Source: Euzebyales bacterium | Lineage (GTDB): Bacteria > Actinomycetota > Nitriliruptoria > Euzebyales > JAHELV01 | Assembly (NCBI GenBank): GCA_035461305.1 | Contig: DATHVN010000076.1 | Coordinates: 667-64,666, forward strand | Length of the DNA stretch: 64,000 nt | Direction of reading: 5' to 3' | Part shown: in pieces, positions 1 to 64,000 of the stretch | How the letters are laid out: each line of letters opens with the position of its first letter | How positions within the stretch are numbered: the stretch's first letter is position 1 | Made by a program: the position numbers and the translations under genes | The notes under the pieces: model-generated | What the model saw: only the letters and a program-made list of their open reading frames with translations | Databases searched by the model: none | Told to the model about the DNA's origin: nothing

Positions 1-2069
1 ACACCACCAACGGCGAGACGACCGAGCACATGCAGGCCGCGTACGGCGTCCTTGGCTTCACCCCCGAGATGTCGACCTGCCAGACCGTGTCCGCCGCGGA
101 CCCGAACGATGAGTGGGAGCCGGCGGCCTGCGCGAGCGTGTTCAACTTCCCCGACGACGAGGAGCTCGTCCAGGATGAGTTCGAAAAGAACATCCCCTTC
201 GCACTGGCCGTGGCGGAATCGGCCGAGGATCCCGCCGACCCGGTGTCGGTGGTCGGGCGGACCGCCGAGGACTTCCGTGTCGACCCCTTCGGCGTGTCCT
301 ACGGCGACCCGCAGACCGTGGCCGTCGTCGCCAGGCGCGACCTGGAGGACGTCCGGCTGCGCTACCGCATCAGCGGCGGTGCCGCGCGGTCGGTGCGGGT
401 CGAGGAGTGGCAAGGGGGTGAGCGCTACGGCGACGCCAACGACCGCTACTACGCCGAGTTCCGAGCCGACGTCAGTGGCGCTGGTGCCGGGGACCAGGTC
501 GAGGTGTGGTTCACCGGCGTCAAGCCGGGTGCCGGGCCGGTCGAGAGCGAGCGCTTCACCTACACGCTGGAGCAGAACACCGGCGCGGAGGTGTTGGTCG
601 TCGCCAATGAGGACTACACCGGCGTGAACCCCGACTACCCGGACGGCGTGACTGAGCCGAAGTACGACGAGGCGCATGTCGCCGCCGTCGAGGCAGCGGG
701 GTACGACGCCGACGTGTGGGACACCGACGCCCAGGGCGTCCCCCACGACCTCGGCGTGCTGTCCCACTACGATGCCGTGCTCTGGTACCAGGGCGACAAC
801 AGGGTCACGCAGGATCCTGAGGATCTCCTGACCAACACGCCGTTCGGGCAGCTGCCGGACCTGTCGGTGGCCGAGGAGCAGCAGTACCTGACGATGGCGG
901 TCCGCGACTACCTCAACGCAGGCGGCAAGCTGGTCCAAGCGGCGGAGACGGCGCAGTACGAGGGGTTCGTGGGCATCAGCGACGTCGTCGGTGGGCTCTA
1001 CTACGGCCTCGACGGGGCCCCGGAGGAGGAATGCGTCGTCGAGTCGGTCCCCGGCTTCTTTGAAGACTGCCTGATCCTTGCGGACGACTTCCGGCAGTAC
1101 TGGCAGGGCGGCTACACCCGGACCAGCACCGGCGACGCGCAGGGATTCCAGGGGATCGCCGAGCCGATCGACGGGTCGTCCGGCACCTTCGGTGGTCCCG
1201 CGGTGGCGGACAACCCGATCGACGAGGCAGGGGTGTTCGTCCCGACCAGCGACGTGCTGCCGCCGTCGGAGTTCCCGCAGTTCGCCAGCCAGGGTGCGGC
1301 CGAGTACGTGTCGGCCACTGGTGCCAGCCCGTTCGGACCGGTGGAGGGCGAGAACTACGCTGGCGCGCTGCACCAGGACGCGTCCTACATGCGCCTGGCC
1401 AGGACGATCGACGTGCCGAGCGGGGCGTCAGCACAGCTGCAGTTCCAGCTGTCCTACAGCGTGGAAACCGCGTACGACCACGTGATCGTCGAAGCGCACA
1501 CGGTCGGCCAGGACGACTGGACGACGCTGCCCGACCTGAACGCAGGCACGAGCACGGACCCGCCCGCCGAGTGCGTCGCAGGCGGGTTCCTACTGACCCT
1601 GCACCCGTTCCTCGGTAACTACCTCGGTGGCGCCGACTGCACGCAGCCCGGCCCGAACGGGGGGACCTGGAACTCCTTCACCGGTTCCAGCGGCGGCTGG
1701 CAGGAGGTCGCGGTCGACCTCTCGGCGTACGCCGGGAGTCAGGTCGAGGTGTCGATCTCGTACGTGACCGACCCTGCTGCCGCCGGGATCGGCGCGTTCG
1801 TCGACGACACCCAGGTGGTCGTGGATGGCCAGGTCGTGTCCGCGGACGGCTTCGAGGGCGCGACCAGCGAGTGGACCGTCGGCGGCCCGCCCGCCGGGAG
1901 CCCCGCGAACCAGGGCAACTGGCAGATCGGGCCACAGCTGCTGACCCTGTACGCCGGTACGTCCACGGAGGACACGCTGCTGCTCGGCTTCGGCCTCGAG
2001 CAGCTGTCGACCGACGCCGAACGCGCTGCGCTGGTGCAGTCCGCGCTCGACGGTCTGCTCACGCCGTGA
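1..2069 (+). CDS. Secreted zinc metallopeptidase, M14 carboxypeptidase-like; C-terminal ~680 codons, 5' end outside the window
   Basis: The frame of ORF 30..2069 stays open to the window edge (..TTNGETTEHMQAAYGVLGFTPEMS..). The G-x-FT-x-E segment resembles the catalytic-Glu region of M14 peptidases. Long acidic Asp/Gly/Val-rich extracellular-type tail; strong GC3 bias. Confidence 0.5.
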   Translation, partial: TTNGETTEHMQAAYGVLGFTPEMSTCQTVSAADPNDEWEPAACASVFNFPDDEELVQDEFEKNIPFALAVAESAEDPADPVSVVGRTAEDFRVDPFGVSYGDPQTVAVVARRDLEDVRLRYRISGGAARSVRVEEWQGGERYGDANDRYYAEFRADVSGAGAGDQVEVWFTGVKPGAGPVESERFTYTLEQNTGAEVLVVANEDYTGVNPDYPDGVTEPKYDEAHVAAVEAAGYDADVWDTDAQGVPHDLGVLSHYDAVLWYQGDNRVTQDPEDLLTNTPFGQLPDLSVAEEQQYLTMAVRDYLNAGGKLVQAAETAQYEGFVGISDVVGGLYYGLDGAPEEECVVESVPGFFEDCLILADDFRQYWQGGYTRTSTGDAQGFQGIAEPIDGSSGTFGGPAVADNPIDEAGVFVPTSDVLPPSEFPQFASQGAAEYVSATGASPFGPVEGENYAGALHQDASYMRLARTIDVPSGASAQLQFQLSYSVETAYDHVIVEAHTVGQDDWTTLPDLNAGTSTDPPAECVAGGFLLTLHPFLGNYLGGADCTQPGPNGGTWNSFTGSSGGWQEVAVDLSAYAGSQVEVSISYVTDPAAAGIGAFVDDTQVVVDGQVVSADGFEGATSEWTVGGPPAGSPANQGNWQIGPQLLTLYAGTSTEDTLLLGFGLEQLSTDAERAALVQSALDGLLTP

Positions 2070-2233
2070 CCCGGAAGCCGGTGGACCGGGGCGGGAATGC
2101 GTCCGCCCGGTCCGCCGGCCGTGCGCCCGCTGTCCGGGCGGAGCAGGCGCGGTCGATGAGCGTGCGGTCCGGACGCTCGCCAAGTACCGACCCTCGGGGG
2201 TACGGGCACCGTCGCACGACGCTGACACCCCGA

Positions 2234-3970
2234 TCAGGATGACCGCGTCCACTCCAGGAAGCGCTCGACGGGCCACGTGTTCGCGACCTGCTCGCGCGGC
2301 ACCCGGCCACGGCGGGCCAAACGCACGCCCCAGCGGTGGTTGTCGAGGTCACCCAGCCGGTGGGCGTCGCTCGAGATCACGACCAGGACACCGCGGTCCG
2401 CGGCCTCGCGCAGGATGTCGGCGGGCGCGTCGAGGCGGTCGAGATGGCAGTTGACCTCGAGCGCAGTGCCGGTCTCGACGCAGGCGTCGAGCACTGCGTC
2501 GACGTCCAGCGTGATCCCCGGTCGCCGCCCGATGCGCCGCCCGGTCAGGTGCCCGATGGCGTGCACCGCCGGGTTGCGGATGGCCGCGACCACCCTGGCG
2601 GTCTGTGTGGGCACGTCGAGGTCGAAGTGGGAGTGGACGCTGGCGACCGTCCAGTCGTAGCGGGCCACGAACGCCGGGTCGTAGTCGACCGACCCGTCGG
2701 CGCCGATGTTCAGTTCGGCACCGTGCAGCACCGCCAGCCCGTCATAGGCGCCACGCAGCGATCGGATCTCGTCGCGCTGGCGTCGCACCGCGTCGCGGTC
2801 CAGGCCGTTGATGCGCAGGTCCTCGGCGTGGTCGGTCACCGCGACGTACTCCCAGCCCCGCGCGACCGCAGCGTCCAGCAGCTGGCGCAGCGTCATCCTG
2901 CCGTCGCCCGACCAGTCGGTGTGGTCGTGCAGGTCGCCACGCAGCTCACCGACCGCCGCGCACCGCGCCAGGCGGCCCTCGCGGGCGAGCGCGATCTCGT
3001 CGGTGCCGTCGCGCTGCTCGGGCGGCACGGGCTGGAGGGCGAGCGCCCGGTAGACCGCATCCGCGTCCGGGCTGTCGATCACCTCCCCGTCCGGCGCGAT
3101 CAGGCTGTCGGGCGTCAGCCGCTGCGCTCGCGTGGCGGCACGGTCCGTGAGCTGGCGCCAGTGGTCAGCAGCGCAGGTCGCGTGGATCGACGCGGGTCCG
3201 AGCCGGCCGGGTGGCACGACGGTCAGCCGGACGCCCGGCCCCTCGAAGGTGCGCAGGGTGACCGCGGACCGCTCGTCGACCGCCGCGTCGCGCACCGCGG
3301 GCATGGCGGTGGCGGCCCGCAGCACCGTCGCGGGCAACGCAGCCGCAGCGACCAGGTCGATCGTGCCCACGGTGTCGGACAGTCGCCCCAGGTCGCCGGC
3401 CCACGATACCGACACCACGCCCTCCAGCCGGCGGACCATGCGGGTCAGACGCGCGGCATGCCCGACCGCGTCGACGATCGGCAACCTGTCCTCGACTGCG
3501 TCGAGGTCGAGGGCTAGGTCACGCAGTGCCTCCCGCAACCGCCGCTCGGTCGCCGGCCCGAGACCGCGGACCGTCCGCACGCGCTGCGCGTCGAGCGCAG
3601 CCCGCAGTCCGGCGACGTCGTGTACGTCCAACGCGTCGCGCAACCTGGCCACCGTGCGGGGACCGAGCCCGGGCACGCGCAGCAGCTCCTCCGCGCCGTA
3701 CGGGTCCAGCGCCCGGAGCTCGTCGAGCCGCGCGATCGTGCCGGTGCGGCGGAGCTCGTCGATGCGAGCGGCCGTGCCCGCTCCGACGCCGGGCAACGCC
3801 GTCAGCTCCTCGACGGTCATCCCCAGCACGGCCTCGTCGGTGCTGGCGACCGTGTCGGCCGCGCGCCGGTAGGCGTTCGCCCGGAAGCGGCGCGAGCGGT
3901 CGTCGAGCCGCTCGCTCAGGGCGCCCAGCTCGTAGAGCAGCCGTGCCACCCGATGGTTGTCGGTCGCCAT
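2234..3970 (-). CDS. polX: DNA polymerase/3'-5' exonuclease PolX (Pol-beta-like N-terminus plus C-terminal PHP domain)
   Basis: ORF 2234..3994; start placed at ATG 3970 (MATDNHRVARLLYELG..). HhH repeats (ELTALPGVGAGTAARI, LLRVPGLGPRTVARL) are followed by PHP motifs (LHDHTDWSGDG, VAVTDHAEDL, SVHSHF, ISSDAH). Confidence 0.85.
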   Translation of the reverse strand: MATDNHRVARLLYELGALSERLDDRSRRFRANAYRRAADTVASTDEAVLGMTVEELTALPGVGAGTAARIDELRRTGTIARLDELRALDPYGAEELLRVPGLGPRTVARLRDALDVHDVAGLRAALDAQRVRTVRGLGPATERRLREALRDLALDLDAVEDRLPIVDAVGHAARLTRMVRRLEGVVSVSWAGDLGRLSDTVGTIDLVAAAALPATVLRAATAMPAVRDAAVDERSAVTLRTFEGPGVRLTVVPPGRLGPASIHATCAADHWRQLTDRAATRAQRLTPDSLIAPDGEVIDSPDADAVYRALALQPVPPEQRDGTDEIALAREGRLARCAAVGELRGDLHDHTDWSGDGRMTLRQLLDAAVARGWEYVAVTDHAEDLRINGLDRDAVRRQRDEIRSLRGAYDGLAVLHGAELNIGADGSVDYDPAFVARYDWTVASVHSHFDLDVPTQTARVVAAIRNPAVHAIGHLTGRRIGRRPGITLDVDAVLDACVETGTALEVNCHLDRLDAPADILREAADRGVLVVISSDAHRLGDLDNHRWGVRLARRGRVPREQVANTWPVERFLEWTRSS

Positions 3971-4046
3971 GCCGCCAGCATGCCAGCGGCCCACGACACG
4001 AACGCCACCGCGGACCCGGAGTCGCCGCCGGCCGGCGACGCTACGC

Positions 4047-5432
4047 CTAGCCTCGGTCGATTGGGGCCCGCACGTCGGTCACGGCGGGTGCCGCGACGCC
4101 GGTCGGCGTGGCGAGGTCACCGCCCGATGTCGTGCCCAGCAGCGCGTCGCCGGTCGTGTAGGCGGTCTCGCCGTGCTCGGCCAGGTCCAGGCCGGTGTCC
4201 TCGGTGTCGGAGGCCACACGGACGCCCAGCGTGACAGCGAGCACCTTCACGATCGCGAAGGTGACCACGAACGAGTAGACGATCGTGACCGCGTTGGCCA
4301 GCACCTGCTCCACCAGCAGGTCCACGCCGCCGCCGAGCAGCAGCCCGCGGCCGAACTCTCCGCCGAAGAACTCCGGGTCGGCGAAGAGCCCGATCAGCAA
4401 TGAGCCGACGAGCCCGCCGACGAAGTGGACGCCGACGACATCGAGGCTGTCGTCGACCCCCGCCCTGAACTTGACGCCGACCGCGTAGCAGCAGGCGACA
4501 CCGGCGATCAGGCCGATGACGATCGGTGACATGCCGGCCACGAAGCCGGCACCCGGGGTGATCGCGACAAGACCCGCGACGATGCCCGAGGCGGTGCCCA
4601 GGTTCGTGAAGTGCCCGTCACGGACGCGCTCGACGACCGCCCATGCGAGGCCGGCGGCCGCGGCGGCCAGGAAGGTGTTCACGAACGCCTGGATCGCCAC
4701 ACCGTTCCCCGCGAACGCCGAACCCGCGTTGAAGCCGAACCAGCCGAACCACAGGATGCCCGCGCCCAGCATCACCAGCGGCATGCTGTGGGGCGGGTGG
4801 CCCTCGCGCGGCCATCCCCTTCGCCGGCCGAGCACCAGTGCGGCCGCGAGCGCCGCGATGCCCGCGTTGACGTGGATCACCGTGCCTCCGGCGAAGTCCA
4901 GCGATCCCCGGACGCCGAGCCACCCGGTGAGCCCGTCCCCCCAGACGCCGCCGTAGACCCAGAACGACACCGGGCAGTAGACCAGCAGCAGCCATGCCGG
5001 AACGAACGTCGCCCACGCCGAGAACTTCATGCGGTCGGCGACCGCCCCCGAGATCAGGGCGGGTGTGATCACCGCGAACATGCCGAGGAACGCGACTGCC
5101 GCGAGGGTCGTGCCGCCGTCCTGACCCGAGATGCCCATCCCGCGCAGGAACGCCCAGTCGAGGTTACCGATGAACGCGCCACTGCCGCTGTAGGCCAGCG
5201 AGAAGCCCACGATCGCCCACACGAGTGGGACGATCAGCAGGCACCAGAAGTTCATCATCATCATGTTCAGGACGTTGCGGCTGCGGTCCATCCCGCCGTA
5301 GAAGAGCGCGAGCCCCGGCGTCATGAACAGGACCAGCGCTGACGAGGCCAGGACCCATGCGACGTCACCTGCAGCCATGACCACCCTCCGGTCGTAGGCA
5401 CCGACGTTGGCGAACGCGTCGGCGGCGACCAT
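4047..5432 (-). CDS. amt: Ammonium transporter (Amt/MEP/Rh family)
   Basis: C-terminal 461 codons of the 767-aa ORF 4047..6350. Start at ATG 5432 (MVAADAF..) or ATG 5378 (MAAGDVAW..). Amt hallmarks: FMTPGLALFYGG, GAVADRMKF, DFAGGTVIHVNAG, FGFNAGSA, VVGVHFVGG. Confidence 0.9.
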   Translation of the reverse strand: MVAADAFANVGAYDRRVVMAAGDVAWVLASSALVLFMTPGLALFYGGMDRSRNVLNMMMMNFWCLLIVPLVWAIVGFSLAYSGSGAFIGNLDWAFLRGMGISGQDGGTTLAAVAFLGMFAVITPALISGAVADRMKFSAWATFVPAWLLLVYCPVSFWVYGGVWGDGLTGWLGVRGSLDFAGGTVIHVNAGIAALAAALVLGRRRGWPREGHPPHSMPLVMLGAGILWFGWFGFNAGSAFAGNGVAIQAFVNTFLAAAAAGLAWAVVERVRDGHFTNLGTASGIVAGLVAITPGAGFVAGMSPIVIGLIAGVACCYAVGVKFRAGVDDSLDVVGVHFVGGLVGSLLIGLFADPEFFGGEFGRGLLLGGGVDLLVEQVLANAVTIVYSFVVTFAIVKVLAVTLGVRVASDTEDTGLDLAEHGETAYTTGDALLGTTSGGDLATPTGVAAPAVTDVRAPIDRG

Positions 5433-5446
5433 AGGAGTCGGGTGTT

Positions 5447-5959
5447 TCAGCCATGTTTCGGGTCGATGGCGTTTCCGGTCGCCCACCTCGAGCGTCCCAA
5501 CGTGATCGCGTCCCTCCCCGTGTGCGTGGCAGCCGACCCCGGCCACCCGGCAACACCTGCCACACCCACCCCGCGTGGCAGCTGACGCCGGCCACCCGGC
5601 ACCACCTGCCACACCCAAGGGGACCGTCCGGCGCTGGCGGACGGCTCCACCCGCACAGGGCGCGTCAATGCGGCGTGACGGAGTCCGATGTGCTCGGCGA
5701 ACTGTGCGCCGGCGTCCTCCTGCAGGTTGTGCCCGGCCCTCTCGATCGTCACGTACCCCTTGCCCGGAGCGCCGGGGATCCGTGACTGGAACACGGTCTC
5801 TGCGCCGGCGGTGATCGGGTCGGAGTCGGAGAAGGCTGTCAGGAACGGCTTCGTCCACGCCTCGAGCACGCGCCACGGGCGGCGCTGGTCCCCCGATGCC
5901 GGGTCGACGGGACGGATGGGCACCAGCGCCGGGTAGATGCGCGTCGTTGCGTCGAGCAT
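5447..5959 (-). pseudogene. 5'-truncated fragment of a haloalkane-dehalogenase-type alpha/beta hydrolase
   Basis: Only the first ~95 codons (IYPALVP..WTKPFLTAFSDSDPITAG..IPGAPGKGYVTIERAGHNLQEDAGAQFAEHI) resemble the C-terminal third of HLD-I type hydrolases. An in-frame TGA lies a few codons upstream of the ATG. There is no nucleophile-elbow region, and the 3' tail reads through the 49-bp repeat. Confidence 0.5.
5524..5617. repeat. Direct tandem duplication, two 45-nt copies at 49-nt period
   Basis: gcgtggcagccgaccccggccacccggcaacacctgccacaccca (5524-5568) is repeated as gcgtggcagctgacgccggccacccggcaccacctgccacaccca (5573-5617), with 3 mismatches. It lies ~90-190 nt upstream of the amt start. 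Confidence 0.8.
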
Positions 5960-6157
5960 GTGGTGGGAGGCTGCGCCGGGTCAGCACGTGCTGCTCCTCT
6001 CGACGATCCGCCAGCAGGTCCGGATCGACGGGTGCCGTCACCCTGGCGCGACGGCCGCGGTCGCGTCGCCTCCGGTCGGCGTCGACCGCACGCTCGTGCC
6101 GCGACCGGTCGGCGTGCCAGATTGCGACAGTGGACGGACCACCGGTCCGCCGTGGGT

Positions 6158-8009
6158 TCAGGCGCCGAGCAGGTGGTTGAGGGCGGCAGGCACCTGCGTG
6201 TAGTTCGCAATCGGCGCGACCTCCCCGTGGCCGCCCGGCGCGAGCTCGCGGGCAAGCTGCTCGTCGTGCTCGCCGTCTGTCTCGAGCAGCACGTGGAGGC
6301 GCTCGAATCCCGGCGCGACGTCCCGCGGGTCGGGGTCCCGCGTTGTGCACCGCGTCGGACAGCAGATGCCGATGCGTGTGCGGGCGCGGGCGCGGCGCAG
6401 CTCGCGCAGGCCGCTCTCAAGACCGAACGCGACGTTGGTCAGCCCACGGGCTGGGATGCGCAGCAGGTCGCGCAGCACGACCTCTCCACCGCGATGCGTG
6501 TCGATGGGCTTGACCAGGGCCGCGTCCTTCCAGAACGCGACCACCCCGAGCTCGTCGTCGATGAGGTCACGGCCAGCGCCCCGATGGCGGCGGCGGCGAT
6601 GCGCGCCTTCTCCCCACGCATCGACCCGGACACGTCGCCGATCAGGGTGACTGCGCGCCGGGTCTGCATGCGCTCACGCACCAGGACGTCGGTGTCCTCG
6701 GGCACGGGACGCTCGGTCAGCACCTCCAGTGTGCGGTCCAGGTCGATGTCGTCGGAGCTGTACCGGTAAGGGGCCGTCATGATCCGGCCCTGCCCGGGTC
6801 TGGTGACGCGGTCGCGCGGCCGCCGGCGCACCGACAGGCGACCGGCGATCCGCTGGACCATCGCCGACACCACCGGGTCGATCGCGTGCCCTTCGATCAG
6901 GTCCTCGAGCTGCACCGTCTCACCGTGCTCGCCGGTCGGCGCGCCACGCGGGCTACCTACGGCGTCCGTCGGTCTCGCGGGCGTGGACGGACCGCGACCG
7001 TTGCCCATGAGCACCAGCCCGCCATCGGCTGTGGAGCGGTACAGGTCCGGCACCGCGTCGAGCTGCTTCGGCTTGCGCGTCAGGGGTCGGCGGGCCTGCC
7101 GTGTCGGGCGCTCGCCGGGCGGGAGCCGGTGTTGGATCGGGTTGTCGGCGTCGAGGGCGATGTGGCCGGGCGCGGCGCGCGCCGGGTGGAGCACGAAGTG
7201 GTCCTCCCAGATCTCGGTGATGATCTGTTCGGGTGTGGCCTCGGTGATCTCGTCGAGGTGACCCGACCCGACAACGCCAGCAGCGCCGCCTCCAGGATCA
7301 GATCAGCACGGACACGATCGTCCTCCGGTTCGCCACGCAACTCCAGCAACCGCTCCACCACGAGCACCAGATCGATCGCACCACGGACACTCGACCCCAA
7401 CCGCACCGCCGGATGCGACCGCGTCGCACGCGCCAACGCGACCGCATCATCGATCAACCGCCGATCCCCCGACGACGTCCGCAACGCGACGATGTCAGCC
7501 TCCTCCCCCGCATCCTGGTAGCCGATCGCCAGACGACACAACCGGTCATAGATGCTCGCCGAGATCCGCGTCGTCCCCACGTTGTCGAACGGGTTCATCG
7601 ACGCCACCAACCGGAAGCTGTCAGCCGCGGCGATCCGCCCCACCCGCGGCACCACCACCTCACGCTCGGCCATCGCCGTCAACAACGCGTCGAGCGTGTC
7701 CTCCGGCGCCCGGTTGAACTCCTCGATGTACAGGAACCCCCCATCACGCATCGCCGCGACCAACGGCCCCGCTACGAAGTTGTCCGCGCTGTAGTCCTCA
7801 CGCAGCACACGCGCCGGGTTGTGATGACCGATCAGCTTCGCAGGCGTCAGATCGGCGTTGCCCTCCACCATCACGAACGGGATCCCCCACGACGCCGTGA
7901 TCCCACGCAGGATCGTCGACTTCGACGTCCCCGGCGGCCCCTCCAGCAACAGATCACGACCCGCAGCCACCGCCGCCAGGATCAGATCCAACTCACCACC
8001 ACGACCCAC
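6158..8009 (-). pseudogene. MoxR-type AAA+ ATPase fused to a VWA domain through a Pro/Arg-rich linker; interrupted by two 1-nt frameshifts (or assembly errors)
   Basis: ORF pieces 7080..8009, 6439..7194 and 6158..6544 join into one protein if shifts at ~7260 and ~6570 are corrected (..LALSGRV|HLDEITEATPEQIITEIWEDHF.. and ..AAIGALA|GDLIDDELGVVAFWKDAA..). Walker A GPPGTSKS, Walker B FLYIEEFNRA, VASMNPFD; VWA MIDAS DVSGSM. Confidence 0.7.
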
Positions 8010-8124
8010 CAGACCGCGACCCGGCCGCGTCGGGACCGCAACGACCCGTTCTCGTCCATCCAGGCTCCGTTCGCAGGCGCCGTGCGGTGCGGCTGACGGT
8101 GGCCCGGCACCGCGTCGGCGACCC

Positions 8125-8958
8125 TCACCTCTGCGTGGACCCGGCGTCGACCGGCAGCGCGACGCCGGTCACGTACCGTGCCTCGTCGGATGCGAGCCAC
8201 AGCACCGCGTTGGAGATGTCCCGCGCCTCCACCCAGGGAATCGGGAGCATGTTCAGCGTCATGAACGCGTCCTTCGCGTCATCGAGCGTCGGATGCTCCA
8301 GGTCCGGCCGGAACAGCCCGTAGGTTGCCTCGTTGTGGATCATGTCCGTCGCAACCGCGGTCGGGTGCACGCTGTTCACACGGATCATGTGCGGCGCGAG
8401 CTCGTTGGCCAACGTCCGCATGAGACCAACGACGCCGTGCTTTGCAGCCGTGTAGTGGGCCGTGTTGGCGAGACCCATCAGACCGGCCGTGGAGCTCGTG
8501 AGGATGATCGAGCCACCGTTGCCGGCCTCGATCATCGCCGGCATGACCGCCCGGCACGTCTTCCACACGCCGGTGATGTTGACGGCCAGCATCTCCTCCC
8601 ACTGCTGTTCGGTGAGCTCGTGCGCCGGTCCGAACCCCGCGATCCCGGCGTTCGCGCTGACGATGTCCATGCGACCGAACTCGCTCACGCCCTCCTGAAC
8701 AACCGACTCCAGGGCGGCGAGGTCCCGCACGTCGGCCTTGCGGGCCATGATGCGCCGGTCGAGATCCTCGACCAGCTTCGCCGTCTCCGCCAGATCGTCC
8801 TCGGACGCCAGTGGGATCACCGACGTCTCGATGTCCTCGCACACGTCGAGCGCGATGATGTCGGCGCCCTCCTCGGCCAGCCGGACCGCATGGGAGCGGC
8901 CCTGCCCCCGTGCGGCACCGGTGATCAGTGCGACCTTGCCTTCGACTCGTCCTGCCAT
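8125..8958 (-). CDS. Short-chain dehydrogenase/reductase, mycofactocin-coupled SDR subfamily type (carveol-dehydrogenase-like)
   Basis: ATG 8958 is preceded by GAAGGAGG. GKVALITGAARGQGRSHAVRLAEEGADIIALDVC N-terminus; catalytic YTAAKHG; ..DISNAVLWLASDEARYVTGVALPVDAGS. Confidence 0.8.
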   Translation of the reverse strand: MAGRVEGKVALITGAARGQGRSHAVRLAEEGADIIALDVCEDIETSVIPLASEDDLAETAKLVEDLDRRIMARKADVRDLAALESVVQEGVSEFGRMDIVSANAGIAGFGPAHELTEQQWEEMLAVNITGVWKTCRAVMPAMIEAGNGGSIILTSSTAGLMGLANTAHYTAAKHGVVGLMRTLANELAPHMIRVNSVHPTAVATDMIHNEATYGLFRPDLEHPTLDDAKDAFMTLNMLPIPWVEARDISNAVLWLASDEARYVTGVALPVDAGSTQR

Positions 8959-8980
8959 TGCGCAGCCTCCTTCGCCGTGG

Positions 8981-9285
8981 TCATTTCTGGGTGAAGCCGG
9001 CATCGACGGGCAACGCGACACCCGTCACATAGCGGGTCTGGTCGGATGCCAGCCAGACGATCGTGTTCGAGATGTCGATGGCCTCGAGCATCTCGACCGG
9101 CAGCAGGTTCTCGATGTTCATCTCGGCGCCCTCGTGCTCCTCGAGCCACGCCTGCGTTGCCTCGTGACCACCATCGGCGTGTTCACCGCGGTCGGGTGCA
9201 CCGTGTTCACGCGGATGTGGTACGGCGCGAGCTCATGGGCCAGCGTTCACGCCAGACCGACCTTCCCTTCCAACAGCCCTGCCAT
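8981..9285 (-). pseudogene. Collapsed SDR paralog with an internal deletion
   Basis: Keeps the RBS, ATG and first 12 codons (MAGLLEGKVGLA). An in-frame TGA marks the junction to the SDR C-terminal third (TLAHELAPYHIRVNTVHPTAVNTPM..). A further frameshift precedes ..IVWLASDQTRYVTGVALPVDAGFTQK*. Confidence 0.65.
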
Positions 9286-9309
9286 GGCTTCGCTCCTTCG
9301 TCCGTGCGC

Positions 9310-9838
9310 TCAGGCGGCGTTGGTTGCGTTCTGGCCCGCGGCCACGGCGATCGACTCGCCGGTGATGTACCGGGCGCCCTTCCAGCACAGGAAGACCATG
9401 GCCGCGGAGATGTCCTCCGGCTCGACCCACGGGATGGGGATCGCGTTGAGCGACTGGAAGATCGGCGCCGCGTCCTCCTCCGTGGGGTTCTCGAGGTCGG
9501 GCAGAGAAGAGCCGGTAGGCGGCGTCGTTCTTGATCATCGCGGTGTTGACACCCGTCGGGCAGACGGCGTTGACCGTGATGCCGGAGGCGGCGACCCCCT
9601 GCGCGGTCGACTTGACCAGTCCGATGACGCCCCACTTGGAGGCGACGTAGTGGCCGACGTTGGCGAAGCCCATCTTCACGGCCATCGACGACACCGCGTA
9701 CGGCACTGACCCGAGCTGCGCGGCGACGTCACAGAACGCCACGTCGGCGCCCTCCCGCGCGAACGCGAGCGCATGCGATCGACCCTGACCCCTCGCACCC
9801 GCCGTGATGAAGACGGTCCTGCCGTCGAACTGTCCCAT
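9310..9838 (-). pseudogene. Collapsed SDR paralog with an internal deletion and a frameshift
   Basis: AGGAGG RBS and ATG 9838 (MGQFDGRTVFITAGARGQGRSHALAFAREGADVAFCDV..). About 100 central codons are missing before ..GHYVASKWGVIGL... A 1-nt shift near 9500 precedes ..IPIPWVEPEDISAAMVFLCWKGARYITGESIAVAAGQ..*. Confidence 0.65.
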
Positions 9839-9923
9839 TGCTGCCTCCTGCTGGTGTTCGCTGTCCTTCGTGGGCGTCGGCTGTGGTCGGGGATCGGTCA
9901 CCCTCCTCGGTCGTGGATGGTCA

Positions 9924-10748
9924 TCAGTGGGCCAGCGACCCGCCGTCGACCGCCAGGCAGTGGCCCGTGACACCGCAGGCCGTATCGCCGAGCAGCCACA
10001 GCAGCGCGCCGGTCACCTCCGATGGCTGGATCACGGTCTCGAACAGCTGGTGGTGCAGGAACCGGCGATGGACGTCCGCGGCGGTCAGCCCGAGCTCGTC
10101 GGCGAGGCCGTCGAGCATCGGCGACTGGACCGTGCCGGGCAGCAGCGCGTTGACGGTGACGCCGTCGGGCGCCAGCTCGATCGCCATGGCCCGTGTCAGA
10201 CCGATCACGCCGTGCTTGGCGGCGACGTAGTGCGCGAAGTCACCCACCGCCCGCTGGCCCGCGGTCGACGCGATGTTGACGATGCGCCCTCGATCGAACA
10301 TCCGCACATGGGGTGCCGCGGCCTTCGCGACCCGCCAGACCCCGCCGAGATCGATGTCGATCACCGCCTGCCACTGCGCCTCCGTCAGCTCCCAGAACGG
10401 CGCGCTGGTGACGACGGCGGCATTGTTCACCACGATGTCGATGCGCCCGAGCGCGTCGACGGTGGCCGCGACGGCCGCGGCCACCTGGTCGGCGGCGCGG
10501 ACGTCGGCCACCAGCGGGACGGCCCGCCGGTCCAGCTGCTCGACGCCGGCGACGGTCTCGTCGAGCTCTGCGCGGGTGCCCAGGTGGTAGCTCGGCACGT
10601 CCAGGTCAGCGCAGATGTCCAGCGCCGCCACGTCGGCTCCCGCCGCCGCCATCGCCAGGCAGTGCGAGCGGCCCTGCCCGCGTGCGGCGCCGGTCACCAG
10701 CGCGACCCGCCCCGTCCGGTCGGGTGCCACGCCGTCGGCTCCCGGCAT
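9924..10748 (-). CDS. Short-chain dehydrogenase/reductase, mycofactocin-coupled SDR subfamily type
   Basis: ATG 10748 follows GGGAGGGAGG. GRVALVTGAARGQGRSHCLAMAAAGADVAALDIC, NNAAV, catalytic YVAAKHG, ..GVTGHCLAVDGG. Confidence 0.8.
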   Translation of the reverse strand: MPGADGVAPDRTGRVALVTGAARGQGRSHCLAMAAAGADVAALDICADLDVPSYHLGTRAELDETVAGVEQLDRRAVPLVADVRAADQVAAAVAATVDALGRIDIVVNNAAVVTSAPFWELTEAQWQAVIDIDLGGVWRVAKAAAPHVRMFDRGRIVNIASTAGQRAVGDFAHYVAAKHGVIGLTRAMAIELAPDGVTVNALLPGTVQSPMLDGLADELGLTAADVHRRFLHHQLFETVIQPSEVTGALLWLLGDTACGVTGHCLAVDGGSLAH

Positions 10749-10985
10749 CGTTCACCTCCCTCCCAACCGATCGAGTTCTGGGGTGGCAGAACCACCTGGA
10801 ATCGATCAGCTCCTCAGGAGTATGGTGCATCGAATCCCACCAATTCCGTGGCCGCAACTCAGTTCAAGACGAATCCCGATGAAGTTCTCGTGTCACCAGA
10901 CTGTCCGGTGAATCACGTGCACAGACACCGGGCCGAATCCGGCGACGGCGTCACGCAGCCGGCCGCCGGTCGCGCGTGACGCCGC

Positions 10986-11669
10986 ATGTCCCGGAGAGAC
11001 CACCTGCGCATCTCGGACGCGTGCCACGTTCTCGGCATCAGCCGGTCCACACTGCTGGCCGCGGAGGAGGCGGGCCTCATCACGGCCGGGCGAACCCCGG
11101 GCGGCCACCGCCGGTTCGCCCGTGAGGAGCTCGAGCGCTACCTCGCCACGCACGGCGGGTCGGCGTCGTCCGACGACCCCGTAGCGCACCGGCCCGGCGC
11201 CGGTCCCGGCCGCGAACGCGTGGCCACCGACCTGCGCATCGCACTGCGCGAGCTCGTCCAGCTGGTCGACGCCACCTGTGCCGGCGTGTACCTGCTGGAC
11301 CACGACCGGCTCGCCTACTGCGCGGGCTTCGGCATCCCCCGCTGGCAGGCGGACAGGCTGCTGTCCACCGCACCCCCAGACGCGGTGGTCAGCGCACTGG
11401 GTACCAGCCGGCTGCGCATGGTCGACGCCACCGGCGTCGTTTCGCGACCCCGGGGCGGTCAGGCCGTCACCCTGCCGATGCTGTCGGACCGCACACCGCT
11501 CGGCGTGCTGTTCGTCGTGGGGCGCGCCGGCCACGAGCTGCTGCCGGGTGAGCTGCGGATCATCGCCGCGGCGCAGCGGATGCTCGCGCTGCTCGTCGAC
11601 CGCCTGCAGCGACTCGCGGATCTGGAGCGACGGCTCAGCGGCGTGCGGGATCTGGCTGCGTCGTCGTGA
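10986..11669 (+). CDS. MerR/excisionase-type HTH regulator with a C-terminal GAF-like domain
   Basis: N-terminal HTH (LRISDACHVLGISRSTLLAAEEAGLI..GHRRF). The C-terminal ~140 aa follow a GAF-like pattern (..GVYLLDHDRLAYCAGFGIP..LGVLFVVGRAGHELLPGELRII..). Confidence 0.6.
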   Translation: MSRRDHLRISDACHVLGISRSTLLAAEEAGLITAGRTPGGHRRFAREELERYLATHGGSASSDDPVAHRPGAGPGRERVATDLRIALRELVQLVDATCAGVYLLDHDRLAYCAGFGIPRWQADRLLSTAPPDAVVSALGTSRLRMVDATGVVSRPRGGQAVTLPMLSDRTPLGVLFVVGRAGHELLPGELRIIAAAQRMLALLVDRLQRLADLERRLSGVRDLAASS

Positions 11670-11692
11670 GGACGAGCGTCAGCGCGCCGTGA

Positions 11693-12922
11693 TCAGGTGG
11701 ACCGTTCGTGCAACGCAGAGGTCCCCCGCAGGTGCCCACGTGGACCGCCGAGGCTGCGGACGAAGTCCGGCGGGATGACGAGGTCCTCCCTGGACAGCTC
11801 GTGGATCGACGACCGCCGCAGACCCATCAGGGCGGAATCGAGGCCGTTGCGCAGGATGTCCAGCACGTTCTCGACCCCGGCCTGGCCGTTGGCCGCAATG
11901 CCCCACAGGTACGCCCGGCCGATGAGCACCGCCTTCGCTCCCATCGCGAGGGCCTTCAGGACGTCGCTGCCTCGCCGGATGCCACCGTCCATGAGCACCT
12001 CCACGTCGTGGCCGACCGCGTCGACGATCGCGGGCAGGGCCCGCAGCGACGCGGGAGTGCCGTCGAGGTTGTTGCCACCGTGGTTGGAAACCGAGATGGC
12101 CGTCGCACCTGCGTCGACCGCGGCCTTGGCGTCGTCGAACCGCATGATGCCCTTGACCATGAACGGTCCGCCCCACTGCTCGCCGAGCCATCGGATGTCG
12201 TCCCACGTCGGCTGCGGCGTCTGCATCCACTCCCCGTACGCGCCGAAGAACGTCGGCTCGGGCTGACCAGGCACCTGCATGTTCGGCACGGTGAGCGCCG
12301 GCGGGTGCAGCGTCCTCGCGTAGTCCATCAGGTAGCGGAACTTACCGCCCAGGATCACCTCCGGCGCGTACCGCAGCATGGTCCGCACGTTCATCTCCGA
12401 CGGGATGGCAGGACTGCCCCAGTCGCGGGCGTGCGAGAACGACCAGTCCAGGGTGACGATCAGGCCCACGGCGCCGGCCCGGCGCGCACGCTCGACCCGG
12501 TAGGCGATGTCGTCCCTCGATCCCGACCAGTAGGTCTGGAAGAAGGTCTGCGGATTGGCCTCGACGACCTCCTCGACCGGCCTGCTGCCGAAGGCGCCGA
12601 GTCCAATCGGGACGCCGCGGTTCGCGGCCGCGCGCGCGACGGCCACCTCGCCTTCGGGATGCACGGCCTGCACGCCTGTGGGCGAGATCATCACCGGCAT
12701 CGACCACGGCTGCCCCATGACGGTGGTGGACTGATCGCGCGCCGCGGGCAGATCCACGATGTGGGGGGCGAGTTCGATCTCGCTGAACGCCCGCAGGTTG
12801 TCGCGTAACGTCGTGCCCTGCTCCGACCCCGCGACCAGAGCCATGTACACCGACCGCGGAAGCCTCCGCCTGGCTCGCCGTCGCGCCTCGAGCACGGTCT
12901 CGAACCAGTCGCTGGCCATCAT
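11693..12922 (-). CDS. mftD: FMN-dependent alpha-hydroxy-acid dehydrogenase family, pre-mycofactocin synthase MftD-like
   Basis: Start at ATGATG 12922/12919 after AGGAGAGGG. MASDWFETVLEARRRARRRLPRSVY.. N-terminus and ..ISVSNHGGNNLDGTPASLRALP..DGGIRRGSDVLKALAMGA..GRAYLWGIAANGQAGVENVLDIL.. track my recollection of mycobacterial MftD (LldD-like). Confidence 0.8.
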   Translation of the reverse strand: MMASDWFETVLEARRRARRRLPRSVYMALVAGSEQGTTLRDNLRAFSEIELAPHIVDLPAARDQSTTVMGQPWSMPVMISPTGVQAVHPEGEVAVARAAANRGVPIGLGAFGSRPVEEVVEANPQTFFQTYWSGSRDDIAYRVERARRAGAVGLIVTLDWSFSHARDWGSPAIPSEMNVRTMLRYAPEVILGGKFRYLMDYARTLHPPALTVPNMQVPGQPEPTFFGAYGEWMQTPQPTWDDIRWLGEQWGGPFMVKGIMRFDDAKAAVDAGATAISVSNHGGNNLDGTPASLRALPAIVDAVGHDVEVLMDGGIRRGSDVLKALAMGAKAVLIGRAYLWGIAANGQAGVENVLDILRNGLDSALMGLRRSSIHELSREDLVIPPDFVRSLGGPRGHLRGTSALHERST

Positions 12923-12932
12923 CCCTCTCCTG

Positions 12933-13118
12933 TCAGGGTCGAGGCGTGGGGCGCTCGCGGAGTCGTCCTGGCGCGAATGTAACGGCACAAGGGCCGTCCG
13001 ACAGGCCATCGACATCGCGGTACCCGGGGGCGGCTGGACGCTTCACCGAGCCCTGACAGGCGGAGGACAGCAGACGTCCTACGCGGTCCTTCTCGCCATC
13101 TGATATCGGTCCCAGCAT
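12933..13118 (-). pseudogene. Speculative 3' stub of an upstream operon gene (possibly an mftC remnant)
   Basis: 61-codon ORF ending 10 nt before the mftD-like start. Its Cys-containing tail (..SSACQGS..DGPCAV..) is only weakly reminiscent of a SPASM C-terminus, and low-GC non-coding-looking DNA begins immediately upstream. Confidence 0.2.
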
Positions 13119-13441
13119 TCGTCACAATAGAAGCTGGGGGTTGCGTTCTTGCACTTGGGGGTTATGCAACGACGTAATGAGATGATTACGTCCTGCTTCT
13201 TCGTTGCGCGCCGCCGGAAGCGTTTCATCTACTTACTCTCTCAAGCTGATGGCCCCTCATCGGTATGTACCTTCCCATGCTCCTTGATTACCGGATCAAG
13301 AGCAGTCGTCGAACGCCGCAACATGACGCCGATTTCGCGATCGGCCGCCGCTGCGACGTATCAACAGTGACACGTTCATAATTGATCAGTGTGACCATCG
13401 CGACACTTCTGCGCAAATCGCCGCTGATCCGACAGATGGAC

Positions 13442-13634
13442 TTATCCACAATGCCGCTGACCTGCAGAATCCACAGCAAACGCCGGCTTGTGCACATGCC
13501 CGTCCACAGGTGCGCTCGCTGATTTCCACAGAAGCCGCCCGCAATCCACAGATTCTCTGAGCAATTCACAGGTGGATCGCCCTGCGCCGGTGACGATCCA
13601 CGCCTGCTGGCGGCCGTGCCGGCCCGTGGATCCG
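13442..13634. other. Array of DnaA-box-like 9-mers (candidate origin or DnaA-binding locus) at the edge of a low-GC island
   Basis: Same-orientation boxes: TTATCCACA 13442-13450 (perfect E. coli-type consensus), GAATCCACA 13467-13475, TTGTGCACA 13488-13496, CCGTCCACA 13500-13508, ATTTCCACA 13522-13530, CAATCCACA 13542-13550, CAATTCACA 13562-13570, CGATCCACG 13594-13602. Inverted copies: GCGATCCACC (13571-13580) and CGGATCCAC (13626-13634). Spacing is mostly 20-25 nt. Confidence 0.55.
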
Positions 13635-14080
13635 TGCGTACCATCGTGGCGATGGCACTCCTGGGCAACCTCCTGTGGCTGGTGCTCGCCGGCTGGTGGG
13701 TGGCGCTGGCCTACGTCGTCGCGGGCATCGTGAACTTCGTGACGATCATCGGCATCCCGTTCGGCATCCAGGCGTTCAAGCTCGCCGGGTACGCGTTGTG
13801 GCCGTTCGGGCGCGTCGTCGTGACCACCGATACGGGCTACGGACCACTGGCCATCATCGGCAACGTGCTCTGGCTGATCCTGACCGGCTGGGAGCTGGCC
13901 CTGGCCCACGTCGTGGCGGGCCTGCTGCTGTGCCTGACGATCGTCGGGATCCCGCTCGCGATCGCGAGCTTCAAGATGGTCTGGCTCGCCCTCGTGCCGT
14001 TCGGCAAGGAGGTCGTCCCCGCGTCGGCCGTGCAGCCCGACGCGAGCGTGTTCCACGGCGGCGTGCAACCACGGACGTGA
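13634..14080 (+). CDS. yccF: YccF-domain inner membrane protein (DUF307)
   Basis: GTG 13634 (VRTIVAMALLGNLLWLVLAGWW..) parallels the E. coli YccF N-terminus. Two repeats of the IIGIPFGIQAFKLA / IVGIPLAIASFKM motif. Confidence 0.75.
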   Translation: MRTIVAMALLGNLLWLVLAGWWVALAYVVAGIVNFVTIIGIPFGIQAFKLAGYALWPFGRVVVTTDTGYGPLAIIGNVLWLILTGWELALAHVVAGLLLCLTIVGIPLAIASFKMVWLALVPFGKEVVPASAVQPDASVFHGGVQPRT

Positions 14081-14185
14081 CCCGCCGCGACCCGACGTCA
14101 GTCGCCAGCTCGGCGAACACGACGACGTTGTCCTCCCCCTGTTCATCGCCGTGCGTCGGGGCTACGCTGAGCGTGGGAGTGAAGC

Positions 14186-14599
14186 ATGAAGGACTACCTC
14201 GTCGTCGCCAACCAGACGCTCGGAGGCACGAAGCTGCTGGAGGAGCTGCGGCGTCGCGTCGCACAGGGTCCCTGTCGCCTCCACCTGGTCGTACCGGCCA
14301 ACGTGCGGGGCGAAGGGTGGACCCACACCGAGAGCGAGGCGTATGAGATCGCCAGGAAGCGACTCGACGAGGCCATCGAGCGCTTCCGTGAGCTCGGCGT
14401 CGAGGTCGAGGGCCAGGTGGGCGACGAACGTCCGCTCGACGCCATGCGAGATGCGATGCGCAGGGTCCCGTGCGACGAGATCATCCTGTCGACCCTGCCC
14501 AGAGGGGCGTCGCGGTGGCTGCGGATGGACCTGGTAGCCCGCACCGACCGCACCTTCCCTGTCCCGGTGACGCACGTCGAGGCCACCGAGGACGTGTGA
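14186..14599 (+). CDS. Conserved actinobacterial hypothetical protein (USP/adenine-nucleotide-alpha-hydrolase-like pattern)
   Basis: ATG follows GGGAGTGAAGC. MKDYLVVANQTLGG..LHLVVPA..IILSTLPRGASRWLRMDL..PVTHV matches a recurrent actinobacterial family I recognise only as hypothetical. Confidence 0.6.
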   Translation: MKDYLVVANQTLGGTKLLEELRRRVAQGPCRLHLVVPANVRGEGWTHTESEAYEIARKRLDEAIERFRELGVEVEGQVGDERPLDAMRDAMRRVPCDEIILSTLPRGASRWLRMDLVARTDRTFPVPVTHVEATEDV

Positions 14600-14641
14600 C
14601 CGCCTGCGTCGTCGGCTGACGACGTCCACATGTCGTTGCGA

Positions 14642-15037
14642 TCAGCGCACACCACGACCACCCACCTGGGGGCCATACAGCCTGCGCTCGAGAAACCGCC
14701 CGAGGTAGCTGTGACGGTGCGAATCCGATGGGTGCACGACGAGCAGTGGCGTTGGGTTTCTGTCACGAGCCGCTGGACGAGGCCGGTGAACTCCACGTCC
14801 GGGTGCTGGCGCTGCTCGGTGGCGCCGACGACGACCATGTCGGCGGCGCCGGCCGCCTCGCGAAGTCGAACCGCCGGATCGTCAGCTCGTTCCACAACGC
14901 TCGCCCGCGGCCTCGGCGGCCAGACCCGGCAGCACGAAGATGCCGCTGCCGATCATCGCGCCGAGGCTGATCGTCACGGCCTCCGGGAACCCCAGGCCAC
15001 GTTCGAGGGATGCGCCCTCCCCGGGGCCTCCAGCCAT
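14642..15037 (-). pseudogene. Collapsed APC-family amino acid permease with a C-terminal USP domain
   Basis: From ATG 15037: MAGGPGEGASLERGLGFPEAVTISLGAMIGSGIFVLPGLAAEAAGE, a permease N-terminus with TM1. It then stops and jumps to a USP C-terminus (..REAAGAADMVVVGATEQRQ..GLVQRLVTETQR, frameshift, PLLVVHPSD..*). All remaining TM segments are absent. Confidence 0.55.
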
Positions 15038-15046
15038 GGCCCGAGT

Positions 15047-16498
15047 CTACAGGTACGTACGTAGGAGCTGGCCGTCATCGCCCAACCGGATCGGCGGCAC
15101 CGGCTCACCAACGCGACGGCGGACCCACCAGGCGCCGGTCTCCCGTCGCTGCGCCGGGGTCGTGAAGTGGTAGCGGTAGCGCAGGACGCGCACCGCTGCC
15201 GGCGGACGGTCGGGGAACGGGCTGCGGCGCAGCAGCCCCAGCACGTGCGGATCCGCCTCGAGCAGCCGAAGCAGCAGGGTGAACACCCAGTGGTGTGACA
15301 CGACCGGCGACATCGCTGCGAACCACATCAGCCAGTCCAGGCGCAGGTGGTAGGGCGCGATCTGGGGCGGTCGGCGCTGGGGGTCGCCCGGCTTGGCGCG
15401 GAAGGCGTAGGGGCGCCACTCGCTGTCGGGTCCCGGCTCCTCGTCGATCGTGCCCTCCACGACGAGTTCGTAGCGCTGTCGCGTGATGCCGCCGAACGCG
15501 CCGTAGGTGCCGACGAGGTGCAGCGGGTTGTAGCGGGTGTTCATCACCTGGGACCGCGACAGCATGTTGCGCACCGGCCAGAAGCTCATGACGAGGGTGA
15601 CGGCCGCGACGGCGATCACGAGGCCGGTGAACCACGACGAGGGCGGGTCCGCCACCACCGTCGGGTCGACAGGGAGCCACGCGAGCCAGCCGTCGGCCAA
15701 CGTGACCGTCGCGAGCACCATCGTCAGGACGTTGAGCCACGCGAAGTTGCCTGTCAGCACGAGCCATCCCTGCGTGACGATCACCACGGCCGCCGCCACC
15801 GACGCCGTCGGCTGCGGCAGGAACAGCGCGAACGGCGCAAGCAGCTGCGCGACGTAGTTGCCGAGAGCCTCCACGCGGTGCCACCAGCGCGGCAGGTGGT
15901 GGGCGTGCCAGCTGAACGGCCCCGGCAGCGGCTGCGTCTCGTGGTGGTACTCCAGGCACGTGAGGTCGCGCCAGCACCGGTCACCGCGCAGCTTGATCAG
16001 CCCCGCACCGACCTCGACGCGGAACAGCAGCCACAACACCAGCACGATGCCCAGGCGCGGTGGAGCCACCCGGTCCGAGCCGAGGAACGCGGCGACGAAG
16101 CCCGCCTCGAGCAGGATGGACTCCCAGCCGAAGCCGTACCAGATCTGGCCGACGTTGACGAACGACAGGTACAGGGCCCACACCACCAGCCACCAGACCA
16201 GGTGCAGCCACACCGGACCGGCCTGGGGTAGCCCGACGGTCAACGCCGCCGACAACGCAACGCCGACCCAGGCGACCGCCAGCGCGAACCGGTCCGAGTG
16301 ATGCATGTGGAACAGGCTCGGCTGCCGGCGGAACCCGACATGCTCGAGGTAGCGCGACACGGGCGTCAGTCCACGGGCGCCCAGCAACGGACGGAACTGC
16401 AGGACCACGTTGACGAACGCGATGGTGTGGATGGCTCCGAGAGACCGGGTGAACAGCCAGCGCGCCGGCCACAGGTCGGGCGCCGTGAGCCAGTCCAT
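15047..16498 (-). CDS. Lipase-maturation-factor (LMF1/DUF1222)-like polytopic membrane protein
   Basis: 483-aa ORF with many hydrophobic segments. WYGFGWESILLEAGF, LIKLRGDRCWRDLTCLEYHHETQPLP and YHLRLDWLMWFAAM match the LMF family pattern. Confidence 0.6.
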   Translation of the reverse strand: MDWLTAPDLWPARWLFTRSLGAIHTIAFVNVVLQFRPLLGARGLTPVSRYLEHVGFRRQPSLFHMHHSDRFALAVAWVGVALSAALTVGLPQAGPVWLHLVWWLVVWALYLSFVNVGQIWYGFGWESILLEAGFVAAFLGSDRVAPPRLGIVLVLWLLFRVEVGAGLIKLRGDRCWRDLTCLEYHHETQPLPGPFSWHAHHLPRWWHRVEALGNYVAQLLAPFALFLPQPTASVAAAVVIVTQGWLVLTGNFAWLNVLTMVLATVTLADGWLAWLPVDPTVVADPPSSWFTGLVIAVAAVTLVMSFWPVRNMLSRSQVMNTRYNPLHLVGTYGAFGGITRQRYELVVEGTIDEEPGPDSEWRPYAFRAKPGDPQRRPPQIAPYHLRLDWLMWFAAMSPVVSHHWVFTLLLRLLEADPHVLGLLRRSPFPDRPPAAVRVLRYRYHFTTPAQRRETGAWWVRRRVGEPVPPIRLGDDGQLLRTYL

Positions 16499-16501
16499 CG
16501 C

Positions 16502-16789
16502 CTACCCGAAGCGACGGTGGAACTCCATCTCGAACGCGGGGTACAGCTGGACGGCCTCCCGCACGTCGAAGCGGTCCATCAGGTCCCGCTGGGACACCCG
16601 GTCGAGGAGGATCTCGACACACCGCCGGGCGACTGCCGCCGCACTCACGCCCTCGGAGCCCCACCGCTCGTAGTCTGCCCGGCTCAAGCTCACGACGTGG
16701 GTCGACCGGCGTCCGGCCTCCTCGACGGTGACGTCGAAGTGGAAGCCGTCGTCGGTCTCCTGCTGGTTGCTGACGTTGACGTCAGCCAT
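16502..16789 (-). CDS. Small conserved hypothetical protein (95 aa)
   Basis: ATG 16789 follows GGAAGGAG. The stop lies 3 nt before the LMF-like start, suggesting an operon. Acidic N-terminus MADVNVSNQQETDDGFHFDV.. Confidence 0.5.
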   Translation of the reverse strand: MADVNVSNQQETDDGFHFDVTVEEAGRRSTHVVSLSRADYERWGSEGVSAAAVARRCVEILLDRVSQRDLMDRFDVREAVQLYPAFEMEFHRRFG

Positions 16790-16940
16790 GGGCACTCCTT
16801 CCGGTCCGGCTCGCGGACAGCGCGCGGCCTCGTCGGCTGCCGACGCACCTCTCGCACATCGACCATTGCCTCCCGCGCGCAAGCGCATGCGTCAGCGGAA
16901 CCTTGCATCCTGTCAGGCAGATGCCACCGTCGGGCGGACG

Positions 16941-17732
16941 TCAGGCGTCACGGATGCCGGCGAGCAGGTCGGGCACGTCGACGATCGATTCGACGACGTG
17001 GTCGGGATCACCGCCAGCGGCCGCGAGCAGCTCGGGACGGAACTTGCCTGTCCGCACGAGCACACCGGTCAGGCCGGCCGCCTGCGCGCCAAGGACGTCG
17101 CTGGTGACGTCGTCGCCCACCATCGCGGCGGCCTGCGGCGTACACCCGAGGTCGGCCAGCGCGTCGGTGAACATGACCGGGGCGGGCTTGCCGACCACGG
17201 TCGGCGCGATGCCGGTCGCTGCCTCGATCGCCGCGGCAAAGGCGCCCGTGTCCAGGCGCAGACCCTCGGAGGTCTGCCACACCGCGCTGCCGTGCATGGC
17301 CACGAACGGCACGCCCTCGGCGACCAGTGCAGCCAGCCTGCTGACAGCTTCCCAGGTGAAGAGCGGCCCTGCGCCACCGAGCACGACGACCTCGGGATCC
17401 CCGTCGACGTCGACCAGGTCGATGTCGCCCAGGTCGTCGGTCGGCCCGTCGTCGAGCAGCAGCACCCGTCGGCCGGGATGCCGGTGTCGTAGGTGTGCCG
17501 CGGTGGCGCTGGTCGCCGTGGCGATCTCGTGGTCGTCGACGTCGATCTCCGCGGCGCGCAGCGCACGTGCGATCGATCCACGCGTCCGGGAGGTCGTGTT
17601 GGTCAGGAACCGCACGCGGTACCCGGCACGCCGGAGCTCGGTGACCGCCTCGGCCGCACCGTCGATCGGCTCCCACGACAGGACCAGCACACCGTCGATG
17701 TCGAGGAGCACGGCGTCGATCGACTCGGCCAT
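16941..17732 (-). CDS. HAD-superfamily hydrolase, subfamily IIA (NagD-like)
   Basis: Motif I LLDIDGVL, ..RFLTNTTSRTR.., GKPAPVMF, MVGDDVTSDVLGAQAAGLTGVLVRTGK. Confidence 0.75.
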   Translation of the reverse strand: MAESIDAVLLDIDGVLVLSWEPIDGAAEAVTELRRAGYRVRFLTNTTSRTRGSIARALRAAEIDVDDHEIATATSATAAHLRHRHPGRRVLLLDDGPTDDLGDIDLVDVDGDPEVVVLGGAGPLFTWEAVSRLAALVAEGVPFVAMHGSAVWQTSEGLRLDTGAFAAAIEAATGIAPTVVGKPAPVMFTDALADLGCTPQAAAMVGDDVTSDVLGAQAAGLTGVLVRTGKFRPELLAAAGGDPDHVVESIVDVPDLLAGIRDA

Positions 17733-17819
17733 GCACGTCCTCCGCGGCGGTCGGCAACCAGTCCGGTCATCGTGCCCCGCGTCGCCGACCCTGTCGACCG
17801 CGTCCGTCGCGCAGACGCC

Positions 17820-18395
17820 TGCGTGATCACGAGGTCGCTGTGCAGGATCGCCGGCATCCGCGACAGCCGCAGGTCAGATCCTGTGCCGGCACCTCGTAGT
17901 CGATCGTTCCGGTCAGGAAGCGCACGGCGTGGCACATCAGGGCGATGGTCATCCACTCACCGGCGCAGCGGTGGTTGACGGGCAGAGCGTTGAGCAGCTC
18001 GACCGCCGCAGTCGAGCGATCAAGGACCGCACCGTCCGAGTCCCGGTCCGTCGCGACCCGCCACAGCGCGGTGTTGTCGTCGACCAGCAGCCGCCCGGCG
18101 CGCACATCGCGGACGGGGCCCCGCGCCCACCGGTTGCCGCGCTCCGCGGCCGATCCGACCACGGACGTAGCGGTAGCCGCGCTGCCCGCCGCAGTCGATC
18201 ATCGCCGCGAGTCCGCGGTGCGCGTCGCCACATGTGGTTCCGGCAGCGGGACACCGGCCCAGGCGCACACATGCGGGTGCGGGTCTGGAAGACGTCACTG
18301 CGGAAGCGCTCACAGCGCTTGGTGATGAACTCATAGCCGTCGGTCAGCAGCGCGAGGGTGCTGCCGACGCCCGGGGTGGCCCGTGCTGGGCTCAC
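17820..18395 (-). pseudogene. Heavily collapsed CYP152-type (fatty-acid peroxygenase) cytochrome P450
   Basis: GTG 18395 after AGGAGC gives ..STLALLTDGYEFITKRCERFRSDVFQTR (P450 N-terminus). Frame-shifted islands follow: ..AGVPLPEPHVATRTADLAAMID.., ..VRDVRAGRL..DSDGAVLDRSTAAVELLN.., and the heme-Cys region NHRCAGEWMTIALM...YEVPAQDL..SRMPAILHSDLVI. At least two internal deletions and several frameshifts. Confidence 0.5.
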
Positions 18396-18460
18396 GGATG
18401 CTCCTGACGTGTCGGAAGCGCTGATCCTGTCGAGCCGTCGACTGGCGGGGGGTGCGTCAG

Positions 18461-18868
18461 TCAGAGGGCTGGCTTGATGTCGATGATGGGCGTCTGGTCG
18501 AGGCAGTCGAGCCCGCGCACGACGATTGCGTCCGGCTCGACGCGGATCAGCTCCACGGTAGACACGCCGATCGGCGTCGGGCGGTGTGGACTGCGCAGCC
18601 CGAACACGCCCATCGGTCCCCACTCCGGGTGCGTGCGCGACGTCTGGACCAGCTCGTAGTCCCCCGCGCGGTCGAACCACATGAGCACATCGACGGCCTC
18701 GTGACGGCCGAGTCCGCGCAGACCGTCACGGAACTCCGGTTCTACGGATATGCGGACTTCTGGCCCGTCACGCTGGGGACCCGGTGGGCACTCCTGGAGC
18801 TCGTGGTACGGCGAGGAGGCCACACCGATGACCACCACCGACCGGGCCGCGCTGTCATCGATCGTCAC
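18461..18868 (-). CDS. TrmO/TsaA-like SAM-dependent tRNA methyltransferase domain protein
   Basis: GTG 18868 follows AGGAGG. ..VIGVASSPY..RISVEPEFRDGLRGLGRHEAVDVLMWFDRA..GVFGLRSPHRPTPIGVSTVELIRVE..VVRGLDCLDQTPIIDIKP. Confidence 0.6.
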   Translation of the reverse strand: MTIDDSAARSVVVIGVASSPYHELQECPPGPQRDGPEVRISVEPEFRDGLRGLGRHEAVDVLMWFDRAGDYELVQTSRTHPEWGPMGVFGLRSPHRPTPIGVSTVELIRVEPDAIVVRGLDCLDQTPIIDIKPAL

Positions 18869-18968
18869 GGTGTCCTCCTGCCAGGTGGCACCCACTCGCC
18901 GGGTCAGTGGGTCGACACGGTACTGGCCAGCTCGATCGCGACCTGTCCTCGGCACCGCGATGGCCGCG

Positions 18969-19955
18969 TCAGAACAGCCGGGCGTTCTCAGCGAGCACCG
19001 CCAGCCAGTGGTTGGTCCGCTCCGCGTTCGTGAGGTCGCTCCAGTGGGCGAACAGGTCCACGGCGTCGCCGAGTGGACGCCGGCCCTCGGCCTGGTGGAT
19101 CTCCAGCATGAACGACGGCCGCCCGGACGGTGCTGCGGCGGCAACGGCCGTGTCCACGATGGCCCGCAGGCCGTCCGGCCCGTACATGGTGTCCAGTGCA
19201 CGACGCCCCTGGTAGGCGAACGTCAGCGGCACCCGCGTGAGGAAGCTGATGTGGTCCGACACGCCGGCGACCAGCGGGTGGCCGTCGTGCACGTGGAAGT
19301 GCAGCGGCTTGCCGGCCCGTGACAGGGTCCGGGTCATCGTCAGGACGGTCGGCAACGCCGTTGCCACCGCCCGCTGCAGGTCATCGACGTGACGCACCAG
19401 CAGCTCGTCGTCGGTCTGCAGGCGCGCGATTTGAACGCCCGGGCACGATGCGGCGAACGCGCGGTGGGCCTGGTAGATGCCGACATGACCGACGTCGACG
19501 CACAGGCTGACGGACGTGATGTCGGCCAGCCTGGCCCCGAGATCGCCGAACCACGCCGGATCGTGGCCGGCCGCGTACTCGAGGAAGAGCATCGGCCGGC
19601 AACCCGCGACCTCGGCGTCGAACCGACGCAGGACCGCGACCAGCTCGTCGGTGCGCTCGGCCATGTGCTTCGTGTCGTGAACCACGAAGCCAGCCACCCG
19701 GCCGTCGAAGTTCTGCACGAACGCGGCGACCTTCGCCCGGTCCTCGCGTGACAGCAGGTCCAGCCCGCGGTCCAGGTGCACGGTCGGCGGCGCGATCCAA
19801 TCCGGCGCGTACCTCAGCGCGTGCTCGAGCGAGTCGATGTCATCGGCGTGCAACTCCGCGCCGAGACCGGCCTGTTCGAACCGCAGCCGAGCGAGCCGCA
19901 GCAGCGCGTCGTCGCCGGCGACGCGCTGCTGGAACAACGCTCGAAGCTTCTGCAC
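18969..19955 (-). CDS. Hypothetical protein, xylose-isomerase-like TIM-barrel (sugar phosphate isomerase/epimerase) pattern
   Basis: ORF 18969..20006 begins at TTG; I prefer GTG 19955 after GGAGGGG. ..FVVHDTKH..LFLEYAAG..LCVDVGHV..HFHVHDG.. suggests metal-binding TIM-barrel motifs. Confidence 0.45.
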   Translation of the reverse strand: MQKLRALFQQRVAGDDALLRLARLRFEQAGLGAELHADDIDSLEHALRYAPDWIAPPTVHLDRGLDLLSREDRAKVAAFVQNFDGRVAGFVVHDTKHMAERTDELVAVLRRFDAEVAGCRPMLFLEYAAGHDPAWFGDLGARLADITSVSLCVDVGHVGIYQAHRAFAASCPGVQIARLQTDDELLVRHVDDLQRAVATALPTVLTMTRTLSRAGKPLHFHVHDGHPLVAGVSDHISFLTRVPLTFAYQGRRALDTMYGPDGLRAIVDTAVAAAAPSGRPSFMLEIHQAEGRRPLGDAVDLFAHWSDLTNAERTNHWLAVLAENARLF

Positions 19956-20046
19956 CCGCCCCTCCGTGTCGGAACGCCGATGATGCCCCGCGTCGGAGCG
20001 CTTCAACCTCTCCGCTCAAGCGGCCGGTAGAGGCTCGGGCAGGCCT

Positions 20047-20604
20047 GTGAACACGGCGCTGATCGACGCGGCGTGCGAGCTCATCCCCGAGGTGGGCTGG
20101 GGATCGGTCACCACCAGGGGCGTGGCGGCACGGGCCGGTGTCCGGCCCGGGCTGGTCCACTACCACTTCGACTCAGTCGAGGCGCTGCTCGTGGTCGCCG
20201 CGACGCGGGCCGCCGACGGTCTGGTCGACGAGGTCCGCGACGTGCTGGCCGACGCGCCAGACATCGCCTCCGGGATCGACGTGCTCGTCGCGACGACCGC
20301 CGCAGTCGGCGATCGGGGCCCGGCGAGGCTGCTGCTGACCGAGGCGTCCCTGGCCGCCGCGCGGATCCCGGACCTGCGGGTCGCCCTGACCGCGTCGCTG
20401 GCCGACCTGCGCACCGTGCTCGCGACGTGGCTGCGGCACCGCGGGCACGACGGCGACGCCGACGCGACAGCGGCGGTCATCACCGCCGCACTCGATGGCT
20501 GGGCCCTGCACCGCGCCGCCGACCGGTCCCTGGATGTCACGCCGTTCCGCAACGGCCTGCGGACGCTTGCCACCGTTGGACCCGAAGGGAGCGGACCGGA
20601 GTGA
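20047..20604 (+). CDS. TetR family transcriptional regulator
   Basis: N-terminal HTH (LIDAACELIPEVGWGSVTTRGVAARAGVRPGLVHYHFDS) and a helical C-terminal domain. Confidence 0.75.
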   Translation: MNTALIDAACELIPEVGWGSVTTRGVAARAGVRPGLVHYHFDSVEALLVVAATRAADGLVDEVRDVLADAPDIASGIDVLVATTAAVGDRGPARLLLTEASLAAARIPDLRVALTASLADLRTVLATWLRHRGHDGDADATAAVITAALDGWALHRAADRSLDVTPFRNGLRTLATVGPEGSGPE

Positions 20605-21010
20605 GAGCACTGATCTGCGGCACCGGGATCGCCGACTGGCGACGGCGTGGTGGCTCGACCGCACCGGCTGGGACGTCGTCGTCGAGCAGGCCGTGCGCCT
20701 GCGCGACGAGGGTACATGATCGACTTCTGGGACGCCGGCTACGACGTGGCCGAGCGGATGGGGCTGCTCCCCCGCCTGCGCGACGTCGCCTACCATGTCG
20801 ACCGCGTCAGCTGCGTCGACGCGGCCGGGCGCGAGGTCAGCCACATCGACTACGACCTGTTCGCGCGAATGCAAGCCGGCCGGCTGCTCACCCTCATGCG
20901 CGGCGACCTCGAGCACGCGCTCTACGACGCGCTGGCCGACGGCGTCGACCTGCGGTGCGATCGCAGCATCGCGCGGATCGACGGCGACGGCGCCTACCCG
21001 TCCGGCGCAG
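20601..21010 (+). pseudogene. FAD-dependent monooxygenase fragment, frameshifted and 3'-truncated
   Basis: GTG 20601 overlaps the TetR stop (GTGA). VRALICGTGIA, shift, GLATAWWLDRTGWDVVVEQAVRLRDEG, shift, YMIDFWDAGYDVAERMGLLPRL..TLMRGDLEHALYDAL... Homology is lost after ~130 codons. Confidence 0.55.
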
Positions 21011-21168
21011 GTCGCCGCATCAGGACATGGCGCACCACGACGGCCGTCACCTCCGCCTCTCGGAGGACCGTGTATCGCGACCCCGGCGACACACCGACCA
21101 ACGACGACGGTCGCTTCGTTGGACGCCGCCGGGCGGCGCCGCGAGCCTCGCGGCTCTGCGGGGCTGGC

Positions 21169-21579
21169 TCAGCCGCTCGCGTCGAGCTCGCGGACGAGCG
21201 TCTTCGGCGCGACGCAGCGGTACGACGAGACCACGATCGCGGCGATCTCCTCCCAGTCGACGTCGACGTCGAGCCGCACGCCGATCCAGCCGCGGTGCCC
21301 GACGTAGGGCGGGCGGAAGAACCGCTCCGGCTCCTCGCGGATCAGGTCCTCCTGCGCGCCGTCCGGCGCAGCGCACACCAGCGCCAGCCGGCCGTCGCCG
21401 TGGTGGTCGTCGGTAAGGTAGCCCACGGTCCGCCTGCCCCGGACGAAGAAGGTGATGGCGCCGTGGCTGCGACGCTCGGTGACCTCCGGCAGGTCGGCGC
21501 AGATCCCGCGGAGCCGATCCGCGGCCACCGCGACGTCGTCGTCGGTGTAGGGCAGGTCCTCCCGCGGCGTCGACTCCAT
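21169..21579 (-). CDS. MmcQ/YjbR family DNA-binding protein
   Basis: ..ICADLPEVTERRSHGAITFFVRGRRTVGYL..PPYVGHRGWIGVRLDVDVDWEEIAAIVVSSY; start at ATG 21579. Confidence 0.6.
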   Translation of the reverse strand: MESTPREDLPYTDDDVAVAADRLRGICADLPEVTERRSHGAITFFVRGRRTVGYLTDDHHGDGRLALVCAAPDGAQEDLIREEPERFFRPPYVGHRGWIGVRLDVDVDWEEIAAIVVSSYRCVAPKTLVRELDASG

Positions 21580-21742
21580 CACGGGCAGTGTCGCATGCCC
21601 GTGCACGACCGCGGAAGGGGTCGCGGACCGTCAGTGGCGCCGGAACGTCGATCATGACCTCAGATCCCGTCTGGGGCTGGCGACGACGTCGATTGCGGCG
21701 CACACTGGGACCACGTGTCACGCGACGAGCGTTGGAGCCACG

Positions 21743-22438
21743 ATGTCGGTCGCCCACCCGTACCCACCCGAGCACGTCCCGGTCCTGTCACGCGGCAAGC
21801 ACCGGAACGCACGCAAGGGCGCCTGCTTCATGGAGTTCGCGTCCTACCTCGCCGGCGAACGCTGGAGCGACCACCCGAGCTGCACCCACCCGTTGCTCGC
21901 AGCGCTCGCCCGCGGCGTCAACGATCACACGTCCGACGAGGGCCGCCAGCGCCTCGCTCCGCTGATCCCCTCGGTGATCGGCCTGACCGGCGACGATCTC
22001 CGGGTGGATGCTCGGATCGCGTTGCTGTGCGCGCGGACGGCGCTGCCGGTCGTGGCCGTCGAGCAGCAGCGCGTCATGGCCGTCGGCGTGCTGTCGTGCG
22101 AGCGCGTGCTGGAGCACCTCGGCGAGCCCCACACGTCGAGTCCCCACGAGGCCAGCCGCAGGGCGGTCGAGCAGGCGCCGCACGCCATGCAATGGGCCCG
22201 ACGCTTCACCGATGAGCTCGCTCCGTCGGTCAAGCGCTTCCGTCGCGTCGCCGCGCCGAGCATCGTGGCGAACGCGGTGAAGGGGATCTCCGACGCGTGC
22301 GTGCCCGATGCTGACGAGCTGCTGCTACGGCTGCTGGTCGACGCGATCGGTGAGTGCCGCCTGGTGCTGTCACTGGACGCCGAGACGACCGGGCGTGTCG
22401 GCGCCGACCCGTCACTCGGCCGGGCCGCCTCCCGCTGA
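21743..22438 (+). CDS. Conserved hypothetical protein
   Basis: 231-aa ORF with non-repetitive composition and good GC3 bias (..SRGKHRNARKGACFMEFASYLAGERWSDHPSCTHPLLA..). No domain recognised. Confidence 0.55.
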   Translation: MSVAHPYPPEHVPVLSRGKHRNARKGACFMEFASYLAGERWSDHPSCTHPLLAALARGVNDHTSDEGRQRLAPLIPSVIGLTGDDLRVDARIALLCARTALPVVAVEQQRVMAVGVLSCERVLEHLGEPHTSSPHEASRRAVEQAPHAMQWARRFTDELAPSVKRFRRVAAPSIVANAVKGISDACVPDADELLLRLLVDAIGECRLVLSLDAETTGRVGADPSLGRAASR

Positions 22439-22531
22439 CGGCACGCGCCCACGAGGCCCGCGGGCATCCAGTACCGCGGCGGCGTGGCACGGCTGCCGCG
22501 CGCGACCGACGCCCCTCCGAGAGCGGCAGGC

Positions 22532-25111
22532 TCATGTCGTGGGGGCCAGCCGGTCGCTGAGCGCGATGCGCAGGGCCTCGTCCAACGGCATGACGCGTCC
22601 GCGGGCCTGCCAGCGCTGCAGGTCGCCGCCCGCACGCTCGGCGATCAGCGCCCTGATCCGCTCGTTCTCCGGCACGTCGCCGGCGACCTCGCGCAGGTCG
22701 AGCCGTTGAGCGGTCGCTTCGGCGGACGCCACCAGCACCGCCGCATCCTCGACCCGCCCCTGCCGTACGAGCGCACCCGCCAGGGCGATGGCGACCCAGG
22801 GCAGCTGGCTGCGGTGTCCGTACCGCCGGTGGAGGTCGACCGCGTGACGTGCGAGCTCGACGGCCTCGTCCAACGCGCCGCGGTGCGTCGCGATGTACAC
22901 CCGGTTGCCGTGGCACACCGCGTCGCGCTGGTGGTCTCCGGTCGCGCGTCCCAGCTCGATGCCTGCGCGGTACGCGGCGTCCGCGGTGTCGTCATCGCCA
23001 TGGATGCGTGACAGCTCACCCTCGACGTTGCACCCGATCCCGACGAGCACCGGGGCGGCGGCGGCCCGAGCGAGGCCCGTGCCGTGGCGTACCAGCGCGA
23101 GCGCTCGCTCGTAGTCCTCGGCGGACCCGAGGTAGGTGTGGGCCACGTCGATCGTCGCGTACGCCTCGTACAGCTCGTCCCCGGTCGTCCGCGCCACGTC
23201 GAGCGCGTGCTGCACCTCCCGGCGTGCCTGGACCAGGTCGAGCTGGCCGAAGTGCACGAAGCCGCACGTGATCGCCCGCCTGATGTCCAGCGCGGGCGGC
23301 ACGGCGACGTCACGCACGGCGAGCATCCAGCGACGTGCCAGGTGCACCATGCCGGTCCGGTGGAAGTACAGGCCGAGCGCACCGAACAGGCGGGCGGCGT
23401 CGACCGGCCGGTCGGCGACGTTCCACGCGAACGCCCGGGTCAGGTCGGGGAGCTCCGCGTCGATCCTCTGGACCCACAGGTCGGGCTGCGACCGCAGCAT
23501 GCGCTCCGCCGCATCGTCGGCCCAGGCGGTGAAGTACGCGGCGTGACGCGCGCTCACAGCGTCACGGTCGTCGACGTCGGCCAGCAGCTCGGCGGCGAAC
23601 TCCCTCACGAGCTCGAGCATGCGGACCCGCGTCTCACCGTCGACGCCGCGGCGGTGCTGGAGCAGGCTCTTGTCGACAAGCCCGCCGAGCGCGTCGTCGA
23701 GGCCGTCGCCGACCGCCTCGGCGAGGACGTCGGCGGCCCCGTCCGGACGGAACGGTGCCGAGAACACCGCCAGACGCACCAGGAGTGCCTGCTCGTCGGG
23801 TGTCAGCAGCTCGTAGCTCCATGCGATGGTGTTGCGGATGGTCTGCTGGCGCTCGTGGACGTCGCGCGACCCGCCGGACAGCTGGAGCGGCCGCCGGCGG
23901 AGGCGATGGAGGATCTCGGTCGGCTGCAGCAGGCGGCACTGCGCGGCCGCGAGCTCGATGGCCAGCGGGAGGCCGTCGAGGCGGGTGCAGATCTCCACGA
24001 TGGCGTCACGCTGTGCTGGTCCGAGATCGACGTCGGACCGGACCGAACGCGCCCGGTCGACGAACAGCTCGACCGCCGGGCCGTCCGGCTCCAGGCCCAG
24101 TGGCTCCACGTCGTACACCTGCTCCCCGTTCAGGCGGAGGCGTTCGCGGCTGGTCGCCAGCACGCGTAAATGCGGGGTCTCGTCGATCAGGTCGGACACG
24201 ACCGTCGCGCCGTCGATCACGTGCTCGACGTTGTCGAGGATGAGCAGCGCCCGCTTGTCGGCGACGGCCTCAGCGACCGCCGCCACAGCCCGTGTGTGAC
24301 CTGTCACCGTCACGTCGACGGCGTCGGCCACGACGTCCGCGACCGCGCGGGGGTCGCTGATCCTGGTGAGGTCGGCGAACCACACCGCGTCCGGGCACGC
24401 CGCACCGCTGCGCCACCCGACGTTGATCGCCAGCCGCGTCTTGCCGATCCCGCCGGGACCGAGCAGCGTGACGATGCGGTTGTGCCACAGCAGGTCGAGC
24501 ACGGCGTCGGTCTCGGCCTGCCGCCCGACCAGGGTGCTGGCGGGCAGCGGCAGTGCCGCGGCCCGCGTGAGCATCCGCAGCGGTGGGAACCTCGAGGCCA
24601 GTCCCCGGCCCTCGAGCTGATGCAGCCTGACGGGGTCGTCGATGCCGCGGAGCCGATACGAGCCGAGGTCCGTGCACGTCCAGCCGTCCGGCACGCCAGC
24701 GTTCCTCGTGGCGTCGGACAGCAGGATCTGACCGCCATGCGCCGCGTCCACCACACGCGCGACCAAGTGCACGGCAAGGCCGTAGTAGTCCTGGCTCTCC
24801 AGCTCGGCCGCACCGGTGTGCAGACCCATCCGGACGCGCACGGTCCTCCCGCCCGGCCAGGCGTGGCGAGCCAGCGACCGCTGGGCCGCTGCGGCGGCCC
24901 CGACCGCTGCGGCCGCGTCGGCGAAGACCACGAAGCACGCGTCACCCTCGTGGCCGAACACGACGCCGCCACGCTCGTGTGCTTCGGCCGCGATCACCGC
25001 ACGCTGCGCGGCGATGACCGCAGGATAGGCGTCCGGGTCGCTGGTGACCAGCCGCGTGCTCGCCTCGATGTCCGTGAACAGAAACGTCACGGTGCCCGTG
25101 GGGAGTGTCAT
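22532..25111 (-). CDS. Class III adenylate/guanylate cyclase fused to a STAND P-loop NTPase and TPR-like repeats
   Basis: ATG 25111 (MTLPTGTVTFLFTDIEASTRL..GDACFVVF..RMGLHTGAAE). P-loop LLGPGGIGKTRLA, followed by a long helical-repeat C-terminus. Confidence 0.8.
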   Translation of the reverse strand: MTLPTGTVTFLFTDIEASTRLVTSDPDAYPAVIAAQRAVIAAEAHERGGVVFGHEGDACFVVFADAAAAVGAAAAAQRSLARHAWPGGRTVRVRMGLHTGAAELESQDYYGLAVHLVARVVDAAHGGQILLSDATRNAGVPDGWTCTDLGSYRLRGIDDPVRLHQLEGRGLASRFPPLRMLTRAAALPLPASTLVGRQAETDAVLDLLWHNRIVTLLGPGGIGKTRLAINVGWRSGAACPDAVWFADLTRISDPRAVADVVADAVDVTVTGHTRAVAAVAEAVADKRALLILDNVEHVIDGATVVSDLIDETPHLRVLATSRERLRLNGEQVYDVEPLGLEPDGPAVELFVDRARSVRSDVDLGPAQRDAIVEICTRLDGLPLAIELAAAQCRLLQPTEILHRLRRRPLQLSGGSRDVHERQQTIRNTIAWSYELLTPDEQALLVRLAVFSAPFRPDGAADVLAEAVGDGLDDALGGLVDKSLLQHRRGVDGETRVRMLELVREFAAELLADVDDRDAVSARHAAYFTAWADDAAERMLRSQPDLWVQRIDAELPDLTRAFAWNVADRPVDAARLFGALGLYFHRTGMVHLARRWMLAVRDVAVPPALDIRRAITCGFVHFGQLDLVQARREVQHALDVARTTGDELYEAYATIDVAHTYLGSAEDYERALALVRHGTGLARAAAAPVLVGIGCNVEGELSRIHGDDDTADAAYRAGIELGRATGDHQRDAVCHGNRVYIATHRGALDEAVELARHAVDLHRRYGHRSQLPWVAIALAGALVRQGRVEDAAVLVASAEATAQRLDLREVAGDVPENERIRALIAERAGGDLQRWQARGRVMPLDEALRIALSDRLAPTT

Positions 25112-25289
25112 CTCCGCGATTGTCGCCGCGGGTGGGACCGTCAGCCAGGCCGCACCCATCGGATGGGCGTGATGCACCAGATGTACACCTTCGTTCACGT
25201 GTTCGTACAAGTGGAACTGGCTAACGTCCAGACCATGGGCGCGGGGCCGTGCGGGCGGCTCCCTCACAAGCGGAACGCGGGAGCGTGCG

Positions 25290-26813
25290 ATGCGACACAG
25301 GTTCGTCATGGTCATGGTGCTCACGACAGCGCTGATCACGGGGAGCGTCACGACAGCGGGTGCACAGGTGGACGTCGAGGCTGACCTCGATGTCGTTGTT
25401 GGTGACCCCTTGCCGGCGCTGCCCATCGGCCCCGGACCGCTGTACCCACTCGACCGGTACGGCCCACGTGCCGACGACAACGTGGTGCTGCGCTGGGACG
25501 AGCAGACGCTTGCCGCCATCCGGGCGCTGCACACCGGGCCGACGATCAACGCCCGCGCGGTTGCGATCGTCCACACCGCCATGTACGACGCGTGGGCGGC
25601 GTACGACGAGACCGCCGTCGGAACACGGCTGGGCGATGACCTGCGCCGGCCGGCCTCCGAGCACACGACATCCCACAAGAGCATGGCGATGAGCTACGCC
25701 GCCTACCGTGCGCTGGTCGATCTCTTCCCGGCCAAGGCCGACGACTTCACGGCCTTCATGCGTGCTCTGGGCTACGACCCGAACAACCGCTCGAACAATC
25801 CCGCGACACCTGTCGGCGTCGGCAACCGTGCGACGAAGGCGGTGCTCGACTTTCGCGCCATGGACGGCTCGCACCAATCCGGCGGTTACGCCGACACCAG
25901 CGGATACGAACCGGTCAACACACCCGACACGGTCAACGACCCGTTCCGGTGGCAACCGCTGCGACACCCCGACGGCACCGGCGGAACCGTGGTCCAGAGG
26001 TTCCTGACACCGCACTGGGGGCAGGTCACGCCCTTCGCGTTGACCTCACCCGAGCAGTTCCTGCCCCCGGGCCCAACGATGCGGACCCTGTTGCAGCTCG
26101 ACGAGGAGATCACCGACACCCTGCTGCACAGCGCGTCCCTCACCGACGTCCAGAAGGTGCGGGCCGAGTACTGGGCGGACGGTCCCGCCAGTGAGACGCC
26201 GCCGGGGCACTGGTGCCTCTTCGCGCAGGCGGTCTCCCGCGCGCGCGACCACAGCCTGGACCAGGATGCCAAGCTGTTCTTCGCGCTCGCCAACGCCGAG
26301 CTCGACGCCAGCATCGCCGCGTGGCACGCGAAGCGGAAGTGGGACTACGTCCGGCCGATCACGGCCGTCCGCACACGCATGGAGGGCAGGTGGGTGCTCG
26401 CATGGGCGGGTCCCTACAAGGGCACGCGCCTGATCAGGGGCGAGACGTGGCACCCGTACCAGGCGGCGACGAACCCGAGCCCGCCGTTCGCCGAGTACGT
26501 GTCGGGTCACTCCACGTTCAGCGCGGCGGGTGCGCAGGTCCTGCGGCGCTTCACCGGCAGTGACCTGTTCGGCGCCCGCACCAGCGTTGCACCGGGAGCG
26601 TCCTTCGTGGAGCCGGGGCTCGTGCCGCTGGTCCGGCAGGTGCTCATCTGGCCGACGTTCAGCGACGCGGTTGCCGAGGCCGGCATGTCCCGCCGGTACG
26701 GCGGCATCCACTTCCCGGACGCCGACCTGCACGGGCGGACGATGGGCGAATCGATCGGGCAGCAGGCGTGGTCGAAGGCCCGCACGTTCTTCGACGGGAC
26801 CGCCGGCGGCTGA
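25290..26813 (+). CDS. Secreted vanadium-dependent haloperoxidase / PAP2-superfamily protein
   Basis: Signal peptide MRHRFVMVMVLTTALITGSVTTAGAQ. C-terminal motifs KRKWDYVRP, EYVSGHSTFS, SRRYGGIHF. Confidence 0.7.
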   Translation: MRHRFVMVMVLTTALITGSVTTAGAQVDVEADLDVVVGDPLPALPIGPGPLYPLDRYGPRADDNVVLRWDEQTLAAIRALHTGPTINARAVAIVHTAMYDAWAAYDETAVGTRLGDDLRRPASEHTTSHKSMAMSYAAYRALVDLFPAKADDFTAFMRALGYDPNNRSNNPATPVGVGNRATKAVLDFRAMDGSHQSGGYADTSGYEPVNTPDTVNDPFRWQPLRHPDGTGGTVVQRFLTPHWGQVTPFALTSPEQFLPPGPTMRTLLQLDEEITDTLLHSASLTDVQKVRAEYWADGPASETPPGHWCLFAQAVSRARDHSLDQDAKLFFALANAELDASIAAWHAKRKWDYVRPITAVRTRMEGRWVLAWAGPYKGTRLIRGETWHPYQAATNPSPPFAEYVSGHSTFSAAGAQVLRRFTGSDLFGARTSVAPGASFVEPGLVPLVRQVLIWPTFSDAVAEAGMSRRYGGIHFPDADLHGRTMGESIGQQAWSKARTFFDGTAGG

Positions 26814-26922
26814 CCCACGTCCCGTGCACCGCGATGAGTTCCTGGCCGCAGCGTCGTCTGTCAGGGGTGAGGGCGTCGACGCCGCCGCGTCGCGCCGCCC
26901 ATCGACCCCAGTGGAGCAGGTC

Positions 26923-27574
26923 ATGCCGAAGCTACGGGTGCACAACCTCTCGATCTCGCTCGATGGCTACGCCGCCGGACCGCACCAGTGCCGCGACCAT
27001 CCCCTCGGCATCGGCGGCGAGCGCCTGCACGACTGGGCGTTCGCAACGCGCACGTTCCGGCGGATGCACGGCATGGAGGGCGGCGGGACCGGTCTCGACG
27101 ACGACCTCGCCGCGCAGGGCAGCCAGGGCATCGGCGCCGGGATCATGGGGCGCAACATGTTCGGGCCGGTCCGTGGGCCGTTGGGGTGACGAGCAGTGGG
27201 ACGGCTGGTGGGGCGACGACCCGCCCTTCCACCACCCGATCTTCGTGCTGACCCACCACCCGCGACCGGCGGTCGAGATGCAGGGCGGCACGACGTTCCA
27301 CTTCGTCACCGACGGCATCGAGGCGGCATTGGAGCGCGCCTTCGCGGCTGCGGACGGCCTGGACGTCAGTGTCAACGGTGGCCCGGCGACGATCCGGCAG
27401 TACCTGCGGGCCGGGCTGATCGACGAGCTGCACGTCGCCATCGCGCCGCTGCTGCTGGGCGCCGGTGAGCACCTGTTCGGCGACCTGGGCGACGCCGTCG
27501 ACGGCTACGAGTGCGTCGAGCTGACCAGCTCCCCGGCGGCGGCGCACATGCGCCTGGTGCGGACCACGCCGTGA
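26923..27574 (+). pseudogene. Dihydrofolate-reductase-family (RibD C-terminal domain) protein with one frameshift (or assembly error)
   Basis: ATG 26923 (MPKLRVHNLSISLDGYAAGP..IMGRNMFGPVRGP) continues in another frame as WGDEQWDGWWGDDPPFHHPIFVLTHH..VNGGPATIRQYLRAGLIDELHVAIAPLLLG... A 1-nt insertion lies near 27181. Confidence 0.65.
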
Positions 27575-29845
27575 TCAGGCCGACTGCAAGCGGGCGAGCC
27601 ACTCGTCGAGCATCTGCTTCGTGAACCCCGTGTCCGGGAAGACCGCGAGCGTCTCCATCGGCATCGCGCCGATCATCGCGAGCAGGTCGTCGTCGTGCAG
27701 CGGACTGTCGCCGTCGCCAACCGTCGCGAGCACCTCGCGTCCCTGCGGATCTGCCAGCCACTCGTGCAGCGTCGACCTCGGCGTCAGTGGACCGGCGATC
27801 GACGGCGCGTCGAGGGTGATCGTCTCGGCGGCCCCCAGGTCGCGTGACGACGAGCCGACCTCGATCACGAAGTCGCCGGCCTCGACCGCCCAGCGCCCGA
27901 GCTGGACCGACCAGAAGGCGAAGGCGCGCTGGTCGAGCGAGATCGTGACCCGGCGCCGCTCCCCCGGCTCGAGCCACACCTTGGCGGCGCCCTTCAGCTC
28001 GCGGACTGGGCGGGCGACCGACGCCTCGACGTCGCCGACGTAGACCTGCACGACCTCGCCGCCGGCGACCCCGCCCGTGTTGGTGACGGTGGCGCTGACC
28101 TCCACGTCGAGGTCGCCGTCGGCCACCGAGCCCGACACCGCCACGTCGATGTCGTCAATCTCGAACGTCGTGTAGGACAGCCCGAACCCGAACGGGTAGC
28201 TGACCCGCTGGTCCAGCGCGTCGTGCCCGCGGTAGCCGACGAACACGCCCTCGCCGTAGCGGACGACCCCCCGGTCACCGGGGAAGTTCAGGTACGCCGA
28301 GTTGTCCTCCAGCCGCAGCGGGATCGTCTCCGCCAGCTTGCCCGAAGGGTTCGCGAGGCCCAGCAGCAGGTCGGCAGCTGCGCCACCGGCGGCCTGCCCC
28401 GACAGCCAGCACTCCAGGATCGCCGCCACGTCGCCGTCCCAGTCCGACACCTTCACCGCGGACCCGTTGGCCAGCACGACGACCGCGCGATCGTGCACGG
28501 CCGCCACGGACCGCAGCAGGGCGACCTGGGTCGCCGGCAGGTCCATGTCGGACCGGTCGTAGCCCTCTGACTCGTCGACCGCCGGGAGCCCGAGGAACAC
28601 CACGACGTGATCGGCGTCGCGGGCCAGTGCGACGGCCTCATCGCGCAGCGCGGCGTCATCGGTGTCGTCAACGCGGAACCCCGCGGCGAAGCGAACGTCG
28701 ACGCCCGGGCCGACGCCGACGGTCAGCTCGTCGAGCGCGACGTCGATGCGCGTCGGGTTGACGTGCGAGCTGCCCGCCCCCTGGTAGCGGGGGGTGCGGG
28801 CGAACTCGCCGATGACCGCCAGCGTCTCGCCGGCGACTGGTCGCAGCGGCAGCACGCCACGGTCGTTGCGCAGCAGCACCGCGGACTCGTGGGCCGCCCG
28901 GCGCGCCAGGGCGTGGTGCGCGTCGACGTCGACCTCGACGTGCTCGCGCAGTGCTGACTGGGACCGGTAGACCAGGTCCAGCACCCTGCGCACAGACGCG
29001 TCGAGCACCGCCTCGTTCAGCGCCCCCGATCGTACGGCTTCGACGACCGCGGCGTCGCTGACGCCCAGGTGCGGGGGCATCTCCAGGTCGAGCCCGGCGC
29101 GCAGCGCCGCGACCCGATCGTGGACGGCGCCCCAGTCCGACACGACCAGCCCCTCGAACCCCCATTGCTCACGCAGGACCTCGGTCAGCAGCCAGCGGTG
29201 CTCCGATGCGTGGGTGCCGTTGATGCGGTTGTAGGAGCACATGACCGTCCACGGCCGCGCCCCGGTCACGACGCGCTCGAACGCCGGGAGGTAGACCTCT
29301 CGCAGGGTGCGCTCGTCGACCTCGGCGCTGACCCGCATGCGGTCGTGCTCCTGGTTGTTCGCCGCGAAGTGCTTCAGCGACGTGCCGACGCCCCCGCGCT
29401 GGACGCCCTGGACCATCGCGGTCGCCAGCTCACCGGCCAGCCACGGGTCCTCCGCCACGTACTCGAAGTTCCGCCCGCACAGCGGCGACCGCTTGATGTT
29501 GATCCCGGGCCCGAGCAGGACGGAGACGCCCACACCGCGGGCCTCAACGGCCAGCGCCGCGCCGACCTCGGCGAACAGCGCCGGGTTCCACGAGCTCGCC
29601 AGGCCCGCCGCCGTAGGAAAGCACGTCGCCGGCGCGCTCGCCGACAGGCTGATGTCGCCAGCGTCGTTGACCTGGGCGCGCAGCCCGTGCGGGCCGTCGG
29701 ACACCATGATCCGCGGGACGCCAAGGCGCTCGACCGCGGCGGTGTGCCACATGTCCGAGCCACTGCACAGCAACGCCTTCTCATCCAGCGTCAGCTCGGC
29801 GACGAGCGCCTCGACGTCCCGCGCGGACGATGCCTGCTCGGTCAT
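27575..29845 (-). CDS. Glycoside hydrolase family 3 beta-glucosidase
   Basis: ATG 29845 follows AAGGAG. SDGPHGLR, KHFAANNQE, GLVVSDWGA nucleophile region, and a C-terminal FnIII-like domain. Confidence 0.85.
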   Translation of the reverse strand: MTEQASSARDVEALVAELTLDEKALLCSGSDMWHTAAVERLGVPRIMVSDGPHGLRAQVNDAGDISLSASAPATCFPTAAGLASSWNPALFAEVGAALAVEARGVGVSVLLGPGINIKRSPLCGRNFEYVAEDPWLAGELATAMVQGVQRGGVGTSLKHFAANNQEHDRMRVSAEVDERTLREVYLPAFERVVTGARPWTVMCSYNRINGTHASEHRWLLTEVLREQWGFEGLVVSDWGAVHDRVAALRAGLDLEMPPHLGVSDAAVVEAVRSGALNEAVLDASVRRVLDLVYRSQSALREHVEVDVDAHHALARRAAHESAVLLRNDRGVLPLRPVAGETLAVIGEFARTPRYQGAGSSHVNPTRIDVALDELTVGVGPGVDVRFAAGFRVDDTDDAALRDEAVALARDADHVVVFLGLPAVDESEGYDRSDMDLPATQVALLRSVAAVHDRAVVVLANGSAVKVSDWDGDVAAILECWLSGQAAGGAAADLLLGLANPSGKLAETIPLRLEDNSAYLNFPGDRGVVRYGEGVFVGYRGHDALDQRVSYPFGFGLSYTTFEIDDIDVAVSGSVADGDLDVEVSATVTNTGGVAGGEVVQVYVGDVEASVARPVRELKGAAKVWLEPGERRRVTISLDQRAFAFWSVQLGRWAVEAGDFVIEVGSSSRDLGAAETITLDAPSIAGPLTPRSTLHEWLADPQGREVLATVGDGDSPLHDDDLLAMIGAMPMETLAVFPDTGFTKQMLDEWLARLQSA

Positions 29846-30027
29846 GCGGTGCTCCTTGGCTGGCGGCCGGGTCAGTGGGCGGATCGAGCTGACGGCGGAT
29901 CCAGCTCGCACGTCTCGCGCCGTTGATGCCCCGTCGGCGGCCGGACGTATCGGACCCCGCGAGGACCGATGAGTCCATCCGACCTGAGCGTCGTGATCTC
30001 GACCGATGTGACACGGAAGGGCGATCG

Positions 30028-30992
30028 ATGAAGACGGAGCTCGACGAACGGTACGGCGAGCCTGGCGCTGAGCCGACGCCGTGGGCGACGGCCGAGGACG
30101 AGATGGCCGCGGCGGACGTCTGGTGGGTCACGACCCTGCGCCCCCCAGGGCGGACCGCACGCCACGCCACTGCTCGCGGTGTGGGCCACCGGCGCGCTGC
30201 ATGTCTGCACCGGCCGCGGCGAACAGAAGTGGCGGAACCGGGCGGGCAACCCGCGGTGCTCCGCCATCACGGGACACAGCGACAGGACGAGCGGCACCGA
30301 CTACGTCGTCGAGGGCGTCGCCGAGCGCGTGGTGGACGACGGGCGGCTGCGGGAGCTGGCGGACGCGTGGGAGGCAAAGTACGGACCGGAGTGGCACTTC
30401 GACGTCGCCGACGGCGCGTTCGTCGCCGGCGGCCACGTCGCCGAGGTCTTCAGAGTGCGACCGACCGTCGCCTACGCCTTCGGCAAGGACCCCTACAGCC
30501 ACACCCGCTACCGCTGGCCGGCGCGCACAGGCGCCGTTGCGGCGGCGTCGCTGCGGGACGCCACCGTGGCGGTCCGGCTCCCCGCCCAGGACCTGGACCG
30601 TGCCCGGCGCTTCTACGCCGACGCGCTCGGCCTCGAACCGAACGAGACCCGCGACGGCGGGCTGCGCTATCTGTGCGGCGACATCGAGTTCGTGGTGTTC
30701 AAGTCGTCGGGCCGTCGGTCCGGCGAGCACACGCAGGCGGGCTTCTACGTCGACGACATCGACGCGACCGTCGCCGAGCTGTCGGGCCGCGGCGTGGTGT
30801 TCGAGCAGGCGGCGATGGATGATCTGCCCGTGGACGGCGTCGTGGTCGACATCCCCCGGTACCTATCCATCCACCGGGGCGGTCGGCGAACGGGCGGCCT
30901 GGTTCCGCGACAGCGAAGGCAACCTGCTCGGCGTCAGCCAGCTCGTGATGCCCGGGTCGCCTGCTGCCGCACGCGACGTCTTCAGGCGGTGA
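30028..30992 (+). pseudogene. Pyridoxamine-5'-phosphate-oxidase-like protein running into a VOC/glyoxalase-fold domain; two frameshifts in C-runs
   Basis: MKTELDERYGEP..DVWWVTTLRP, shift at the C6 run 30141-30146, ..HATPLLAVWATGALHVCTGRGEQKWRN..AEVFRVRPTVAYAF... No stop precedes the VOC part (..VRLPAQDLDRARRFYADALGLEP..GFYVDDIDATVAELSGRGVVF..). Shift at the C5 run 30853-30857, then ..ERAAWFRDSEGNLLGVSQLV*. Confidence 0.6.
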
Positions 30993-31157
30993 CCGTCGCG
31001 CGCAGCCGTCCTGCGGCTCACCTGGGGTAGCATGCGCCTTCGTGCGCAGACCAACGACCTCGGCCGACCTGGACGATCGTCCGCTGGGGCGGCGCGCCGG
31101 CTTCATCGCGGACGACCGCGGCTGGGCGGAGCCGATCGAACCGTGCCGCGGCGCCGC

Positions 31158-32015
31158 GTGACGGCGGCCACCGACGCGCGGATCTCCGTGCGGCAGGACC
31201 TGCAGCTGGCCGTGCGCCGCTGGGTGGGTGCCACGAGCCCATCGTTCGTGCTGGTCCACGGGCTGGCGTCGAACGCGCGCATGTGGGACGGGGTCGCTGC
31301 TCGGCTGTGCGACGCGGGTCACGCCGTCGTCGCTCTCGATCAGCGCGGCCACGGTCGCTCGTACGCGCCCAACGCCGGCTACGACTTCGCGACGGTCACC
31401 GACGATCTGCGCCTGCTGGTCGACGCGCTGGGCCTCGTGCGTCCCGTGCTGGTCGGCCAGTCGTGGGGTGGCAACGTGGTGTTGGAGGCCGCCGCGAGGT
31501 GGGGTGACTGGCTGGCGGGGATCGCGGCCGTCGACGGCGGGACGATCGATCTGCAGCAGCGCTTCCCGACGTGGGAGGCGTGCGCCGCGCAGCTCGCGCC
31601 ACCCGTCTTCGACGGCATCACCCGCCCAGAGCTCGAGCGCCGCGTGCGTCGGATGCACCCTGACTGGCCCGACGACGGCATCGCCGGCATCCTCGCGAAC
31701 CTCGCCGAACTGCCCGACGGATCGCTGCGACCGCACCTGCGCCGGGACCTGCACATGCAGATCCTCCGCGCGCTGTGGGAACACGAGCCGACAAAGCGCT
31801 ACCGCGCGATCGACGCACCGGTGCTGCTGATCCCGGCCGACGCGGGAGACGCCGCCCGGACGTCGACCACCCGCCACGACGTCGGCGTCGCGGCCGATCT
31901 GCTCCCCCGTTCGCGGGTCCGCTGGCTCGTCGGCGACCACGACCTGCACGCTCAGCAGCCCGACGCGGTCGCACGGCTGCTGCTCGACGCCGTCGGCGAC
32001 GGCTTCTTCCGTTGA
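31158..32015 (+). CDS. Alpha/beta hydrolase
   Basis: FVLVHGLASNARMWD, nucleophile elbow VGQSWGG, C-terminal ..DHDLHAQQP. The GTG 31158 start is uncertain (the ORF opens at 31032). Confidence 0.7.
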   Translation: MTAATDARISVRQDLQLAVRRWVGATSPSFVLVHGLASNARMWDGVAARLCDAGHAVVALDQRGHGRSYAPNAGYDFATVTDDLRLLVDALGLVRPVLVGQSWGGNVVLEAAARWGDWLAGIAAVDGGTIDLQQRFPTWEACAAQLAPPVFDGITRPELERRVRRMHPDWPDDGIAGILANLAELPDGSLRPHLRRDLHMQILRALWEHEPTKRYRAIDAPVLLIPADAGDAARTSTTRHDVGVAADLLPRSRVRWLVGDHDLHAQQPDAVARLLLDAVGDGFFR

Positions 32016-32245
32016 CGCGCACCACCGTGGCCGGTGGGGCACCAGCCGTCGTGCCATCCGGACCGACGCCCGCGCTGCGCGCGTCGGTCCGGATGGCACG
32101 ACGGATCGCGGACGATGGTCCCTGACCGGCCGTCACACCCGGTCGAAGCTGGAGGGTCCGGCGGCGGCGCCTGCGACACGGCGGCACGCCGGGCCAGGCC
32201 CGCGACCCGGCTGGGCCCACGGTCGAGCGGCACGGGAGGCAGCCG

Positions 32246-32620
32246 ATGACCACCACCACCGACCACCACGGCCACGGTCCCGCCGCTGCGCGCCTGCGGG
32301 AGCTGCGCGAACCGACCATCCGCCTGCGCCGACGCATCCCAGAGGCGTTCCAGGCCTTCCTCGACCTGTCGAACGCGGCCATGACCGACGGTGCGCTGTC
32401 GGCGAAGCACAAGGAGCTGATCGCACTGGCTCTCGCGGTCTCCCAGCACTGCGAGGGATGCATCGCCTACCACGCGCGCGGTGCGGCCCGACGCGGGGCG
32501 ACCGAGCCGGAGGTGGCCGAGGCCCTCGCCGTCACGATCGTGCTCGGTGGCGGTCCGGCGGCCAGTGACTACGCGCCCCGCGCCCTGCAGGCGTTCCGCG
32601 AGTTCGCCGACGCGGACTGA
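32246..32620 (+). CDS. Carboxymuconolactone decarboxylase / AhpD-like family protein
   Basis: ..LSAKHKELIALALAVSQHCEGCIAYHARGA.. with a CxxC motif typical of the AhpD-like fold. Confidence 0.75.
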   Translation: MTTTTDHHGHGPAAARLRELREPTIRLRRRIPEAFQAFLDLSNAAMTDGALSAKHKELIALALAVSQHCEGCIAYHARGAARRGATEPEVAEALAVTIVLGGGPAASDYAPRALQAFREFADAD

Positions 32621-32934
32621 GGCAGCGGGCCGGCGGCGCCGGCTCCTGCGTGACGACCCCGTGAGGTCGCTCCGCGGCCGCCGCACCTCAGCAGCCCAAC
32701 TGGTCACCGCTTCCCGTCTTGGCCGGACCACTCCCGGAGGGGCGATCCGGCCCACGGGTCGTGTCGACACATGCCGATGACGGCAGCAGCACACCTCGCA
32801 CATGGTTCCCTTGTGCGGACTCGGGCGTCGTCAGTGTCCGCCGAGGCGGGGATGGAATCAACGGGCGCGTCGGCGTGGTTCGGCGCCCGCGACCGCCGCG
32901 GACAGCAGTCGAGGGGTCGCCGTGCATGATCAGG

Positions 32935-34269
32935 TCACGACGACTCGGCGGGCCCGGGGCCGACCGCGTCGCGGACGGCCCGCTGGCGTGCACGTCCGGC
33001 CGCCTCGCGGACCGTGGCGAGCTCGGCGGGGAGCCAGCCGACACGTTCGGCCTCGTCGAGGATCAGGTCGATCTCGCGGTCGATGGCCGCACCCCGCACG
33101 GGGTCGTCGGTCTCGCCGTGCACGTTCTCGAGCATCAGCAGCAGCGCGAGTGCGACGTTGGGCCGATGCGCCATGGACCAGCGCACGTGCCCGCAGACGA
33201 TCTGCAGATGGATCACGAGGTCGAGTCCGGTGGCGAACACCCGAAGGTCACCGGCGTCGTCGCAGATCCGCACCGGCGCGACGTGTCGACGGGCCATCTC
33301 TGTCAGCACGACCGTCGCGTGGTGGATCGCCTGCACAGCCGAGTACGGGTCGTTGAGCGACGGCGACAGAGCACGGCCGGCGATGTCGACCAGCTGGCGC
33401 AGGCCGAACCCGACGTCCTGCTCGATCTTGCGCTCCCGATGGATGATCAGGGTCCGGCCGACCACCCGTTGGTAGCGCTCGATGTCCGCTGCGCCGTCGA
33501 TCCAGCCGATCGGCCGGCCCCGGACCACGTGGAAGCCGGTCATCGCCGTGATGACCACTGTCGCACCGTCGCCCAGGGCCAGCTCGGCGACCGGCCTGGG
33601 ATCGATCGCCTGGACGTACCCGGACCGCGGCGCCACCAGCGCGGCCGCCGAGTGCGGTCGATCCGGAGGCGTCGCCGCGGCGTGGTCGGGCTGGCCGAGT
33701 GGCATCGTCTCGCGCACCAGGTGCAGCGTCATGGTCGCGACGTCGCTCATGATCGTGTCGATGCGGATGCTGTTGGTGATGTGCTGGATGTAGTAGACGA
33801 GCATCCCGACACTGATCAGCGCCAGTGCCAGGGCTCCCGAGACTGCGAGCCGGGGAACGAACGCGCTCCCGCCCGCATCGGGGCTGCCGACCGTGTGGAG
33901 GCCGGCGAGGCTGTAGGCGACGGTCCCGACGAACGTCGACAGGACGAGCTGGGTCCCACTGTCACGCAGGAACGAGCGCAGCAGGCGCGGCGAGAACTGC
34001 GTCGAGGCGATCTGCAGCGCCACGACGGTCAGCACGAAGACCAGGCTGGTCACCGTGATCATCGTGCTCGTCACGGTCGCCAGCAGCTGCCGGGCGTCGG
34101 TCGCGTCACCCTTGAACGCCACGCGCCCGAGCAGGCTGTCCGCGGCGACCTCGATCATCGACAAGACGAGGCCGAGCAGGAGCGCCGAGACGATCGCGAG
34201 CGTCGGCTTGGCCCACAGCGGCCAGCGCGTCATGCTGCGAAGCTCGGCGCGGCGTGCCGTCAGACGCAC
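32935..34269 (-). CDS. DUF2254 membrane protein
   Basis: N-terminal TM segments (..VFVLTVVALQIASTQFSPRLLRSFLRD..) and a soluble C-terminal domain (..DVGFGLRQLVDIAGRALSPSLNDPYSAVQAI..). Start at GTG 34269 or ATG 34233. Confidence 0.7.
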   Translation of the reverse strand: MRLTARRAELRSMTRWPLWAKPTLAIVSALLLGLVLSMIEVAADSLLGRVAFKGDATDARQLLATVTSTMITVTSLVFVLTVVALQIASTQFSPRLLRSFLRDSGTQLVLSTFVGTVAYSLAGLHTVGSPDAGGSAFVPRLAVSGALALALISVGMLVYYIQHITNSIRIDTIMSDVATMTLHLVRETMPLGQPDHAAATPPDRPHSAAALVAPRSGYVQAIDPRPVAELALGDGATVVITAMTGFHVVRGRPIGWIDGAADIERYQRVVGRTLIIHRERKIEQDVGFGLRQLVDIAGRALSPSLNDPYSAVQAIHHATVVLTEMARRHVAPVRICDDAGDLRVFATGLDLVIHLQIVCGHVRWSMAHRPNVALALLLMLENVHGETDDPVRGAAIDREIDLILDEAERVGWLPAELATVREAAGRARQRAVRDAVGPGPAESS

Positions 34270-34616
34270 GATGCGCGCTCCTCCGTTGATGCCGACCCGG
34301 CCGGCCGTGCCGACCTGCGCCCCTTCCCGATTATTCGCCCTGACGCGACCCGGGACCAGAGCTCGTCCGGCGGGACCCACCGGGATGCGCGGTCCTTCGC
34401 GCGGGTGAGGCATGCGGCGACGGTCCCCGGACGGCCCGACGCATGCATCGCCAGCCGCCGGGCCCGCGCAGGTTCCCCGGGATTGCCGACGATCGTCGGT
34501 AGCCTCGTCGCGACTACGTACTCGTCATGCGTACGCAGTGGCGGCGCAGGCTCGGCGCACACGCCTGCAGCCCGTGCCGTGCCGTTGGAACAGCCGGCGC
34601 ACACCGAGGAGCGCGC

Positions 34617-35342
34617 GTGCGGTCACGGCCCGACATCCGTCTCGCGGTCCACTGGGCTGCGACGGCGGCCGTCGCCGCGCTCGCGGTCGGCACCATCATG
34701 ACCCGGGTGGAGGCCCCGGACGACCGGCCCGCTCCGGAGCCGGCGTGCTCCGGCCCACCCGTCGCGCTGACGTTCGACGACGGCCCGAGCCGTGACCACG
34801 CCGTGCGACTGGCCGACATCCTGGCGCGCAACGACGTGCGCGCGACGTTCTTCATGACGGGCCAGTCGGTGGCGGCACGGCCCGGCCGTGCCAGCCGCTT
34901 CGCACGGGACGGCCACCGGATCTACAACCACACGTACGACCACCTCGACCTGACCGCCGTCAGCGACGCCGAGATCCACCGTCAGGTCGCGATGACCCGA
35001 CGGGCGCTGCGCGCGGCCGGCATCCGTGATGGCCGCGTCGTCCGGCCGCCGTACGGCAGGATCAACCGACGCGTGCGAGGGGTCCTGCGCGACATGGGCT
35101 ACCGGTCGGCCCGTTGGACGGTCGACACCAACGACTGGGACCGGTCGCGCACGGCGGACGACATCCACCGCGCCGTCGTCGCCGGCCTCGAGCCCCGGGC
35201 GAACATCCTCCTGCACGACAAGGAGGACTCCGACGCGACCGTGGCCGCGGTCCCGCGGATCATCCGCACGGTCCGACGCCGCGGCTACTGCTTCGGCGTC
35301 GTCGACCGGCGTGGCCGCGTCGTGCGCGACCGCAGGAGCTGA
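34617..35342 (+). CDS. Polysaccharide deacetylase (NodB homology domain), membrane-anchored or secreted
   Basis: GTG 34617 follows GAGGAG. Hydrophobic N-terminus; VALTFDDGP, ..FFMTG.., HTYDH, ..RPPYG... Confidence 0.75.
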   Translation: MRSRPDIRLAVHWAATAAVAALAVGTIMTRVEAPDDRPAPEPACSGPPVALTFDDGPSRDHAVRLADILARNDVRATFFMTGQSVAARPGRASRFARDGHRIYNHTYDHLDLTAVSDAEIHRQVAMTRRALRAAGIRDGRVVRPPYGRINRRVRGVLRDMGYRSARWTVDTNDWDRSRTADDIHRAVVAGLEPRANILLHDKEDSDATVAAVPRIIRTVRRRGYCFGVVDRRGRVVRDRRS

Positions 35343-35447
35343 TCGCCGACACGGCGAGCGGCCACGGATGCCGCCGCCCGCCGCATCTCCGGCGCGACGA
35401 GGCCGTCACCTGTTTCGATGCCGAGGTGTCCGCAACGAGGTGGGGTC

Positions 35448-35847
35448 ATGAAGATCATGCTGCTGTGCTCGGCCTTCAATGGCCTGAGTGAACGGGCGTG
35501 GATCGATCTGCGCGGCAGGCCATGAGGTCGTCGTGCGCGTCGTCGGCGACGCCGAGGCGCTCACCGCCGGCCGCCCGGCGTTCGAGGACGCCGTCGTGTC
35601 CTGTGCGCACCGGCTCGCGGCGAGCGACCGCTACGACGAGCTGCTGGTCGCCAAGCACACACCGCCCTCGAGGCGGACACGTGCGACCTGCGGCTCGACG
35701 CCTATCGCGTGCAGGAGCTGGCCGAGATGCGGGCGGACATCTTCGACGACCGGCTTCTCGTCCGCGCGTCTGGCGTTCGTGTCGAAGCAGCCACCCGGCG
35801 CCGGTCCGCGACCGACCGAGGCCGAGGCACGCCCCGCCGCGCACTGA
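35448..35847 (+). pseudogene. Collapsed HoxX/HypX-like (formyltransferase / enoyl-CoA hydratase fusion) gene
   Basis: ATG 35448 gives MKIMLLCSAFNGLSERAWIDLR, a stop and shift, then AGHEVVVRVVGDAEAL... It then jumps to a C-terminal-type segment (..YDELLVAKH..LDAYRVQELAEMRADIFDD..). About 130 codons remain of a family that is normally >500 aa. Confidence 0.45.
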
Positions 35848-35939
35848 TCGGCAGACGGGCGGGCTGAGCAGGGCGCCGGCCGATCGTCCTCGGCTACGCT
35901 GCAGGTCCGCCCACACACGCTCGACCGCGGAGGATGGCG

Positions 35940-36404
35940 ATGAGGATCGCGTTCGGTGCCGACGACACATCTGCGACGGTCGACGCGGTGCTCGACCACC
36001 TGCGCGACGCCGGTCACGACGTGACGGTCGTCGACGCGGGCACGCCGTGGCCGACCATCGCCCACCGGGTGGGCACGGCGGTCGTCGACGGCACGACGGA
36101 CACGGGCATCGTCATGTGCTGGACGGGCACCGGCACGAGCATCGCGGCCAACAAGGTCCCCGGGGTGCGTGCCGCGCTGGCGTGGGAGCCGTGGATCGCG
36201 CGAAACGCGCGCCGATGGAACGACGCCAACGTCCTCGCGCTGAGCCTGAAGCGCACGGCGCCGGACGTCGCGGTCGAGATCGTCGACGCGTTCCTCGACG
36301 TCGAGACGCCCGACGCCGACGAGGTCGACAACATCGCAGCCATGGAGCGCTGGCAGGGGCCCACGGGCATCGACTCGACGAGTGGATTCAAGTCTAACGT
36401 TTAA
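35940..36404 (+). CDS. rpiB: Ribose-5-phosphate isomerase B (RpiB/LacA/LacB family)
   Basis: MRIAFGADD.., ..GIVMCWTGTGTSIAANKVPGVRAAL..ARRWNDANVLALS... ATG 35940 lies 6 nt after GGAGG. Confidence 0.8.
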   Translation: MRIAFGADDTSATVDAVLDHLRDAGHDVTVVDAGTPWPTIAHRVGTAVVDGTTDTGIVMCWTGTGTSIAANKVPGVRAALAWEPWIARNARRWNDANVLALSLKRTAPDVAVEIVDAFLDVETPDADEVDNIAAMERWQGPTGIDSTSGFKSNV

Positions 36405-36986
36405 CTAGAACGTGAGAGTTCTGCGCTGCGCAAAGTCGGAATAGCCCTCGGTATCGCGATCACAGGGAGCTCCGCGCCCTGGCAGCACGCGGCGATACCT
36501 GACCTCGGGCGCCTCGATGCCCAGCACGGTCTGGCGACGCCGTGTGCCGTCGGCGGCCCAGCCCCGCGCCGTGTAGAAGACCCGCGCGCGTTCGTTGCCC
36601 TCGTGGACCCACAGCACGGCGTCGCCGAACCCCACCGCACGCAAGCGGTCACAGCCGGCGGCCAGCAGGGCGCTGCCGACGCCGCGACGCCAGTGGTCAG
36701 GGTCGACGTAGAGCGCATAGACCTCACCTCGCGCCGCATCTGCCTTGAGCTCCTCGCCGCCGACCAGGACGAACCCGACCGCGCGCCCGAGGTCCTCCAG
36801 CAGCAGCTGTGCGGACCGCCGGGGCGGATCGTCGAGCACCTCGTGCCACAGATCGATCCGGTCCGTCACCGACAGCCCGTCGAGGAACGCGGCGGGCATC
36901 AACCCCCGGTACGCGCGCTGCCAGGCCCGCACGTGCAAGTCGGCGAGCGCGTCCGCGTCGTGCGGGTGTGCCGTGCGCAAGTGCAT
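36405..36986 (-). CDS. GNAT family N-acetyltransferase
   Basis: ..LYVDPDHWRRGVGSALLAAGCDRLRAVGFGDAVLWVHEGNERARVFYTARGW... Its stop abuts the rpiB stop with no gap. Confidence 0.75.
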   Translation of the reverse strand: MHLRTAHPHDADALADLHVRAWQRAYRGLMPAAFLDGLSVTDRIDLWHEVLDDPPRRSAQLLLEDLGRAVGFVLVGGEELKADAARGEVYALYVDPDHWRRGVGSALLAAGCDRLRAVGFGDAVLWVHEGNERARVFYTARGWAADGTRRRQTVLGIEAPEVRYRRVLPGRGAPCDRDTEGYSDFAQRRTLTF

Positions 36987-37079
36987 CGGCGTCTCCGGTG
37001 TCGCGGCGTTCCTGCACCGACGCTAGCCGCTGGTGCCGGGTCCGTTCACCCAGCCCCGGCTGCTGGTGGTCCCTGAACG

Positions 37080-37900
37080 GTGCCGGAACGTGTGTTAGTG
37101 GACAACCGTCGGCACACCCGGACGAGCAACGTCCGCAACACCACGGTCCCGGCGCCGGAGCTGACGATCGAGGTGCCCGACGAGGGCAGCAAACTCCGCG
37201 GCACCGTCGAGGTGCGGGCGGTGGCCGACCCGGAGCGGGGCACGCACGAGGTCACGTTCGAGCGCCGCGTCGGTGACGGCGGGTGGACCGAGATCGGGAC
37301 CGACGACTCGTCGCCCGCCTACTCGGTGTTCGACGACCTCTCGGCGCTGAGCCTGGCGGCGGGCACCGCGATCGCCTACCGAGCGACGCCGCACGACGGC
37401 GACACGACGGTGGTCAGCGACGTGCGGACGGTCCAGTTCGCCGGGCCACCGGCCGAGCAGGCGATCGTGCACTAACACCGGCCCGCGGGCGACTACGCCG
37501 ACTGGGCGCTGCACCTCTTGGGCGACGCGGTCGCTCCCGACGTGCTGGCGAGAGGCGCGTCCGCCGGGCGGGGGGTGGGCCTGCGAGGCTGCCCGGTGGT
37601 CGAAGGTGGGCGATGCGAGTACAGCACCCGAGCGCAAAGGCGACCACCCACACGGCGAACGCGCGCACACGTGCGTCGGCGCCACCGATCGTGTCCGCGT
37701 CCGCCGGAACCGTGCTCACCGACGGTCCTCCGGCACCTCGGCCTCCCTGGTTCGACACGGCGTGCGTGGAACGGGCTTCGCTGCCGCACGGGCGATTCGG
37801 ACCCGGACATGATGCACCGTCGTGGTAGCAGGACCGTCGCCTCGACAGCCGTGGACTTGTACCGCGAACGACTGTCCAACGACGAACGCGGCTGTGCGCG
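37080..37900 (+). pseudogene. Internal fragment of a pullulanase/alpha-glucan-debranching-type glycosidase with an in-frame stop
   Basis: Ig-like segment (..LTIEVPDEGSKLRGTVEVRAV..), then ..QAIVH-TAA(37473-37475)-HRPAGDYADWALHLLGDAVAPDVLA, resembling the HYHRPDGDY-W-LH-WGD N-terminal motif. No signal peptide or catalytic domain follows. Confidence 0.4.
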
Positions 37901-39517
37901 TCAGGCCAGACGCAGAACGCGGTACATGGGAACCGGCTGTTCGCGCCCCTTGACGGCGACCGGGCCGAGCGCTTCCGCGACCACCCGGTCCGCGACGCGG
38001 TCGTGGGTCGCGCCCGACAGCACCACTTCCCCGGGCGTGGCTGCGGCCTGGACCCGCGCCGCGACGTTGACCGCGTCTCCGATCACCGTGAACGAGTGCT
38101 GCCGGTCGGTGCCGACGTTGCCGATCACGGCGCGGCCGGTGTTGACGCCGATCCGGAAACGGGGCCATCCGGGGTGGGCGTCGGCGACGTCGCGCACCGC
38201 GTCGCGCATGCCGACCGCCGCCTGCACCGCGCGCAGGGCGTGGTCGGGCTGGTCACCCAGCGCATTGAAGACCACGAGCACGGCATCGCCCGCGAAGCGC
38301 TCGATCATGCCCTCCGGCGCACCCGTGACGGCGGGCACGGCGCGCTCCCAGTACCCGTTGAGCATCGTGACGACCTCGGCGGGGTCACGTGCCTCGGAGA
38401 ACGCGGTGAAGCCGGCGAGGTCCGCGAACAGCACGGTGATCTCCGCCTCGTGCCCGCCGAGACCGGCACGGTCCGGGTCGTCGACCAGCCGCGACGCAAG
38501 TTGCGGTCCCACATAGTGTCGGAACAGCTCGTCGACGCGGACGAGCTCGCGTGCGGATCGCTCGAGCGCGCGGACCTCGTCGGCCCCCAGCCCGCCGTCC
38601 TTGAGGTCCTCGACGACCGTGGCGGTCGATCCACCCTCCTCCAACGTGCGCACGAACGCCGCCAGCCCGGACGAGGTGCGCTCGTCGAGGCGGTCGATGG
38701 TCCGGTCGAGATATAGCCCGCGCAGCGTCCCGGTCACCGACCGCTCCCGGCGGTAGGCGGAACGCGCGGCGAGGAACACCACGCCGAACGCCGCGGTGAT
38801 CAGGACGTGCCACTCCCACCATGTCACATGCCAGGCGCGTCCGAACATGATCGCGATCATCGCCTCGGCCAGCAGCACGAAGGCCACCGCCACGGCCAGC
38901 GGCAGCTGGTCACCGCGTGTGCGGTGGAGCCCGAGGTAGCGCACGGCGGCCACCAGGTACAGCACGATCGCCAGCGGCGCCAGGAGCCGGATCACGGGCG
39001 GGGCGATCTCGGCGGGAGGTGCGTCGAGCCCCGACGTCCGTGTCAGCGAGGCGACGGCCCACGCGACGATCACGGCGCCGATGCCGGCGCGCAGTGCACG
39101 CAGCCGTCCACGGCTGCGTCCCCACCTGACGAGCTCGACCGTCGAGGCGACCGCCAGGACAGAGGCGAGCAGCAGCCCAACGGGCGTCGCGATCGTGAAC
39201 CCCAGGTTCTGGTCGGCGAGCACGACGCCCGGCGTCGCCAACGCGTGCAGCCCGAGGAACCCGGCACACGTCAGCAGGACGAGCGACACCAGGAAGGTGC
39301 GGCTGTCGGCGTGCTGCTCGGCGGCACCGCCGATGACCAGCCCCAGCACCAGATCGACCACCGCGACCAGCAGCACGAGCCAGAAGTGGGCGGGATGATG
39401 CTGCCACTCGACGTCGAGCGGCGGCACCGCGAGCAGCACGACCAGCCCGACCATCGGGAGCGCCAGCACCGCGAGCACGGCCGGCAGCCGCGTCCACCGG
39501 GTGGCTGCGGCGCTCAT
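37901..39517 (-). CDS. Membrane-anchored class III adenylate/guanylate cyclase
   Basis: ATG 39517. About 7 hydrophobic segments, then ITVLFADLAGFTAFSE..FAGDAVLVVFNA..RIGVNTGRAVIGNVG..TVIGDAVNVAARV. Confidence 0.8.
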   Translation of the reverse strand: MSAAATRWTRLPAVLAVLALPMVGLVVLLAVPPLDVEWQHHPAHFWLVLLVAVVDLVLGLVIGGAAEQHADSRTFLVSLVLLTCAGFLGLHALATPGVVLADQNLGFTIATPVGLLLASVLAVASTVELVRWGRSRGRLRALRAGIGAVIVAWAVASLTRTSGLDAPPAEIAPPVIRLLAPLAIVLYLVAAVRYLGLHRTRGDQLPLAVAVAFVLLAEAMIAIMFGRAWHVTWWEWHVLITAAFGVVFLAARSAYRRERSVTGTLRGLYLDRTIDRLDERTSSGLAAFVRTLEEGGSTATVVEDLKDGGLGADEVRALERSARELVRVDELFRHYVGPQLASRLVDDPDRAGLGGHEAEITVLFADLAGFTAFSEARDPAEVVTMLNGYWERAVPAVTGAPEGMIERFAGDAVLVVFNALGDQPDHALRAVQAAVGMRDAVRDVADAHPGWPRFRIGVNTGRAVIGNVGTDRQHSFTVIGDAVNVAARVQAAATPGEVVLSGATHDRVADRVVAEALGPVAVKGREQPVPMYRVLRLA

Positions 39518-39669
39518 GTGCGCCGCCCCGGCTCCGGTGACGCCTGCAGTGTCGCATCGAGGTGGCCGGCGTCGAGGTGGATGACCCGGATCCCGAGCAG
39601 CGTGCCGAGGCCGCGGCTGACATGGGTCCTGCCGCCGCCACAGTTGCCGATGACTGCCACACGCTGCAC
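39514..39669 (-). pseudogene. N-terminal stub of a P-loop kinase (topology-modulation/adenylate-kinase-like)
   Basis: GTG 39669: VQRVAVIGNCGGGRTHVSRGLGTLLGIRVIHLDAGH.. then stop after 51 codons. The P-loop is degenerate (GNCGGGRT). Confidence 0.35.
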
Positions 39670-39749
39670 GCCTGCAGCGTAGCGACACCGACCCGCCGGG
39701 CACGTCCTAGAGTGCAGCTCCGAGCCGCCCCGACGCGAAGGGACGTGCG

Positions 39750-40065
39750 ATGTTCGCCATGTTCGGCAAGCTGACGGCCACGTCAGGGCAGCGCGACGAG
39801 CGCTCGAGATCCTCCTCGAGGCCGCGGACGTCGTGGGCGACGTCGACGGTGCACGCTGTACCTCGTGAACATGGCCACCCACGATCCGGACGGCGTGTTC
39901 GTCTACGAGGTGTGGGACAGCGCGGACGCGCACCGGGCCTCGCTGGAGGTCGAGGCGGTGCGCAGCGCCATCTCGCGCGCAATGCCGCTGCTCGTGGGCC
40001 CGCCGATCGGCCAGTTGACGCTGACGCCCGTCGGCGGCCTGGGGATGCCAGAAGCCGGAGGTTGA
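39750..40065 (+). pseudogene. Antibiotic-biosynthesis-monooxygenase (ABM) fold protein with two 1-nt frameshifts (or assembly errors)
   Basis: MFAMFGKLTATSGQRDE, shift, ALEILLEAADVVGDVDG, shift, CTLYLVNMATHDPDGVFVYEVWDSADAHRASLEVEAV..PVGGLG. Read across three frames. Confidence 0.55.
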
Positions 40066-40069
40066 CGTA

Positions 40070-40112
40070 GGTTCAATCATCTGTTTGAATGGATCAAACA
40101 GATGATTGAACC
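40070..40112. promoter_or_regulatory. 43-bp perfect palindrome (19-bp arms, 5-nt spacer): candidate TetR operator overlapping a promoter
   Basis: ggttcaatcatctgtttga-atgga-tcaaacagatgattgaacc ends 5 nt before the TetR ATG 40118. TTGACG (40062-40067), a 17-nt spacer and TTGAAT (40085-40090) overlap the left arm. Confidence 0.7.
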
Positions 40113-40117
40113 TGCCG

Positions 40118-40768
40118 ATGGCAACGACACAGACCACCAGCGCGATCCTCGACGCCGCCGAGCAGCTGTTCGCCCTGCACGGCGTCGATGCCACCTCCAT
40201 CCGCGAGATCACACGCGTCGCGGACGTCAACGTCGCCGCCGTCCACTACCACTTCGGCACGAAGGAGGCGGTGCTGCGGGCCGTCACCGACCGGGTGGTC
40301 GGCCCCATGAACACACGCCGGTTCCGCCTGCTCGAGCGGGCGCAGGACGCCGCGGCGCCGCGACCTCCCGACATCGACGCGGTGATCGAGGCGTTCGTCA
40401 GACCCGACATCGAGACGCTCATGGACCTGCAGCGACGGGGTCCGACCGTGGCCCACTTCCTCGGCCGGGTGTACAGCGACCAGAAGCCGTGGATCCGACG
40501 GATGGCCGGCGAGCAGTTCGCCGAGGTCGGCGAGCGGTTCTTCCCCGCCATCGCGGTCGCGCTCCCCCACCTGCGACCCGACGAGATCGCCTGGAGGATG
40601 GCCCAGGTCACCGCGCTGGTCGTGCACACCTTCGCGACGTGGCCCGAGGCCGGAATGGACGCGGCCGGCGCCGAGCGCAGGATCGCCCGCCTGTGCGCAT
40701 TCATCACGCCGGCCCTACGGGCACCGGCGGTCCCGGAGCGAACGGAGGTGACAACCGGCACACCGTGA
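40118..40768 (+). CDS. TetR family transcriptional regulator
   Basis: ILDAAEQLFALHGVDATSIREITRVADVNVAAVHYHFGTKEAVL HTH. ATG 40118 is preferred over TTG 40106. Confidence 0.8.
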   Translation: MATTQTTSAILDAAEQLFALHGVDATSIREITRVADVNVAAVHYHFGTKEAVLRAVTDRVVGPMNTRRFRLLERAQDAAAPRPPDIDAVIEAFVRPDIETLMDLQRRGPTVAHFLGRVYSDQKPWIRRMAGEQFAEVGERFFPAIAVALPHLRPDEIAWRMAQVTALVVHTFATWPEAGMDAAGAERRIARLCAFITPALRAPAVPERTEVTTGTP

Positions 40769-41679
40769 TCGCCCACCCGCGCCGGGTTGTGGAAGGCGCG
40801 ACGGGGACGGGCGTGATCGCCAGACCCGACTGGCTGCCCCCCGAGCAGTACCCGTTCACCCTCAGACGCCGCGGTGCCGTTGCCTTTATCGACGAGGGTG
40901 CCGGTCCGACGCTGCTGTTCGTCCACGCCGGGATGTGGTCGTTCGTGTTCCGCGACGTCATCACCCGCCTGCGTACGGACTTCCGCTGCGTCGCCCTCGA
41001 CTTCCCCGGCTTCGGGCTGGCCCCTCAGGCGGACGACGACGCGTCGATCGCCGACCTCGCCGGTGTGCTCACGACGTTCGTGACGGAGCTCGATCTGCGG
41101 GACGTGACCGTCGTCGCCAACGACCTCGGCGGCCCCGTCGCCCTGGCGACGGCTGCGGCGCTGCCCGAGCGGGTGCACGGCCTCGTGCTGGCGAACACCT
41201 TCGCCTGGACACCGGACCACCGCGCGCTGCGGGCGATGCTCCGCGTGATCGGCGGACGCCCGGCGGAGGCCGTCGGCGTGACGACGAACGTCGTCGCGCT
41301 CCTGACATCGACCCGGTTCGGGGTAGGCCGCCACCTCGACCGGGCCGGGCGTGTCGCCTTCCGCGGTCCCTCCCGGGAGCGTCACGTCCGGCGCAGGTTC
41401 CACCAGCTCATGGCCTCCACGCTGGACACTCCGGCGTTCACCGACGGCATCGACGACGCTGTGACCACCGTGCTCGCTGACACACCGGTCCTGACCATCT
41501 TCGGCGAGCGCAACGACCCGCTCGGCTTTCAAGCCCGCCTCGCCGAACGCTTCGCCGACCACGAGGGCGTGGTCGTGGCGGGTGGCAACCACTTCCCGAT
41601 GACCGACGACCCGGACCTGTTCGCGGCGTCGGTGCGCGACTGGCACCGACGACGGGTCGCGTCACACGTGACCCGCTGA
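40765..41679 (+). CDS. Alpha/beta hydrolase (haloalkane-dehalogenase-like)
   Basis: GTG 40765 overlaps the TetR stop (GTGA); GTG 40813 is an alternative. ..LLFVHAGMWSFVFRDVI..VALDFPGFG..VANDLGGPVAL..GGNHFPMTDDP. Confidence 0.7.
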   Translation: MIAHPRRVVEGATGTGVIARPDWLPPEQYPFTLRRRGAVAFIDEGAGPTLLFVHAGMWSFVFRDVITRLRTDFRCVALDFPGFGLAPQADDDASIADLAGVLTTFVTELDLRDVTVVANDLGGPVALATAAALPERVHGLVLANTFAWTPDHRALRAMLRVIGGRPAEAVGVTTNVVALLTSTRFGVGRHLDRAGRVAFRGPSRERHVRRRFHQLMASTLDTPAFTDGIDDAVTTVLADTPVLTIFGERNDPLGFQARLAERFADHEGVVVAGGNHFPMTDDPDLFAASVRDWHRRRVASHVTR

Positions 41680-41876
41680 CGCCGGGACCGCTCGCAGGCG
41701 GGTGCCGGCCACGTCGGCAGCCGGCCGGTCGCTGATCCGGGCGGGCCCGTCGACGCGGACGGCCGCGGCGATGACGTCGGCACCCGCGACTCGTCGCTGC
41801 CCCTACCCGCGCCAACTGTTCGTCGATGTCTCGAGATCTGACAGTCGTTCGTGACCGGCGTCGGGACCGTCCGGAT

Positions 41877-42872
41877 CTAGCGTTGCGGCCGGCCTCGCTC
41901 GATGCTGTCGGCGCCGGCGAGCCCGGTCCCGTGCGCACTGACGTCGTCGAGCAGCGTCGCCCGCGCACCGTCCAGACGAACCACGAGCGCACCTGTGTCG
42001 TCGATCAGCCCGATCCGCGCACATGCCAGGTCGCGCGCTGCGAACGCGGCGATGATCTCGTCGACCCGATCGGCGGAGGCACACAGCAGGAACCCGTACG
42101 ACGGGAACACGTCGAGCCATGTCGGGAGGGGCACGTCCTGTGGCCGCGGTATAGCGGCGAGGTCTACCAGGGCGCCGCAACCCGTTGGTTGCAGCAGCAT
42201 CGCCAACGTGCCGAGCGTGCCCGCCATGCTGATGTCCTTCGCAGCGACGGCGGCGCCTGTGTCGGCCACGTGCCGGAGCACTCCGAGGTCGCCTCGGACG
42301 CGGGTGCCGCGCTGATCGTAGGACGGGTAGAAACCGAAGTCCGAGCGCAATCGACCGTCGAGGCAGGCAGCCATCAGCAACACCTGCCCGGCGCGCGCGT
42401 TGCGGGCCAGCAACGGCGCGCCGACGTCACCCACGACGAACGCGGACAGCGAGGGCGCGTCGGACGTGATGGTCAGATGCCCACCGACGATTGGCAGTCC
42501 ATACAGATCGGCGGCGTGACGCAGACCGGCGAGGACCGCTCGCGCCACGTCGGCCGACGCGACGACGGTGTCGACGATCGCCAGCGGGCGACCACCCATG
42601 GCCGCGACATCGTTGACGTTCGCGACCACCGCACCGACACCGGCACCGAACGGATCCCTCGCGACGAACGGGGGGAAGATCGCCTCGCCTGCAGCCAGCA
42701 CGTCACCGGCGCCGCTGTGGATCAGCGCGGTGTCGTCACCCGGGCCGGTAACCCAGTCGGTCGGGCCGAGCGCGTCGGCGACGTGGTGCAGAGCCTGCTT
42801 GGCGATCCGCCCTCGGTTGGCCATGAACCGCCCGGCGATGACGGCGATCGGAGCATCGGGACGCTGGTTCAC
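41877..42872 (-). CDS. AIR-synthase-related (PurM/ThiL/HypE fold) protein, sll0787-family type
   Basis: ..GPGDDTALI..GAGVGAVVANVNDVAAMGGRPLAIVDTVV.., ..GGHLTI.., ..AAKDISMAGTLGTLAML... Divergent from the ComA-like operon across a 49-nt spacer. Confidence 0.7.
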   Translation of the reverse strand: MNQRPDAPIAVIAGRFMANRGRIAKQALHHVADALGPTDWVTGPGDDTALIHSGAGDVLAAGEAIFPPFVARDPFGAGVGAVVANVNDVAAMGGRPLAIVDTVVASADVARAVLAGLRHAADLYGLPIVGGHLTITSDAPSLSAFVVGDVGAPLLARNARAGQVLLMAACLDGRLRSDFGFYPSYDQRGTRVRGDLGVLRHVADTGAAVAAKDISMAGTLGTLAMLLQPTGCGALVDLAAIPRPQDVPLPTWLDVFPSYGFLLCASADRVDEIIAAFAARDLACARIGLIDDTGALVVRLDGARATLLDDVSAHGTGLAGADSIERGRPQR

Positions 42873-42921
42873 GGGGCTTCCTCGTCGGGAGGGCTGCGAT
42901 TATAGTGGAGAGCCATCCATC

Positions 42922-43740
42922 ATGAGAGAGAACCGCAGGTTCGAGTCACGCCCCGGGAGTGCTCCATCAGCGTTCCTGGACCTGCCGCGGCGCTCGACGA
43001 AGCCACGCAGGACCGGGCGCACCCACGTGCTGGATGTGGGGCATCCGCTCTCGACCGTCGAGGCTGTCCTCGGGTCACGCGCCGACCTGATCGACCTGTG
43101 GAAGTTCGGATACGGTACCGCCTACATCGACGCCGAGGTCGCGGCGAAGGTGGCGCTGCTGCACAGACACGACGTCGCGCCATGCGTCGGCGGTACGTTC
43201 CTGGAGATCTCGTGGCTGCAGAACCGGACCCACGAGTGCCTCGCATGGGCCGCCGACGTCGGCTTCAGATGCGTCGAGGTCTCCAACGGAACGGTGCCGA
43301 TGTCCAAGGACGACAAGCGCGGCCTCATCAAGCGCGCCGCCGAGGAGTTCGCCGTCGTATCCGAGGTGGGATCGAAGAACCCCGCCGACCCGGTCGAGCC
43401 GGCCACCTGGCGCGATGACATGCTCGGAGACCTTGAAGCCGGGGCGGTCCTGATGCTCGCGGAGGGACGTGCGAGCGGCACCGTCGGGCTGTACCGGAGC
43501 GATGGATCGGTACGGGAGGAGCTCGTCGAGGTCCTCCTCGCCGACGTCGGGGACCAGGTCGTGTTCGAGGCGCCCAGAACGGCGCAGCAGGCGTGGTTCG
43601 TGCGCCGGCTCGGTGCCGAGGTGAACCTCGCGAACATCGACGTCACGGCGGCATTGTCCGTCGAGGCGCTGCGTCTGGGACTCCGCGCGGACACGATGCG
43701 GATGGACGGCGGTGGCGGACGGGTCGAACCGTGGTCGTGA
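42922..43740 (+). CDS. (2R)-phospho-3-sulfolactate synthase (ComA) family protein
   Basis: FLDLPRRSTKPRRTGRTHVLD.., ..DLWKFGYGT.., ..VEVSNGT.., ..EGRASG.., ..VFEAPRTAQQAWFVRRLGAEVNLANIDVTAALSVEALRLGLRADT tracks my recollection of archaeal ComA end to end. Confidence 0.8.
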   Translation: MRENRRFESRPGSAPSAFLDLPRRSTKPRRTGRTHVLDVGHPLSTVEAVLGSRADLIDLWKFGYGTAYIDAEVAAKVALLHRHDVAPCVGGTFLEISWLQNRTHECLAWAADVGFRCVEVSNGTVPMSKDDKRGLIKRAAEEFAVVSEVGSKNPADPVEPATWRDDMLGDLEAGAVLMLAEGRASGTVGLYRSDGSVREELVEVLLADVGDQVVFEAPRTAQQAWFVRRLGAEVNLANIDVTAALSVEALRLGLRADTMRMDGGGGRVEPWS

Positions 43741-44591
43741 ACCTGTCGCCCGATCGTGAGCGGGAGGTCTCGGTCCTCGATGTCGACGTGCCGCTGGAGC
43801 TCGAGGCGCTGCGCGACGTGCTGCATGGGCGCCAGGCGTACCGCCGCACGCGGTACATCGTCGCGCGCCGGGATGATGACGTCGCAGTGCTCGAGATTGA
43901 GAAGCGCCGCGAGGAGCCGCTGTTCTCCGAGATCACCGCGGTGCGGATGCTGGCGGGCCCTGACGACAGCGTGCTGGTGACCGATCCCACCGTCGACATC
44001 GCGGTGCCGTCGCAGCTCGCCGCACTCGCCGAGGCGTCGACGGCGCGGTGCGTAGTCGTCGAGGGCCGGTACTCCTACATTGGGTTCGTCATCGACGCGG
44101 CGCCGACCCGGATCCGGATCGTCGATGCCGTGCCGCCGGACCCGCCGAAGCTGGTCGATCAGGCGCGCAGGGTGCTGGCCACCGCCGATGACCTGCCGTC
44201 GATCGCTCTCGACGTCGAGCTGCTCGATCTACGGACCCTGGCCTCCGACGTGACCGCCTCGACCGTGCTCTTCCCGTGCCGCGCGTCGGGGCTCGTCGCA
44301 AGCAGGGACAGCGCCTACCTCGACCAGCGGCCGCAGCGCACCGACTGGGTGCTGGTCGGCTGTGCGAGGTCCCGTGAGATCCACCGTTGGTTCTACGGCG
44401 ACGAGCCGCCGGTGATCGACAGTTGTCCACGCCACGTCGTCGACGGCGGCGTGCCCACGGTCGTCCGCTGCTGCCTGCTCGAGACCGGGATCGAACACGA
44501 CGGACGGGTCGTGGTCGTGCCCTGGGGCGCGAGCCTGGCCGAGGTCCGCGCCGGACTGGCGGCCGCGGCAGGGCTGGCGGCGTCACCGTGA
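43731..44591 (+). CDS. Hypothetical protein with no recognisable domain (286 aa)
   Basis: GTG 43731/43737 overlaps the ComA-like stop, and its own stop overlaps the next start (GTGA). Non-repetitive composition with a Cys-containing C-terminus (..LVGCARSREIHRWFYGDEPPVIDSCPRHVV..VVRCCLLETG..). Confidence 0.6.
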   Translation: MVVNLSPDREREVSVLDVDVPLELEALRDVLHGRQAYRRTRYIVARRDDDVAVLEIEKRREEPLFSEITAVRMLAGPDDSVLVTDPTVDIAVPSQLAALAEASTARCVVVEGRYSYIGFVIDAAPTRIRIVDAVPPDPPKLVDQARRVLATADDLPSIALDVELLDLRTLASDVTASTVLFPCRASGLVASRDSAYLDQRPQRTDWVLVGCARSREIHRWFYGDEPPVIDSCPRHVVDGGVPTVVRCCLLETGIEHDGRVVVVPWGASLAEVRAGLAAAAGLAASP

Positions 44592-45967
44592 CCGCACGGC
44601 TGACCGATTCGCGGCTCTACGGACACCTGTGGGCCACGTCGGAGGTGCGCGCGATCTTCGCCGAGGACGCGCGGCTGCAGTCCTGGCTCGACATCCTCGC
44701 CGCACTCGCTCAGGCACAGGCCGACCTGGGACTCGTCCCGCCCGAGGCCGCCGGCGCGATCGTTGCACACGCCGACGTCACCCTGCTCGACCTCGACCTG
44801 GTGGCACAGGAGACGCGACGGACGGGCCATTCGACGCTCGGACTCATCCGCGGGCTGCAGGCGGTGCTGCCGTCGGTCGCCCGCGAGCACGTCTACGTCG
44901 GTGCCACGGTCCAGGACATCACCGACACGTGGACGGCCCTCGTGATGCGCAGTGTCGGCGGCATCGTGTGGCGGGACCTGCGGTCGCTGGAGGACGAGCT
45001 GATCGCGCTGGCCGAGCGTCACCGCGACACCGCCATGGCGGGACGTACCCACGGACAGGCCGGCGCGGTGATCACGTTCGGATGGAAGGTGGCGACCTGG
45101 GCCGACGAGATCCGTCGCCATCTGGAGCGGCTGCGTTGTGGGGCGGACCGGTGGCTGGCCGGTCAGCTGGGTGGCGCCGTCGGCACCGCGGCGTTCTTCG
45201 GTCCGGACGCCGTCGAGCTCCGGGCGCGGTTCTGCGCACTGCTGGATCTGCCGGCACCACGCGTCTCGTGGCTGACGACACGCGACCGCGTCGCAGACTT
45301 CGGGCTGGCGCTCGCGCTGGTCACGCAGACGCTGGGTCGCATCGGCAACGAGATCTACGCACTGGCCCGCAGTGATGTCGGAGAGCTGCGCGAGCAGGTC
45401 ACTGTCGGCAGCGTCAGCAGCATCACGATGCCCCACAAGCGCAACCCGGAGCGCAGCGAGCACCTGGTGACGCTCGCGCGTCTGGTGCTGCCGCAGGCGC
45501 ACGTGCTGGTCGAGGGCATGATCGGCGAGCACGAGCGGGACGGCCGCTCCTGGAAGGCCGAGTGGGTGGCACTGCCCGAGATCTGTCTACTCACAGCCAC
45601 CGCGCTTGCGATCGCCGGCGAGGTTCTGCGCGGCCTCGAGGTCGACGCCGACCGCATGGCCGCAACCGTCGAGGCGCACCGCGGCGATCTGGCCTCCGAG
45701 CGGCTGCTCGCGGCCCTGACGCCGAGCGTGGGCAAGCACGAGGCACAGGCATTGCTGCAGGACGTGCTCGCCGAGAGCCGCGACCACCGCGTACCGGTCG
45801 AGCGGGCGTTGGCGGCCGCGGTCGACGCGCGGTCCCACCTCGACGACACGGCATTGCGCGCCGCTCTCGACGCCGCGCCGGACACCGGCGCGGCGGGAGC
45901 GATGGTCGACGCCGTGGTGGCCCACGCCCGCGCTGCGCGCGCGAGGGAGTCCGAGCGATGGCCATGA
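44588..45967 (+). CDS. Fumarate-lyase superfamily enzyme, adenylosuccinate lyase / 3-carboxymuconate cycloisomerase-like
   Basis: GTG 44588. ..LQSWLDILAALAQAQADLGLVP.., ..GATVQDITDT.., ..GRTHGQAG.., signature SSITMPHKRNP. Confidence 0.75.
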   Translation: MTARLTDSRLYGHLWATSEVRAIFAEDARLQSWLDILAALAQAQADLGLVPPEAAGAIVAHADVTLLDLDLVAQETRRTGHSTLGLIRGLQAVLPSVAREHVYVGATVQDITDTWTALVMRSVGGIVWRDLRSLEDELIALAERHRDTAMAGRTHGQAGAVITFGWKVATWADEIRRHLERLRCGADRWLAGQLGGAVGTAAFFGPDAVELRARFCALLDLPAPRVSWLTTRDRVADFGLALALVTQTLGRIGNEIYALARSDVGELREQVTVGSVSSITMPHKRNPERSEHLVTLARLVLPQAHVLVEGMIGEHERDGRSWKAEWVALPEICLLTATALAIAGEVLRGLEVDADRMAATVEAHRGDLASERLLAALTPSVGKHEAQALLQDVLAESRDHRVPVERALAAAVDARSHLDDTALRAALDAAPDTGAAGAMVDAVVAHARAARARESERWP

Positions 45968-46971
45968 TCGGGCGCGAGCGCACCGCCGCCGTCGACGTCC
46001 TGACCACATCACCGCGTGTCAGCCTGGCGCATCTGCCGACGCCGCTGCACCGCGCGGCGGCGCTGGAGCGGGCGCTGGGCTGTCCGCCGCTGTACGTGAA
46101 GCGCGACGATCTCACTGGCTTTGCGTTCGGTGGCAACAAGGCGCGGACACTCGAGTACCTGATCGGCGCCGCGCGCGCCGAGGGGTGTGACGTGCTGATC
46201 ACCGGCGGAGGACCGTCCTCGGCACACTGCATGACCGCCGCCATGGCAGCACGCGTCGTGGGCATGGCGTGCGTGCTCGTGTGCTTCGGCGAACCTCCGG
46301 CAAGCCGGCCTGCGGCGCTCGCGCTGGCGCTCGCCGCTGGCGCGCGGGTGCGGTTCACCGGCGACGACGATCGCGCGTCGATTGACCACCAGCTCGACGT
46401 GGTGGCGGCCGAGGAGCGCGCATCCGGTCGCCATCCCGCGGTCGTCCCACGTGGCGGCGCGACGGTTTCCGGCAGCCTGGCGTACGCAGCAGCGGTCCCC
46501 GAGGTCTCGACGCAGCTGTCCCGGCTCGGTGTGGAGCCGGATCTGCACCTGCTCGCCACCGGCTCGTGTGGGACGCAGGCGGGCCTCGTGGCCGGCACCA
46601 TCGCCATGGGTGCGGGCTGGCGCGTGATCGGCGCGTCGGTCAGCCGTCCGGTCGACGAATGTGTCGAGCGCGTCACGGCGCTCGCCACCGCATGCACGCA
46701 GCGCCTGGGTGTGCGCCCGCCGATGGTGCACGAGGTGATCGTGGTCGATGCCCGCGGCCCCGGCTTTGGTCGGACCTCTGCGGCCGGTCGGCGGTGCGCG
46801 CGGCTTGCCGCAGCGACCGAGGGACTGGTGCTCGACGACGTCTACACCGCCAAGGCGCTCGCTCAGCTGCCGACCGTCGCGCGGTCGGACGCGGCCGTGT
46901 TCTGGCACACCGGTGGCACCGTGGCGGCCGTGGCCAACGCGCTCAGTGCCGGAGAGGAGCAGGAACCGTGA
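45958..46971 (+). CDS. PLP-dependent ACC deaminase / D-cysteine desulfhydrase family protein
   Basis: ATG 45958 overlaps the upstream stop by 10 nt. ..PTPLHRA..LYVKRDDLTGFAFGGNKARTLEYLIG..VLITGGGPSS.., ..FWHTGG... Confidence 0.7.
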   Translation: MAMIGRERTAAVDVLTTSPRVSLAHLPTPLHRAAALERALGCPPLYVKRDDLTGFAFGGNKARTLEYLIGAARAEGCDVLITGGGPSSAHCMTAAMAARVVGMACVLVCFGEPPASRPAALALALAAGARVRFTGDDDRASIDHQLDVVAAEERASGRHPAVVPRGGATVSGSLAYAAAVPEVSTQLSRLGVEPDLHLLATGSCGTQAGLVAGTIAMGAGWRVIGASVSRPVDECVERVTALATACTQRLGVRPPMVHEVIVVDARGPGFGRTSAAGRRCARLAAATEGLVLDDVYTAKALAQLPTVARSDAAVFWHTGGTVAAVANALSAGEEQEP

Positions 46972-48446
46972 CCACGCCCACCACGGGACCGGCCGAGGAG
47001 CTGGTCGCGGCCGGGTTCGCCTATGAGGTCGGCGATGCGCCGGAGCTGCACCACGGCCTGAACCTGGCCGACATCGCACACGTGCTCGTGCTACGGGAAC
47101 GGGGACTGCTGCCCGACGCCACGATGGTGCCGCTGCTGCGGCTGCTGCTCGAGACGCATCGACGCCCCGTCGACGACTTCCCGTACGACCCGGCGTACGG
47201 CGAGGTCTACAACTGTCGGGAACGCCACTTCGTGGCGCGGCTCGGCGACGACGCCGGTTGGCTGCACGCCGGACGTCCACGGCGCGAGGCCGTGCGTGTA
47301 GCACTGCGACTGCGGCTACGCGAGATCACGGCCGACCTGGTGTGCGCCACGGCCGGCCTTGTGATCGCACTCGCCGATCGGGCCGCCGAGCATGCCGAGA
47401 CCTGCATGGCTGACCAGACCTATCTCCAACAGGCCCAGCCCTCGACGTTGGGTCACTACCTGCTCTCGTTCGCGTACCCGACGCTGCGCGACGGGCGGCG
47501 TGCGCTGGCGGCACTCGACGACATCAACCGCAGTCCCGGTGGGGCCGGGTGCGCGAACGGCAGCGGACTGCAGCTCGACCGCGGCCGCGTGGCGGACCTG
47601 CTCGGCTTCGACGGCATCATCGAGCACACGCGCGACGCCATGTGGCAGACCGACGGCCTGATCGATGTCACGGCGACCGCAGCAAGCCTGGTCGCCGGCG
47701 CCGACAAGTTGGCGGAGGATCTGGAGATCTGGTCGAGCCAGGAGTTCGACTACGTGTCCCTGGCGGCGCCCTACACGCGGGCCAGCGTGCTGATGCCCCA
47801 GAAGCGCAACCCGTACGCGCTGAGCGTGGTGCGTGGCAGCACGGGCCTCCTCATCGGCCGGCTCACGGGCCTGCTCGCGGTGACCAAGAGCCCGTCGGCG
47901 CGCAGCGACAACCTCATCTTCTCGTACGGCGACATCCCCCGGGCACTGACACAGGCGCGGCGGGTGGTCGAGCTGATGCGCGGGGTCGTGGCGACCCTGG
48001 AGGTGCACGCTGACCGTATGTGGTCGGCGCTGATCTCCGGGTTCACCCAGGCCACCGACCTCGCGGAGTTCGTCATGCAGCGCTGCGAGGTGGACTACCG
48101 CACGGCCTACCTCATCGTCGGACGCGCCGTCCAGACCGCGGCGGTCACAGGTCTGCGTGGCGTCGATCTCACGGGTGAGATGCTCGATGCCGCCTCCGTC
48201 GAACACCATGGCGACGCGCTTGGGCTGGCCGGCAGCGACCTGAGTGCCGTCCTGGACCCGCGTCGACTCGTGGCTGACCGCCTGGTCCCGGGCGGCGCCG
48301 CCCCTCGGCTGGTGCGCCAGATGGCCGACACGGTCCGCTCGCAGGCCAAGCAACTGGATCGGGGGGTGTCGGAGCGCCGTGCACGTATGCAGGCCGCCGA
48401 GCAGGCGCTTCTGCGCCGTGCCGAGCTGGTGATCGCCGATGGGTAG
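46968..48446 (+). CDS. Fumarate-lyase superfamily enzyme, argininosuccinate-lyase-like
   Basis: GTG 46968 overlaps the upstream stop (GTGA). ..TYLQQAQPSTLGHYLL.., signature ASVLMPQKRNPYAL, ..GFTQATDLAEFV... Confidence 0.75.
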   Translation: MTTPTTGPAEELVAAGFAYEVGDAPELHHGLNLADIAHVLVLRERGLLPDATMVPLLRLLLETHRRPVDDFPYDPAYGEVYNCRERHFVARLGDDAGWLHAGRPRREAVRVALRLRLREITADLVCATAGLVIALADRAAEHAETCMADQTYLQQAQPSTLGHYLLSFAYPTLRDGRRALAALDDINRSPGGAGCANGSGLQLDRGRVADLLGFDGIIEHTRDAMWQTDGLIDVTATAASLVAGADKLAEDLEIWSSQEFDYVSLAAPYTRASVLMPQKRNPYALSVVRGSTGLLIGRLTGLLAVTKSPSARSDNLIFSYGDIPRALTQARRVVELMRGVVATLEVHADRMWSALISGFTQATDLAEFVMQRCEVDYRTAYLIVGRAVQTAAVTGLRGVDLTGEMLDAASVEHHGDALGLAGSDLSAVLDPRRLVADRLVPGGAAPRLVRQMADTVRSQAKQLDRGVSERRARMQAAEQALLRRAELVIADG

Positions 48447-48459
48447 ATCGCGCCGCGGC

Positions 48460-48855
48460 TCACGCGCCGCCTACGGCGTACTCGATCCGGGGGGGTTCGA
48501 TCAGCGTGTTCGAGACGAAGCAGTAGGCCTTCGCGCGCTCGATCAACTGCTCGGCGTCCGCGTCGGCGAGATCGGTCGTGACCTGCACGCGGATCCATGC
48601 GAAGCGGTTGCCCTCGTAGTCGGCCTCGACGCGGACCGCCAGCTGCTCGAGCGTGATGTCGCACTTGCGCGACGCGTGCGCCACCGCCATGGTGAAGCAC
48701 GTGGCCAGCGAGGCGAGGAACAGCTCGGTCGGAGTGGGACCATCATCCGTGCCACCGACCGACTCGGGCTCATCGGCCAGGATATCGAAGTCACGCACCG
48801 TGACCTGCGACCGGTACCCGCCCGACCACACGGCCAGGAGCGTCTTGTCAGCCAT
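48460..48855 (-). CDS. osmC: OsmC family protein (thiol peroxidase fold)
   Basis: Last 131 codons of ORF 48460..50175, from ATG 48855. ..GGTDDGPTPTELFLASLATCFT.., ..AKAYCFVSNTL.. carry the two conserved Cys. Confidence 0.75.
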   Translation of the reverse strand: MADKTLLAVWSGGYRSQVTVRDFDILADEPESVGGTDDGPTPTELFLASLATCFTMAVAHASRKCDITLEQLAVRVEADYEGNRFAWIRVQVTTDLADADAEQLIERAKAYCFVSNTLIEPPRIEYAVGGA

Positions 48856-48880
48856 GAGCAGCGATCGTAACAGTGGGGCC

Positions 48881-50296
48881 ATGACCGCCGATCTGCCGGA
48901 CGAGCTGCAGGTCGTCAACATCGGGCTGCCGGTCTTTGGCGAGGCGGTCGAACGCCAGGGTGCGCGCGCCATCCAGGTGGACTGGCGCATCCCGGCGGGT
49001 GGCGATCGCGAGCAGATCGCGGCGTTGACGCGGCTGCACGGGCGGCACGCCGCGCGCGTCGACGAGGCCAACGCGACGGTCTTCGACCGCCTCGACCAGA
49101 TCGCGCCACGGATCACCGGCATCCGGCCGGTTGCCGAGGTCGCGGTCGACCTGCCCGAGCGCACGGTGTTGCACTCCGGCCCGCCGCTGCCGTGGTCCCA
49201 GCTGTGCGATCCGCTCCGGCGGTCGGTGCGCGCGGCCGTGGTCGCCGAGGGCTGGGCACCGACACCCGCTGACGCCGACACGCTGCTGGACGGCGGCGAC
49301 GTCGGGCTCACCCCCGCGAACCACCACGGAGGCGCCGTGCCGATGGCCAGCGCCATCGGGCCGTCGACGCCTGCGCTCATGGCCGAGGACCCCAAGGGTG
49401 GCACCCGTGCCTTCTCCGCCGTCAACCAGGGCCCCGGTCGCAGGGCCTGGATGGGCACCGACGCGCCCGAGGCCGTGGAACAGCTGATCTGGCTGCGCGA
49501 GGTCGGCGGTCCTGTGCTGGCCGCCGCGCTCGACGCGCATGGTCCGGTGAACGTGTTCGCCCTGGCAGCGCAGGGCCTGCAGATGGGCGACGACCTGCAC
49601 ATGCGCACGCAGGCCGCAACCAACCTGCTGGTACGTGACCTGCTGCCGTCACTGGTCGCCCTCGACGACCCGCGCACGGCCGAGGTCGCACGGTTCCTGT
49701 CCTCGAACCACCTGTTCTTCCTCAACCTCGCGATGGCAGGGGCCAAGGTCGTCGCGGACGCAGCCAGCGGGGTGCACGGATCCAGCGTCGTCGTGTCGAT
49801 GGCGCGCAACGGCACCACCTTCGGCATCCGGCTGTCGGGCACCGGAGACCGCTGGTTCATCGCCGACGCGCCGCCGGTCGGCGACGCGCTGTACCACGAG
49901 CAGTACGGCGACGACGACGCGGCACCCGATATCGGCGACAGTGCGGTCCTCGAGCTGGTGGGACTCGGGGGGGCCGCCGCGGCGGCGTCACCCGCCGTCG
50001 CCGGCTTCCTCGGCGGGACACTCGCCCAGGCCGTGGAGACCAGCGAGACCTTCGAGCAGCTGTGCATCGGGCGCAGCCGGCGGTTCAAGCTGCCGTACCT
50101 GGACTTCCGGGGATCGCCCGTCGGCGTCGATGCCCGCCGGGTGGTCGAGCTCGAGCGGACGCCGGCCATCAACACCGGGATCCTCGACGCCGAGCAGGGG
50201 CGCGGGCAGATCGGCGCCGGTGTCGCGCGCGCGCCGTTGGCGTGCTTCCGCGATGCCGTCCTTGCGCTTGATCAGGCGCTGTCGAATCCCGACTGA
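48881..50296 (+). CDS. DUF1116 protein (YlbE/AllG-like, FdrA partner)
   Basis: ATG 48881. ..LQVVNIGLPVFGEAV..VDWRIPAGGD.., ..FFLNLAMAGAK.., ..ARNGTTFGIRLSG.., ..AINTGILDAEQGRGQIGAGVARAPLACF.. parallels my recollection of E. coli YlbE. Confidence 0.75.
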   Translation: MTADLPDELQVVNIGLPVFGEAVERQGARAIQVDWRIPAGGDREQIAALTRLHGRHAARVDEANATVFDRLDQIAPRITGIRPVAEVAVDLPERTVLHSGPPLPWSQLCDPLRRSVRAAVVAEGWAPTPADADTLLDGGDVGLTPANHHGGAVPMASAIGPSTPALMAEDPKGGTRAFSAVNQGPGRRAWMGTDAPEAVEQLIWLREVGGPVLAAALDAHGPVNVFALAAQGLQMGDDLHMRTQAATNLLVRDLLPSLVALDDPRTAEVARFLSSNHLFFLNLAMAGAKVVADAASGVHGSSVVVSMARNGTTFGIRLSGTGDRWFIADAPPVGDALYHEQYGDDDAAPDIGDSAVLELVGLGGAAAAASPAVAGFLGGTLAQAVETSETFEQLCIGRSRRFKLPYLDFRGSPVGVDARRVVELERTPAINTGILDAEQGRGQIGAGVARAPLACFRDAVLALDQALSNPD

Positions 50297-51453
50297 CGCC
50301 GGAGCGCGCCGGCGGCAGCGGCGTCATGGACCTCGGCGTGCTGCCGCGCGCACGCGGCCCACGTGAACATGGACGCAACACCGGGGCCCGTGGCGCCCAG
50401 CGACGACCGCAGTGCGGGATCGGTGATCACCCGCCGGATCCCGCCGGCGAGGCCGGCGGCGTCGCCGACAGGGGTCAGCACGGCTCCGACGCCATCGTCG
50501 AGGAACTCGCGGAAGACGGGGATGTCGCTCGCGATCACCGGCAGTCCCGCCGCCATCGCCTCGAGCACGACCAGCCCGAAGCCCTCCTTGACCGACGGGA
50601 ACACCAACACATCGGCCGCGTGGTACCACGACGTAAGCTCGGCATCCGACACCGTCCCCACCATCCGGATGTGCTCGGTCAATGCAAGCTGCTCGGCACG
50701 GTCGAGGACCTGCTTCCGGTACCGGCGGTGATCCTGGAAGGAATGGCCGCCGACGACGACGAGCAGGGGCGGCGGATCCAGTTCGTCCCGGATCATCGCC
50801 AGCGCCTCGATCAGCTCCATGCTGCCCTTGCGAGGCTCGATGCCCCCGACGGTCAGCAGGAGGGAACGGCCAGCGGCGCCGATACGCGCTCGCAGGGTCG
50901 ACACCGGGATGGCCGGATCGACTGCGAACCGACGTGTGTCGACACCGTTGGTCACGACGGTCGCCGCGACGCCGAACTCGGTGGACAGGCCGTCGCGCCA
51001 GTGGCGGCTGACAACGAGCACGTGGTCGGGATCGAGGATCGAGCGCCGCTGGCACTCGATCAGTGCCTCTGTGGTGAAGTCGTCGACGTGGTGCACGGTG
51101 CGGATCACACGGATGGGCAGGCCGTCGTCACGGAGGTGCACCGCGGCCCGCGCGGCGATGCAGTCCTGGGTGTGCACGACCGGGTAACCGTCGAGGCCCG
51201 CGGCCAACCCGCTGGTGAGCGCCTCGATCGACGCGAACACCCGCTTCTCGAGCGTCGGCAGGTGGGGCGGCGCCGGGATGATCGTCACCGGAGCATCCAC
51301 CGGCCGGAAGAACCCCACATCCGGGTCGCCGAGCCCGAAGATCCGGACGGGCCGCCCGATCGCGGTCAGCGCCTCGGCCAGGTGGAGCGTGTGCACCACG
51401 CCGCCGCGCGGACGTGTCGAGTAGGTGACCAGCGCGACAGGCGCGGGGTTCAT
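50272..51453 (-). CDS. GT4-type glycosyltransferase, MSMEG_0565-family type
   Basis: ATG 51453 (MNPAPVALVTYSTRPRGGVVHTLHLAEAL..). An alternative GTG 51549 overlaps the FdrA stop (GTGA). C-terminal ..FPSVKEGFGLVVLEAMAAGLPV... The 3' end overlaps the DUF1116 gene by 25 nt (convergent). Confidence 0.7.
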   Translation of the reverse strand: MNPAPVALVTYSTRPRGGVVHTLHLAEALTAIGRPVRIFGLGDPDVGFFRPVDAPVTIIPAPPHLPTLEKRVFASIEALTSGLAAGLDGYPVVHTQDCIAARAAVHLRDDGLPIRVIRTVHHVDDFTTEALIECQRRSILDPDHVLVVSRHWRDGLSTEFGVAATVVTNGVDTRRFAVDPAIPVSTLRARIGAAGRSLLLTVGGIEPRKGSMELIEALAMIRDELDPPPLLVVVGGHSFQDHRRYRKQVLDRAEQLALTEHIRMVGTVSDAELTSWYHAADVLVFPSVKEGFGLVVLEAMAAGLPVIASDIPVFREFLDDGVGAVLTPVGDAAGLAGGIRRVITDPALRSSLGATGPGVASMFTWAACARQHAEVHDAAAAGALRRQSGFDSA

Positions 51454-51545
51454 GTGGTGTGTGATCTCCAGGCCAACGGACGGGCCCGAGTGGTGCGGCG
51501 TCCGAGCGGCGCGCAGGCGGCCGTGCGACAAGGGCGCCGGGCGGT

Positions 51546-53111
51546 TCACGCCACGTCCTCGGCGATCGTCGGATCACGTGCGGCAATCGCCGCGGCCAGC
51601 AGGGCGGCACGGGCGTTGGTGGGCGCGAGCAGGCAACCGGCGTCGGTCAGCTGCGCTCGCTGGCCCGCGAGGTCCTGGGGGTCGTCGTCGGTACCGAGCA
51701 CGTACGCGACGACAGCCGGTGCGTCGGCTGCGGAGGTGATCTCCTCGCAGACGGGTGCGAGCACGCCCGCGGGGTCGTCGTGGGCACCGTGGCCCAGCAC
51801 CACGTCGAGCAGCACCACGGCGGTCGCGGGATCCGCGCCGTGTGTGCGCAGCTGCTCGGCTCGCGGCTCCGGATCGATCATCGGGTGCGGACGACCCCTG
51901 GTGTACTCCTCGGCCCCGAGGTCCAGGCACTGGTGCGCGTCGTCGTCCGCAGGCAGCCCCCAGCCGTCCCGCAGCGGCGTGTTGGAGTGCACGGCCCCGA
52001 GGTGACGGGACGCCAGGACCATCGCCTCGTAGCACAACGTCCCGCCGGAGAACAGCCCGCGCAGCGACCGACGGCCGCCGCCCAGACCTCCGACGGCGTC
52101 CCGGGCACAGCGTGCCATGCCGCGGGCGGGATCGGGCCGCGCACGACCCAGCGCGTCCAGCACCGACAGCGCCGCTTGTTCCAGCGACCCTGCCAGCGCC
52201 ACGTCATGGGGCGCGGTGACCGCGCTGTGGTCGAGGCCGATGAACGCAGCGACGCTCGGCACGCCGTCCAGCTCCTCCAGCAGTGCGTACGCGACCTGCG
52301 GCGCCGGTGGCTTGGAGACCACCAGCAGGACCGATGTCGCAGGATCCGCGCACAGCGCCGCCAAGCCCATGCGCAACGCGACGCCGCCGACGTCCGCCGA
52401 GGTGTCGCGACCGCCGACGCCGATGACGTGGGAGGGACCCGCGCCCCAGCGGTGCAGCAGGGTCATGACCTCCTGTGCTCCCGTTCCGGCGGCCGCCACC
52501 ACACCGACGGGACCTGGCTCGACGACGTTGGCGAACCCAAGGCCGACGCCTCCGAGCATCGCCGTGCCGGCGTCCGGGCCCATCACGAGCAGGCCGACGT
52601 CGCGGGCGCGGCGCTTCAGCTCGATCTCATCAGCGACGGCGATCCCGCTGCTGAACAGCAGCACGTGCAGTCCGGCCGACAGTGCCTTGTGCGCCTCGAG
52701 CACCGCGTACTCGGCGGCGACGGAGATCAGTGCGACGTTGGCGTCGGACAGTTCCTGGACCGCCTGCTCCAGGGTCTGCGGCCCGGGTCGGCCGCCGCCG
52801 GACGGGTCGGGTCGGTCGGATCCGTCGTCGCCCTCCAGCGCGGCCTCGCCCGCGGCCAGCGCGGCCCGGGCGGTGTCGTCGTCAGTGGCGGCGACCGCCA
52901 GCACCACATCGTTGGCCCCGACACCGTCGAGGTCGCCTGCGGCGAAGCCGGTCTCGATCAGATCGTCCCGGTTGGCCGGGGTGCCCATCAGCGCGGCGAC
53001 GGTGCCGGTGCCCCCGACGTCGCCCATCGCGCGCCGCGCGGCCATCAGGCGTACCGAGTCCGCGTACTGCTCGGTCTGCACGCGAACGCGGTGCACCGTG
53101 TCGGTCGTCAT
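51546..53111 (-). CDS. fdrA: FdrA family protein (succinyl-CoA-synthetase-alpha-like)
   Basis: ..YADSVRLM.., ..ALISVAAEYA..EAHKALSAGLHVLLFS.., ..GPVGVVAAAGTGAQEV.., ..VIGVGGRD... ATG 53111 overlaps the upstream stop (ATGA). Confidence 0.75.
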   Translation of the reverse strand: MTTDTVHRVRVQTEQYADSVRLMAARRAMGDVGGTGTVAALMGTPANRDDLIETGFAAGDLDGVGANDVVLAVAATDDDTARAALAAGEAALEGDDGSDRPDPSGGGRPGPQTLEQAVQELSDANVALISVAAEYAVLEAHKALSAGLHVLLFSSGIAVADEIELKRRARDVGLLVMGPDAGTAMLGGVGLGFANVVEPGPVGVVAAAGTGAQEVMTLLHRWGAGPSHVIGVGGRDTSADVGGVALRMGLAALCADPATSVLLVVSKPPAPQVAYALLEELDGVPSVAAFIGLDHSAVTAPHDVALAGSLEQAALSVLDALGRARPDPARGMARCARDAVGGLGGGRRSLRGLFSGGTLCYEAMVLASRHLGAVHSNTPLRDGWGLPADDDAHQCLDLGAEEYTRGRPHPMIDPEPRAEQLRTHGADPATAVVLLDVVLGHGAHDDPAGVLAPVCEEITSAADAPAVVAYVLGTDDDPQDLAGQRAQLTDAGCLLAPTNARAALLAAAIAARDPTIAEDVA

Positions 53112-53644
53112 GCGGCGATCTCGTCCTGGCCACGCTCGACGTCGTCGACGACTCGCGTGCCATGGCGTCCGTCGAGCGCGTCGCCGACGTGGGGGTCCGA
53201 CGTGATCAGGGCGAGGCGCGCTCCGCGGCCGACGAACTCGGTCGTCGACTCGACCTTCGGCCCCATCGAGCCCACGGGGAACTGGCCGTCAGCGAGGTGC
53301 GCCCGTGCCTGCGCGACGGTCATCTCGTCGATGGAACGCTGCGCGGGTGTGTCGTAGTCGATCGCGACGGCCGGCACACCGGTCACCAGCACCAGCAGCT
53401 CGGCGCCGAGACCGGTCGCCAGGTGCGCGGCCACGCGGTCCTTGTCGATGACGGCGTCGACGCCGTGCAGACCGTCGTCGCTGCGCAGCAGGGTGACGCC
53501 GCCGCCGCCGGCGATCACGACCACCGCGTCGACCAGTGCGCGCACGCTGTCCATCTCGAGCACCTCGACCGGCACGTCGTAGGCGCCCGAGGCACCCTCC
53601 GGGACGAACGCGTTGCCGCCGAACGCGATCACCGCCGTCGGCAT
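53108..53644 (-). CDS. Carbamate-kinase-like protein, abnormally short (178 aa) with the central region missing in frame
   Basis: N-terminus AVIAFGGNAF joins almost directly to the C-terminal lobe (..VVVIAGGGGV..GVDAVIDKDRVAAHLA..LLVLVTGVPAV..FPVGSMGPKVEST..). My recollection of carbamate kinases is ~310 aa. Confidence 0.55.
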   Translation of the reverse strand: MPTAVIAFGGNAFVPEGASGAYDVPVEVLEMDSVRALVDAVVVIAGGGGVTLLRSDDGLHGVDAVIDKDRVAAHLATGLGAELLVLVTGVPAVAIDYDTPAQRSIDEMTVAQARAHLADGQFPVGSMGPKVESTTEFVGRGARLALITSDPHVGDALDGRHGTRVVDDVERGQDEIAA

Positions 53645-53647
53645 CGA

Positions 53648-54223
53648 TCACCTCGTCCTGAAGGCCATCCACATCGCCCTGGTCACGCCGGAGGAGATGT
53701 TCCGCCATTGGTGCGGCCGGTCGGTCCGGAAGTGCAGGGAGTCGCCGGCCGTCAGCGTGTAGCACTCCTCGTCGACCCGGATCTCCATGCCGCCGTCGAG
53801 GACGTGGACCAGTTCCTCGCCGGGGTGCTCCATCGGCTGCGCCCCGCTGTCGGCTCCGGCATCGAGCACCGCGACCGCGCCGGCCAGCAGGAACTGACCG
53901 TAGGGTCCGCTGATCCCTTGCAGCTCGAGTCCCTGTTTGGAGGTGAGCACCGGACGGCGGTCCGCGGCGGGCGTGAACACGGCGGGACGGCCCAGGTCCT
54001 CCTCGTCGACGAAGAAGGCGACCGACCGGTTGAGCGCGGCCGCCAGCTTCATCAACGTCGTGATCGTCGGGGTCATGTGCGAGTGCTCGATCTTGTGGAT
54101 CGCGGCTGTCGACACCCCGGAGCGGTCGGCGAGCTGCTGCATCGACAGCCCCTTCTGCTGGCGGACCTGGCGGAGCTTGCCGCCGATCGCTCCGACGACA
54201 GCATCAAGGGCAGCTTGCGGCAC
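53648..54223 (-). CDS. XRE-family HTH regulator with a C-terminal cupin domain
   Basis: ..IGGKLRQVRQQKGLSMQQLADRSGVSTAAIHKIE.. HTH and a cupin (..HPGEELVHVLDGGMEIRVDEECYTLTAGDSLHF..). Start at GTG 54223 or TTG 54241. The stop lies 3 nt before the CK-like start. Confidence 0.75.
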   Translation of the reverse strand: MPQAALDAVVGAIGGKLRQVRQQKGLSMQQLADRSGVSTAAIHKIEHSHMTPTITTLMKLAAALNRSVAFFVDEEDLGRPAVFTPAADRRPVLTSKQGLELQGISGPYGQFLLAGAVAVLDAGADSGAQPMEHPGEELVHVLDGGMEIRVDEECYTLTAGDSLHFRTDRPHQWRNISSGVTRAMWMAFRTR

Positions 54224-54265
54224 GTGGCACCCACTTGGCAACGTACGGTTCGTTCCGTAGGATCA

Positions 54266-54301
54266 TATCCGATAGGAAAGAAGTTCTGCCACTATCCGAT
54301 A
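54266..54301. promoter_or_regulatory. Two copies of the palindromic 9-mer TATCCGATA in a divergent intergenic region (candidate operator pair)
   Basis: TATCCGATA occurs at 54266-54274 and 54293-54301 (27 nt centre to centre). Both sit in the AT-richer 95-nt spacer between the XRE-cupin gene and the flavoprotein gene. Confidence 0.55.
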
Positions 54302-54336
54302 TGGTCGCGCGTGCTGGCACGGCGTGACAGGAGGCA

Positions 54337-55683
54337 ATGGTGCGGATCCTCGTGGTCGGCGGGGGCGCCTCGGGTATGGGCGCGGTCGGTGCAGCGGAGA
54401 CCGTGAACTCCGACGCGGACGTCGGGATGTTCACGGCATACGAGGACATCGCCTACAGCCCGTGCGGGATCCCCTACGTGCACGGCGGCGAGATCGACGA
54501 CTTCGACGCGTTGTTCCTGCAGGGCAAGGAGTTCTACGCCGATCGCGGCATCGACGTGCACTACGAGACGGTCGTCACCGACATCGACCTGGACCGCCAG
54601 CAGTTGACCGTGCACGACGGATCCACCCACGGATTCGACCGCCTGGTCCTGTGCACAGGCTTCGAGTGGGTGCGGCCGGACCAGCCGGGCAACCAGCTGT
54701 CCGGTCTGCACTCGCCCAAGAACATCCGTGAGTCGATGGCGTTCGACAAGGTCCTCGACGACGCCCGGCGCGCGGTCGTCATCGGTGGCACGCCGCTGGG
54801 TGTCGAGATGGCAGGCGGCCTGGCCAAGCGTGGTCTGGACACCCACCTCGTCGACACCCATTCCTGGGTGCTGTCGGGCATCGCCGACCCCGACATGGTC
54901 GAGCCCGTCGAGGAGTCCCTCGTCGAGCTCGGCGTCACCCTTCACCCGACCACCGAGGTCTCGGCGTTCGTCGGCGTCAACAAGGTCAAGGCGGTCGCCA
55001 CATCCGCGGGCGACCTCGAGGCAGACGTCGTGGTCATCTGCGACAAGCGCCGGCCCAAGACGGAGCTGGCCGAGGCAGCAGGGCTCGACATCGGCTCGAC
55101 CGGCGGGTTGATCGTCGATGACCACCTGCGCACGTCGTCCCCGATCGTCTACGCCGCCGGCGACATCATCGAGATCCCCCATGAGCTGCACGGCATCCCG
55201 ACGCGTGGGTTGACCGGCAGCCACTCGTACGCTGAGGGCAAGGTCGCCGGCACCAACGCCGCGGGCGGAGACCGCAGATACCGACCGGTCGCCGTCCCCT
55301 GGGGACTGGTCGCGGGTAAGTGGGCGATCGGCGGCGCGGGCTTCGGCGAGAACCTTGCGGACGCCCTGGGCATGCCGTACGTGGTGGGCAAGGGCCAGGG
55401 CATCTCGCGCGCTCGGTACTACCCAGGGTTCAAGCCCGTCTGGGTCAAGCTGCTCGCCGATCCCGAGACGCACGCGCTGGTCGGCGCCCAGATGACCGGC
55501 GGCGAGGGCATCAAGGAGCGAGCCGACTTCCTGGCGATGGCCATCCGCAAGCGGATCACGATCGAGGACCTCGCCTCGATGGAGAACGTCTACGCACCTC
55601 CGATCGGCGCGGTCATGGAGCCGATCGCGATCTGCGCGCAGGGCCTGCAGGCCGACCTCGAGTCGGGTGCCCGCGACCGATGA
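54337..55683 (+). CDS. FAD/NAD(P)-dependent pyridine-nucleotide-disulfide oxidoreductase, Nox/CoA-disulfide-reductase-like
   Basis: ATG follows AGGAGG. ILVVGGGASG; single redox Cys context YSPCGIPYVHGG; second Rossmann VVIGGTPLGVEMAG; ..YAAGD..; C-terminal dimerisation domain. Confidence 0.75.
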   Translation: MVRILVVGGGASGMGAVGAAETVNSDADVGMFTAYEDIAYSPCGIPYVHGGEIDDFDALFLQGKEFYADRGIDVHYETVVTDIDLDRQQLTVHDGSTHGFDRLVLCTGFEWVRPDQPGNQLSGLHSPKNIRESMAFDKVLDDARRAVVIGGTPLGVEMAGGLAKRGLDTHLVDTHSWVLSGIADPDMVEPVEESLVELGVTLHPTTEVSAFVGVNKVKAVATSAGDLEADVVVICDKRRPKTELAEAAGLDIGSTGGLIVDDHLRTSSPIVYAAGDIIEIPHELHGIPTRGLTGSHSYAEGKVAGTNAAGGDRRYRPVAVPWGLVAGKWAIGGAGFGENLADALGMPYVVGKGQGISRARYYPGFKPVWVKLLADPETHALVGAQMTGGEGIKERADFLAMAIRKRITIEDLASMENVYAPPIGAVMEPIAICAQGLQADLESGARDR

Positions 55684-55925
55684 GTTGGATCCGACGGCTG
55701 TCGCAGTGGCTGCGCTCGAACTCCGAGCGCTACCTGCAGGAGGCCGCCGAACGCGACACGGCGGCACGCTACGGGCGTCCGCCGCCCCTCGTCGGCAGCG
55801 GACCTGTCGACCTGTTCTGGCGCTACGTGTTCGTCCCGATCTACCGGGCCCTGCCCTGGCGGATGCGGCTGACCGTGATGCGCGCGATGCCAGGCAGCCA
55901 CCGCAAGCAGTGGAGAGGAGGCTGA
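55680..55925 (+). CDS. Small hypothetical protein (81 aa), translationally coupled to the flavoprotein gene
   Basis: ATG 55680 overlaps the upstream TGA (ATGA). MSWIRRLSQWLRSNSERYLQEAAERD..VDLFWRYVFVPIYRALPW.. has one amphipathic/hydrophobic stretch. Coding status is uncertain. Confidence 0.4.
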   Translation: MSWIRRLSQWLRSNSERYLQEAAERDTAARYGRPPPLVGSGPVDLFWRYVFVPIYRALPWRMRLTVMRAMPGSHRKQWRGG

Positions 55926-56039
55926 CACCCCTGGGTTCGACGTGGGTGGCCACACCACCGGTGCGGTGGCCGCCGACGCCATCGCGGCGACACCGACCGC
56001 GAGCACCGGCACACGCAGCAACACGTCAAGGAGGCAGTG

Positions 56040-56525
56040 ATGGCGGACATCGTTGGCGAGCGAGTACAGCAAGGCGACGCGATCGTCGACTACGACCACA
56101 AGTACTTCGAGGACATCCAGGCGGAAGAGGGTGAATCGGCGTACGTCTTCATGCACACGGTGCCGTTCGAGGGGTCAGTCGGACTCGTCAACATGCTCAC
56201 GACGACGCGGATCAACCGGAAGGGGTTCGACACGCACCTGATCCTCTACGGCCCCGGCTCGCTGATGGCGGCCGCTAGTCGCGGCTACCCCAAGGTCGGC
56301 GACGAGGCCTTCCCCGGTGCACTGGCCTACAACAAGCAGCTGCAGACGTTCATGGACGAGGGCGGCCATGTGTACGCCTGCCGCTTCTCGGCCGCGGCGC
56401 TCTACGGCATGCGGGAGATCGACATGATGGAAGGCGTGCAGCCGCTGAACCCCCTCGACATCCTCGACGCGGTCCTCACGGCGCGCCGGCAGGGGGCATT
56501 GGTGCTGCAGACCTGGACGCTGTAG
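56040..56525 (+). CDS. MSMEG_0572/Sll0783-family type nitrogen-starvation-response protein (DsrE-like pattern)
   Basis: ATG 56040 lies 5 nt after AAGGAGG. ..VDYDHKYFEDIQAEEGE..FMHTVPFEGSVGLVNMLTTTR..LILYGPGSLMAA..FPGALAYNKQLQTFMDEGGHVYACRFSAAALYGMRE..LVLQTWTL matches my memory of this family. Confidence 0.6.
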   Translation: MADIVGERVQQGDAIVDYDHKYFEDIQAEEGESAYVFMHTVPFEGSVGLVNMLTTTRINRKGFDTHLILYGPGSLMAAASRGYPKVGDEAFPGALAYNKQLQTFMDEGGHVYACRFSAAALYGMREIDMMEGVQPLNPLDILDAVLTARRQGALVLQTWTL

Positions 56526-56545
56526 CGGCGCGACGCCCCGAGGTG

Positions 56546-57193
56546 ATGCGGGTGGATCTGCAGGTCGCCGAGGTCGTCGCATGTTGGCGCCGGGCCGAGG
56601 AGCGCCTGTACCCGGTCGTGATGGTCGACCCGGAGCGCTACACCCGCATCGTGTCCGTGATCCGGGCGACCGCCGACCGGCTCAGCGCGCACGACACGCC
56701 CGACGAGCTGGTCCGAGCCCGTGCGCGCGGCAGCGAGCTGGTCGCTGCATCGTGTGCGGCCGTCGGCGTGCCCGTCGCGCACCTTCCAGACCTCGAGGTG
56801 GTCGCGGACGCGGCGTTCGGACTGCGCCATCGTGAGGTCGAAGCCGAGCAGCGCCGCCAGCGGATGGCGGCCGGGATCGTCGCGGCGCGTGCGCGGGGGG
56901 ACACCTGGGTCACGCTCGACGAGTCCGGACAGCCCGACCCCCTTGGCGCGGCGCCGTACCAGCGCATCGACATGCGGCTCGACGACGGCAGTGGGATCCG
57001 GATGTCGATCGACGTCGATCCCGACTCCTATCGGCCGGTCTACACCCTCGAGCGCCTCCGTCTCGACCCAGTCAGCGGGGCCGTGACCGGATCGGCGGAC
57101 GCCGACCGTGCGACGTTCGCCGATCCCGCAGCGTGGCGGGCGGCCTTCGTGCGCTGGCGGGACGCCGACGCCGAGCGGCCCAGGTGCCCTTGA
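56546..57193 (+). CDS. Hypothetical protein with no recognisable domain (215 aa)
   Basis: GTG 56543 / ATG 56546 lie 18 nt after the upstream stop. Non-repetitive sequence (..AEVVACWRRAEERLYPVVMVDPERYTRIV..RMSIDVDPDSYRPVYTLERLRLDP..). Confidence 0.5.
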   Translation: MRVDLQVAEVVACWRRAEERLYPVVMVDPERYTRIVSVIRATADRLSAHDTPDELVRARARGSELVAASCAAVGVPVAHLPDLEVVADAAFGLRHREVEAEQRRQRMAAGIVAARARGDTWVTLDESGQPDPLGAAPYQRIDMRLDDGSGIRMSIDVDPDSYRPVYTLERLRLDPVSGAVTGSADADRATFADPAAWRAAFVRWRDADAERPRCP

Positions 57194-57208
57194 CATCCCG
57201 CCCACGCA

Positions 57209-57230
57209 GTCGTTTCTTATAGGAAACGAC
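57209..57230. promoter_or_regulatory. AT-rich perfect inverted repeat GTCGTTTC-ttatag-GAAACGAC (hairpin or operator)
   Basis: 8-bp arms and a 6-nt loop in the 96-nt gap between the 215-aa ORF and the amidohydrolase gene. TTGACA (57190-57195) lies 13 nt upstream. Confidence 0.5.
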
Positions 57231-57289
57231 GACTTGCCCATATGAAGCGCGGCACTCAGCGCACTGCGAACGCACAAAGGAACGTGAAC

Positions 57290-58147
57290 ATGGCGTCACA
57301 GGACCGTGTCGAACGGGACGTCTTCGACGGTCACAGCCACATCGGTGAGCTACCGCCGTACGCCTTCTACGACCTAACCGAGCCCGTCAAGCCGACGGTC
57401 TACGACTTCCCCGACACCAAGTCCTACCTCGATCACCTCGACACCCTCGGGGTCGAACGTGCGCTGGTGCTCCCCAACTACGGCGTTCCCGACCAGCAGG
57501 CCGCGTTCTCGCTGAACCCGGTCATGCTGGACGCGGTCACGTCGACGGACCGGCTGATCGGCGGCCTGTGGGTGTCGTTCCTGCCGCAGAACCGCGAGTC
57601 GACGAAGGAGGCCCTGCGCCACGCAGGCGAGGACGGGATCGTGGCGCTCAAGACCACGTTCCTGCTGGGCGGCACACCGAACCCCGACGATTGGGACGAG
57701 GAGACCGAGGAGATCGCCAACGCGTGTTTCGACGCCGCCGAGGAGCACGACCTGGTCTTCCACTTCCACACCAGCCCCGGCGGAGCGTCCGACATCAACA
57801 ACTACATCCCCCTGGTCCAGCGTTACGCCATGCGCGTCAAGACCCACCTCGTGCACTTCGGCGGCGGCGTCAGCGGTCACATCCGCCTCGTTCCCAGGTT
57901 CCTCGACTGGGTTGAGGAGGGTTACCGGGTCTACACGGACACGACCTGGTCGATCGGTTTCGGAGCGCGCTGGTTGATGACCGAGATCGAGAAGCGCGGC
58001 GTGGGTCACGATCGCGTGCTGTTCGCCTCGGACGAGCCGTGGAGCGACTTCTGGAGCGAGTACTACAAGATCAGGAACGCACCGGTCGGCGACGAGTTGA
58101 AGGACCGTGTCCTGCATCGCAACGCCGTGGAGCTCTACGAGAGGTGA
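57290..58147 (+). CDS. Amidohydrolase_2-type metal-dependent TIM-barrel hydrolase
   Basis: ATG 57290. N-terminal FDGHSHIG (HxH), ..LVFHFHT.., ..LVHFGGG.., ..LFASDEPW.. (Asp) fit the amidohydrolase pattern. Confidence 0.7.
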   Translation: MASQDRVERDVFDGHSHIGELPPYAFYDLTEPVKPTVYDFPDTKSYLDHLDTLGVERALVLPNYGVPDQQAAFSLNPVMLDAVTSTDRLIGGLWVSFLPQNRESTKEALRHAGEDGIVALKTTFLLGGTPNPDDWDEETEEIANACFDAAEEHDLVFHFHTSPGGASDINNYIPLVQRYAMRVKTHLVHFGGGVSGHIRLVPRFLDWVEEGYRVYTDTTWSIGFGARWLMTEIEKRGVGHDRVLFASDEPWSDFWSEYYKIRNAPVGDELKDRVLHRNAVELYER

Positions 58148-58152
58148 CGGCC

Positions 58153-59286
58153 ATGCCCAACGCCGACGACCGTGGGTTCGGCACCATGCTCGCCGACCTG
58201 CAGAGCTACGGCGCGCGCATCGAGCGTGAGATCGAAGGTCGTCGCGGCGGCGCCGGCCCCTCGGACGCCGGCATGATCTGGGTCGAGGGCGTGCGCGTGA
58301 CGTTCCCCTTCACCTCCGAGTACGTCGGGAACTCACCCTTCGTGCTGCGCGAGGACGTCGACGGCTGGCACCTGTGGCGCGACGGTGAACCGGTCGCGCG
58401 CGCCGAGGTGCCCGACCGCCCCCGCTTCTACGATCTGGAGACCGACGACGGCGTCCCGTACTGGAAGATCGCGCTGCTGCACATCGACTCGCTGGCCAGC
58501 ACGGTCATCCAGACCTGCAAGCACTGGGGCACCGACGACCAGTGCCACTTCTGCGGGATCGAGCTGTCTCTCGAGGCGGGTGCGACCATCCCGGTCAAGC
58601 GGCCGCACCAGCTCGCCGAGGTGGCGGCCGCCGCAAAGGAGCTCGACGGCGCGGTCGACGTGACCCTGACGACAGGGACCACCCATGGCCCTGACCGCGG
58701 TGCGCTCTACCTCGGGCGATGTGCGGCGGCGATCAAGGCCGCGACCGACCTGCCGATTCAGGTGCAGTTCGAGCCGCCGGAGGACCTGTCAGTGCTCGAC
58801 CGGATCAAGGCGCAGGGCGTTGATTCGGTGGGCATCCACGTCGAGTCGTTCGACCCCGACGTGCTGGCACGCATTGCGCCGCCGAAGGCACGCACAGGCA
58901 TCGACGGCTACTTCCACGCCTGGGAGCGCGCCGTCGCGGTCTTCGGTCGAGGCCAGGTGTCGACCTATGTGATCCTCGGGATGGGCGAGGACCTCGAGCT
59001 CACCGTCGACGGCTGTCGCCGCGCGGTCGACGCGGGGGTGTATCCGTTCGTGGTGCCGCTGCGGCCGGTCCCCGGGAGCATCCTCGAGGACCGGCTACCG
59101 CCATCACCCGACTACGTCGAGGCGATCTACCGGCGCGTCGGGCCCTACGTCACCAGCCGCGGCCTGGGATCCTGGAACGTCACCGCAGGGTGTGCACGGT
59201 GCCAGGCGTGTTCGGCCATCGCCGCCTTCGAGGAAACCGACGATGCTTCGACCCGCACTCGTCTCCCCGTTCTCGGCGTCAGCTGA
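58153..59286 (+). CDS. Radical SAM protein, MSMEG_0568-family type
   Basis: ATG 58153 lies 5 nt after the upstream stop. ..GGAGPSD.., ..PRFYDLETDDGVPYWKIALLH.., Cys cluster CKHWGTDDQCHFC, ..LTTGTT..DRGA.., ..GQVSTYVILGMGE.., ..GVYPFVVPLRPVPGS.., C-terminal ..AGCARCQACS. Confidence 0.75.
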   Translation: MPNADDRGFGTMLADLQSYGARIEREIEGRRGGAGPSDAGMIWVEGVRVTFPFTSEYVGNSPFVLREDVDGWHLWRDGEPVARAEVPDRPRFYDLETDDGVPYWKIALLHIDSLASTVIQTCKHWGTDDQCHFCGIELSLEAGATIPVKRPHQLAEVAAAAKELDGAVDVTLTTGTTHGPDRGALYLGRCAAAIKAATDLPIQVQFEPPEDLSVLDRIKAQGVDSVGIHVESFDPDVLARIAPPKARTGIDGYFHAWERAVAVFGRGQVSTYVILGMGEDLELTVDGCRRAVDAGVYPFVVPLRPVPGSILEDRLPPSPDYVEAIYRRVGPYVTSRGLGSWNVTAGCARCQACSAIAAFEETDDASTRTRLPVLGVS

Positions 59287-59785
59287 CGAGATCCGCCGGG
59301 CCCGCAAGGGCCCGACCCTGTCGTGCCGTGCCGCGGCGGACGATGAGCTGGCGCTGCACTGGCGTATCCGTCACGAGGTGTTCGTCGACGAGCAGGGCGT
59401 CTTCGACGTCGACGACCGCGACGAGTTCGACGACCGCGCCGGCACGGTGCATGCGCTCGGCTTGTGCGGCCCAGTCGCTGCGGGCACGGTGCGGTTCTAC
59501 CCCCTCAGCGACCCCCGGCTGTGGAAGGGTGACCGCCTCGCAGTGCTCCCGCCCTTCCGCAGCCTCGGACTCGGTGGGCCACTCGTGCGCTTCGCCGTGC
59601 ACACGGCAGGCACGCTGGGAGGCGAGCAGATGATCGCCTACATCCAGCCGCAGAACGTCGCGGTGTTCGAGCACCTCGGCTGGCGGACCGTCGGCCCGCT
59701 GATCGACTACGTCGGCCAGCCGCATCAGAAGATGCTGATTGACCTGTTGCGGTCCGACCCTCCCCACGTGACGCTCGTCCCGTAA
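59243..59785 (+). CDS. GNAT N-acetyltransferase, MSMEG_0567/Sll0786-family type
   Basis: ATG 59243 overlaps the rSAM 3' end by 44 nt. ..HWRIRHEVFVDEQGVFDVDDRDEFD..GTVRFYPL..WKGDRLAVLPPFR..IQPQNVAVFEHLGW..GQPHQKM... Confidence 0.7.
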   Translation: MLRPALVSPFSASADEIRRARKGPTLSCRAAADDELALHWRIRHEVFVDEQGVFDVDDRDEFDDRAGTVHALGLCGPVAAGTVRFYPLSDPRLWKGDRLAVLPPFRSLGLGGPLVRFAVHTAGTLGGEQMIAYIQPQNVAVFEHLGWRTVGPLIDYVGQPHQKMLIDLLRSDPPHVTLVP

Positions 59786-59835
59786 CGCCGTAGCGCACCA
59801 CCATCTGGGGCGGCTGGTCCGAGGATGGAGTGGGG

Positions 59836-59970
59836 TCATGCGGCGGGTTCGAGGGTGACGCGGTAGCCGAGGGCTTGGAGCTGGCGGACGTGGTTGTGGG
59901 TGAGTGTTCGCGGGTGATGCGGGTGTCGTGGTAGTCGGCGCCGAGATCGTGGTGGCGGGCGTCGTCCACA
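59836..59970 (-). mobile_element. Short frameshifted remnant resembling the C-terminus of an actinobacterial IS transposase
   Basis: The minus strand reads ..DDARHHDLGADYHDTRI, shift, ..HNHVRQLQALGYRVTLEPAA*. This is the ..LG-DY..R..V-QL-ALGY-VTL-PAA ending I associate with transposase annotations. No inverted repeats identified. Confidence 0.3.
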
Positions 59971-60022
59971 GATGACGACCCAGCATCGCGCCCGGTGCCC
60001 CACACCGGTCTACCCTCCGACC

Positions 60023-62098
<2,076 letters not shown>

Positions 62099-62101
62099 GC
62101 G

Positions 62102-62345
62102 TCACCCCGCAGGGAAGCGTGCACGCACGGCCGCGTGCACGGCGTCCGGCGTCGGCTCCACGTCAACAGCGCCTGCTCGACCGTGTGCAGCACCGCCCTC
62201 GTGCCGGTGCCCAGCGCGCGGTCGGCGTCCGCGACGCGCAACCGATCACGCGCCATCAGGACCTCGATGGCCAGCACGTCCTCGAGCAGCCCCAGCGCGC
62301 GGTCGGCCTGTCGCACCGACAGCGGGGCTCCCGTGCCGTGATCCT
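62102..62345 (-). pseudogene. C-terminal ~80-codon remnant of a histidine/aromatic-amino-acid ammonia-lyase family gene
   Basis: The minus strand reads ..KDHGTGAPLSVRQADRALGLLEDVLAIEVLMARDRLRVADADRALGTGTRAVLHTVEQALL, shift, VEPTPDAVHAAVRARFPAG*. This resembles the C-terminal helix region of HAL/PAL enzymes. No MIO-forming region is present. Confidence 0.45.
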
Positions 62346-62366
62346 TGACACGCGGCCGTGCGGGCC

Positions 62367-62432
62367 GGCTACCGCTCGGGCTCGTGCCGGCTACCCCTCC
62401 GGCTCGTGCCGGCTACCCCTCGGGCTCGTGCC
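62367..62432. repeat. Three tandem copies of a 22-bp unit GGCTACC(G/C)CTC(G/C)GGCTCGTGCC
   Basis: Copies at 62367-62388, 62389-62410 and 62411-62432. Each contains the small hairpin CCGGC-tcgt-GCCGG. The third copy encodes the last codons and TAG stop of the MFS gene. Confidence 0.85.
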
Positions 62433-63714
62433 GGCCGCGGCCATGCCCCACGTCCGTCCGGTGGTCGGGCACGCGGCGCCGGACCGCCAGCAGGATCCCG
62501 AGCGTCGCCGTCACGTGCACGACGAGCATCGTCGGCGTCAGACCGACCCGCGCGCCGACCCAGCCGAACGCCGCTGCGAGCGGCAGCACCCCGTACAGTG
62601 ACGTGATCGCCAGCACCATGCCGCCGCGGTTGGGCACCGCCTTGAGCGCGCGCGCCCGCACCAGTGGCCACACGGGTGCGACCGTCAGTGCCAGCGGCAC
62701 CGCCAGCACGACCTTGGCCGTCACGCCCGGCACCAGCAGCCAGACCGGGTAGATCAGCACGTTGGCGGCACACGCCACGGTCAGGATCCTGCGCGCGTCG
62801 TGACGCTGCACCCAGCGGTCCAGCAGCGCCAACCCGACGACCGACGCCGCGAGCTCGACCGCCGCGTGCACAGCGACCATGGACTGCGACGCACCGACCT
62901 CACCACCCAGCCACACGGGCTCGAACAGCGTCGGAACCTCGGCGACGGCGTCGCCGAGCAGCGCGAGCAGCCAGATGCGCGCCTCGTGGTCACGTAGCAC
63001 GACGCCGAGGTTCTCGCGCACCTGCCGCAGCGACCGCTGCACCGGCTCGATGGACACCGCACCACCGCCGGCGCCGACGCCAGCGGGACCCGGTACCGGC
63101 GTGGTGGCCAGCAGCACCGCGTACAGCAGGATCGCCAGCCCAGCGCCGACCAGCGCGATCCGGGCGTCGCCCCCCACCCAGGCGACCACCGCGATCGCGG
63201 CGGGCGCGAGCAGCGCTCCGATCGTGTCGAGCAGCGTCTGGCGTGCTCCGATCCGTTCCTCGGCGTCCGGGTGCATCTCGACCAGCAACACGTCGGTCGT
63301 CTGCGCCAGCGGCCCGGACGCCGCGCCGGCCACGACGAACGCCAGCACCAGCCAGCCGTAGCTCGGCGCGCCCGCCACCAGCAGCAGCGCGACGGCCCAG
63401 CCGAGCGCTCCCCAGACCAGCAGCGCCCGGCGCCGTAGGACGTCGATCCCCGCCGCCGCGACCGGCTCCACGACCGCGGCCACGGCGTACAGCGCCTGCA
63501 GACACCAGCCCACCTGCGCAACCGTCAGCCCGAGCCGCGTCCGCAGGGTCGGCATCAGGACCAGCGGGATCCCGCTGGCCAACTCGTCGACGAACCGGCC
63601 GAACAGCGCGAGCACCACTGCCCGGTCGGTCACGTCCTCACGGCGATGGATGCCGCGCACGCCGAGTCGGCGCGCCACCCACGCGTAGATCACATCAGAG
63701 CGCTCGTCAGCCAC
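62413..63714 (-). CDS. MFS transporter
   Basis: About 12 hydrophobic segments. GTG 63714 after GGAGGA is preferred over GTG 63744. Confidence 0.7.
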   Translation of the reverse strand: MADERSDVIYAWVARRLGVRGIHRREDVTDRAVVLALFGRFVDELASGIPLVLMPTLRTRLGLTVAQVGWCLQALYAVAAVVEPVAAAGIDVLRRRALLVWGALGWAVALLLVAGAPSYGWLVLAFVVAGAASGPLAQTTDVLLVEMHPDAEERIGARQTLLDTIGALLAPAAIAVVAWVGGDARIALVGAGLAILLYAVLLATTPVPGPAGVGAGGGAVSIEPVQRSLRQVRENLGVVLRDHEARIWLLALLGDAVAEVPTLFEPVWLGGEVGASQSMVAVHAAVELAASVVGLALLDRWVQRHDARRILTVACAANVLIYPVWLLVPGVTAKVVLAVPLALTVAPVWPLVRARALKAVPNRGGMVLAITSLYGVLPLAAAFGWVGARVGLTPTMLVVHVTATLGILLAVRRRVPDHRTDVGHGRGRHEPEG

Positions 63715-63871
63715 CTCGTCCTCCCCACCTCGTCGACAATGCACGTCGGTGGGAGGACGCGGCGGCGAACGCGCCGGTGCCGGGATGCAGCAGTCCGGCG
63801 CGCGCTGCCCGGGGTCAGATCACCTGGGGATGTGGTCGGGCGTCATCAGAGACAAGTCTATGCCGGCGTCG

Positions 63872-64000
63872 TCAGAACGGGTACGGACTGATGTCACCCT
63901 GCAGCGTCAGCCACTGCGTGTTGGTGAACGCCTCGATGTTGGCCGCGGGTCCACCGAGGCGCGCGCCGGTACCCGACGCACCGACGCCGCCGAACGGTGC
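63872..64000 (-). CDS. Aldehyde dehydrogenase, C-terminal 42 codons (rest outside the window)
   Basis: The minus strand reads ..APFGGVGASGTGARLGGPAANIEAFTNTQWLTLQGDISPYPF*, containing the PFGG-x-x-SG motif typical of the ALDH C-terminus. Confidence 0.55.
   Translation of the reverse strand, partial: APFGGVGASGTGARLGGPAANIEAFTNTQWLTLQGDISPYPF

Follow-up and report, generated by a model that had tools for sequence, protein, structure and literature searches.

Gene remnants in a variable region of a Euzebyales metagenome contig: probable pseudogenes at different points of erosion by deletion

Does a stretch of bacterial DNA crowded with shortened and broken genes record genuine gene decay, and if so, of what kind? 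The question is raised by positions 5447–40065 of the window analysed here, a stretch of 64,000 nucleotides from metagenome contig ERZ27272640 k141_64915, whose MAG, from an uncultured bacterium, is labelled Euzebyales in NCBI. A sequence-only reading had listed 14 degraded genes, had regarded the retention of both termini with loss of the middle as a distinctive pattern, and had proposed reductive evolution with deletion bias, recombination between short repeats or assembly collapse as causes. I conclude that these loci are in all likelihood real pseudogenes and remnants, caught at different points of erosion by deletion within a fast-changing accessory region of the chromosome. Junctions and frameshifts were read at the level of the assembled contig sequence, and the relatives used for comparison are themselves contigs.

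Remnants and frameshifted genes in the window

Between 5447 and 40065 (34.6 kb), 24 genes are intact (∼65% of bases), and 15 of the 39 loci are pseudogenes or remnants (∼23% of bases). The remaining 29 kb of the window holds two remnants and ∼25 intact genes, so that remnants are enriched in 5.4–40 kb (Fisher p=0.005), and the high density noticed earlier is upheld. The gene-call coding density of the window between 5 and 26.5 kb is 78%, or 66% without fragment ORFs; it is 91–93% in the related contigs L008, L009, L010 and L094. Domain coverage is full almost throughout the 41.9–59.8 kb locus. The GC content of the window is 71%, and neither transposase or integrase Pfam matches, nor IS elements, nor tRNAs were found in it. 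Tools support 13 of the 14 listed remnants. The following keep one end, or an internal piece, of the parent gene:

5447–5959, minus strand: haloalkane dehalogenase, C-terminal fragment (NCBIfam PRK00870 207–294 of 302, E=2.7e-26)
8984–9246, minus strand: SDR remnant B, C-terminal third, one frameshift (adh_short_C2 156–236 of 236, E=2.7e-16)
14640–15037, minus strand: APC amino-acid permease, N-terminal stub (TIGR00909 1–35 of 429, E=4.4e-5)
20601–21010, plus strand: FAD-dependent monooxygenase, N-terminal third, two frameshifts (PRK07588 14–130 of 392, E=2.6e-32)
36912–37550, plus strand: amylase-Big_7-PUD internal fragment, the Big_7 region and the first 27 PUD positions (PUD 2–27 of 97, E=1.2e-4)
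39514–39669, minus strand: P-loop (DNA topology modulation/kinase-like) N-terminal stub (PRK08118 2–41 of 172, E=3.9e-5)
53108–53644, minus strand: carbamate kinase, N-terminus truncated (arcC TIGR00746 165–308 of 309, E=3.9e-38)
62078–62345, minus strand: possible aromatic amino-acid ammonia-lyase/aminomutase C-terminal remnant, weak (Lyase_aromatic 400–465 of 466, E=0.0032)

The C-terminus alone is kept in the dehalogenase, SDR-B and the candidate lyase, and the N-terminus alone in the FAD monooxygenase, the P-loop stub and, as far as the tools show, the APC stub. The homologous part of the dehalogenase ORF spans ∼5687–5950; the remainder is a non-homologous tail with a 49-bp tandem repeat at 5524–5617, and only 15 bp separate the fragment from the Amt start (5432), upstream of which it lies. 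SDR-B ends ∼25 bp before the start of an intact SDR (8126–8959). The GTG start of the FAD monooxygenase overlaps the TetR stop codon, and the P-loop stub lacks the P-loop lysine in translation (GGGRT). The APC stub starts 10 bp after the LMF1 stop and is followed by a frameshifted stretch of uncertain origin; of the collapsed APC-permease-USP gene described earlier, the permease N-terminus is recovered, but the USP tail gave no Usp profile match at E≤5.

The fragment first described as pullulanase-like does carry an in-frame TAA, which replaces a Tyr at 37473. Its intact parent is a 951-aa amylase-Big_7-PUD protein, encoded after RpiB in L010/L011, and the fragment is 68% identical to residues 145–338 of a 418-aa ORF in L093. 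The proposed ammonia-lyase remnant also matches the Tyr 2,3-aminomutase profile (436–491 of 507, E=0.012), and it stands as a candidate on weak profile matches (E=0.003–0.012).

The truncated carbamate kinase, in which the AA_kinase profile is covered at 111–233 of 234, is an additional remnant, absent from the sequence-only list.

Four further genes are full-length, with one or two frameshifts each:

6161–8009, minus strand: MoxR-type AAA_5 + VWA pseudogene, two frameshifts (homologue L013)
26923–27571, plus strand: RibD_C/DHFR-like pseudogene, one frameshift at ∼27172 (RibD_C profile)
30028–30989, plus strand: PNPOx-VOC fusion pseudogene, two +1 insertions (intact orthologues)
39750–40065, plus strand: ABM-domain pseudogene, two frameshifts inside ∼100 bp (ABM profile)

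In each, the number of frameshifts given by the sequence-only reading was recovered. A 612-aa single-ORF homologue (L013) matches the MoxR-VWA gene in three frames, at 8009–7347, 7257–6607 and 6556–6164, placing the frameshifts at ∼7300 and ∼6580, and the frame-corrected protein covers AAA_5 1–139 and VWA_2 4–93. RibD_C is covered at 6–180 of 197 (E=1.2e-15) only when the two frames of the DHFR-like gene are joined by a single correction, and ABM at 1–75 of 78 (E=1.6e-11) when three frames are joined across sites at ∼39800 and ∼39852, as is also seen in the three-frame translation. For these three genes, full profile coverage is thus regained only after frame correction. The PNPOx-VOC gene is intact in L008 (320 aa) and L009 (326 aa), and their alignment to the window needs three frames and maps the exact indels, one in a C6 run (∼30141) and one in a C5 run (∼30853).

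The seven frameshifts are confined to 4 of 53 full-length genes (p=0.005). Most lie outside homopolymers; only 2 of the 75 G/C runs of at least 5 carry one, both within PNPOx-VOC. Lineage-specific changes in PNPOx-VOC number 14 non-synonymous to 20 synonymous, against 10:23 in L008, and the GH3 control gives 50:80 against 27:56, all of them small counts on an uncertain tree. Both insertions are +1 in C5/C6 runs, and these counts show no non-synonymous excess; the PNPOx-VOC frameshifts would be either very recent or errors.

Related contigs and the mycofactocin module

The related contigs are 77–88% identical in DNA to the window and are therefore not its true ancestors, which makes breakpoints and microhomologies approximate. 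Intact syntenic orthologues occur for CYP152 (L006), PNPOx-VOC (L008, L009), the HypX-like gene (L094/L095), amylase-PUD (L010/L011) and mftR-mftABC (L002/L003). As far as contig sequence can carry it, the decay of the first four is directly proven by these syntenic contigs of related populations. The relatives yielded no intact syntenic orthologue of the dehalogenase, APC, FAD monooxygenase, P-loop, ABM, DHFR-like or lyase loci. Contig L008, from the same assembly as the window, has a coding density of 92%. Different remnants of the same genes stand on contigs that come from other samples and other sources (JGI/NMDC, Logan). Among the related contigs, L093 has sulfatase, HypX and amylase remnants, and in L098 the GH3 gene is broken by two frameshifts. 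The gene content of the relatives differs greatly exactly across 5–40 kb.

Both ends are present, with the middle gone, in only three of the ∼11 eroded remnants:

9313–9838, minus strand: SDR remnant A, N-terminus and C-terminal half (adh_short_C2, N-terminus and positions 128–235)
17807–18395, minus strand: CYP152 (CypC-like peroxygenase) remnant (tblastn and DNA alignment to the L006 orthologue)
35448–35867, plus strand: HypX/HoxX-like remnant (tblastn and DNA alignment to an intact relative)

The pattern previously singled out as distinctive was therefore overstated, the rest of the loci being one-sided, internal or frameshifted, although the collapses described for CYP152 and the HoxX-like gene hold. 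SDR-A has lost approximately profile positions 45–127 in frame and carries one frameshift. From the CYP152 remnant at least two large internal stretches have been deleted, of which one was mapped (354 nt, junction at 17979/17980), and it carries at least five small indels, several of 1 nt; the syntenic L006 orthologue covers the CypC profile NF053744 at 122–414 of 416. In L002, the same gene is a smaller and different remnant, in which a 33-nt piece and the final ∼60 codons survive.

An intact 572-aa HypX-like gene (Formyl_trans_C + ECH_1) lies between the deacetylase and RpiB in L094/L095. In the window, ∼40 first and ∼100 last codons are kept, 1293 nt are gone in frame (junction within 35555–35580), and additional small frameshifts are present; the start codon and native stop remain in the DNA, and the remnant ends lie 105 bp from the deacetylase stop and ∼70 bp from the RpiB start. 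The L093 copy suffered two deletions, the first of 777 nt, with breakpoints unlike those of the window, and again retains both ends. Sister populations have thus independently acquired different deletions in the same genes. The APC interval measures 465 bp in the window and 72–78 bp in L002 and L006. The short forms are accordingly not conserved: the APC form is absent from the latter two contigs, CYP152 differs in L002 and HypX in L093.

One further loss, added here to the earlier list, leaves a scar at the mycofactocin locus:

12920–13073, no strand: deletion scar, former mftR-mftA-mftB-mftC (L002/L003 gene calls, blastn blocks and junction alignment)

The mftR-mftABC segment measures 2.44 kb in L002/L003, where L002 has the usual order mftR-mftA-mftB-mftC-mftD, and ∼120 bp stand in its place in the window (junction within 12952–13073). 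MftD is intact and adjoins the scar (11693–12919, minus strand; TIGR03966 at 667 bits). The window shares with the mycofactocin system (mftA-F, mftR, coupled SDRs) this MftD and a coupled SDR, both scoring over curated cut-offs (TIGR03966, TIGR03971); in contrast, mftR, mftA, mftB, mftC, mftE and mftF were not found in the window, MftD being alone of the mft set, and of the four tandem SDR copies two survive only as remnants. A functional mycofactocin system was rejected for the window, as mftA, mftB and mftC are absent beside mftD; the module is a relic, unless a second copy lies elsewhere in the genome.

Order and cause of the lesions

The observations describe ordinary bacterial gene decay by successive deletions, with no new mechanism. 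As for the order of events, unneeded genes would first lose their function through small frameshifts or a stop codon, a young class to which MoxR-VWA, DHFR-like, PNPOx-VOC and ABM may belong. Dead genes would then be trimmed by successive deletions of 1 nt to ∼2.4 kb, presumably arising by illegitimate recombination with 2–9 nt of junction microhomology; the older class would comprise the dehalogenase, the two SDRs, the APC permease, CYP152 and the FAD monooxygenase, together with the HypX-like, amylase-PUD, P-loop, lyase and mftR-mftABC loci. The live neighbours, probably still under selection, lie ∼0–110 bp away, some overlapping the remnants or sharing operon-like runs with them, and any deletion that damaged a neighbour, or the promoter or ribosome-binding site of one, would therefore be removed. 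The longest survivor may thus be that part of a dead gene which borders on a live one, and where live genes flank it on both sides, in the same orientation, the termini would survive and the middle would go. The retained ends do adjoin live genes (dehalogenase/Amt, APC/LMF1, FAD monooxygenase/TetR, HypX/deacetylase and RpiB). I infer this end protection from adjacency, and in a genome this compact every remnant will have some close neighbour.

Could the lesions instead have arisen in the data? An assembly or sequencing artefact, with homopolymer or consensus errors, collapses or chimeric strain joins in a short-read metagenome, is very unlikely, even though the source is a metagenome contig (its k141_ name is of the kind that MEGAHIT gives), the PNPOx-VOC frameshifts both fall in poly-C in a gene that otherwise looks constrained, and the population is not represented by any second, independent assembly that the searches found; outside the window's own contig, the best matches reach 86–88% protein identity (LMF1, GH3), and the 97% match of RpiB is to a short protein on a 1.2-kb contig. 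De Bruijn collapse would need repeats of about the k-mer length, presumably 141 by the contig name, which makes it unlikely: no direct repeat in the window exceeds 77 nt (the longest, at 79% identity, lies between SDR paralogues), and the mapped junctions show only 2–9 nt of microhomology. The clustering of frameshifts, mostly away from homopolymers, the many independent small indels that accompany the large deletions in CYP152 and HypX, the intact contig from the same assembly and the differing states of decay in which other samples show these genes likewise tell against it, and assembly collapse is not supported as the cause. That the short forms are conserved small proteins with a function, descended from larger genes, is scarcely credible. 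HypX, APC and FAD monooxygenase do retain a start codon in a plausible ribosome-binding context; however, further frameshifts break the remnants and so put start and stop out of frame, the catalytic middles are absent, and L002, L006 and L093 do not conserve the short forms.

The two other alternatives concern how, and how widely, genes are lost. Slippage or recombination between short repeats inside genes, as the main driver of in-frame internal deletions that spare the ends, seems improbable. One junction fits, since in intact L094 the stretch that the window HypX has lost is bordered by an exact 9-nt repeat, GCCGACGAG, and four of the five large mapped deletions are in frame or a multiple of three (CYP152 354 nt, HypX 1293 nt, SDR-A and the first of L093, 777 nt). 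That proportion is marginal (p∼0.045), however; the other mapped junctions have 2–4 nt of microhomology, indistinguishable from chance at 71% GC and read against relatives rather than ancestors, and the remnants are mostly one-sided truncations rather than internal collapses. The short-repeat recombination proposed by the sequence-only reading is thus supported at one junction, that of HypX. Genome-wide reductive evolution of the M. leprae, Rickettsia or recent-symbiont type, following a bottleneck or change of lifestyle, would extend the preferred reading of local erosion without excluding it, and I consider it rather doubtful. Pseudogenes make up ∼37% of loci in 5.4–40 kb, many with over 50% of their length gone; remnants also occur outside this span (carbamate kinase, lyase) and in related contigs (L093, L098), and the dismantling extends to a whole functional module, that of mycofactocin biosynthesis and the SDRs that depend on it. 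Against this, the other 29 kb are significantly poorer in remnants, the 41.9–59.8 kb locus has nearly complete domain coverage, the window yielded no IS element, transposase or integrase, GC is still 71%, and the relatives differ greatly in gene content exactly in 5–40 kb, as an accessory or plastic region would lead one to expect. With the rest of the window much less affected, local erosion in a variable accessory region is the reading I retain, and reductive evolution with deletion bias, as first proposed, is borne out locally, the same genes being intact, partly collapsed or gone in related populations.

Comparison with known decaying genomes

Mycobacterium leprae and Rickettsia have pseudogene-rich, decaying genomes. 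So do Sodalis glossinidius (PMC7067036) and leaf-nodule Burkholderia (PMC6054270). The window resembles them in that about one third of its local loci are pseudogenes, coding density is ∼65% and eroded remnants lie beside intact genes. Those genomes, however, are host-restricted, and their decay is genome-wide, in several with IS expansion, whereas the window, probably from a soil metagenome, has 71% GC, IS elements were not found in it, and its excess covers ∼35 kb of one contig. A more far-reaching possibility, which I hold only tentatively and think unlikely, is that a clade of uncultured, probably free-living Euzebyales is undergoing lineage-wide erosion with unusually slow purging. About one third of its loci would be pseudogenes, the HypX-like, CYP152, amylase-PUD and GH3 genes would be collapsing independently in sister populations, the mycofactocin module with its SDRs would be in the course of being dismantled, and live neighbours would shape the gene ends that survive. 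If true of the whole genome, such decay of the M. leprae type would be a rare case among bacteria not confined to a host, and would offer natural material for studying the deletion spectrum of high-GC Actinomycetota.

The underlying process is of an already known kind. Deletional bias and erosion are established for bacterial pseudogenes (PMC2916853, PMC2817411, PMC6054270), in work that includes Mira, Ochman and Moran 2001, as relayed in PMC2916853, Kuo and Ochman 2009 (PMC2817411) and Kuo and Ochman 2010 (PMC2916853). In leaf-nodule Burkholderia, Danneels et al. 2018 (PMC6054270) reported, for small indels of ≤15 nt in large samples, microhomology-associated deletions with an excess of multiples of three in pseudogenes; the 2–9 nt of microhomology and the four of five in-frame large deletions seen here are similar, but come from five large deletions mapped against diverged relatives. 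As in that established erosion, in which a frameshift or stop in a gene that selection no longer maintains is followed by shrinkage through deletions, the same loci occur here as intact, frameshifted, collapsed or missing copies. In contrast to it, at least ten remnants persist here after losing 35–90% of their length, which suggests slower purging, or removal by many deletions of middling size whose reach the live neighbours limit.

Identification of remnants and their surviving ends

The gene remnants in the window are very probably real pseudogenes, eroded by deletion to differing degrees, and the region they occupy is a variable part of the genome of an uncultured Euzebyales bacterium. Because plain ORF lists are uninformative at the high G+C of the window (about 71% throughout), it was segmented into genes with a codon-usage model, stop-to-stop pieces were scanned against Pfam, and frame-corrected reconstructions were searched against NCBIfam and Pfam. 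Related metagenomic contigs (77–88% DNA identity) were found through homologues of LMF1, GH3 and RpiB, three genes of the window. I obtained the following matches:

Remnants and frameshifted genes (feature; coverage; evidence)
Haloalkane dehalogenase fragment; profile 207-294 of 302; NCBIfam/Pfam profile search
FAD monooxygenase fragment; profile 14-130 of 392; profile search
14640-15037 (-), APC permease stub; profile 1-35 of 429; profile search
P-loop protein stub; profile 2-41 of 172; profile search
8984-9246 (-), SDR-B; profile 156-236 of 236; profile search, reconstruction
9313-9838 (-), SDR-A; N-terminus and profile 128-235; profile search, reconstruction
PUD domain fragment; profile 2-27 of 97, across the in-frame TAA at 37473; profile search, reconstruction
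Ammonia-lyase remnant; weak match, E=0.003-0.012; profile search
ABM pseudogene; profile 1-75 of 78; only after frames joined
RibD_C pseudogene; profile 6-180 of 197; only after frames joined
MoxR-VWA pseudogene; three-frame alignment with a 612-aa single-ORF homologue; homologue alignment

The sequence-only reading largely holds. Profiles, homologues or orthologues back 13 of the 14 remnants that it named, the ammonia-lyase being the exception; the USP tail that it had assigned to the APC remnant has no Pfam or NCBIfam match. Metagenomic homologues of the MoxR-VWA reconstruction are only 49–57% identical, and show its full-length architecture with no synteny. A 370-aa gene between YjbR and TrmO in a related contig (L002) was considered as an intact FAD monooxygenase, and rejected for lack of a tblastn match in the window.

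That reading also described many of these genes as keeping both termini while losing their middles. This holds for SDR-A and for the CYP152 and HypX-like remnants described below, and is overstated as a generalisation, since by tool evidence three remnants retain only the C-terminus, three only the N-terminus (the APC stub included) and one an internal piece, with four further genes being full length and frameshifted. What the remnants have in common is that the surviving piece adjoins a live neighbour gene. The dehalogenase tail lies 15 bp from the start of Amt, the APC start 10 bp past the LMF1 stop, and the SDR-B end ∼25 bp short of the next SDR; the start of the FAD monooxygenase and the stop of TetR overlap, and the ends of the HypX-like remnant are 105 bp from a deacetylase gene and ∼70 bp from RpiB. 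Selection on the neighbours and their signals may limit deletions, in which case ends would stay and middles would be lost. Both ends of the HypX-like gene were spared independently in the window and in a related contig (L093), which is consistent with such neighbour-bounded deletion, although this is not a formal test.

Decay of the same genes in related populations

Comparison with related contigs involved these features:

17807-18395 (-), CYP152 remnant
35448-35867 (+), HypX/HoxX-like remnant
12920-13073, scar of mftR-mftABC
11693-12919 (-), MftD, intact

In L006, the CypC-type C-terminal 300 aa are intact, directly upstream of a HAD gene; relative to these, the window CYP152 lacks 354 nt and has five or more small indels. 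Of this gene, L002 retains only a 33-nt stretch and roughly 60 codons at the 3′ end, and its breakpoint differs from the window's. The HypX/HoxX-like gene is intact in L094 and L095 (572 aa, Formyl_trans_C and ECH_1), between the deacetylase and RpiB genes. Its window remnant keeps ∼128 nt of the 5′ end and 322 nt of the 3′ end, with 1293 nt gone in frame, and L093 bears two deletions unlike the window's (remnant within 4161-4835), again with both ends retained. The amylase-Big_7-PUD gene encodes 951 aa in L010 and L011, and is left as a 418-aa remnant in L093 (6041-7297) and a ∼210-codon internal fragment in the window. Neither the HypX nor the amylase-PUD reconstruction gave a meaningful match in PDB sequence searches, and both identities were settled by the syntenic orthologues. 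The reading of these remnants as deletion-biased gene loss is therefore supported, as related populations hold the same genes intact or at other stages of decay.

A GNAT acetyltransferase gene (36405-36986, -) occupies the place of the first ∼2 kb of the amylase-PUD gene in L010 and L093, which suggests a replacement and not a simple deletion. GH65 and GH15, found in L009 between abhydrolase and DUF2254 genes, have no detectable trace in the window and were not counted as remnants. L093 (JGI/NMDC 3300070347) also has a 188-aa sulfatase N-terminal stub at 2626-3192, absent from the window. In L098 (GCA_036374135.1, 125-2416), two indels relative to L010, one +1 and one -1, lie 279 bp from each other in the GH3 orthologue and break it into three ORFs; a second Euzebyales MAG therefore has a pseudogene in the syntenic region.

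The mycofactocin genes clearly illustrate how a functional module disappears stepwise. In L002 and L003, mftR-mftA-mftB-mftC lie between YccF-side DNA and mftD, where the window has ∼120 bp instead (window 11693-13073 compared with L002 6905-9384). MftD is intact, and neither mftE nor mftF was found near it in the window. The tandem SDRs that flank the scar are of the mycofactocin-coupled type; two of them are intact and two are remnants.

Regional confinement and the question of artefact

At 5447-40065, intact genes number 24 and cover ∼65% of bases, and pseudogenes or remnants number 15 and cover ∼23%, against two remnants and ∼25 intact genes elsewhere in the window (Fisher p=0.005). From the supplied gene calls, coding density at 5-26.5 kb is 78%, or 66% without fragment ORFs, compared with 91–93% in L008, L009, L010 and L094. 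The excess is thus regional within the window, and the gene content of relatives differs greatly in this same region. L006 and L007 lack a ∼9-kb segment (3985-13078), and in them YccF-side DNA joins PolX almost directly. The segment contains Amt, the dehalogenase fragment, MoxR-VWA, four SDR copies, a MerR/GAF regulator and MftD, and is a large insertion/deletion polymorphism among relatives. Rfam, tRNA and repeat scans of the window revealed no mobile element or RNA feature accounting for the region.

Several smaller features were recorded. The ammonium transporter gene (4056-5432, -) has no adjoining glnK (P-II), and PolX is the next gene downstream. Two non-coding tandem repeats were found, one just upstream of its start (5524-5617, 49 bp x 1.9) and one at the 3′ end of the MFS gene adjoining the lyase remnant (62364-62435, 22 bp x 3.3). 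A carbamate kinase gene (53108-53644, -) matches only 165-308 of 309 of the arcC profile, its N-terminal half missing; it sits in the otherwise intact 41.9-59.8 kb locus (AllG, FdrA-like CoA ligase, ComA, DUF7714, lyases).

Assembly collapse had been offered as one source of the short forms, and an assembly or sequencing artefact is unlikely. Direct repeats in the window reach 77 nt at most, and the contig L008, part of the same assembly, is intact. The seven frameshifts are confined to 4 of the 53 full-length genes (p=0.005), most lie outside homopolymers (only 2 of 75 G/C runs of at least 5 are hit), the old remnants bear many independent small indels, and in contigs of other samples and sources these genes occur in different states of decay. 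The weak spot of this case is PNPOx-VOC (30028-30989, +), intact in L008 and L009, whose window copy differs by exactly two +1 insertions, both in poly-C runs (C6 and C5); a relative-rate and N/S comparison, itself weak, gives no sign of relaxed constraint. These insertions are either very recent or errors.

The window is a portion of an 80.8-kb metagenome contig (ENA ERZ27272640 k141_64915). Other TPA MAGs in the GTDB scan whose contigs bear k141_ names come from the SMAG soil catalogue (PMC10640626), which makes soil the likely source of the organism. The identity of LMF1 to sequences from named taxa does not exceed 63%, with no close cultured genome, and a scan of GTDB representatives with MftD gave a best identity of 72% and no self match, hence no close reference genome in that collection. 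Decay on this scale throughout the genome would be unusual for a probable soil bacterium; if only this region is affected, it would be a normal plasticity zone. For the annotation of such MAGs, many fragment ORFs here are likely to be called as small genes.

Deletion junctions and comparison with known pseudogenes

Because related populations hold these genes in different states of decay, deletion junctions could be mapped in an actinobacterium of 71% GC. Microhomology is present at all four mapped junctions, with 2 nt for CYP152, 9 nt for the window HypX (GCCGACGAG), and 3 and 3-4 nt for the L093 deletions. Recombination between long repeats is not matched by such junctions, and the short-repeat recombination proposed from sequence alone fits one of them, the 9-nt HypX junction, the others having 2-4 nt. 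Reading frame is kept in four of the five mapped large internal deletions, a marginal excess (n=5; p about 0.045):

Frame-preserving deletions
window 17980; 354 nt
window 35555-35580; 1293 nt
L093 ∼4190; 777 nt
SDR-A, 9313-9838

The process itself is well-known textbook erosion of pseudogenes by deletion, of which the window adds a new instance; a literature search found no paper on pseudogenes in Euzebyales, the only one to mention both terms being a genome report on another matter. Illegitimate, microhomology-assisted deletion is known for pseudogenes (PMC6054270), and the window junctions match this type. Losses above 20% of gene length are uncommon among Salmonella pseudogenes (PMC2916853), whereas at least 10 window remnants are 35–90% shorter than full length. 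Both the density of remnants and the depth of their erosion are real, and well above those of a typical bacterial genome.

Follow-up and report, generated by a model that had tools for sequence, protein, structure and literature searches.

Seven conserved DnaA-box-like sites upstream of an unannotated small gene in Euzebyales-type actinobacteria: a candidate DnaA-responsive promoter region

In Bacillus subtilis, the sda gene, which encodes a small and unstable protein, is a direct target of activation by DnaA; 8 DnaA boxes take part, and the ATP form of DnaA is strongly preferred (PMC4447404). The same bacterium carries six DnaA-box clusters outside oriC that jointly restrain initiation (PMC3245932), and such non-origin clusters bind many DnaA molecules and can affect both initiation and the neighboring genes (PMC3245932, PMC4447404). 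The box itself follows the pattern TTATNCACA or TTGTCCACA (PMC4447404, PMC4285127). In actinobacterial oriC, many such boxes lie within an intergenic region of lower GC content; synteny around oriC is conserved, a dnaA gene beside oriC is not needed in every bacterium, and the regulator MtrA acts at replication-related promoters too (PMC4285127). How DnaA works as a transcription factor, and how actinobacteria tie other processes to replication status, is poorly understood beyond a handful of model organisms.

The locus considered here lies within a 64,000-nt stretch of DNA from a Euzebyales bacterium (contig DATHVN010000076.1), which as a whole is called the window. The intergenic island at 13100-13634 has a GC content of 0.570, compared with 0.710 for the whole window, and 100-nt segments across 13100-13600 go down to 0.50-0.61. 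A preliminary description of this DNA had counted 28 G+C in the 60 positions of 13141-13200; a recount gives the identical figure, and the drop in GC is real. The flanking genes had also been named correctly: mftD (11693-12922, minus strand) is identified by TIGR03966, for which it scores 667 bits where 471 would suffice, and yccF (13639-14080, plus strand, with its ATG at 13652) by the YccF families of Pfam and NCBIfam. However, the description overlooked an unannotated small gene, to which the array of DnaA-box-like sites forms the upstream region and which also explains much of the low GC content.

The small open reading frame (ORF) occupies 13079-13228 on the minus strand, with mftD 3' of it on the same strand, and is uncalled in the source annotation. 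It encodes 49 amino acids plus a stop, MKRFRRRATKKQDVIISLRRCITPKCKNATPSFYCDECWDRYQMARRTA, with the arrangement CX4C...CX2C. Orthologues or homologues are present in L056, L144, L149, L150, L153, L155, and L165; the protein is basic, with four Cys and a basic N-terminus, has 48-50 residues among lineages, and diverges to about 50% identity. The ORF is under strong purifying selection, with pN/pS of 0.02-0.05 at pS of 0.49-0.77. Profile searches of Pfam, NCBIfam, and PDB with the protein gave no match, its AlphaFold model has a pLDDT of 54, and only three true clusters of it are found among 1.84 billion representatives. Gene callers miss this conserved small protein, which belongs to no known family.

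Upstream of the ORF, at 13442-13570, seven 9-mers of the TTATNCACA type lie on the same strand, with 0-3 mismatches to TTATNCACA. Box 1 (13442-13450, plus strand, as are all the boxes) is TTATCCACA, an exact match to the DnaA-box consensus; in other lineages it is CTGTCCACA, CTATCCACA, TTATGCACA, or TTGTCAACA. It is followed by box 2 at 13467-13475, GAATCCACA(G), and box 3 at 13488-13496, TTGTGCACA, which reads TTGT[G/A/T]CACA across lineages and thus varies at consensus position 5 only. Box 4 at 13500-13508, CCGTCCACA(G), is a weak box that starts 12 bp after box 3. Box 5 at 13522-13530 is ATTTCCACA(GAA), box 6 at 13542-13550, CAATCCACA(G), is the same in all eight sequences compared, and box 7 at 13562-13570, CAATTCACA(GG), is where the conserved module stops on the side away from the gene. 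The start-to-start spacing of boxes 1-7 is 25, 21, 12, 22, 20, and 20, most boxes being about two helical turns apart, and the three boxes described earlier as 20 nt apart are, by their coordinates, boxes 5, 6, and 7. Boxes 1 and 2 are separated by the widest spacer, which contains a conserved element that is not a box (13457-13465, plus strand, CTGACCTGC; TGACC(T/A)GC in 8/8 sequences) and at which a second factor may bind.

The same-orientation cluster claimed in the preliminary description is thus real, but it comprises seven solid boxes rather than eight. Beyond box 7 lies a lineage-specific spacer (13572-13633, GC 0.74), outside the conserved module, with three further box-like pieces, GTGGATCG (13572-13579), GATCCACG (13595-13602), and GTGGATCC (13626-13633). 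These are found in the window and L056 and are absent from L144 and L149; the pieces at 13572 and 13626 are inverted and not conserved. Counting both strands, the window has 28 copies of TCCACA, and five of these fall into a 106-bp segment here, all on one strand. Within 140 bp the array has seven same-strand TNCACA, while the maximum elsewhere is three in non-module actinobacterial loci (1.19 Mb) and four in 5000 dinucleotide shuffles of the island. No such cluster occurs in either background, and a chance origin of the array is excluded. A TCCACA trio at 61.4 kb, which lies within a coding region on mixed strands, was taken as chance.

The module was compared in eight readable sequences that represent six lineages, together with P0128, which was seen only as a miscalled ORF. 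In all eight and in P0128, the array lies upstream of the small-ORF homologue in the same orientation; the two are always found together and never apart in the sequences compared. The spacing of the boxes is kept across lineages (20-21/20-21/21-23/12/21/25-26 bp, given from box 7 to box 1). Across the six lineages, identity is 0.90 at the box core positions 4-10, 0.70 at positions 1-3, and 0.50 in the spacers, and the DNA beyond box 7 has no similarity between lineages. The boxes are unchanged although synonymous sites in the small ORF are near saturation (pS up to 0.77), and even the strong or weak character of individual boxes is preserved. In a position matrix built from 49 boxes, T4 is present in 48, C6 in 46, A7 and C8 in all 49, and A9 in 48, whereas position 5 is free (C35 T8 G4 A2) and either A or G stands at position 3. 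By sequence, this matrix, free at position 5 alone, is the TTATNCACA/TTGTCCACA pattern, that is, the DnaA signature. Two departures from the consensus should be mentioned. The TT at positions 1-2 is missing in five of the seven boxes, which are 2-3 mismatches from TTATNCACA, and 37 of the 49 boxes have a G at position 10, which lies outside the 9-mer TTATNCACA consensus. The R1 and R4 boxes of Escherichia coli also carry this G.

Between the array and the ORF, a promoter-like element can be predicted on the minus strand. Its -35 sequence, TTGCGC (13411-13416), lies within a block, GATTTGC, that is invariant in 8/8 sequences, and its -10 sequence is CACACT (13388-13393), which is replaced by CACAAT, CACTAT, or GAGACT in other lineages. 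The gap between the two is exactly 17 bp in every one of the eight sequences. The usual first T of a -10 is absent from CACACT, and a promoter and terminator scan by E. coli rules returned no promoter, only one weak hairpin within the small ORF. Box 1 lies 25 bp from the -35 in seven sequences and 15 bp from it in L155, which is one helical turn shorter; therefore, the helical phase of box 1 relative to the -35 is kept. With the transcription start predicted near 13382, the 5' leader would span 13229-13381 on the minus strand, about 150 nt with a GC content of 0.54. It begins with a conserved GATCAATTAYGAACG and ends, directly before the ATG, in a conserved block, GGGGCCATCAGCTTGAGAGAGTAAG. 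In seven sequences the -10 and the ATG are separated by 145-161 nt, as against 254 nt in L155. A second, ECF-like motif, (G)GAAC-N16-GTC/GTT, is possibly present in the leader just downstream of the -10, an assignment made with low confidence. A reading of the array as structured RNA was rejected: the RNAalifold covariation term is +0.17, one of 30 pairs is compensatory, and there is no Rfam match; an Rfam scan of 12500-14200 gave noise only. A structured leader upstream of mftD was likewise rejected, its fold z-score of -0.67 falling short of significance.

The other genes around the module vary by lineage: mftD/yccF, PolX/yccF, TIR/PolX, HAD/His_Phos_1, S8 peptidase, and FHA-kinase. The mftD gene adjoins it only in the lineages of the window and L056, and a PolX-like gene replaces mftD downstream of the small ORF in L149 and L150. 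As the gene regulated by the array, yccF was tried and rejected, because yccF loci that are 82-86% identical have no array and the array is also found without yccF. YccF-based scans of GTDB genomes and of metagenomes found only relatives of at most 68% identity, none of them with the array. It is probable that yccF has a leaderless promoter of its own, TACCAT at 13639-13644; the same TACCAT stands 6-7 nt before the yccF ATG at the array-free loci L061 and L146. Both yccF and mftD are accidental neighbors of the array. A protein search with the LLM oxidoreductase of L155 gave no taxonomic resolution of the most distant lineage.

Taken together, these results have led to a hypothesis, to which we give about even credence, in which the array is a DnaA-responsive promoter region for a new small protein, analogous to that of B. 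subtilis sda. From the form of the boxes we infer that DnaA binds here and is probably the switch of the small gene. In this model, transcription would start from a weak sigma-70-type promoter (-35 at 13416-13411, -10 at 13393-13388) and run through the leader of about 150 nt. Probably ATP-bound, DnaA would first occupy the near-consensus boxes 1 and 3, after which the weaker boxes 2, 4, 5, 6, and 7 would be filled cooperatively. With all of the boxes in the same orientation, a one-sided nucleoprotein complex could form that is phased with the promoter and that would help RNA polymerase to use a promoter that is poor by itself. Levels of the small protein would thereby track DnaA activity, and as a side effect, about seven DnaA molecules would be kept away from the origin. 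Activation rather than repression is inferred from the position of the boxes (about -60 to -190) and from the weakness of the promoter. A further, speculative step, which we think rather doubtful, would make the Cys4 protein a new replication-cycle effector in Euzebyales-type actinobacteria, with its transcription set by the amount of active DnaA, as read through the phased seven-box array, and directed at division, DNA repair (polX being the downstream gene in two lineages), or feedback on DnaA: an independently invented counterpart of Sda.

Other explanations of the array must be weighed against this one. It might be the operator of a protein other than DnaA, either the Cys4 protein itself, through autoregulation of the centromere or iteron type, or an actinobacterial response regulator of the MtrA/PhoP type. 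That array and small ORF strictly co-occur would be explained equally well by a small protein that binds its own upstream region; in addition, its N-terminus is basic, and the conserved element in the spacer after box 1 (TGACCTGC) is not a box. The G at position 10 and the absence of TT at positions 1-2 from most boxes would also be compatible with such an operator, as would box 7, in which TTCACAG agrees with six of the seven positions of the MtrA half-site GTCACAG (PMC4285127). However, the invariant T4, the free position 5, and the invariant CACA specify TTATNCACA and not GTCACAGCG, and the G-T of an MtrA site would meet T then N. The paired repeats of OmpR-family regulators are about 11 bp apart, whereas in the array such closeness is limited to boxes 3 and 4 (12 bp) and the others are 20-26 bp apart. 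Furthermore, the box sequences do not change in step with the divergence of the small protein to about 50% identity, and neither profile searches nor the AlphaFold model allow any DNA-binding family or fold to be assigned to it. An operator of this kind is therefore considered unlikely, though it keeps a real chance of being correct. We judge it improbable that the array serves mainly to titrate, inactivate, or reactivate DnaA, as datA, DARS, or DBC loci do, so that initiation is tuned and any effect on the gene is secondary. The preliminary description had offered a datA/DARS-like locus as an alternative, and a non-origin DnaA-binding locus is indeed close to the promoter reading favored here, but the small gene had been missed. 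Seven conserved boxes of graded strength would suit such a function, and the B. subtilis clusters do jointly restrain initiation. An architectural protein could sit on the conserved element between boxes 1 and 2, much as IHF does at datA, which needs its IHF site and promotes hydrolysis of DnaA-ATP. Nevertheless, the fixed distance and kept helical phase to a promoter-like element argue that transcription is the selected function, as does the unvarying linkage to one small gene while the other neighbors change. A DARS core contains three boxes, including oppositely oriented ones, but conserved inverted boxes of this kind are not found here.

The description had put forward above all a replication origin, main or secondary, in a non-canonical place, with the iteron origin of an integrated replicon as a further alternative. 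A DnaA-box cluster inside a low-GC intergenic island does look like an origin, and dnaA need not be its neighbor. The origin reading itself has fared poorly and is now judged very unlikely. The window has no dnaA, parA, or parB signature (the DnaA query being a manually entered sequence). There is no conserved AT-rich unwinding element, since the best 13-mer has 10 A/T in 13 positions and differs in position between lineages. A scan with a loose, self-made DnaA-trio pattern found no run of at least four triplets on either strand in the six lineages. By the rule that holds at the origins of E. coli and B. subtilis, boxes in this orientation would have the unwinding element beyond box 7, but that DNA has a GC content of 0.74 and is unrelated between lineages. 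The conserved side of the array instead bears a promoter-like element and a protein-coding gene, and the flanking genes change with lineage, the opposite of the conserved synteny of oriC. At 13 kb, cumulative GC skew has no turn and gene strand no switch, although 64 kb of high-GC DNA is a weak basis for such an analysis. An iteron origin, left by a plasmid or phage that had integrated, would explain seven direct repeats about 21 bp apart by a perfect DnaA box, given that iteron replicons have direct repeats next to a DnaA box. Here, though, no rep gene is present, and the conserved gene next to the array is a mere 49 codons long; the conserved unit is 8-10 bp (mainly positions 4-10) between spacers that are 50% identical; and the neighbors are ordinary chromosomal genes without integrase or att features. 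Searches by tblastn and blastn against 72,556 plasmids and 50,697 phages found no match, and there is no relative in IMG/VR, where a scan with a two-box pattern gave nine matches, none related to the module. This alternative is scarcely credible.

The module is a clean natural case of seven graded sites whose spacing and promoter phase are kept amid saturated divergence, and the geometry of a DnaA oligomer on double-stranded, non-origin DNA should therefore be testable with it. Because the small protein is conserved and belongs to no known family, it is also a candidate for a new cell-cycle factor. Genome annotators should note that DnaA boxes clustered in a low-GC island are insufficient to call an origin.

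How the module compares with described systems can now be set out. The boxes of actinobacterial oriC, as in Mycobacterium and Streptomyces, are of the same type, TTGTCCACA or TTATCCACA, as those of the array. With the iteron origins and operators of plasmids it has in common same-orientation repeats of about 20-22 bp by a DnaA box, upstream of a gene; in iterons, however, the whole unit (about 17-22 bp) is conserved and the gene for the Rep initiator is adjacent, neither of which is true here. The MtrA boxes of Mycobacterium (GTCACAgcg direct repeats) share the CACAG core, but MtrA sites are paired repeats, and 5' of CACA they have G then T, where the array has T then N. The datA locus of E. 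coli and the Streptomyces clusters near oriC are DnaA-box clusters, and like the DBCs of B. subtilis and the present array, they are non-origin clusters in intergenic DNA; unlike clusters of the datA type, the array is tied to one small gene and moves with it around the chromosome. DARS1 and DARS2 of E. coli are also short DnaA-box clusters outside the origin, but three boxes of mixed orientation make up the DARS core, as opposed to seven conserved boxes in one orientation. The closest parallel is with sda. In both cases, several DnaA boxes precede a gene whose product is a very small protein; sda binds about seven DnaA molecules and the array has seven boxes; and under the proposed logic, the level of the small protein would report DnaA activity. 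The two proteins have no sequence relation, Sda being without a Cys4 motif, and to our knowledge, sporulation has not been described for the present host, an uncultured Euzebyales actinobacterium. What distinguishes the present module from sda is that its seven boxes share one orientation, with their spacing kept to 1-2 bp and their phase to the predicted promoter fixed.

The low-GC island (window 13100-13634) lies between a minus-strand mftD gene (11693-12922; TIGR03966 at 667 bits, cut-off 471) and, on its opposite side, a plus-strand yccF recognized by profile matches; the window comes from the 80.8-kb metagenome contig k141_64915 (ENA ERZ27272640), listed at NCBI as "MAG TPA: Euzebyales bacterium". 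Its GC content is 0.57, compared to 0.71 window-wide, and a recount of 13141-13200 again gave 28 G+C of 60. Within it, seven plus-strand 9-mers ending in CACA occupy 13442-13570: box 1, TTATCCACA (13442-13450); box 2, GAATCCACA (13467-13475); box 3, TTGTGCACA (13488-13496); box 4, CCGTCCACA (13500-13508); box 5, ATTTCCACA (13522-13530); box 6, CAATCCACA (13542-13550); and box 7, CAATTCACA (13562-13570). From box 1 to box 7, they start 25, 21, 12, 22, 20, and 20 nt apart.

Such a cluster is far above chance expectation. TCCACA occurs 28 times in the 64 kb (both strands), and five of these copies fall in the island, on one strand, within 106 bp. Furthermore, seven same-strand TNCACA motifs lie in 140 bp here, whereas other actinobacterial loci (1.19 Mb) have at most three in such a span and dinucleotide-shuffled versions of the island (5000 shuffles) at most four. 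Thus, the same-orientation cluster reported in the preliminary description is real, although it contains seven solid boxes rather than eight, and the two inverted copies, which do exist, are not conserved in the island alignment. Nor is the GATCCACG piece near yccF, also present, conserved in relatives. Elsewhere in the window, three TCCACA copies on mixed strands lie within 190 bp (61426-61617) inside a 727-aa ORF (59918-62098); this trio was judged to be chance.

The preliminary description had read the island mainly as a replication origin, a reading that is not supported. Judging by how the E. coli R1-DUE and the B. subtilis box 6/7-trio are arranged, boxes oriented this way would have their unwinding element past box 7; there, the flank has a GC content of 0.74 in the window and is unrelated between lineages. 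No conserved AT-rich element is present (the best 13-mer has 10/13 A/T, at a location differing by lineage), and no DnaA-trio-like run was found in the island sequences compared. The array's other flank carries a predicted promoter and a small gene. In addition, cumulative GC skew does not turn at 13 kb and gene orientation does not switch, a weak test at this scale, and a search of the window gave no dnaA, parA, or parB. The suggestion of an iteron origin from an integrated replicon fares no better. Since there is no rep gene in the window, no relative in plasmid, phage, and IMG/VR collections, and conservation of the repeats only in their 8-10 bp cores, such a replicon is an unlikely source of the array. 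Two IMG/VR contigs that match a two-box pattern, L159 (~900-1095) and L162 (~1010-1200), carry dense DnaA-box clusters, in both orientations in L159 and, in L162, beside a run rich in CTT/CTA with AT-rich DNA after it; both resemble pieces of bacterial origins or DnaA-box regions borne by phages or plasmids.

The left part of the island is also conserved in the aligned relatives, where it reads as a minus-strand ORF of 48-49 codons (window 13228-13079; MKRFRRRATKKQDVIISLRRCITPKCKNATPSFYCDECWDRYQMARRTA) that is uncalled in the source annotation, as is its copy in the related contig L056. Changes within it are almost all synonymous; a pN/pS of 0.02-0.05 at a pS of 0.49-0.77 marks it as a genuine protein-coding gene. 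The predicted product has 47-50 residues, a basic N-terminus, and four invariant cysteines (CX4C-X8-CX2C) within the invariant pattern C-I-x3-C-x-N-x-T-x-SFYCD-x-CW. It has no relative in Pfam, NCBIfam, or PDB, and its AlphaFold model (pLDDT 54) is unreliable. Only three true clusters came out of an exhaustive profile search against 1.84 billion representatives, in part because gene callers miss the gene. A 269-aa library protein, P0128, is a miscalled ORF whose N-terminus is the translated array (LWI...LWT...LCTT...LWI...IVDK, with the same spacing) and whose C-terminus is the small protein; this read-through shows that the true gene is systematically missed or mis-called. The small protein represents a new family, from an actinobacterial order that has received little study.

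The array travels with this gene rather than with its neighbors. YccF relatives in GTDB representative genomes (≤68% identity) have no upstream box cluster. When contigs of closer YccF homologues from a protein collection were compared, the whole island was found in L056-L060, L144, and L149 and was absent at yccF loci L061-L063 and L145-L148, despite 82-86% YccF identity. Profile searching with the small protein brought up four further, more distant homologues (47-58% identity), and the same array precedes the ORF in every one with a readable contig (L150-L152, L153-L154, L155, and L165). The neighbors are mftD and yccF in the window and L056, a PolX-like gene and yccF in L149, a TIR-domain gene and PolX in L150, HAD hydrolase and histidine phosphatase genes in L153, an S8 peptidase gene in L165, and an FHA-kinase gene in L155. 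Because they differ in each lineage, the conserved unit is array plus small gene, with yccF and mftD as incidental neighbors; the idea that the array belongs to the yccF locus was rejected, given the array-free yccF loci and the arrays without yccF.

Several features of the surroundings may be recorded here. The small ORF is followed by a same-strand PolX-family DNA polymerase/PHP gene in L149 (2-358) and L150 (5577-7310), a weak hint of DNA transactions or DNA repair, and by mftD or histidine phosphatase in other lineages. TACCAT is conserved 6-7 nt ahead of a yccF ATG at 13652 (window 13639-13654), also in the array-free loci L061 and L146, so that the yccF promoter appears to be leaderless and the annotated GTG start at 13634 is probably 18 nt too early. 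The mftD leader contains a 17-nt inverted repeat (12922-12938/13051-13067; 82% complementary), strongly conserved in L056, that is predicted to pair the ribosome-binding region with a segment upstream; its fold energy is ordinary (z = -0.67), and there is no match in Rfam. Finally, mftD and two short-chain dehydrogenase genes have as a neighbor a gene (10986-11669) whose 227-aa product combines a helix-turn-helix of the excisionase/MerR type with a GAF-domain match that is weak and below threshold; this protein is possibly a local regulator of mycofactocin-linked genes.

Read on the small-ORF strand, the module aligns nearly gap-free. From box 7 to box 1, spacings are 20-21, 20-21, 21-23, 12, 21, and 25-26 bp in 8/8 sequences, and the widest spacer holds an element that is conserved but is not a box, GCAGGTCAG (CTGACCTGC on the plus strand, 13457-13465). 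An invariant GATTTGC, containing TTGCGC, follows 25 bp past box 1, and exactly 17 bp past TTGCGC is CACACT (CACAAT, CACTAT, or GAGACT in other lineages). In the most divergent lineage, L155, the gap from box 1 to TTGCGC is 15 rather than 25 bp, one helical turn shorter, so that rotational phase is kept. Conservation and consensus suggest that TTGCGC (-35, 13416-13411, minus strand) and CACACT (-10, 13393-13388, minus strand) form a weak sigma-70-type promoter. Transcription would then start near 13382 on the minus strand, with a leader of 145-161 nt to the ATG (254 nt in L155) and the boxes at about -60 to -190, ahead of the core promoter. A conserved (G)GAAC-N16-GTC/GTT just past the predicted -10 (13229-13381, minus strand), clearest in L150 and L165, could, with low confidence, be a second, ECF-type promoter; if so, the small gene might have a second, stress-responsive start.

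What binds the boxes? A matrix built from 49 boxes reads C/T, T/A, A/G, T (48/49), C35 T8 G4 A2, C (46/49), A (49/49), C (49/49), A (48/49), and G (37/49) at positions 1 to 10. With its invariant T, free position, and invariant CACA, the matrix has the same pattern as the DnaA-box consensus TTATNCACA (PMC4447404), and A or G at position 3 covers both the actinobacterial form, TTGTCCACA (PMC4285127, Table 1), and that of E. coli and Bacillus. Across lineages, box 3 is TTGT[G/A/T]CACA, varying at the N position alone, and box 1 is TTATCCACA, CTGTCCACA, CTATCCACA, TTATGCACA, or TTGTCAACA. Each box also keeps its strength class, with 1, 3, and 5 near consensus and 2, 4, 6, and 7 lacking TT. Identity is 0.90 at box core positions versus 0.50 in spacers, with synonymous sites of the adjacent gene near saturation. 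In B. subtilis, boxes with as many as three mismatches have been documented as functional (PMC4447404). Given all of these findings, DnaA is the most likely ligand, a reading in which we place fair rather than high confidence.

Alternatively, the boxes might be bound by the small protein itself, but their sequences do not co-vary with it as it diverges, or by an MtrA/PhoP-type regulator. Such regulators use paired repeats ~11 bp apart, and here only boxes 3 and 4 (12 bp) are close. The MtrA half-site GTCACAGCG (PMC4285127) has CACAG in common with the boxes, but its conserved 5' bases are unlike theirs. An RNA-level role for the array was also considered and is unsupported (covariation term +0.17, no Rfam match).

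Taken together, there is a conserved small gene, a promoter-like element at fixed distance and phase, and seven conserved DnaA-box-type sites of graded quality about two helical turns apart. In the model we favor, DnaA, probably in its ATP form, would nucleate on boxes 1 and 3 and then occupy the weak boxes cooperatively on one helix face. This complex would stimulate RNA polymerase at a poor promoter, making small-protein output proportional to active DnaA, and some seven DnaA molecules would be retained at the array as a by-product. It is also possible that DnaA represses the small gene rather than activating it, or that the array mainly titrates DnaA. The secondary idea in the preliminary description, a non-origin DnaA locus, came close.

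The locus is best regarded as a probable DnaA-box cluster or DnaA-regulated promoter with unusually rigid, conserved geometry and a new small-protein family, and it would gain in interest should the small protein turn out to be an effector of the cell cycle. DnaA-box clusters outside oriC provide the more general precedent for the array (PMC3245932). The closest precedent for a DnaA-driven small gene is B. subtilis sda, which encodes a small unstable protein and which DnaA activates directly from eight boxes, compared to the seven here, with ATP-DnaA binding ~50-fold better at low concentration (PMC4447404).

Follow-up and report, generated by a model that had tools for sequence, protein, structure and literature searches.

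The Nit1C gene cluster is, by Podar's definition, organised around a nitrilase, and cyanide assimilation in Pseudomonas requires it. Nitrogen starvation induces both the gpr cluster of M. smegmatis and sll0783 of Synechocystis, and in nitrogen-starved M. smegmatis gpr raises peroxide resistance and the NADPH/NADP ratio (PMC6039565). Two further described systems are the bacterial coenzyme M (CoM) pathway XcbA-E, whose chemistry has been established in vitro (PMC9457059), and the oxamate transcarbamylase and carbamate kinase system AllF/AllG/AllK, with E. coli AllFGH/AllK releasing nitrogen from oxalurate (PMC11326118, PMC9843812). CoM overproduction shields methanogens against oxidative stress (PMC12713407). 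We analysed a window of 64,000 nucleotides from an uncultured Euzebyales actinobacterium, in which 19 genes at 41877-59785 (about 18 kb) join a Nit1C-like core lacking a nitrilase to CoM genes and a thiol-redox module. We found this combination nowhere in the literature searched, as a sequence-only reading had supposed; two of the modules, however, are homologues of described pathways.

Gene calls based on GC3 phase agreed with those of the source contig and reproduced the 19 genes and the start/stop overlaps listed in that reading. These measure 10 nt (ComA/XcbA, XcbD/XcbE), 4 nt (XcbA/XcbD, XcbE/XcbC, FdrA/glycosyltransferase, carbamate kinase/FdrA, flavoprotein/81-aa gene) and 44 nt (radical SAM/GNAT). 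The cluster borders are real: none of the 80 related loci compared has a counterpart of the TetR, alpha/beta-hydrolase and RecQ-like genes on the flanks. Elsewhere in the window, stretches of fragmentary coding phase lie at about 8.9-10.0, 16.8-18.7 and 26.8-27.6 kb, and the region at 27.9-41.7 kb holds 14 called, normal-looking genes. Neither an enrichment of GlnR boxes nor a riboswitch was found that would link the Euzebyales copy to nitrogen control.

Five genes form a single overlapping operon on the forward strand. The earlier description, a ComA-like five-gene operon, had the number right but missed that they make up a complete homologue set of the characterised CoM pathway (XcbB/ComA, XcbA, XcbD, XcbE, XcbC). 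ComA (XcbB), a phosphosulfolactate synthase of 272 aa (42922..43740; Pfam ComA), reached 212.7 bits against a TIGR03849 cutoff of 280 and is 49% identical to its homologue in M. chubuense NBB4 and 35% to that of Xanthobacter Py2. The XcbA-family protein (286 aa; 43731..44591) exceeded its cutoff (NF052538, 311.4 against 150; Pfam DUF7714, 281.5 bits) and shares 42-46% identity with XcbA of Py2, NBB4, JS614 and Methylocystis; five cysteines are invariant in both alkene-type and Euzebyales-type sequences. In Xanthobacter, XcbA is a CoM-forming [2Fe-2S] reductase. Two aspartase/fumarase-superfamily enzymes have functions predicted by analogy. The XcbD-like protein (459 aa; 44588..45967; NF052536, 583.3 bits, cutoff 600; about 48-63% identity to NBB4, 38% to Py2) would add cysteine to sulfoacrylate, and the XcbC-like protein (492 aa; 46968..48446; NF052535, 421.2, cutoff 575; 59% identity to Methylocystis, 52% to NBB4, 36% to Py2) would eliminate phosphate from phosphosulfolactate. 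Between them lies an XcbE-like PLP enzyme of the D-cysteine desulfhydrase family (337 aa; 45958..46971; NF052537, 265.1, cutoff 450; 47% identity to NBB4).

Overall, the set is 44-63% identical to that of NBB4, a CoM-dependent ethene oxidiser, and 35-42% to that of Py2. Identities of 45-55% have been accepted for CoM genes elsewhere (PMC11507031), and the NBB4 values are of this order. The completeness of the set, terminal reductase XcbA included, argues for free CoM as product and not for a diverted intermediate. Judging from the characterised homologues, the operon probably makes CoM; four of the five proteins stay below tight NCBIfam cutoffs, so another sulfonate may be the product. CoM synthesis genes typically cluster with a CoM-consuming pathway.

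For the core, five signature families had been named from the sequence, and four passed their NCBIfam cutoffs. These are the MSMEG_0568-family radical SAM (rSAM) protein (377 aa; 58153..59286, forward; TIGR04043, 408.2 against 303.7), the MSMEG_0567/Sll0786-family GNAT acetyltransferase (180 aa; 59243..59785, forward; TIGR04045, 102.5 against 68.45), the MSMEG_0565-family GT4 glycosyltransferase (GT; 50272..51549, reverse; 425 aa as called, 393 aa from start 51453; TIGR04047, 371.8 against 259.85) and the MSMEG_0572/Sll0783 protein described below. The fifth, an AIR-synthase-like protein of the PurM superfamily (331 aa; 41877..42872, reverse; Pfam AIRS and AIRS_C), matched TIGR04049 best, yet below its cutoff (265.8 against 321.3 bits), followed by methanogenesis marker 2; its PDB relatives are SelD, PurL, ThiL and HypE. 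A 49-bp spacer separates its gene from the divergently transcribed ComA gene. In most related loci the AIRS-like gene abuts ComA, and it occurs in 33 of the 37 related GT-anchored loci with complete 10-kb flanks (hereafter full-flank loci). The rSAM protein carries a CX8CX2C cluster motif and a C-terminal CX2CX2C, and is 59-77% identical to orthologues from the same cluster type versus about 46% to canonical Nit1C/gpr rSAMs. The GT also gave weaker profile matches to MshA and BshA; in 61-73 of 80 related loci its gene is the last of a carbamate kinase-FdrA-GT operon.

Two further genes belong to the core. One encodes a conserved 213-aa protein (56552..57193, forward) with 33 homologues, all unnamed, and is present in 31/37 full-flank loci. 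The protein has no Pfam domain and no PDB match (best E 0.16), and its AF2 model (pLDDT 91.9) predicts a helical bundle with a five-stranded sheet; homology to AllH or Pnap_2097 was rejected, the sequences being unrelated. The other encodes a metal-dependent hydrolase/decarboxylase-family protein (Amidohydro_2, PF04909, 71.1 bits; 285 aa; 57290..58147, forward) with an HxH motif, found only alongside the reductase/0572 module described below (10/10 versus 0/21). A 22-bp palindrome, GTCGTTTCTTA followed by TAGGAAACGAC (57209..57230), separates the two genes.

In Nit1C, the nitrilase gene occupies the position upstream of rSAM at which the Amidohydro_2 gene sits here. Searching all six frames of the window by tblastn, with three nitrilase-family proteins from Nit1C/gpr as queries, yielded no match at E <= 1e-3, and a custom CN-hydrolase HMM reached a best E of 1.4 in the window, versus 1e-114 to 1e-120 for positive controls, which upholds the earlier view that no nitrilase ORF is present. 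Among 80 GT-anchored loci, a strong carbon-nitrogen hydrolase match was confined to one canonical Nit1C-type locus (L068), with weaker nitrilase-like matches (32-35% identity) in L064 and L071; 80 XcbA-anchored loci gave none. Thus, absence of the nitrilase is a stable trait of the whole widespread cluster family and not a loss in the Euzebyales genome. A composite on a Methylocystis plasmid differs in that a Nit6803-family nitrilase gene lies directly upstream of rSAM in place of Amidohydro_2. Canonical Nit1C/gpr clusters, unlike the Euzebyales locus, contain no Xcb genes. Because Nit1C is defined around its nitrilase, the locus falls outside strict membership, while the kinship stands: what had been called a nitrilase-less variant of Nit1C / MSMEG_0565-0572 is a nitrilase-less relative with extra modules.

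The genes first described as a DUF1116/FdrA/carbamate-kinase-like set are present, but are the counterparts of AllG/AllF/AllK, the oxamate transcarbamylase genes of E. coli, which had gone unrecognised, and are eroded. The AllG (YlbE/DUF1116)-like protein (471 aa; 48881..50296, forward; Pfam AllG, 238 bits) is 40% identical to E. coli YlbE, as is the FdrA/AllF-like protein to E. coli FdrA (succinyl-CoA-synthetase-alpha-like; 521 aa; 51546..53111, reverse; Pfam HMA_AllF_N and Ligase_CoA; NF004760, 418.8 against 433). The carbamate kinase is a 178-aa remnant (53108..53644, reverse) that matches TIGR00746 only at profile positions 165-308 of 309. Alignment with orthologous stop-to-stop frames of 330-354 aa showed that about 160 internal residues, the HGNGPQVG region among them, have been deleted in frame, and the short form recurs in an independent assembly. 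An AllH/DUF2877 gene, located between the GT and AllG genes in the closest syntenic relatives, is absent. The locus is therefore intact, as had been stated, with respect to frameshifts and stop codons but not to its gene content. In Methylocystis, too, the carbamoyl module is incomplete and the rest of the cluster conserved.

These genes bear on an alternative in which the core scavenges nitrogen by catabolism of a nitrile, ureido or amide compound, with CoM as the carrier of the substrate, a cofactor role known from epoxide metabolism. Cleavage of the C-N bond would fall to the nitrilase in Nit1C and to a pair of CN-hydrolases in gpr; in the Euzebyales locus, Amidohydro_2 would take this role and/or AllF/G/H with carbamate kinase, which would release carbamoyl phosphate and then ammonia. 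Amidohydro_2 at the nitrilase position, the oxalurate precedent, the link of Nit1C, gpr and sll0783 to cyanide or nitrogen starvation and the usual grouping of CoM synthesis with CoM consumption agree with such a route. We nevertheless consider it unlikely. The carbamoyl module decays where other genes are conserved, the known CoM-dependent enzyme types (EaCoMT, SDRs) are absent from the cluster, and alkene-cluster markers occur in 0/80 XcbA-anchored loci. Furthermore, the cluster contains no transporter for an external substrate, and GT and GNAT would be unusual in a catabolic route.

The redox module is headed by a PuuR-like XRE-HTH and cupin regulator (164 aa; 53648..54142, reverse; Pfam HTH_3 and Cupin_2; NF007408, 82 against 211), whose gene diverges from the flavoprotein gene in most related loci. 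The promoter region between them (54143..54339) contains two TATCCGATA copies within a 15-nt imperfect inverted repeat; the motif is conserved in same-species contigs only, and that it might be an operator is only a guess. The flavoprotein is a CoADR/Nox-class single-cysteine disulfide reductase (447 aa; 54340..55683, forward; Pyr_redox_2, Pyr_redox and Pyr_redox_dim; TIGR03385, 255.5 against 578.8) that keeps the CoADR/Nox cysteine in its active-site motif YSPC42GIPY. Reductases with the same motif are encoded beside the xcb genes of NBB4 and Py2 (29-31% identity) and of Methylocystis, a feature common to this locus type and alkene oxidisers. An ATGA-coupled gene for a conserved 81-aa protein (55680..55925, forward) without match in Pfam or NCBIfam follows the reductase gene in 33 related loci, with the motifs NSExYLLEA...MPGSHRR conserved; a relationship to MSMEG_0570 was rejected, the sequences being unrelated. 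The MSMEG_0572/Sll0783-family protein (161 aa; 56040..56525, forward; TIGR04044, 218 against 109.85) is 78-91% identical between genera, with Cys114 invariant. It models as a DsrE-like sulfur carrier (AF2, pLDDT 81.6; best Foldseek matches DsrE/DsrF-like: 3mc3, E 1.9e-6, 3pnx, 2qs7, 2hy5), in agreement with Podar's YchN-like assignment. Finally, an OsmC-family protein (thiol-dependent hydroperoxide reductase family; 131 aa; 48460..48855, reverse; Pfam OsmC, 73.6 bits) is encoded alongside the Xcb operon, an arrangement shared with Methylocystis and with 31/80 XcbA-anchored metagenome loci. Xcb genes lay within 10 kb of the reductase/81-aa/0572 module in 15 of 16 full-flank loci; taken by itself, the reductase-Xcb association does not reach statistical significance (Fisher p = 0.10).

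In a second alternative, the whole locus is a biosynthetic cluster for one specialised sulfonate metabolite or cofactor, built on a mycothiol- or bacillithiol-like logic. The Xcb enzymes would supply a sulfonate-thiol block (CoM, sulfoethanethioaldehyde or 3-sulfopropionyl-cysteine) to be glycosylated by GT4, acetylated by GNAT, carbamoylated by AllF/G with carbamoyl phosphate, ATP-activated by the PurM-like protein and radical-modified by rSAM. MshA and BshA, among the nearest characterised families of the GT, initiate mycothiol and bacillithiol synthesis, and a similar enzyme set is completed by GNAT, hydrolase and ATP-dependent enzyme. Core families carry the NCBI/TIGRFAM annotation 'biosynthetic process', and the operons are tightly coupled, with the AIRS-like gene abutting ComA. 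However, modules shuffle (core without Xcb, alkene clusters with Xcb but without core, the carbamoyl module eroded here), XcbA favours free CoM, and a dedicated disulfide reductase and OsmC are more in keeping with a redox thiol than with a secreted natural product. We regard this alternative as possible but rather doubtful.

The arrangement is not peculiar to this genome. Other Actinomycetota MAGs carry all 19 genes in unchanged order. The full set was found in L080 and 18/19 genes in L016 and L031, again in this order, which supports the proposed selection on the locus as a unit, and the Methylocystis plasmid carries 17/19 genes plus the nitrilase. Parts of the gene set are also present in Acidimicrobiia, Pseudonocardia, Kribbella, Dormibacterota and Proteobacteria, and the composite extends across Actinomycetota, Dormibacterota, Alpha- and Gammaproteobacteria. 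Carriers available in culture include Pseudonocardia hydrocarbonoxydans NBRC 14498, Methylocystis iwaonis SS37A-Re and Hoeflea sp. TYP-13. All 37 full-flank loci contain rSAM and GNAT, 35 FdrA and 27 at least two Xcb genes. Eight (Kribbella, Nocardioides and Ilumatobacter types) have no Xcb gene within 10 kb and, like the canonical clusters, indicate that the core has no strict need of CoM genes in cis.

The modules might be independent operons for CoM synthesis, thiol/peroxide defence, Nit1C-like and oxamate-type functions, brought together only by common regulation or by joint transfer as a stress island, without a shared pathway. Their order and orientation differ between taxa and each also occurs alone elsewhere, but we judge this quite improbable: they co-localise in several phyla, every long XcbA-anchored metagenome contig carries core genes and none alkene genes, and the modules are interleaved rather than merely adjacent (AIRS adjoins ComA, and GT shares an operon with FdrA and carbamate kinase). 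The contig is metagenome-assembled, yet chance juxtaposition or an assembly artefact, extremely improbable in our estimate, is already refuted by synteny: the order recurs in independently assembled contigs from the same population (L083-L085, L087) and in dozens of unrelated genomes, complete chromosomes and one finished plasmid among them. The gene cluster is genuine and shared by many soil bacteria.

We tentatively favour, as the most plausible of these readings, a stress-linked sulfur/thiol system that makes CoM, keeps it reduced and is coupled to a Nit1C-type core. The locus would be one instance of a widespread supercluster, shuffled horizontally and made up of four modules. XcbB-A-D-E-C would turn phosphoenolpyruvate, sulfite and cysteine into CoM (2-mercaptoethanesulfonate) or a very close analogue. 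The XRE-cupin regulator would control the CoADR-class flavoprotein and its 81-aa partner, the DsrE-like protein and OsmC; gene context suggests that these hold a CoM-type thiol or persulfide reduced by NAD(P)H and use it against peroxides. The core, with its variant rSAM, GNAT, PurM-like ATP enzyme, GT4, 213-aa protein and Amidohydro_2, would make or process a small nitrogen- or sulfur-containing metabolite, accompanied by AllF/AllG(/AllH/AllK)-type carbamoyl transfer that is decaying in the Euzebyales genome. By context, and by analogy with the phenotypes of M. smegmatis gpr and Synechocystis sll0783, the system may serve these bacteria under nitrogen and oxidative stress.

The cluster occupies positions 41877-59785 of the window. 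Since the G+C content of the window is about 71%, raw ORF lists were useless, and we called genes by the phase of GC at third codon positions (GC3). An exact-protein look-up placed the window at positions 1285-65284 of an 80.8-kb metagenome contig (ena:ERZ27272640:k141_64915), labelled by NCBI as a Euzebyales bacterium MAG (class Nitriliruptoria). Our calls agreed with the gene calls of this source contig and with the coordinates of the sequence-only reading, and both sets of calls bore out its count of 19 genes. The overlaps of 10 nt, 4 nt and 44 nt, the last between the adjacent radical SAM (rSAM) and GNAT genes, were each found in the contig gene calls as well. From 41877 onward, an AIR-synthase-like (AIRS-like) gene on the minus strand is followed by ComA, XcbA, XcbD, XcbE and XcbC (plus), OsmC (minus) and AllG (plus). 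The next block lies on the minus strand and carries the glycosyltransferase (GT), FdrA, carbamate kinase (CK) and an XRE-cupin protein. The last block, on the plus strand up to 59785, encodes a CoADR-like flavoprotein, an 81-aa protein, the MSMEG_0572/Sll0783-family protein (0572), a 213-aa protein, Amidohydro_2, rSAM and GNAT. Third codon positions of OsmC and AllG (48460-50296) share one sequence phase in spite of the opposite strands, with the result that long spurious ORFs of 571 aa and 547 aa cross both genes on either strand and can mislead ORF-based annotation of such high-GC sequence. At about 8900-10000, 16800-18700 and 26800-27600, the GC3 phase shifts every few hundred bases with no matching long ORF; these flanking stretches may represent degraded genes or assembly errors.

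To our knowledge, none of the core enzymes of the Nit1C, gpr and sll0783 clusters has an assigned reaction. Five signature families of this core had been proposed for the window, and four of them stood: rSAM (58153-59286; TIGR04043, 408.2 versus a cutoff of 303.7), 0572 (56040-56525; TIGR04044, 218 versus 109.85), GNAT (TIGR04045, 102.5 versus 68.45) and GT (TIGR04047, 371.8 versus 259.85) all passed NCBIfam cutoffs. The AIRS-like protein had TIGR04049 as its top match but fell short of the cutoff (265.8 versus 321.3). It is 41% identical to a Methylocystis protein named sll0787 family by NCBI and, judged by these scores, appears to be a diverged relative. The rSAM displays a CX8CX2C motif (Cys122/131/134) instead of the canonical CX3CX2C, and its C-terminal CX2CX2C could be a second-cluster site. 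A sequence search for solved structures of rSAM, Amidohydro_2 and 0572 returned none.

Nit1C was described as built around a subfamily-1 (Nit6803/sll0784-type) nitrilase, the second gene of the cluster, with a 160-aa, YchN-like Sll0783-family protein as ORF1 (Podar et al. 2005). The claim that no nitrilase is encoded anywhere in the window was confirmed by two approaches. Two CN-hydrolases of Rhodococcus qingshengii pLP1 (L081, our gpr-type comparison copy) and one Nit6803-family nitrilase of a Methylocystis plasmid gave no tblastn match in the six frames of the 64-kb window at E <= 1e-3. With an HMM built from six CN-hydrolases, the best window ORF reached E = 1.4, compared to 1e-114 to 1e-120 for the positive controls. 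A nitrilase that had decayed or was hidden in another frame is thus ruled out. Homologues of MSMEG_0569 and MSMEG_0570 (Rhodococcus queries) and of Pnap_2097 (Methylocystis query) also gave no tblastn match in the window. GlnR boxes were considered as a tie between the cluster and nitrogen control, but GlnR-box-like patterns are not enriched in the window (29 found versus 36 expected). A riboswitch or other known RNA element was sought as a clue to a ligand, and no match was obtained at Rfam gathering thresholds.

The cluster resembles Nit1C, a name covering the cluster of Podar et al. 2005, Synechocystis sll0783-0787 and Pseudomonas nitBCDEFGH, in its Sll0783-family protein, MSMEG_0568-family rSAM, GNAT and, probably, AIRS-like protein, in the combination of a flavoprotein with a small protein, and in tight operon packing. 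However, Amidohydro_2 takes the place of a Nit6803-type nitrilase, and the flavoprotein is CoADR-class, not of the COG2072/MSMEG_0569 type found in Nit1C. The 81-aa protein shows no similarity to ORF6 (about 100 aa, MSMEG_0570/Pnap_2097 type) and was ruled out as its equivalent. There are 11 or 12 additional genes (five Xcb genes, OsmC, AllF/G/K, XRE-cupin and the 213-aa protein), and the rSAM is about 46% identical to canonical Nit1C/gpr rSAMs versus 59-77% within window-like loci. With the actinobacterial gpr (GlnR-dependent peroxide resistance) cluster of M. smegmatis (MSMEG_0565-0572), the window shares the MSMEG_0565-family GT, the 0572, 0568 and 0567 (GNAT/AIRS) families and, plausibly, a link to redox stress. 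In contrast, gpr has a GNAT-AIRS fusion where the window has two genes, none of its two CN-hydrolases, its MSMEG_0570 or its MSMEG_0569 has a homologue in the window, and gpr is devoid of Xcb, AllF/G, CoADR and OsmC genes. Since subfamily-1 nitrilase, ORF6 and flavoprotein type all depart from Podar's definition, sequence comparison places the window cluster as a relative, not a member, of Nit1C. It is likewise a relative of gpr and not a member.

A nitrilase-bearing counterpart is found on Methylocystis iwaonis pSS37A-Re-1 (L088, NZ_AP027143.1, 209118-229087), a finished methanotroph plasmid that is annotated gene by gene. It has counterparts of 17 of the 19 window genes, 34-62% identical to them: the five Xcb genes, OsmC, AllG, GT, FdrA-like, CoADR-like, the small protein, 0572, the 213-aa protein, XRE-cupin, rSAM, GNAT and AIRS. 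Amidohydro_2, carbamate kinase and AllH are absent, while a Nit6803-family nitrilase directly upstream of rSAM, a Pnap_2097-family protein and DUF983 are additional. Because the plasmid has a nitrilase, the link between Nit1C core and Xcb/redox genes is independent of nitrilase loss, and the comparison reveals that Amidohydro_2 of the window holds exactly the nitrilase's position. We found no paper describing the plasmid cluster in the literature searched.

The sequence-only reading had recognized a ComA-like five-gene operon. The operon is real, but its pathway had been missed: by NCBIfam models and identities, it holds homologues of every enzyme in the bacterial pathway to coenzyme M (CoM) known from Xanthobacter autotrophicus Py2. 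ComA, DUF7714/XcbA, two AFS lyases and a PLP enzyme form one overlapping operon in the order B-A-D-E-C. The known pathway starts from PEP and sulfite, which are joined by XcbB/ComA; elimination of phosphate by XcbC then gives sulfoacrylate, to which XcbD adds cysteine. The PLP enzyme XcbE releases sulfoethanethioaldehyde, and the [2Fe-2S] protein XcbA reduces this aldehyde to CoM (PMC9457059). Each window protein matched the NCBIfam model of the corresponding pathway enzyme. XcbA scored above its NCBIfam cutoff (311 versus 150), whereas the other four of the five proteins stayed below their family-specific cutoffs (XcbD 583 versus 600, XcbC 421 versus 575, XcbE 265 versus 450, ComA 213 versus 280), a difference from alkene-type xcb clusters. 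The window proteins are 44-63% identical to those of M. chubuense NBB4, a CoM-dependent ethene oxidiser, and 35-42% to those of Py2; CoM genes have been accepted in other bacteria at 45-55% identity, a range in which the NBB4 values also lie (PMC11507031). Like xcbABCDE of Py2, NBB4 and Nocardioides JS614, the window combines five enzyme families in one operon with a CoADR-class reductase nearby, and five cysteines of XcbA are invariant across alkene-type and cluster-type contexts. Unlike them, the window operon is embedded in a Nit1C-like cluster, is not accompanied by genes for alkene monooxygenase, epoxyalkane:CoM transferase, SDR or CoA-transferase, and differs in gene order.

XcbA belongs to a small family, with 457 representatives (50% identity level) in a set of 1.84 billion proteins. 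A second scan, anchored on XcbA in JGI metagenomes, delivered 80 loci, many of them on short contigs. None of the 80 contained CN-hydrolases or the alkene markers used (monooxygenase, SDR and CoA-transferase, but not epoxyalkane:CoM transferase), while AIRS was present in 39, AllG in 33, OsmC in 31, GNAT in 29, rSAM in 26, FdrA in 24 and GT in 23. XcbA homologues in the JGI sample are of the window cluster type and do not belong to alkene-type clusters. At one Microbacteriaceae MAG locus (L073, 13706-14542), XcbA stands apart from the other Xcb genes, after the CoADR/81-aa pair and beside 0572, so that CoM and redox modules are directly interleaved there.

The flavoprotein is of the CoADR/Nox class, with Pyr_redox_2 and Pyr_redox_dim domains and a single active-site cysteine (YSPC42GIPY). 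Its scores are below the cutoffs for the CoADR equivalog, whose substrate is CoA disulfide (TIGR03385, 255.5 versus 578.8; NF007123, 227.7 versus 458). The Methylocystis homologue is 52% identical to it. Flavoproteins with the same cysteine motif, 29-31% identical to that of the window, adjoin the xcb genes of NBB4 (L089, 11516-12892, divergent from comA) and of Xanthobacter Py2 (Xaut_5065; L090, 15837-17222). In the literature searched, no bacterial CoM-disulfide reductase was found and archaeal activity alone was cited; the NBB4 and Py2 flavoproteins are candidates for this role.

No other protein of the cluster is as conserved as 0572, whose median identity in the loci is 71%. Among the 120 best homologues listed (P0034-P0153), identity across genera is 78-91% and length always 161-163 aa; these include proteins from Pseudonocardia, Blastococcus, Actinomycetospora and Egibacteraceae, and neighbouring genes are far less conserved. 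One homologue is wrongly named 'GTP cyclohydrolase II' in a source. The 0572 model (pLDDT 81.6) matched DsrE/DsrF-like structures in Foldseek (3mc3 with E 1.9e-6, 3pnx, 2qs7, 1l1s and 2hy5, probability 1.00), and Cys114 is invariant in 24 sequences. The model thus points to a DsrE-like fold and a putative sulfur carrier, in agreement with Podar's YchN-like assignment.

The 213-aa protein belongs to a family of hypothetical proteins. Its AF2 model is confident (pLDDT 91.9), yet the best PDB hit reached only E 0.16, no Pfam or NCBIfam match was obtained, and hhalign probabilities were below 1%; its identity as a diverged nitrilase, AllH or Pnap_2097 protein was therefore rejected. The 81-aa protein is kept after the reductase in 33 loci, and Amidohydro_2 is restricted to loci with the CoADR/0572 module (10/10 versus 0/21). 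The 96-bp spacer between the 213-aa and Amidohydro_2 genes harbours a near-perfect 22-bp palindrome, GTCGTTTCTTATAGGAAACGAC (57209-57230), with a possible role as operator or as part of an internal promoter. In the divergent XRE-cupin/CoADR promoter (54261-54306), two exact copies of TATCCGATA lie 27 bp apart inside a 15-nt imperfect inverted repeat. This repeat was kept in same-species contigs only and was rejected as a conserved operator.

The genes described as a DUF1116/FdrA/carbamate-kinase set are present and, unrecognised at first, correspond to AllG, AllF and AllK of the E. coli oxamate transcarbamylase system, which consists of AllFGH and the catabolic carbamate kinase AllK (PMC11326118, PMC9843812). 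AllG obtained 238 bits with Pfam, FdrA scored just below its cutoff (NF004760, 418.8 versus 433), and each is about 40% identical to its E. coli counterpart. Most related loci have CK in this operon as well; the window operon includes a glycosyltransferase, not allantoin genes. The locus had been called intact, and no stop codon or frameshift is visible. However, CK (53108-53644) measures 178 aa versus 330-354 aa for the stop-to-stop reading frames of orthologues in related clusters. The protein keeps its GGNA motif at the N-terminus and its C-terminal half but has lost, in frame, about 160 central residues, including HGNGPQVG. Since an independent assembly of the same population (L083) has the short form as well (176 aa), misassembly does not account for it. 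AllH (DUF2877), an essential subunit of the E. coli enzyme, is absent too: neither E. coli AllH nor three cluster-type AllH queries matched the window at E <= 1. AllH occurs in 28 of 80 related loci, and the closest syntenic relatives have it between GT and AllG (L080, 11274-11570; L031, 11161-11520; L005, 6604-6900; and L019). At the corresponding convergent junction of the window (50272-50296), where AllH is missing, the stop codons of GT and AllG overlap by 25 nt. The central deletion in CK and the absence of AllH indicate that the carbamoyl module is eroding in the window. A catabolic route that scavenges nitrogen and uses CoM as its cofactor fits poorly with this erosion; we consider it unlikely.

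We then scanned 185,579 species-representative genomes with GT as query, obtained 370 relatives and examined the best 80 loci by tblastn with all window proteins. Identity in these 80 does not exceed 64%, which excludes the species of the window as their source. All 19 genes were present in L080 and 18 in each of L016 and L031, in the gene order of the window save for the AIRS-like gene, which is beside ComA in the window and beside GNAT in L016, L019 and L031. Thus, the neighbourhood comparison showed that the arrangement recurs. Of the 37 loci whose 10-kb flanks were complete, every one had rSAM and GNAT, 35 had FdrA, 34 CK, 33 AIRS and 31 the 213-aa protein; two or more Xcb genes were found in 27 and the CoADR/81-aa/0572 trio in 16. 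Among the taxa with such loci are Jiangellaceae, Egibacteraceae, Acidimicrobiia, Pseudonocardia, Kribbella, Nocardioides, Nonomuraea, Planosporangium, Microbacteriaceae, a Mycolicibacterium MAG, Dormibacterota, Hoeflea, Denitrobaculum and a gammaproteobacterial MAG. A strong CN-hydrolase match among the 80 loci was obtained only in L068, a canonical-type cluster, and weaker nitrilase-like matches (32-35% identity) in L064 and L071. The flanking TetR, hydrolase and helicase genes were never conserved in the 80 loci, and the borders of the cluster are therefore fixed. With such recurrence, an artefact is scarcely credible.

A minimal nine-gene version (AllH, AllG, AIRS, GNAT, rSAM, the 213-aa protein, CK, FdrA and GT) was observed in six loci from Kribbella, Nocardioides and Ilumatobacter (L047, L052, L054, L056, L066 and L070), with no Xcb, CoADR, 0572 or OsmC gene within 10 kb. 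Separability of this kind is what independent, merely co-located modules would display; set beside the Xcb genes in 27 of the 37 full-flank loci and the interleaving of core genes with the other modules, this explanation appears very unlikely. Synthesis of one sulfonate metabolite, glycosylated or acetylated, by the locus as a single pathway would employ GT and GNAT together with the Xcb enzymes; loci such as the minimal version have the core with no Xcb genes nearby, and we regard such a pathway as somewhat unlikely. The literature searched contained no paper with both "Nit1C" and "coenzyme M" and none with three or more key gene names together, so that the statement that no described pathway has this composition holds for the combination. 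The cluster is real, widespread and, in the papers searched, undescribed as a unit.

From family assignments, synteny, nitrilase absence and predicted folds we infer function as follows, in a reading that is tentative and to which we give slightly less than even chances. The Xcb operon would produce CoM or a near analogue, around which CoADR-class enzyme, DsrE-like protein and OsmC would form a thiol/persulfide redox unit, and the Nit1C-type core, in which Amidohydro_2 stands in for the nitrilase, would handle a metabolite. The setting may be nutrient or oxidative stress, a context borrowed from the gpr phenotype, the sll0783 literature and the role of CoM in methanogens. Nitrogen starvation induces the Nit1C/gpr/sll0783 cluster, known since 2005, and the cluster has effects on NADPH balance, PHB accumulation, peroxide resistance and cyanide assimilation. 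The gpr cluster of M. smegmatis acts on peroxide resistance and the NADPH/NADP ratio (PMC6039565), and CoM has an antioxidant role in methanogens (PMC12713407).

A wider proposal, which on balance is improbable, is that CoM or a close sulfonate thiol serves as a nitrogen-free thiol of low molecular weight in many soil bacteria and is wedded to the Nit1C/gpr/sll0783 core. Its makers would then reach beyond methanogens and a few alkene-oxidising bacteria to many soil Actinomycetota, Dormibacterota and some Proteobacteria, and the thiol would be kept reduced by a dedicated CoADR-class reductase and a DsrE-like carrier. If true, this would provide the first mechanistic handle on a 20-year-old orphan cluster, namely sulfur/thiol chemistry under nitrogen and oxidative stress.

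The variant, widespread in environmental bacteria and absent from the literature searched, is useful for attacking this orphan core. In it, the core stands beside genes whose chemistry is known, namely those for CoM synthesis, OsmC, a DsrE-like carrier and a disulfide reductase with a single cysteine, which turns an open question into concrete assays. Since several cultured strains carry the cluster, among them Pseudonocardia hydrocarbonoxydans NBRC 14498, Methylocystis iwaonis SS37A-Re, Hoeflea sp. TYP-13 and Planosporangium flavigriseum TBRC 198, such tests are feasible. If CoM is made, both its known biological range and its role in bacteria would become far wider, and the CoADR-class flavoprotein would suggest itself as a candidate bacterial CoM-disulfide reductase.
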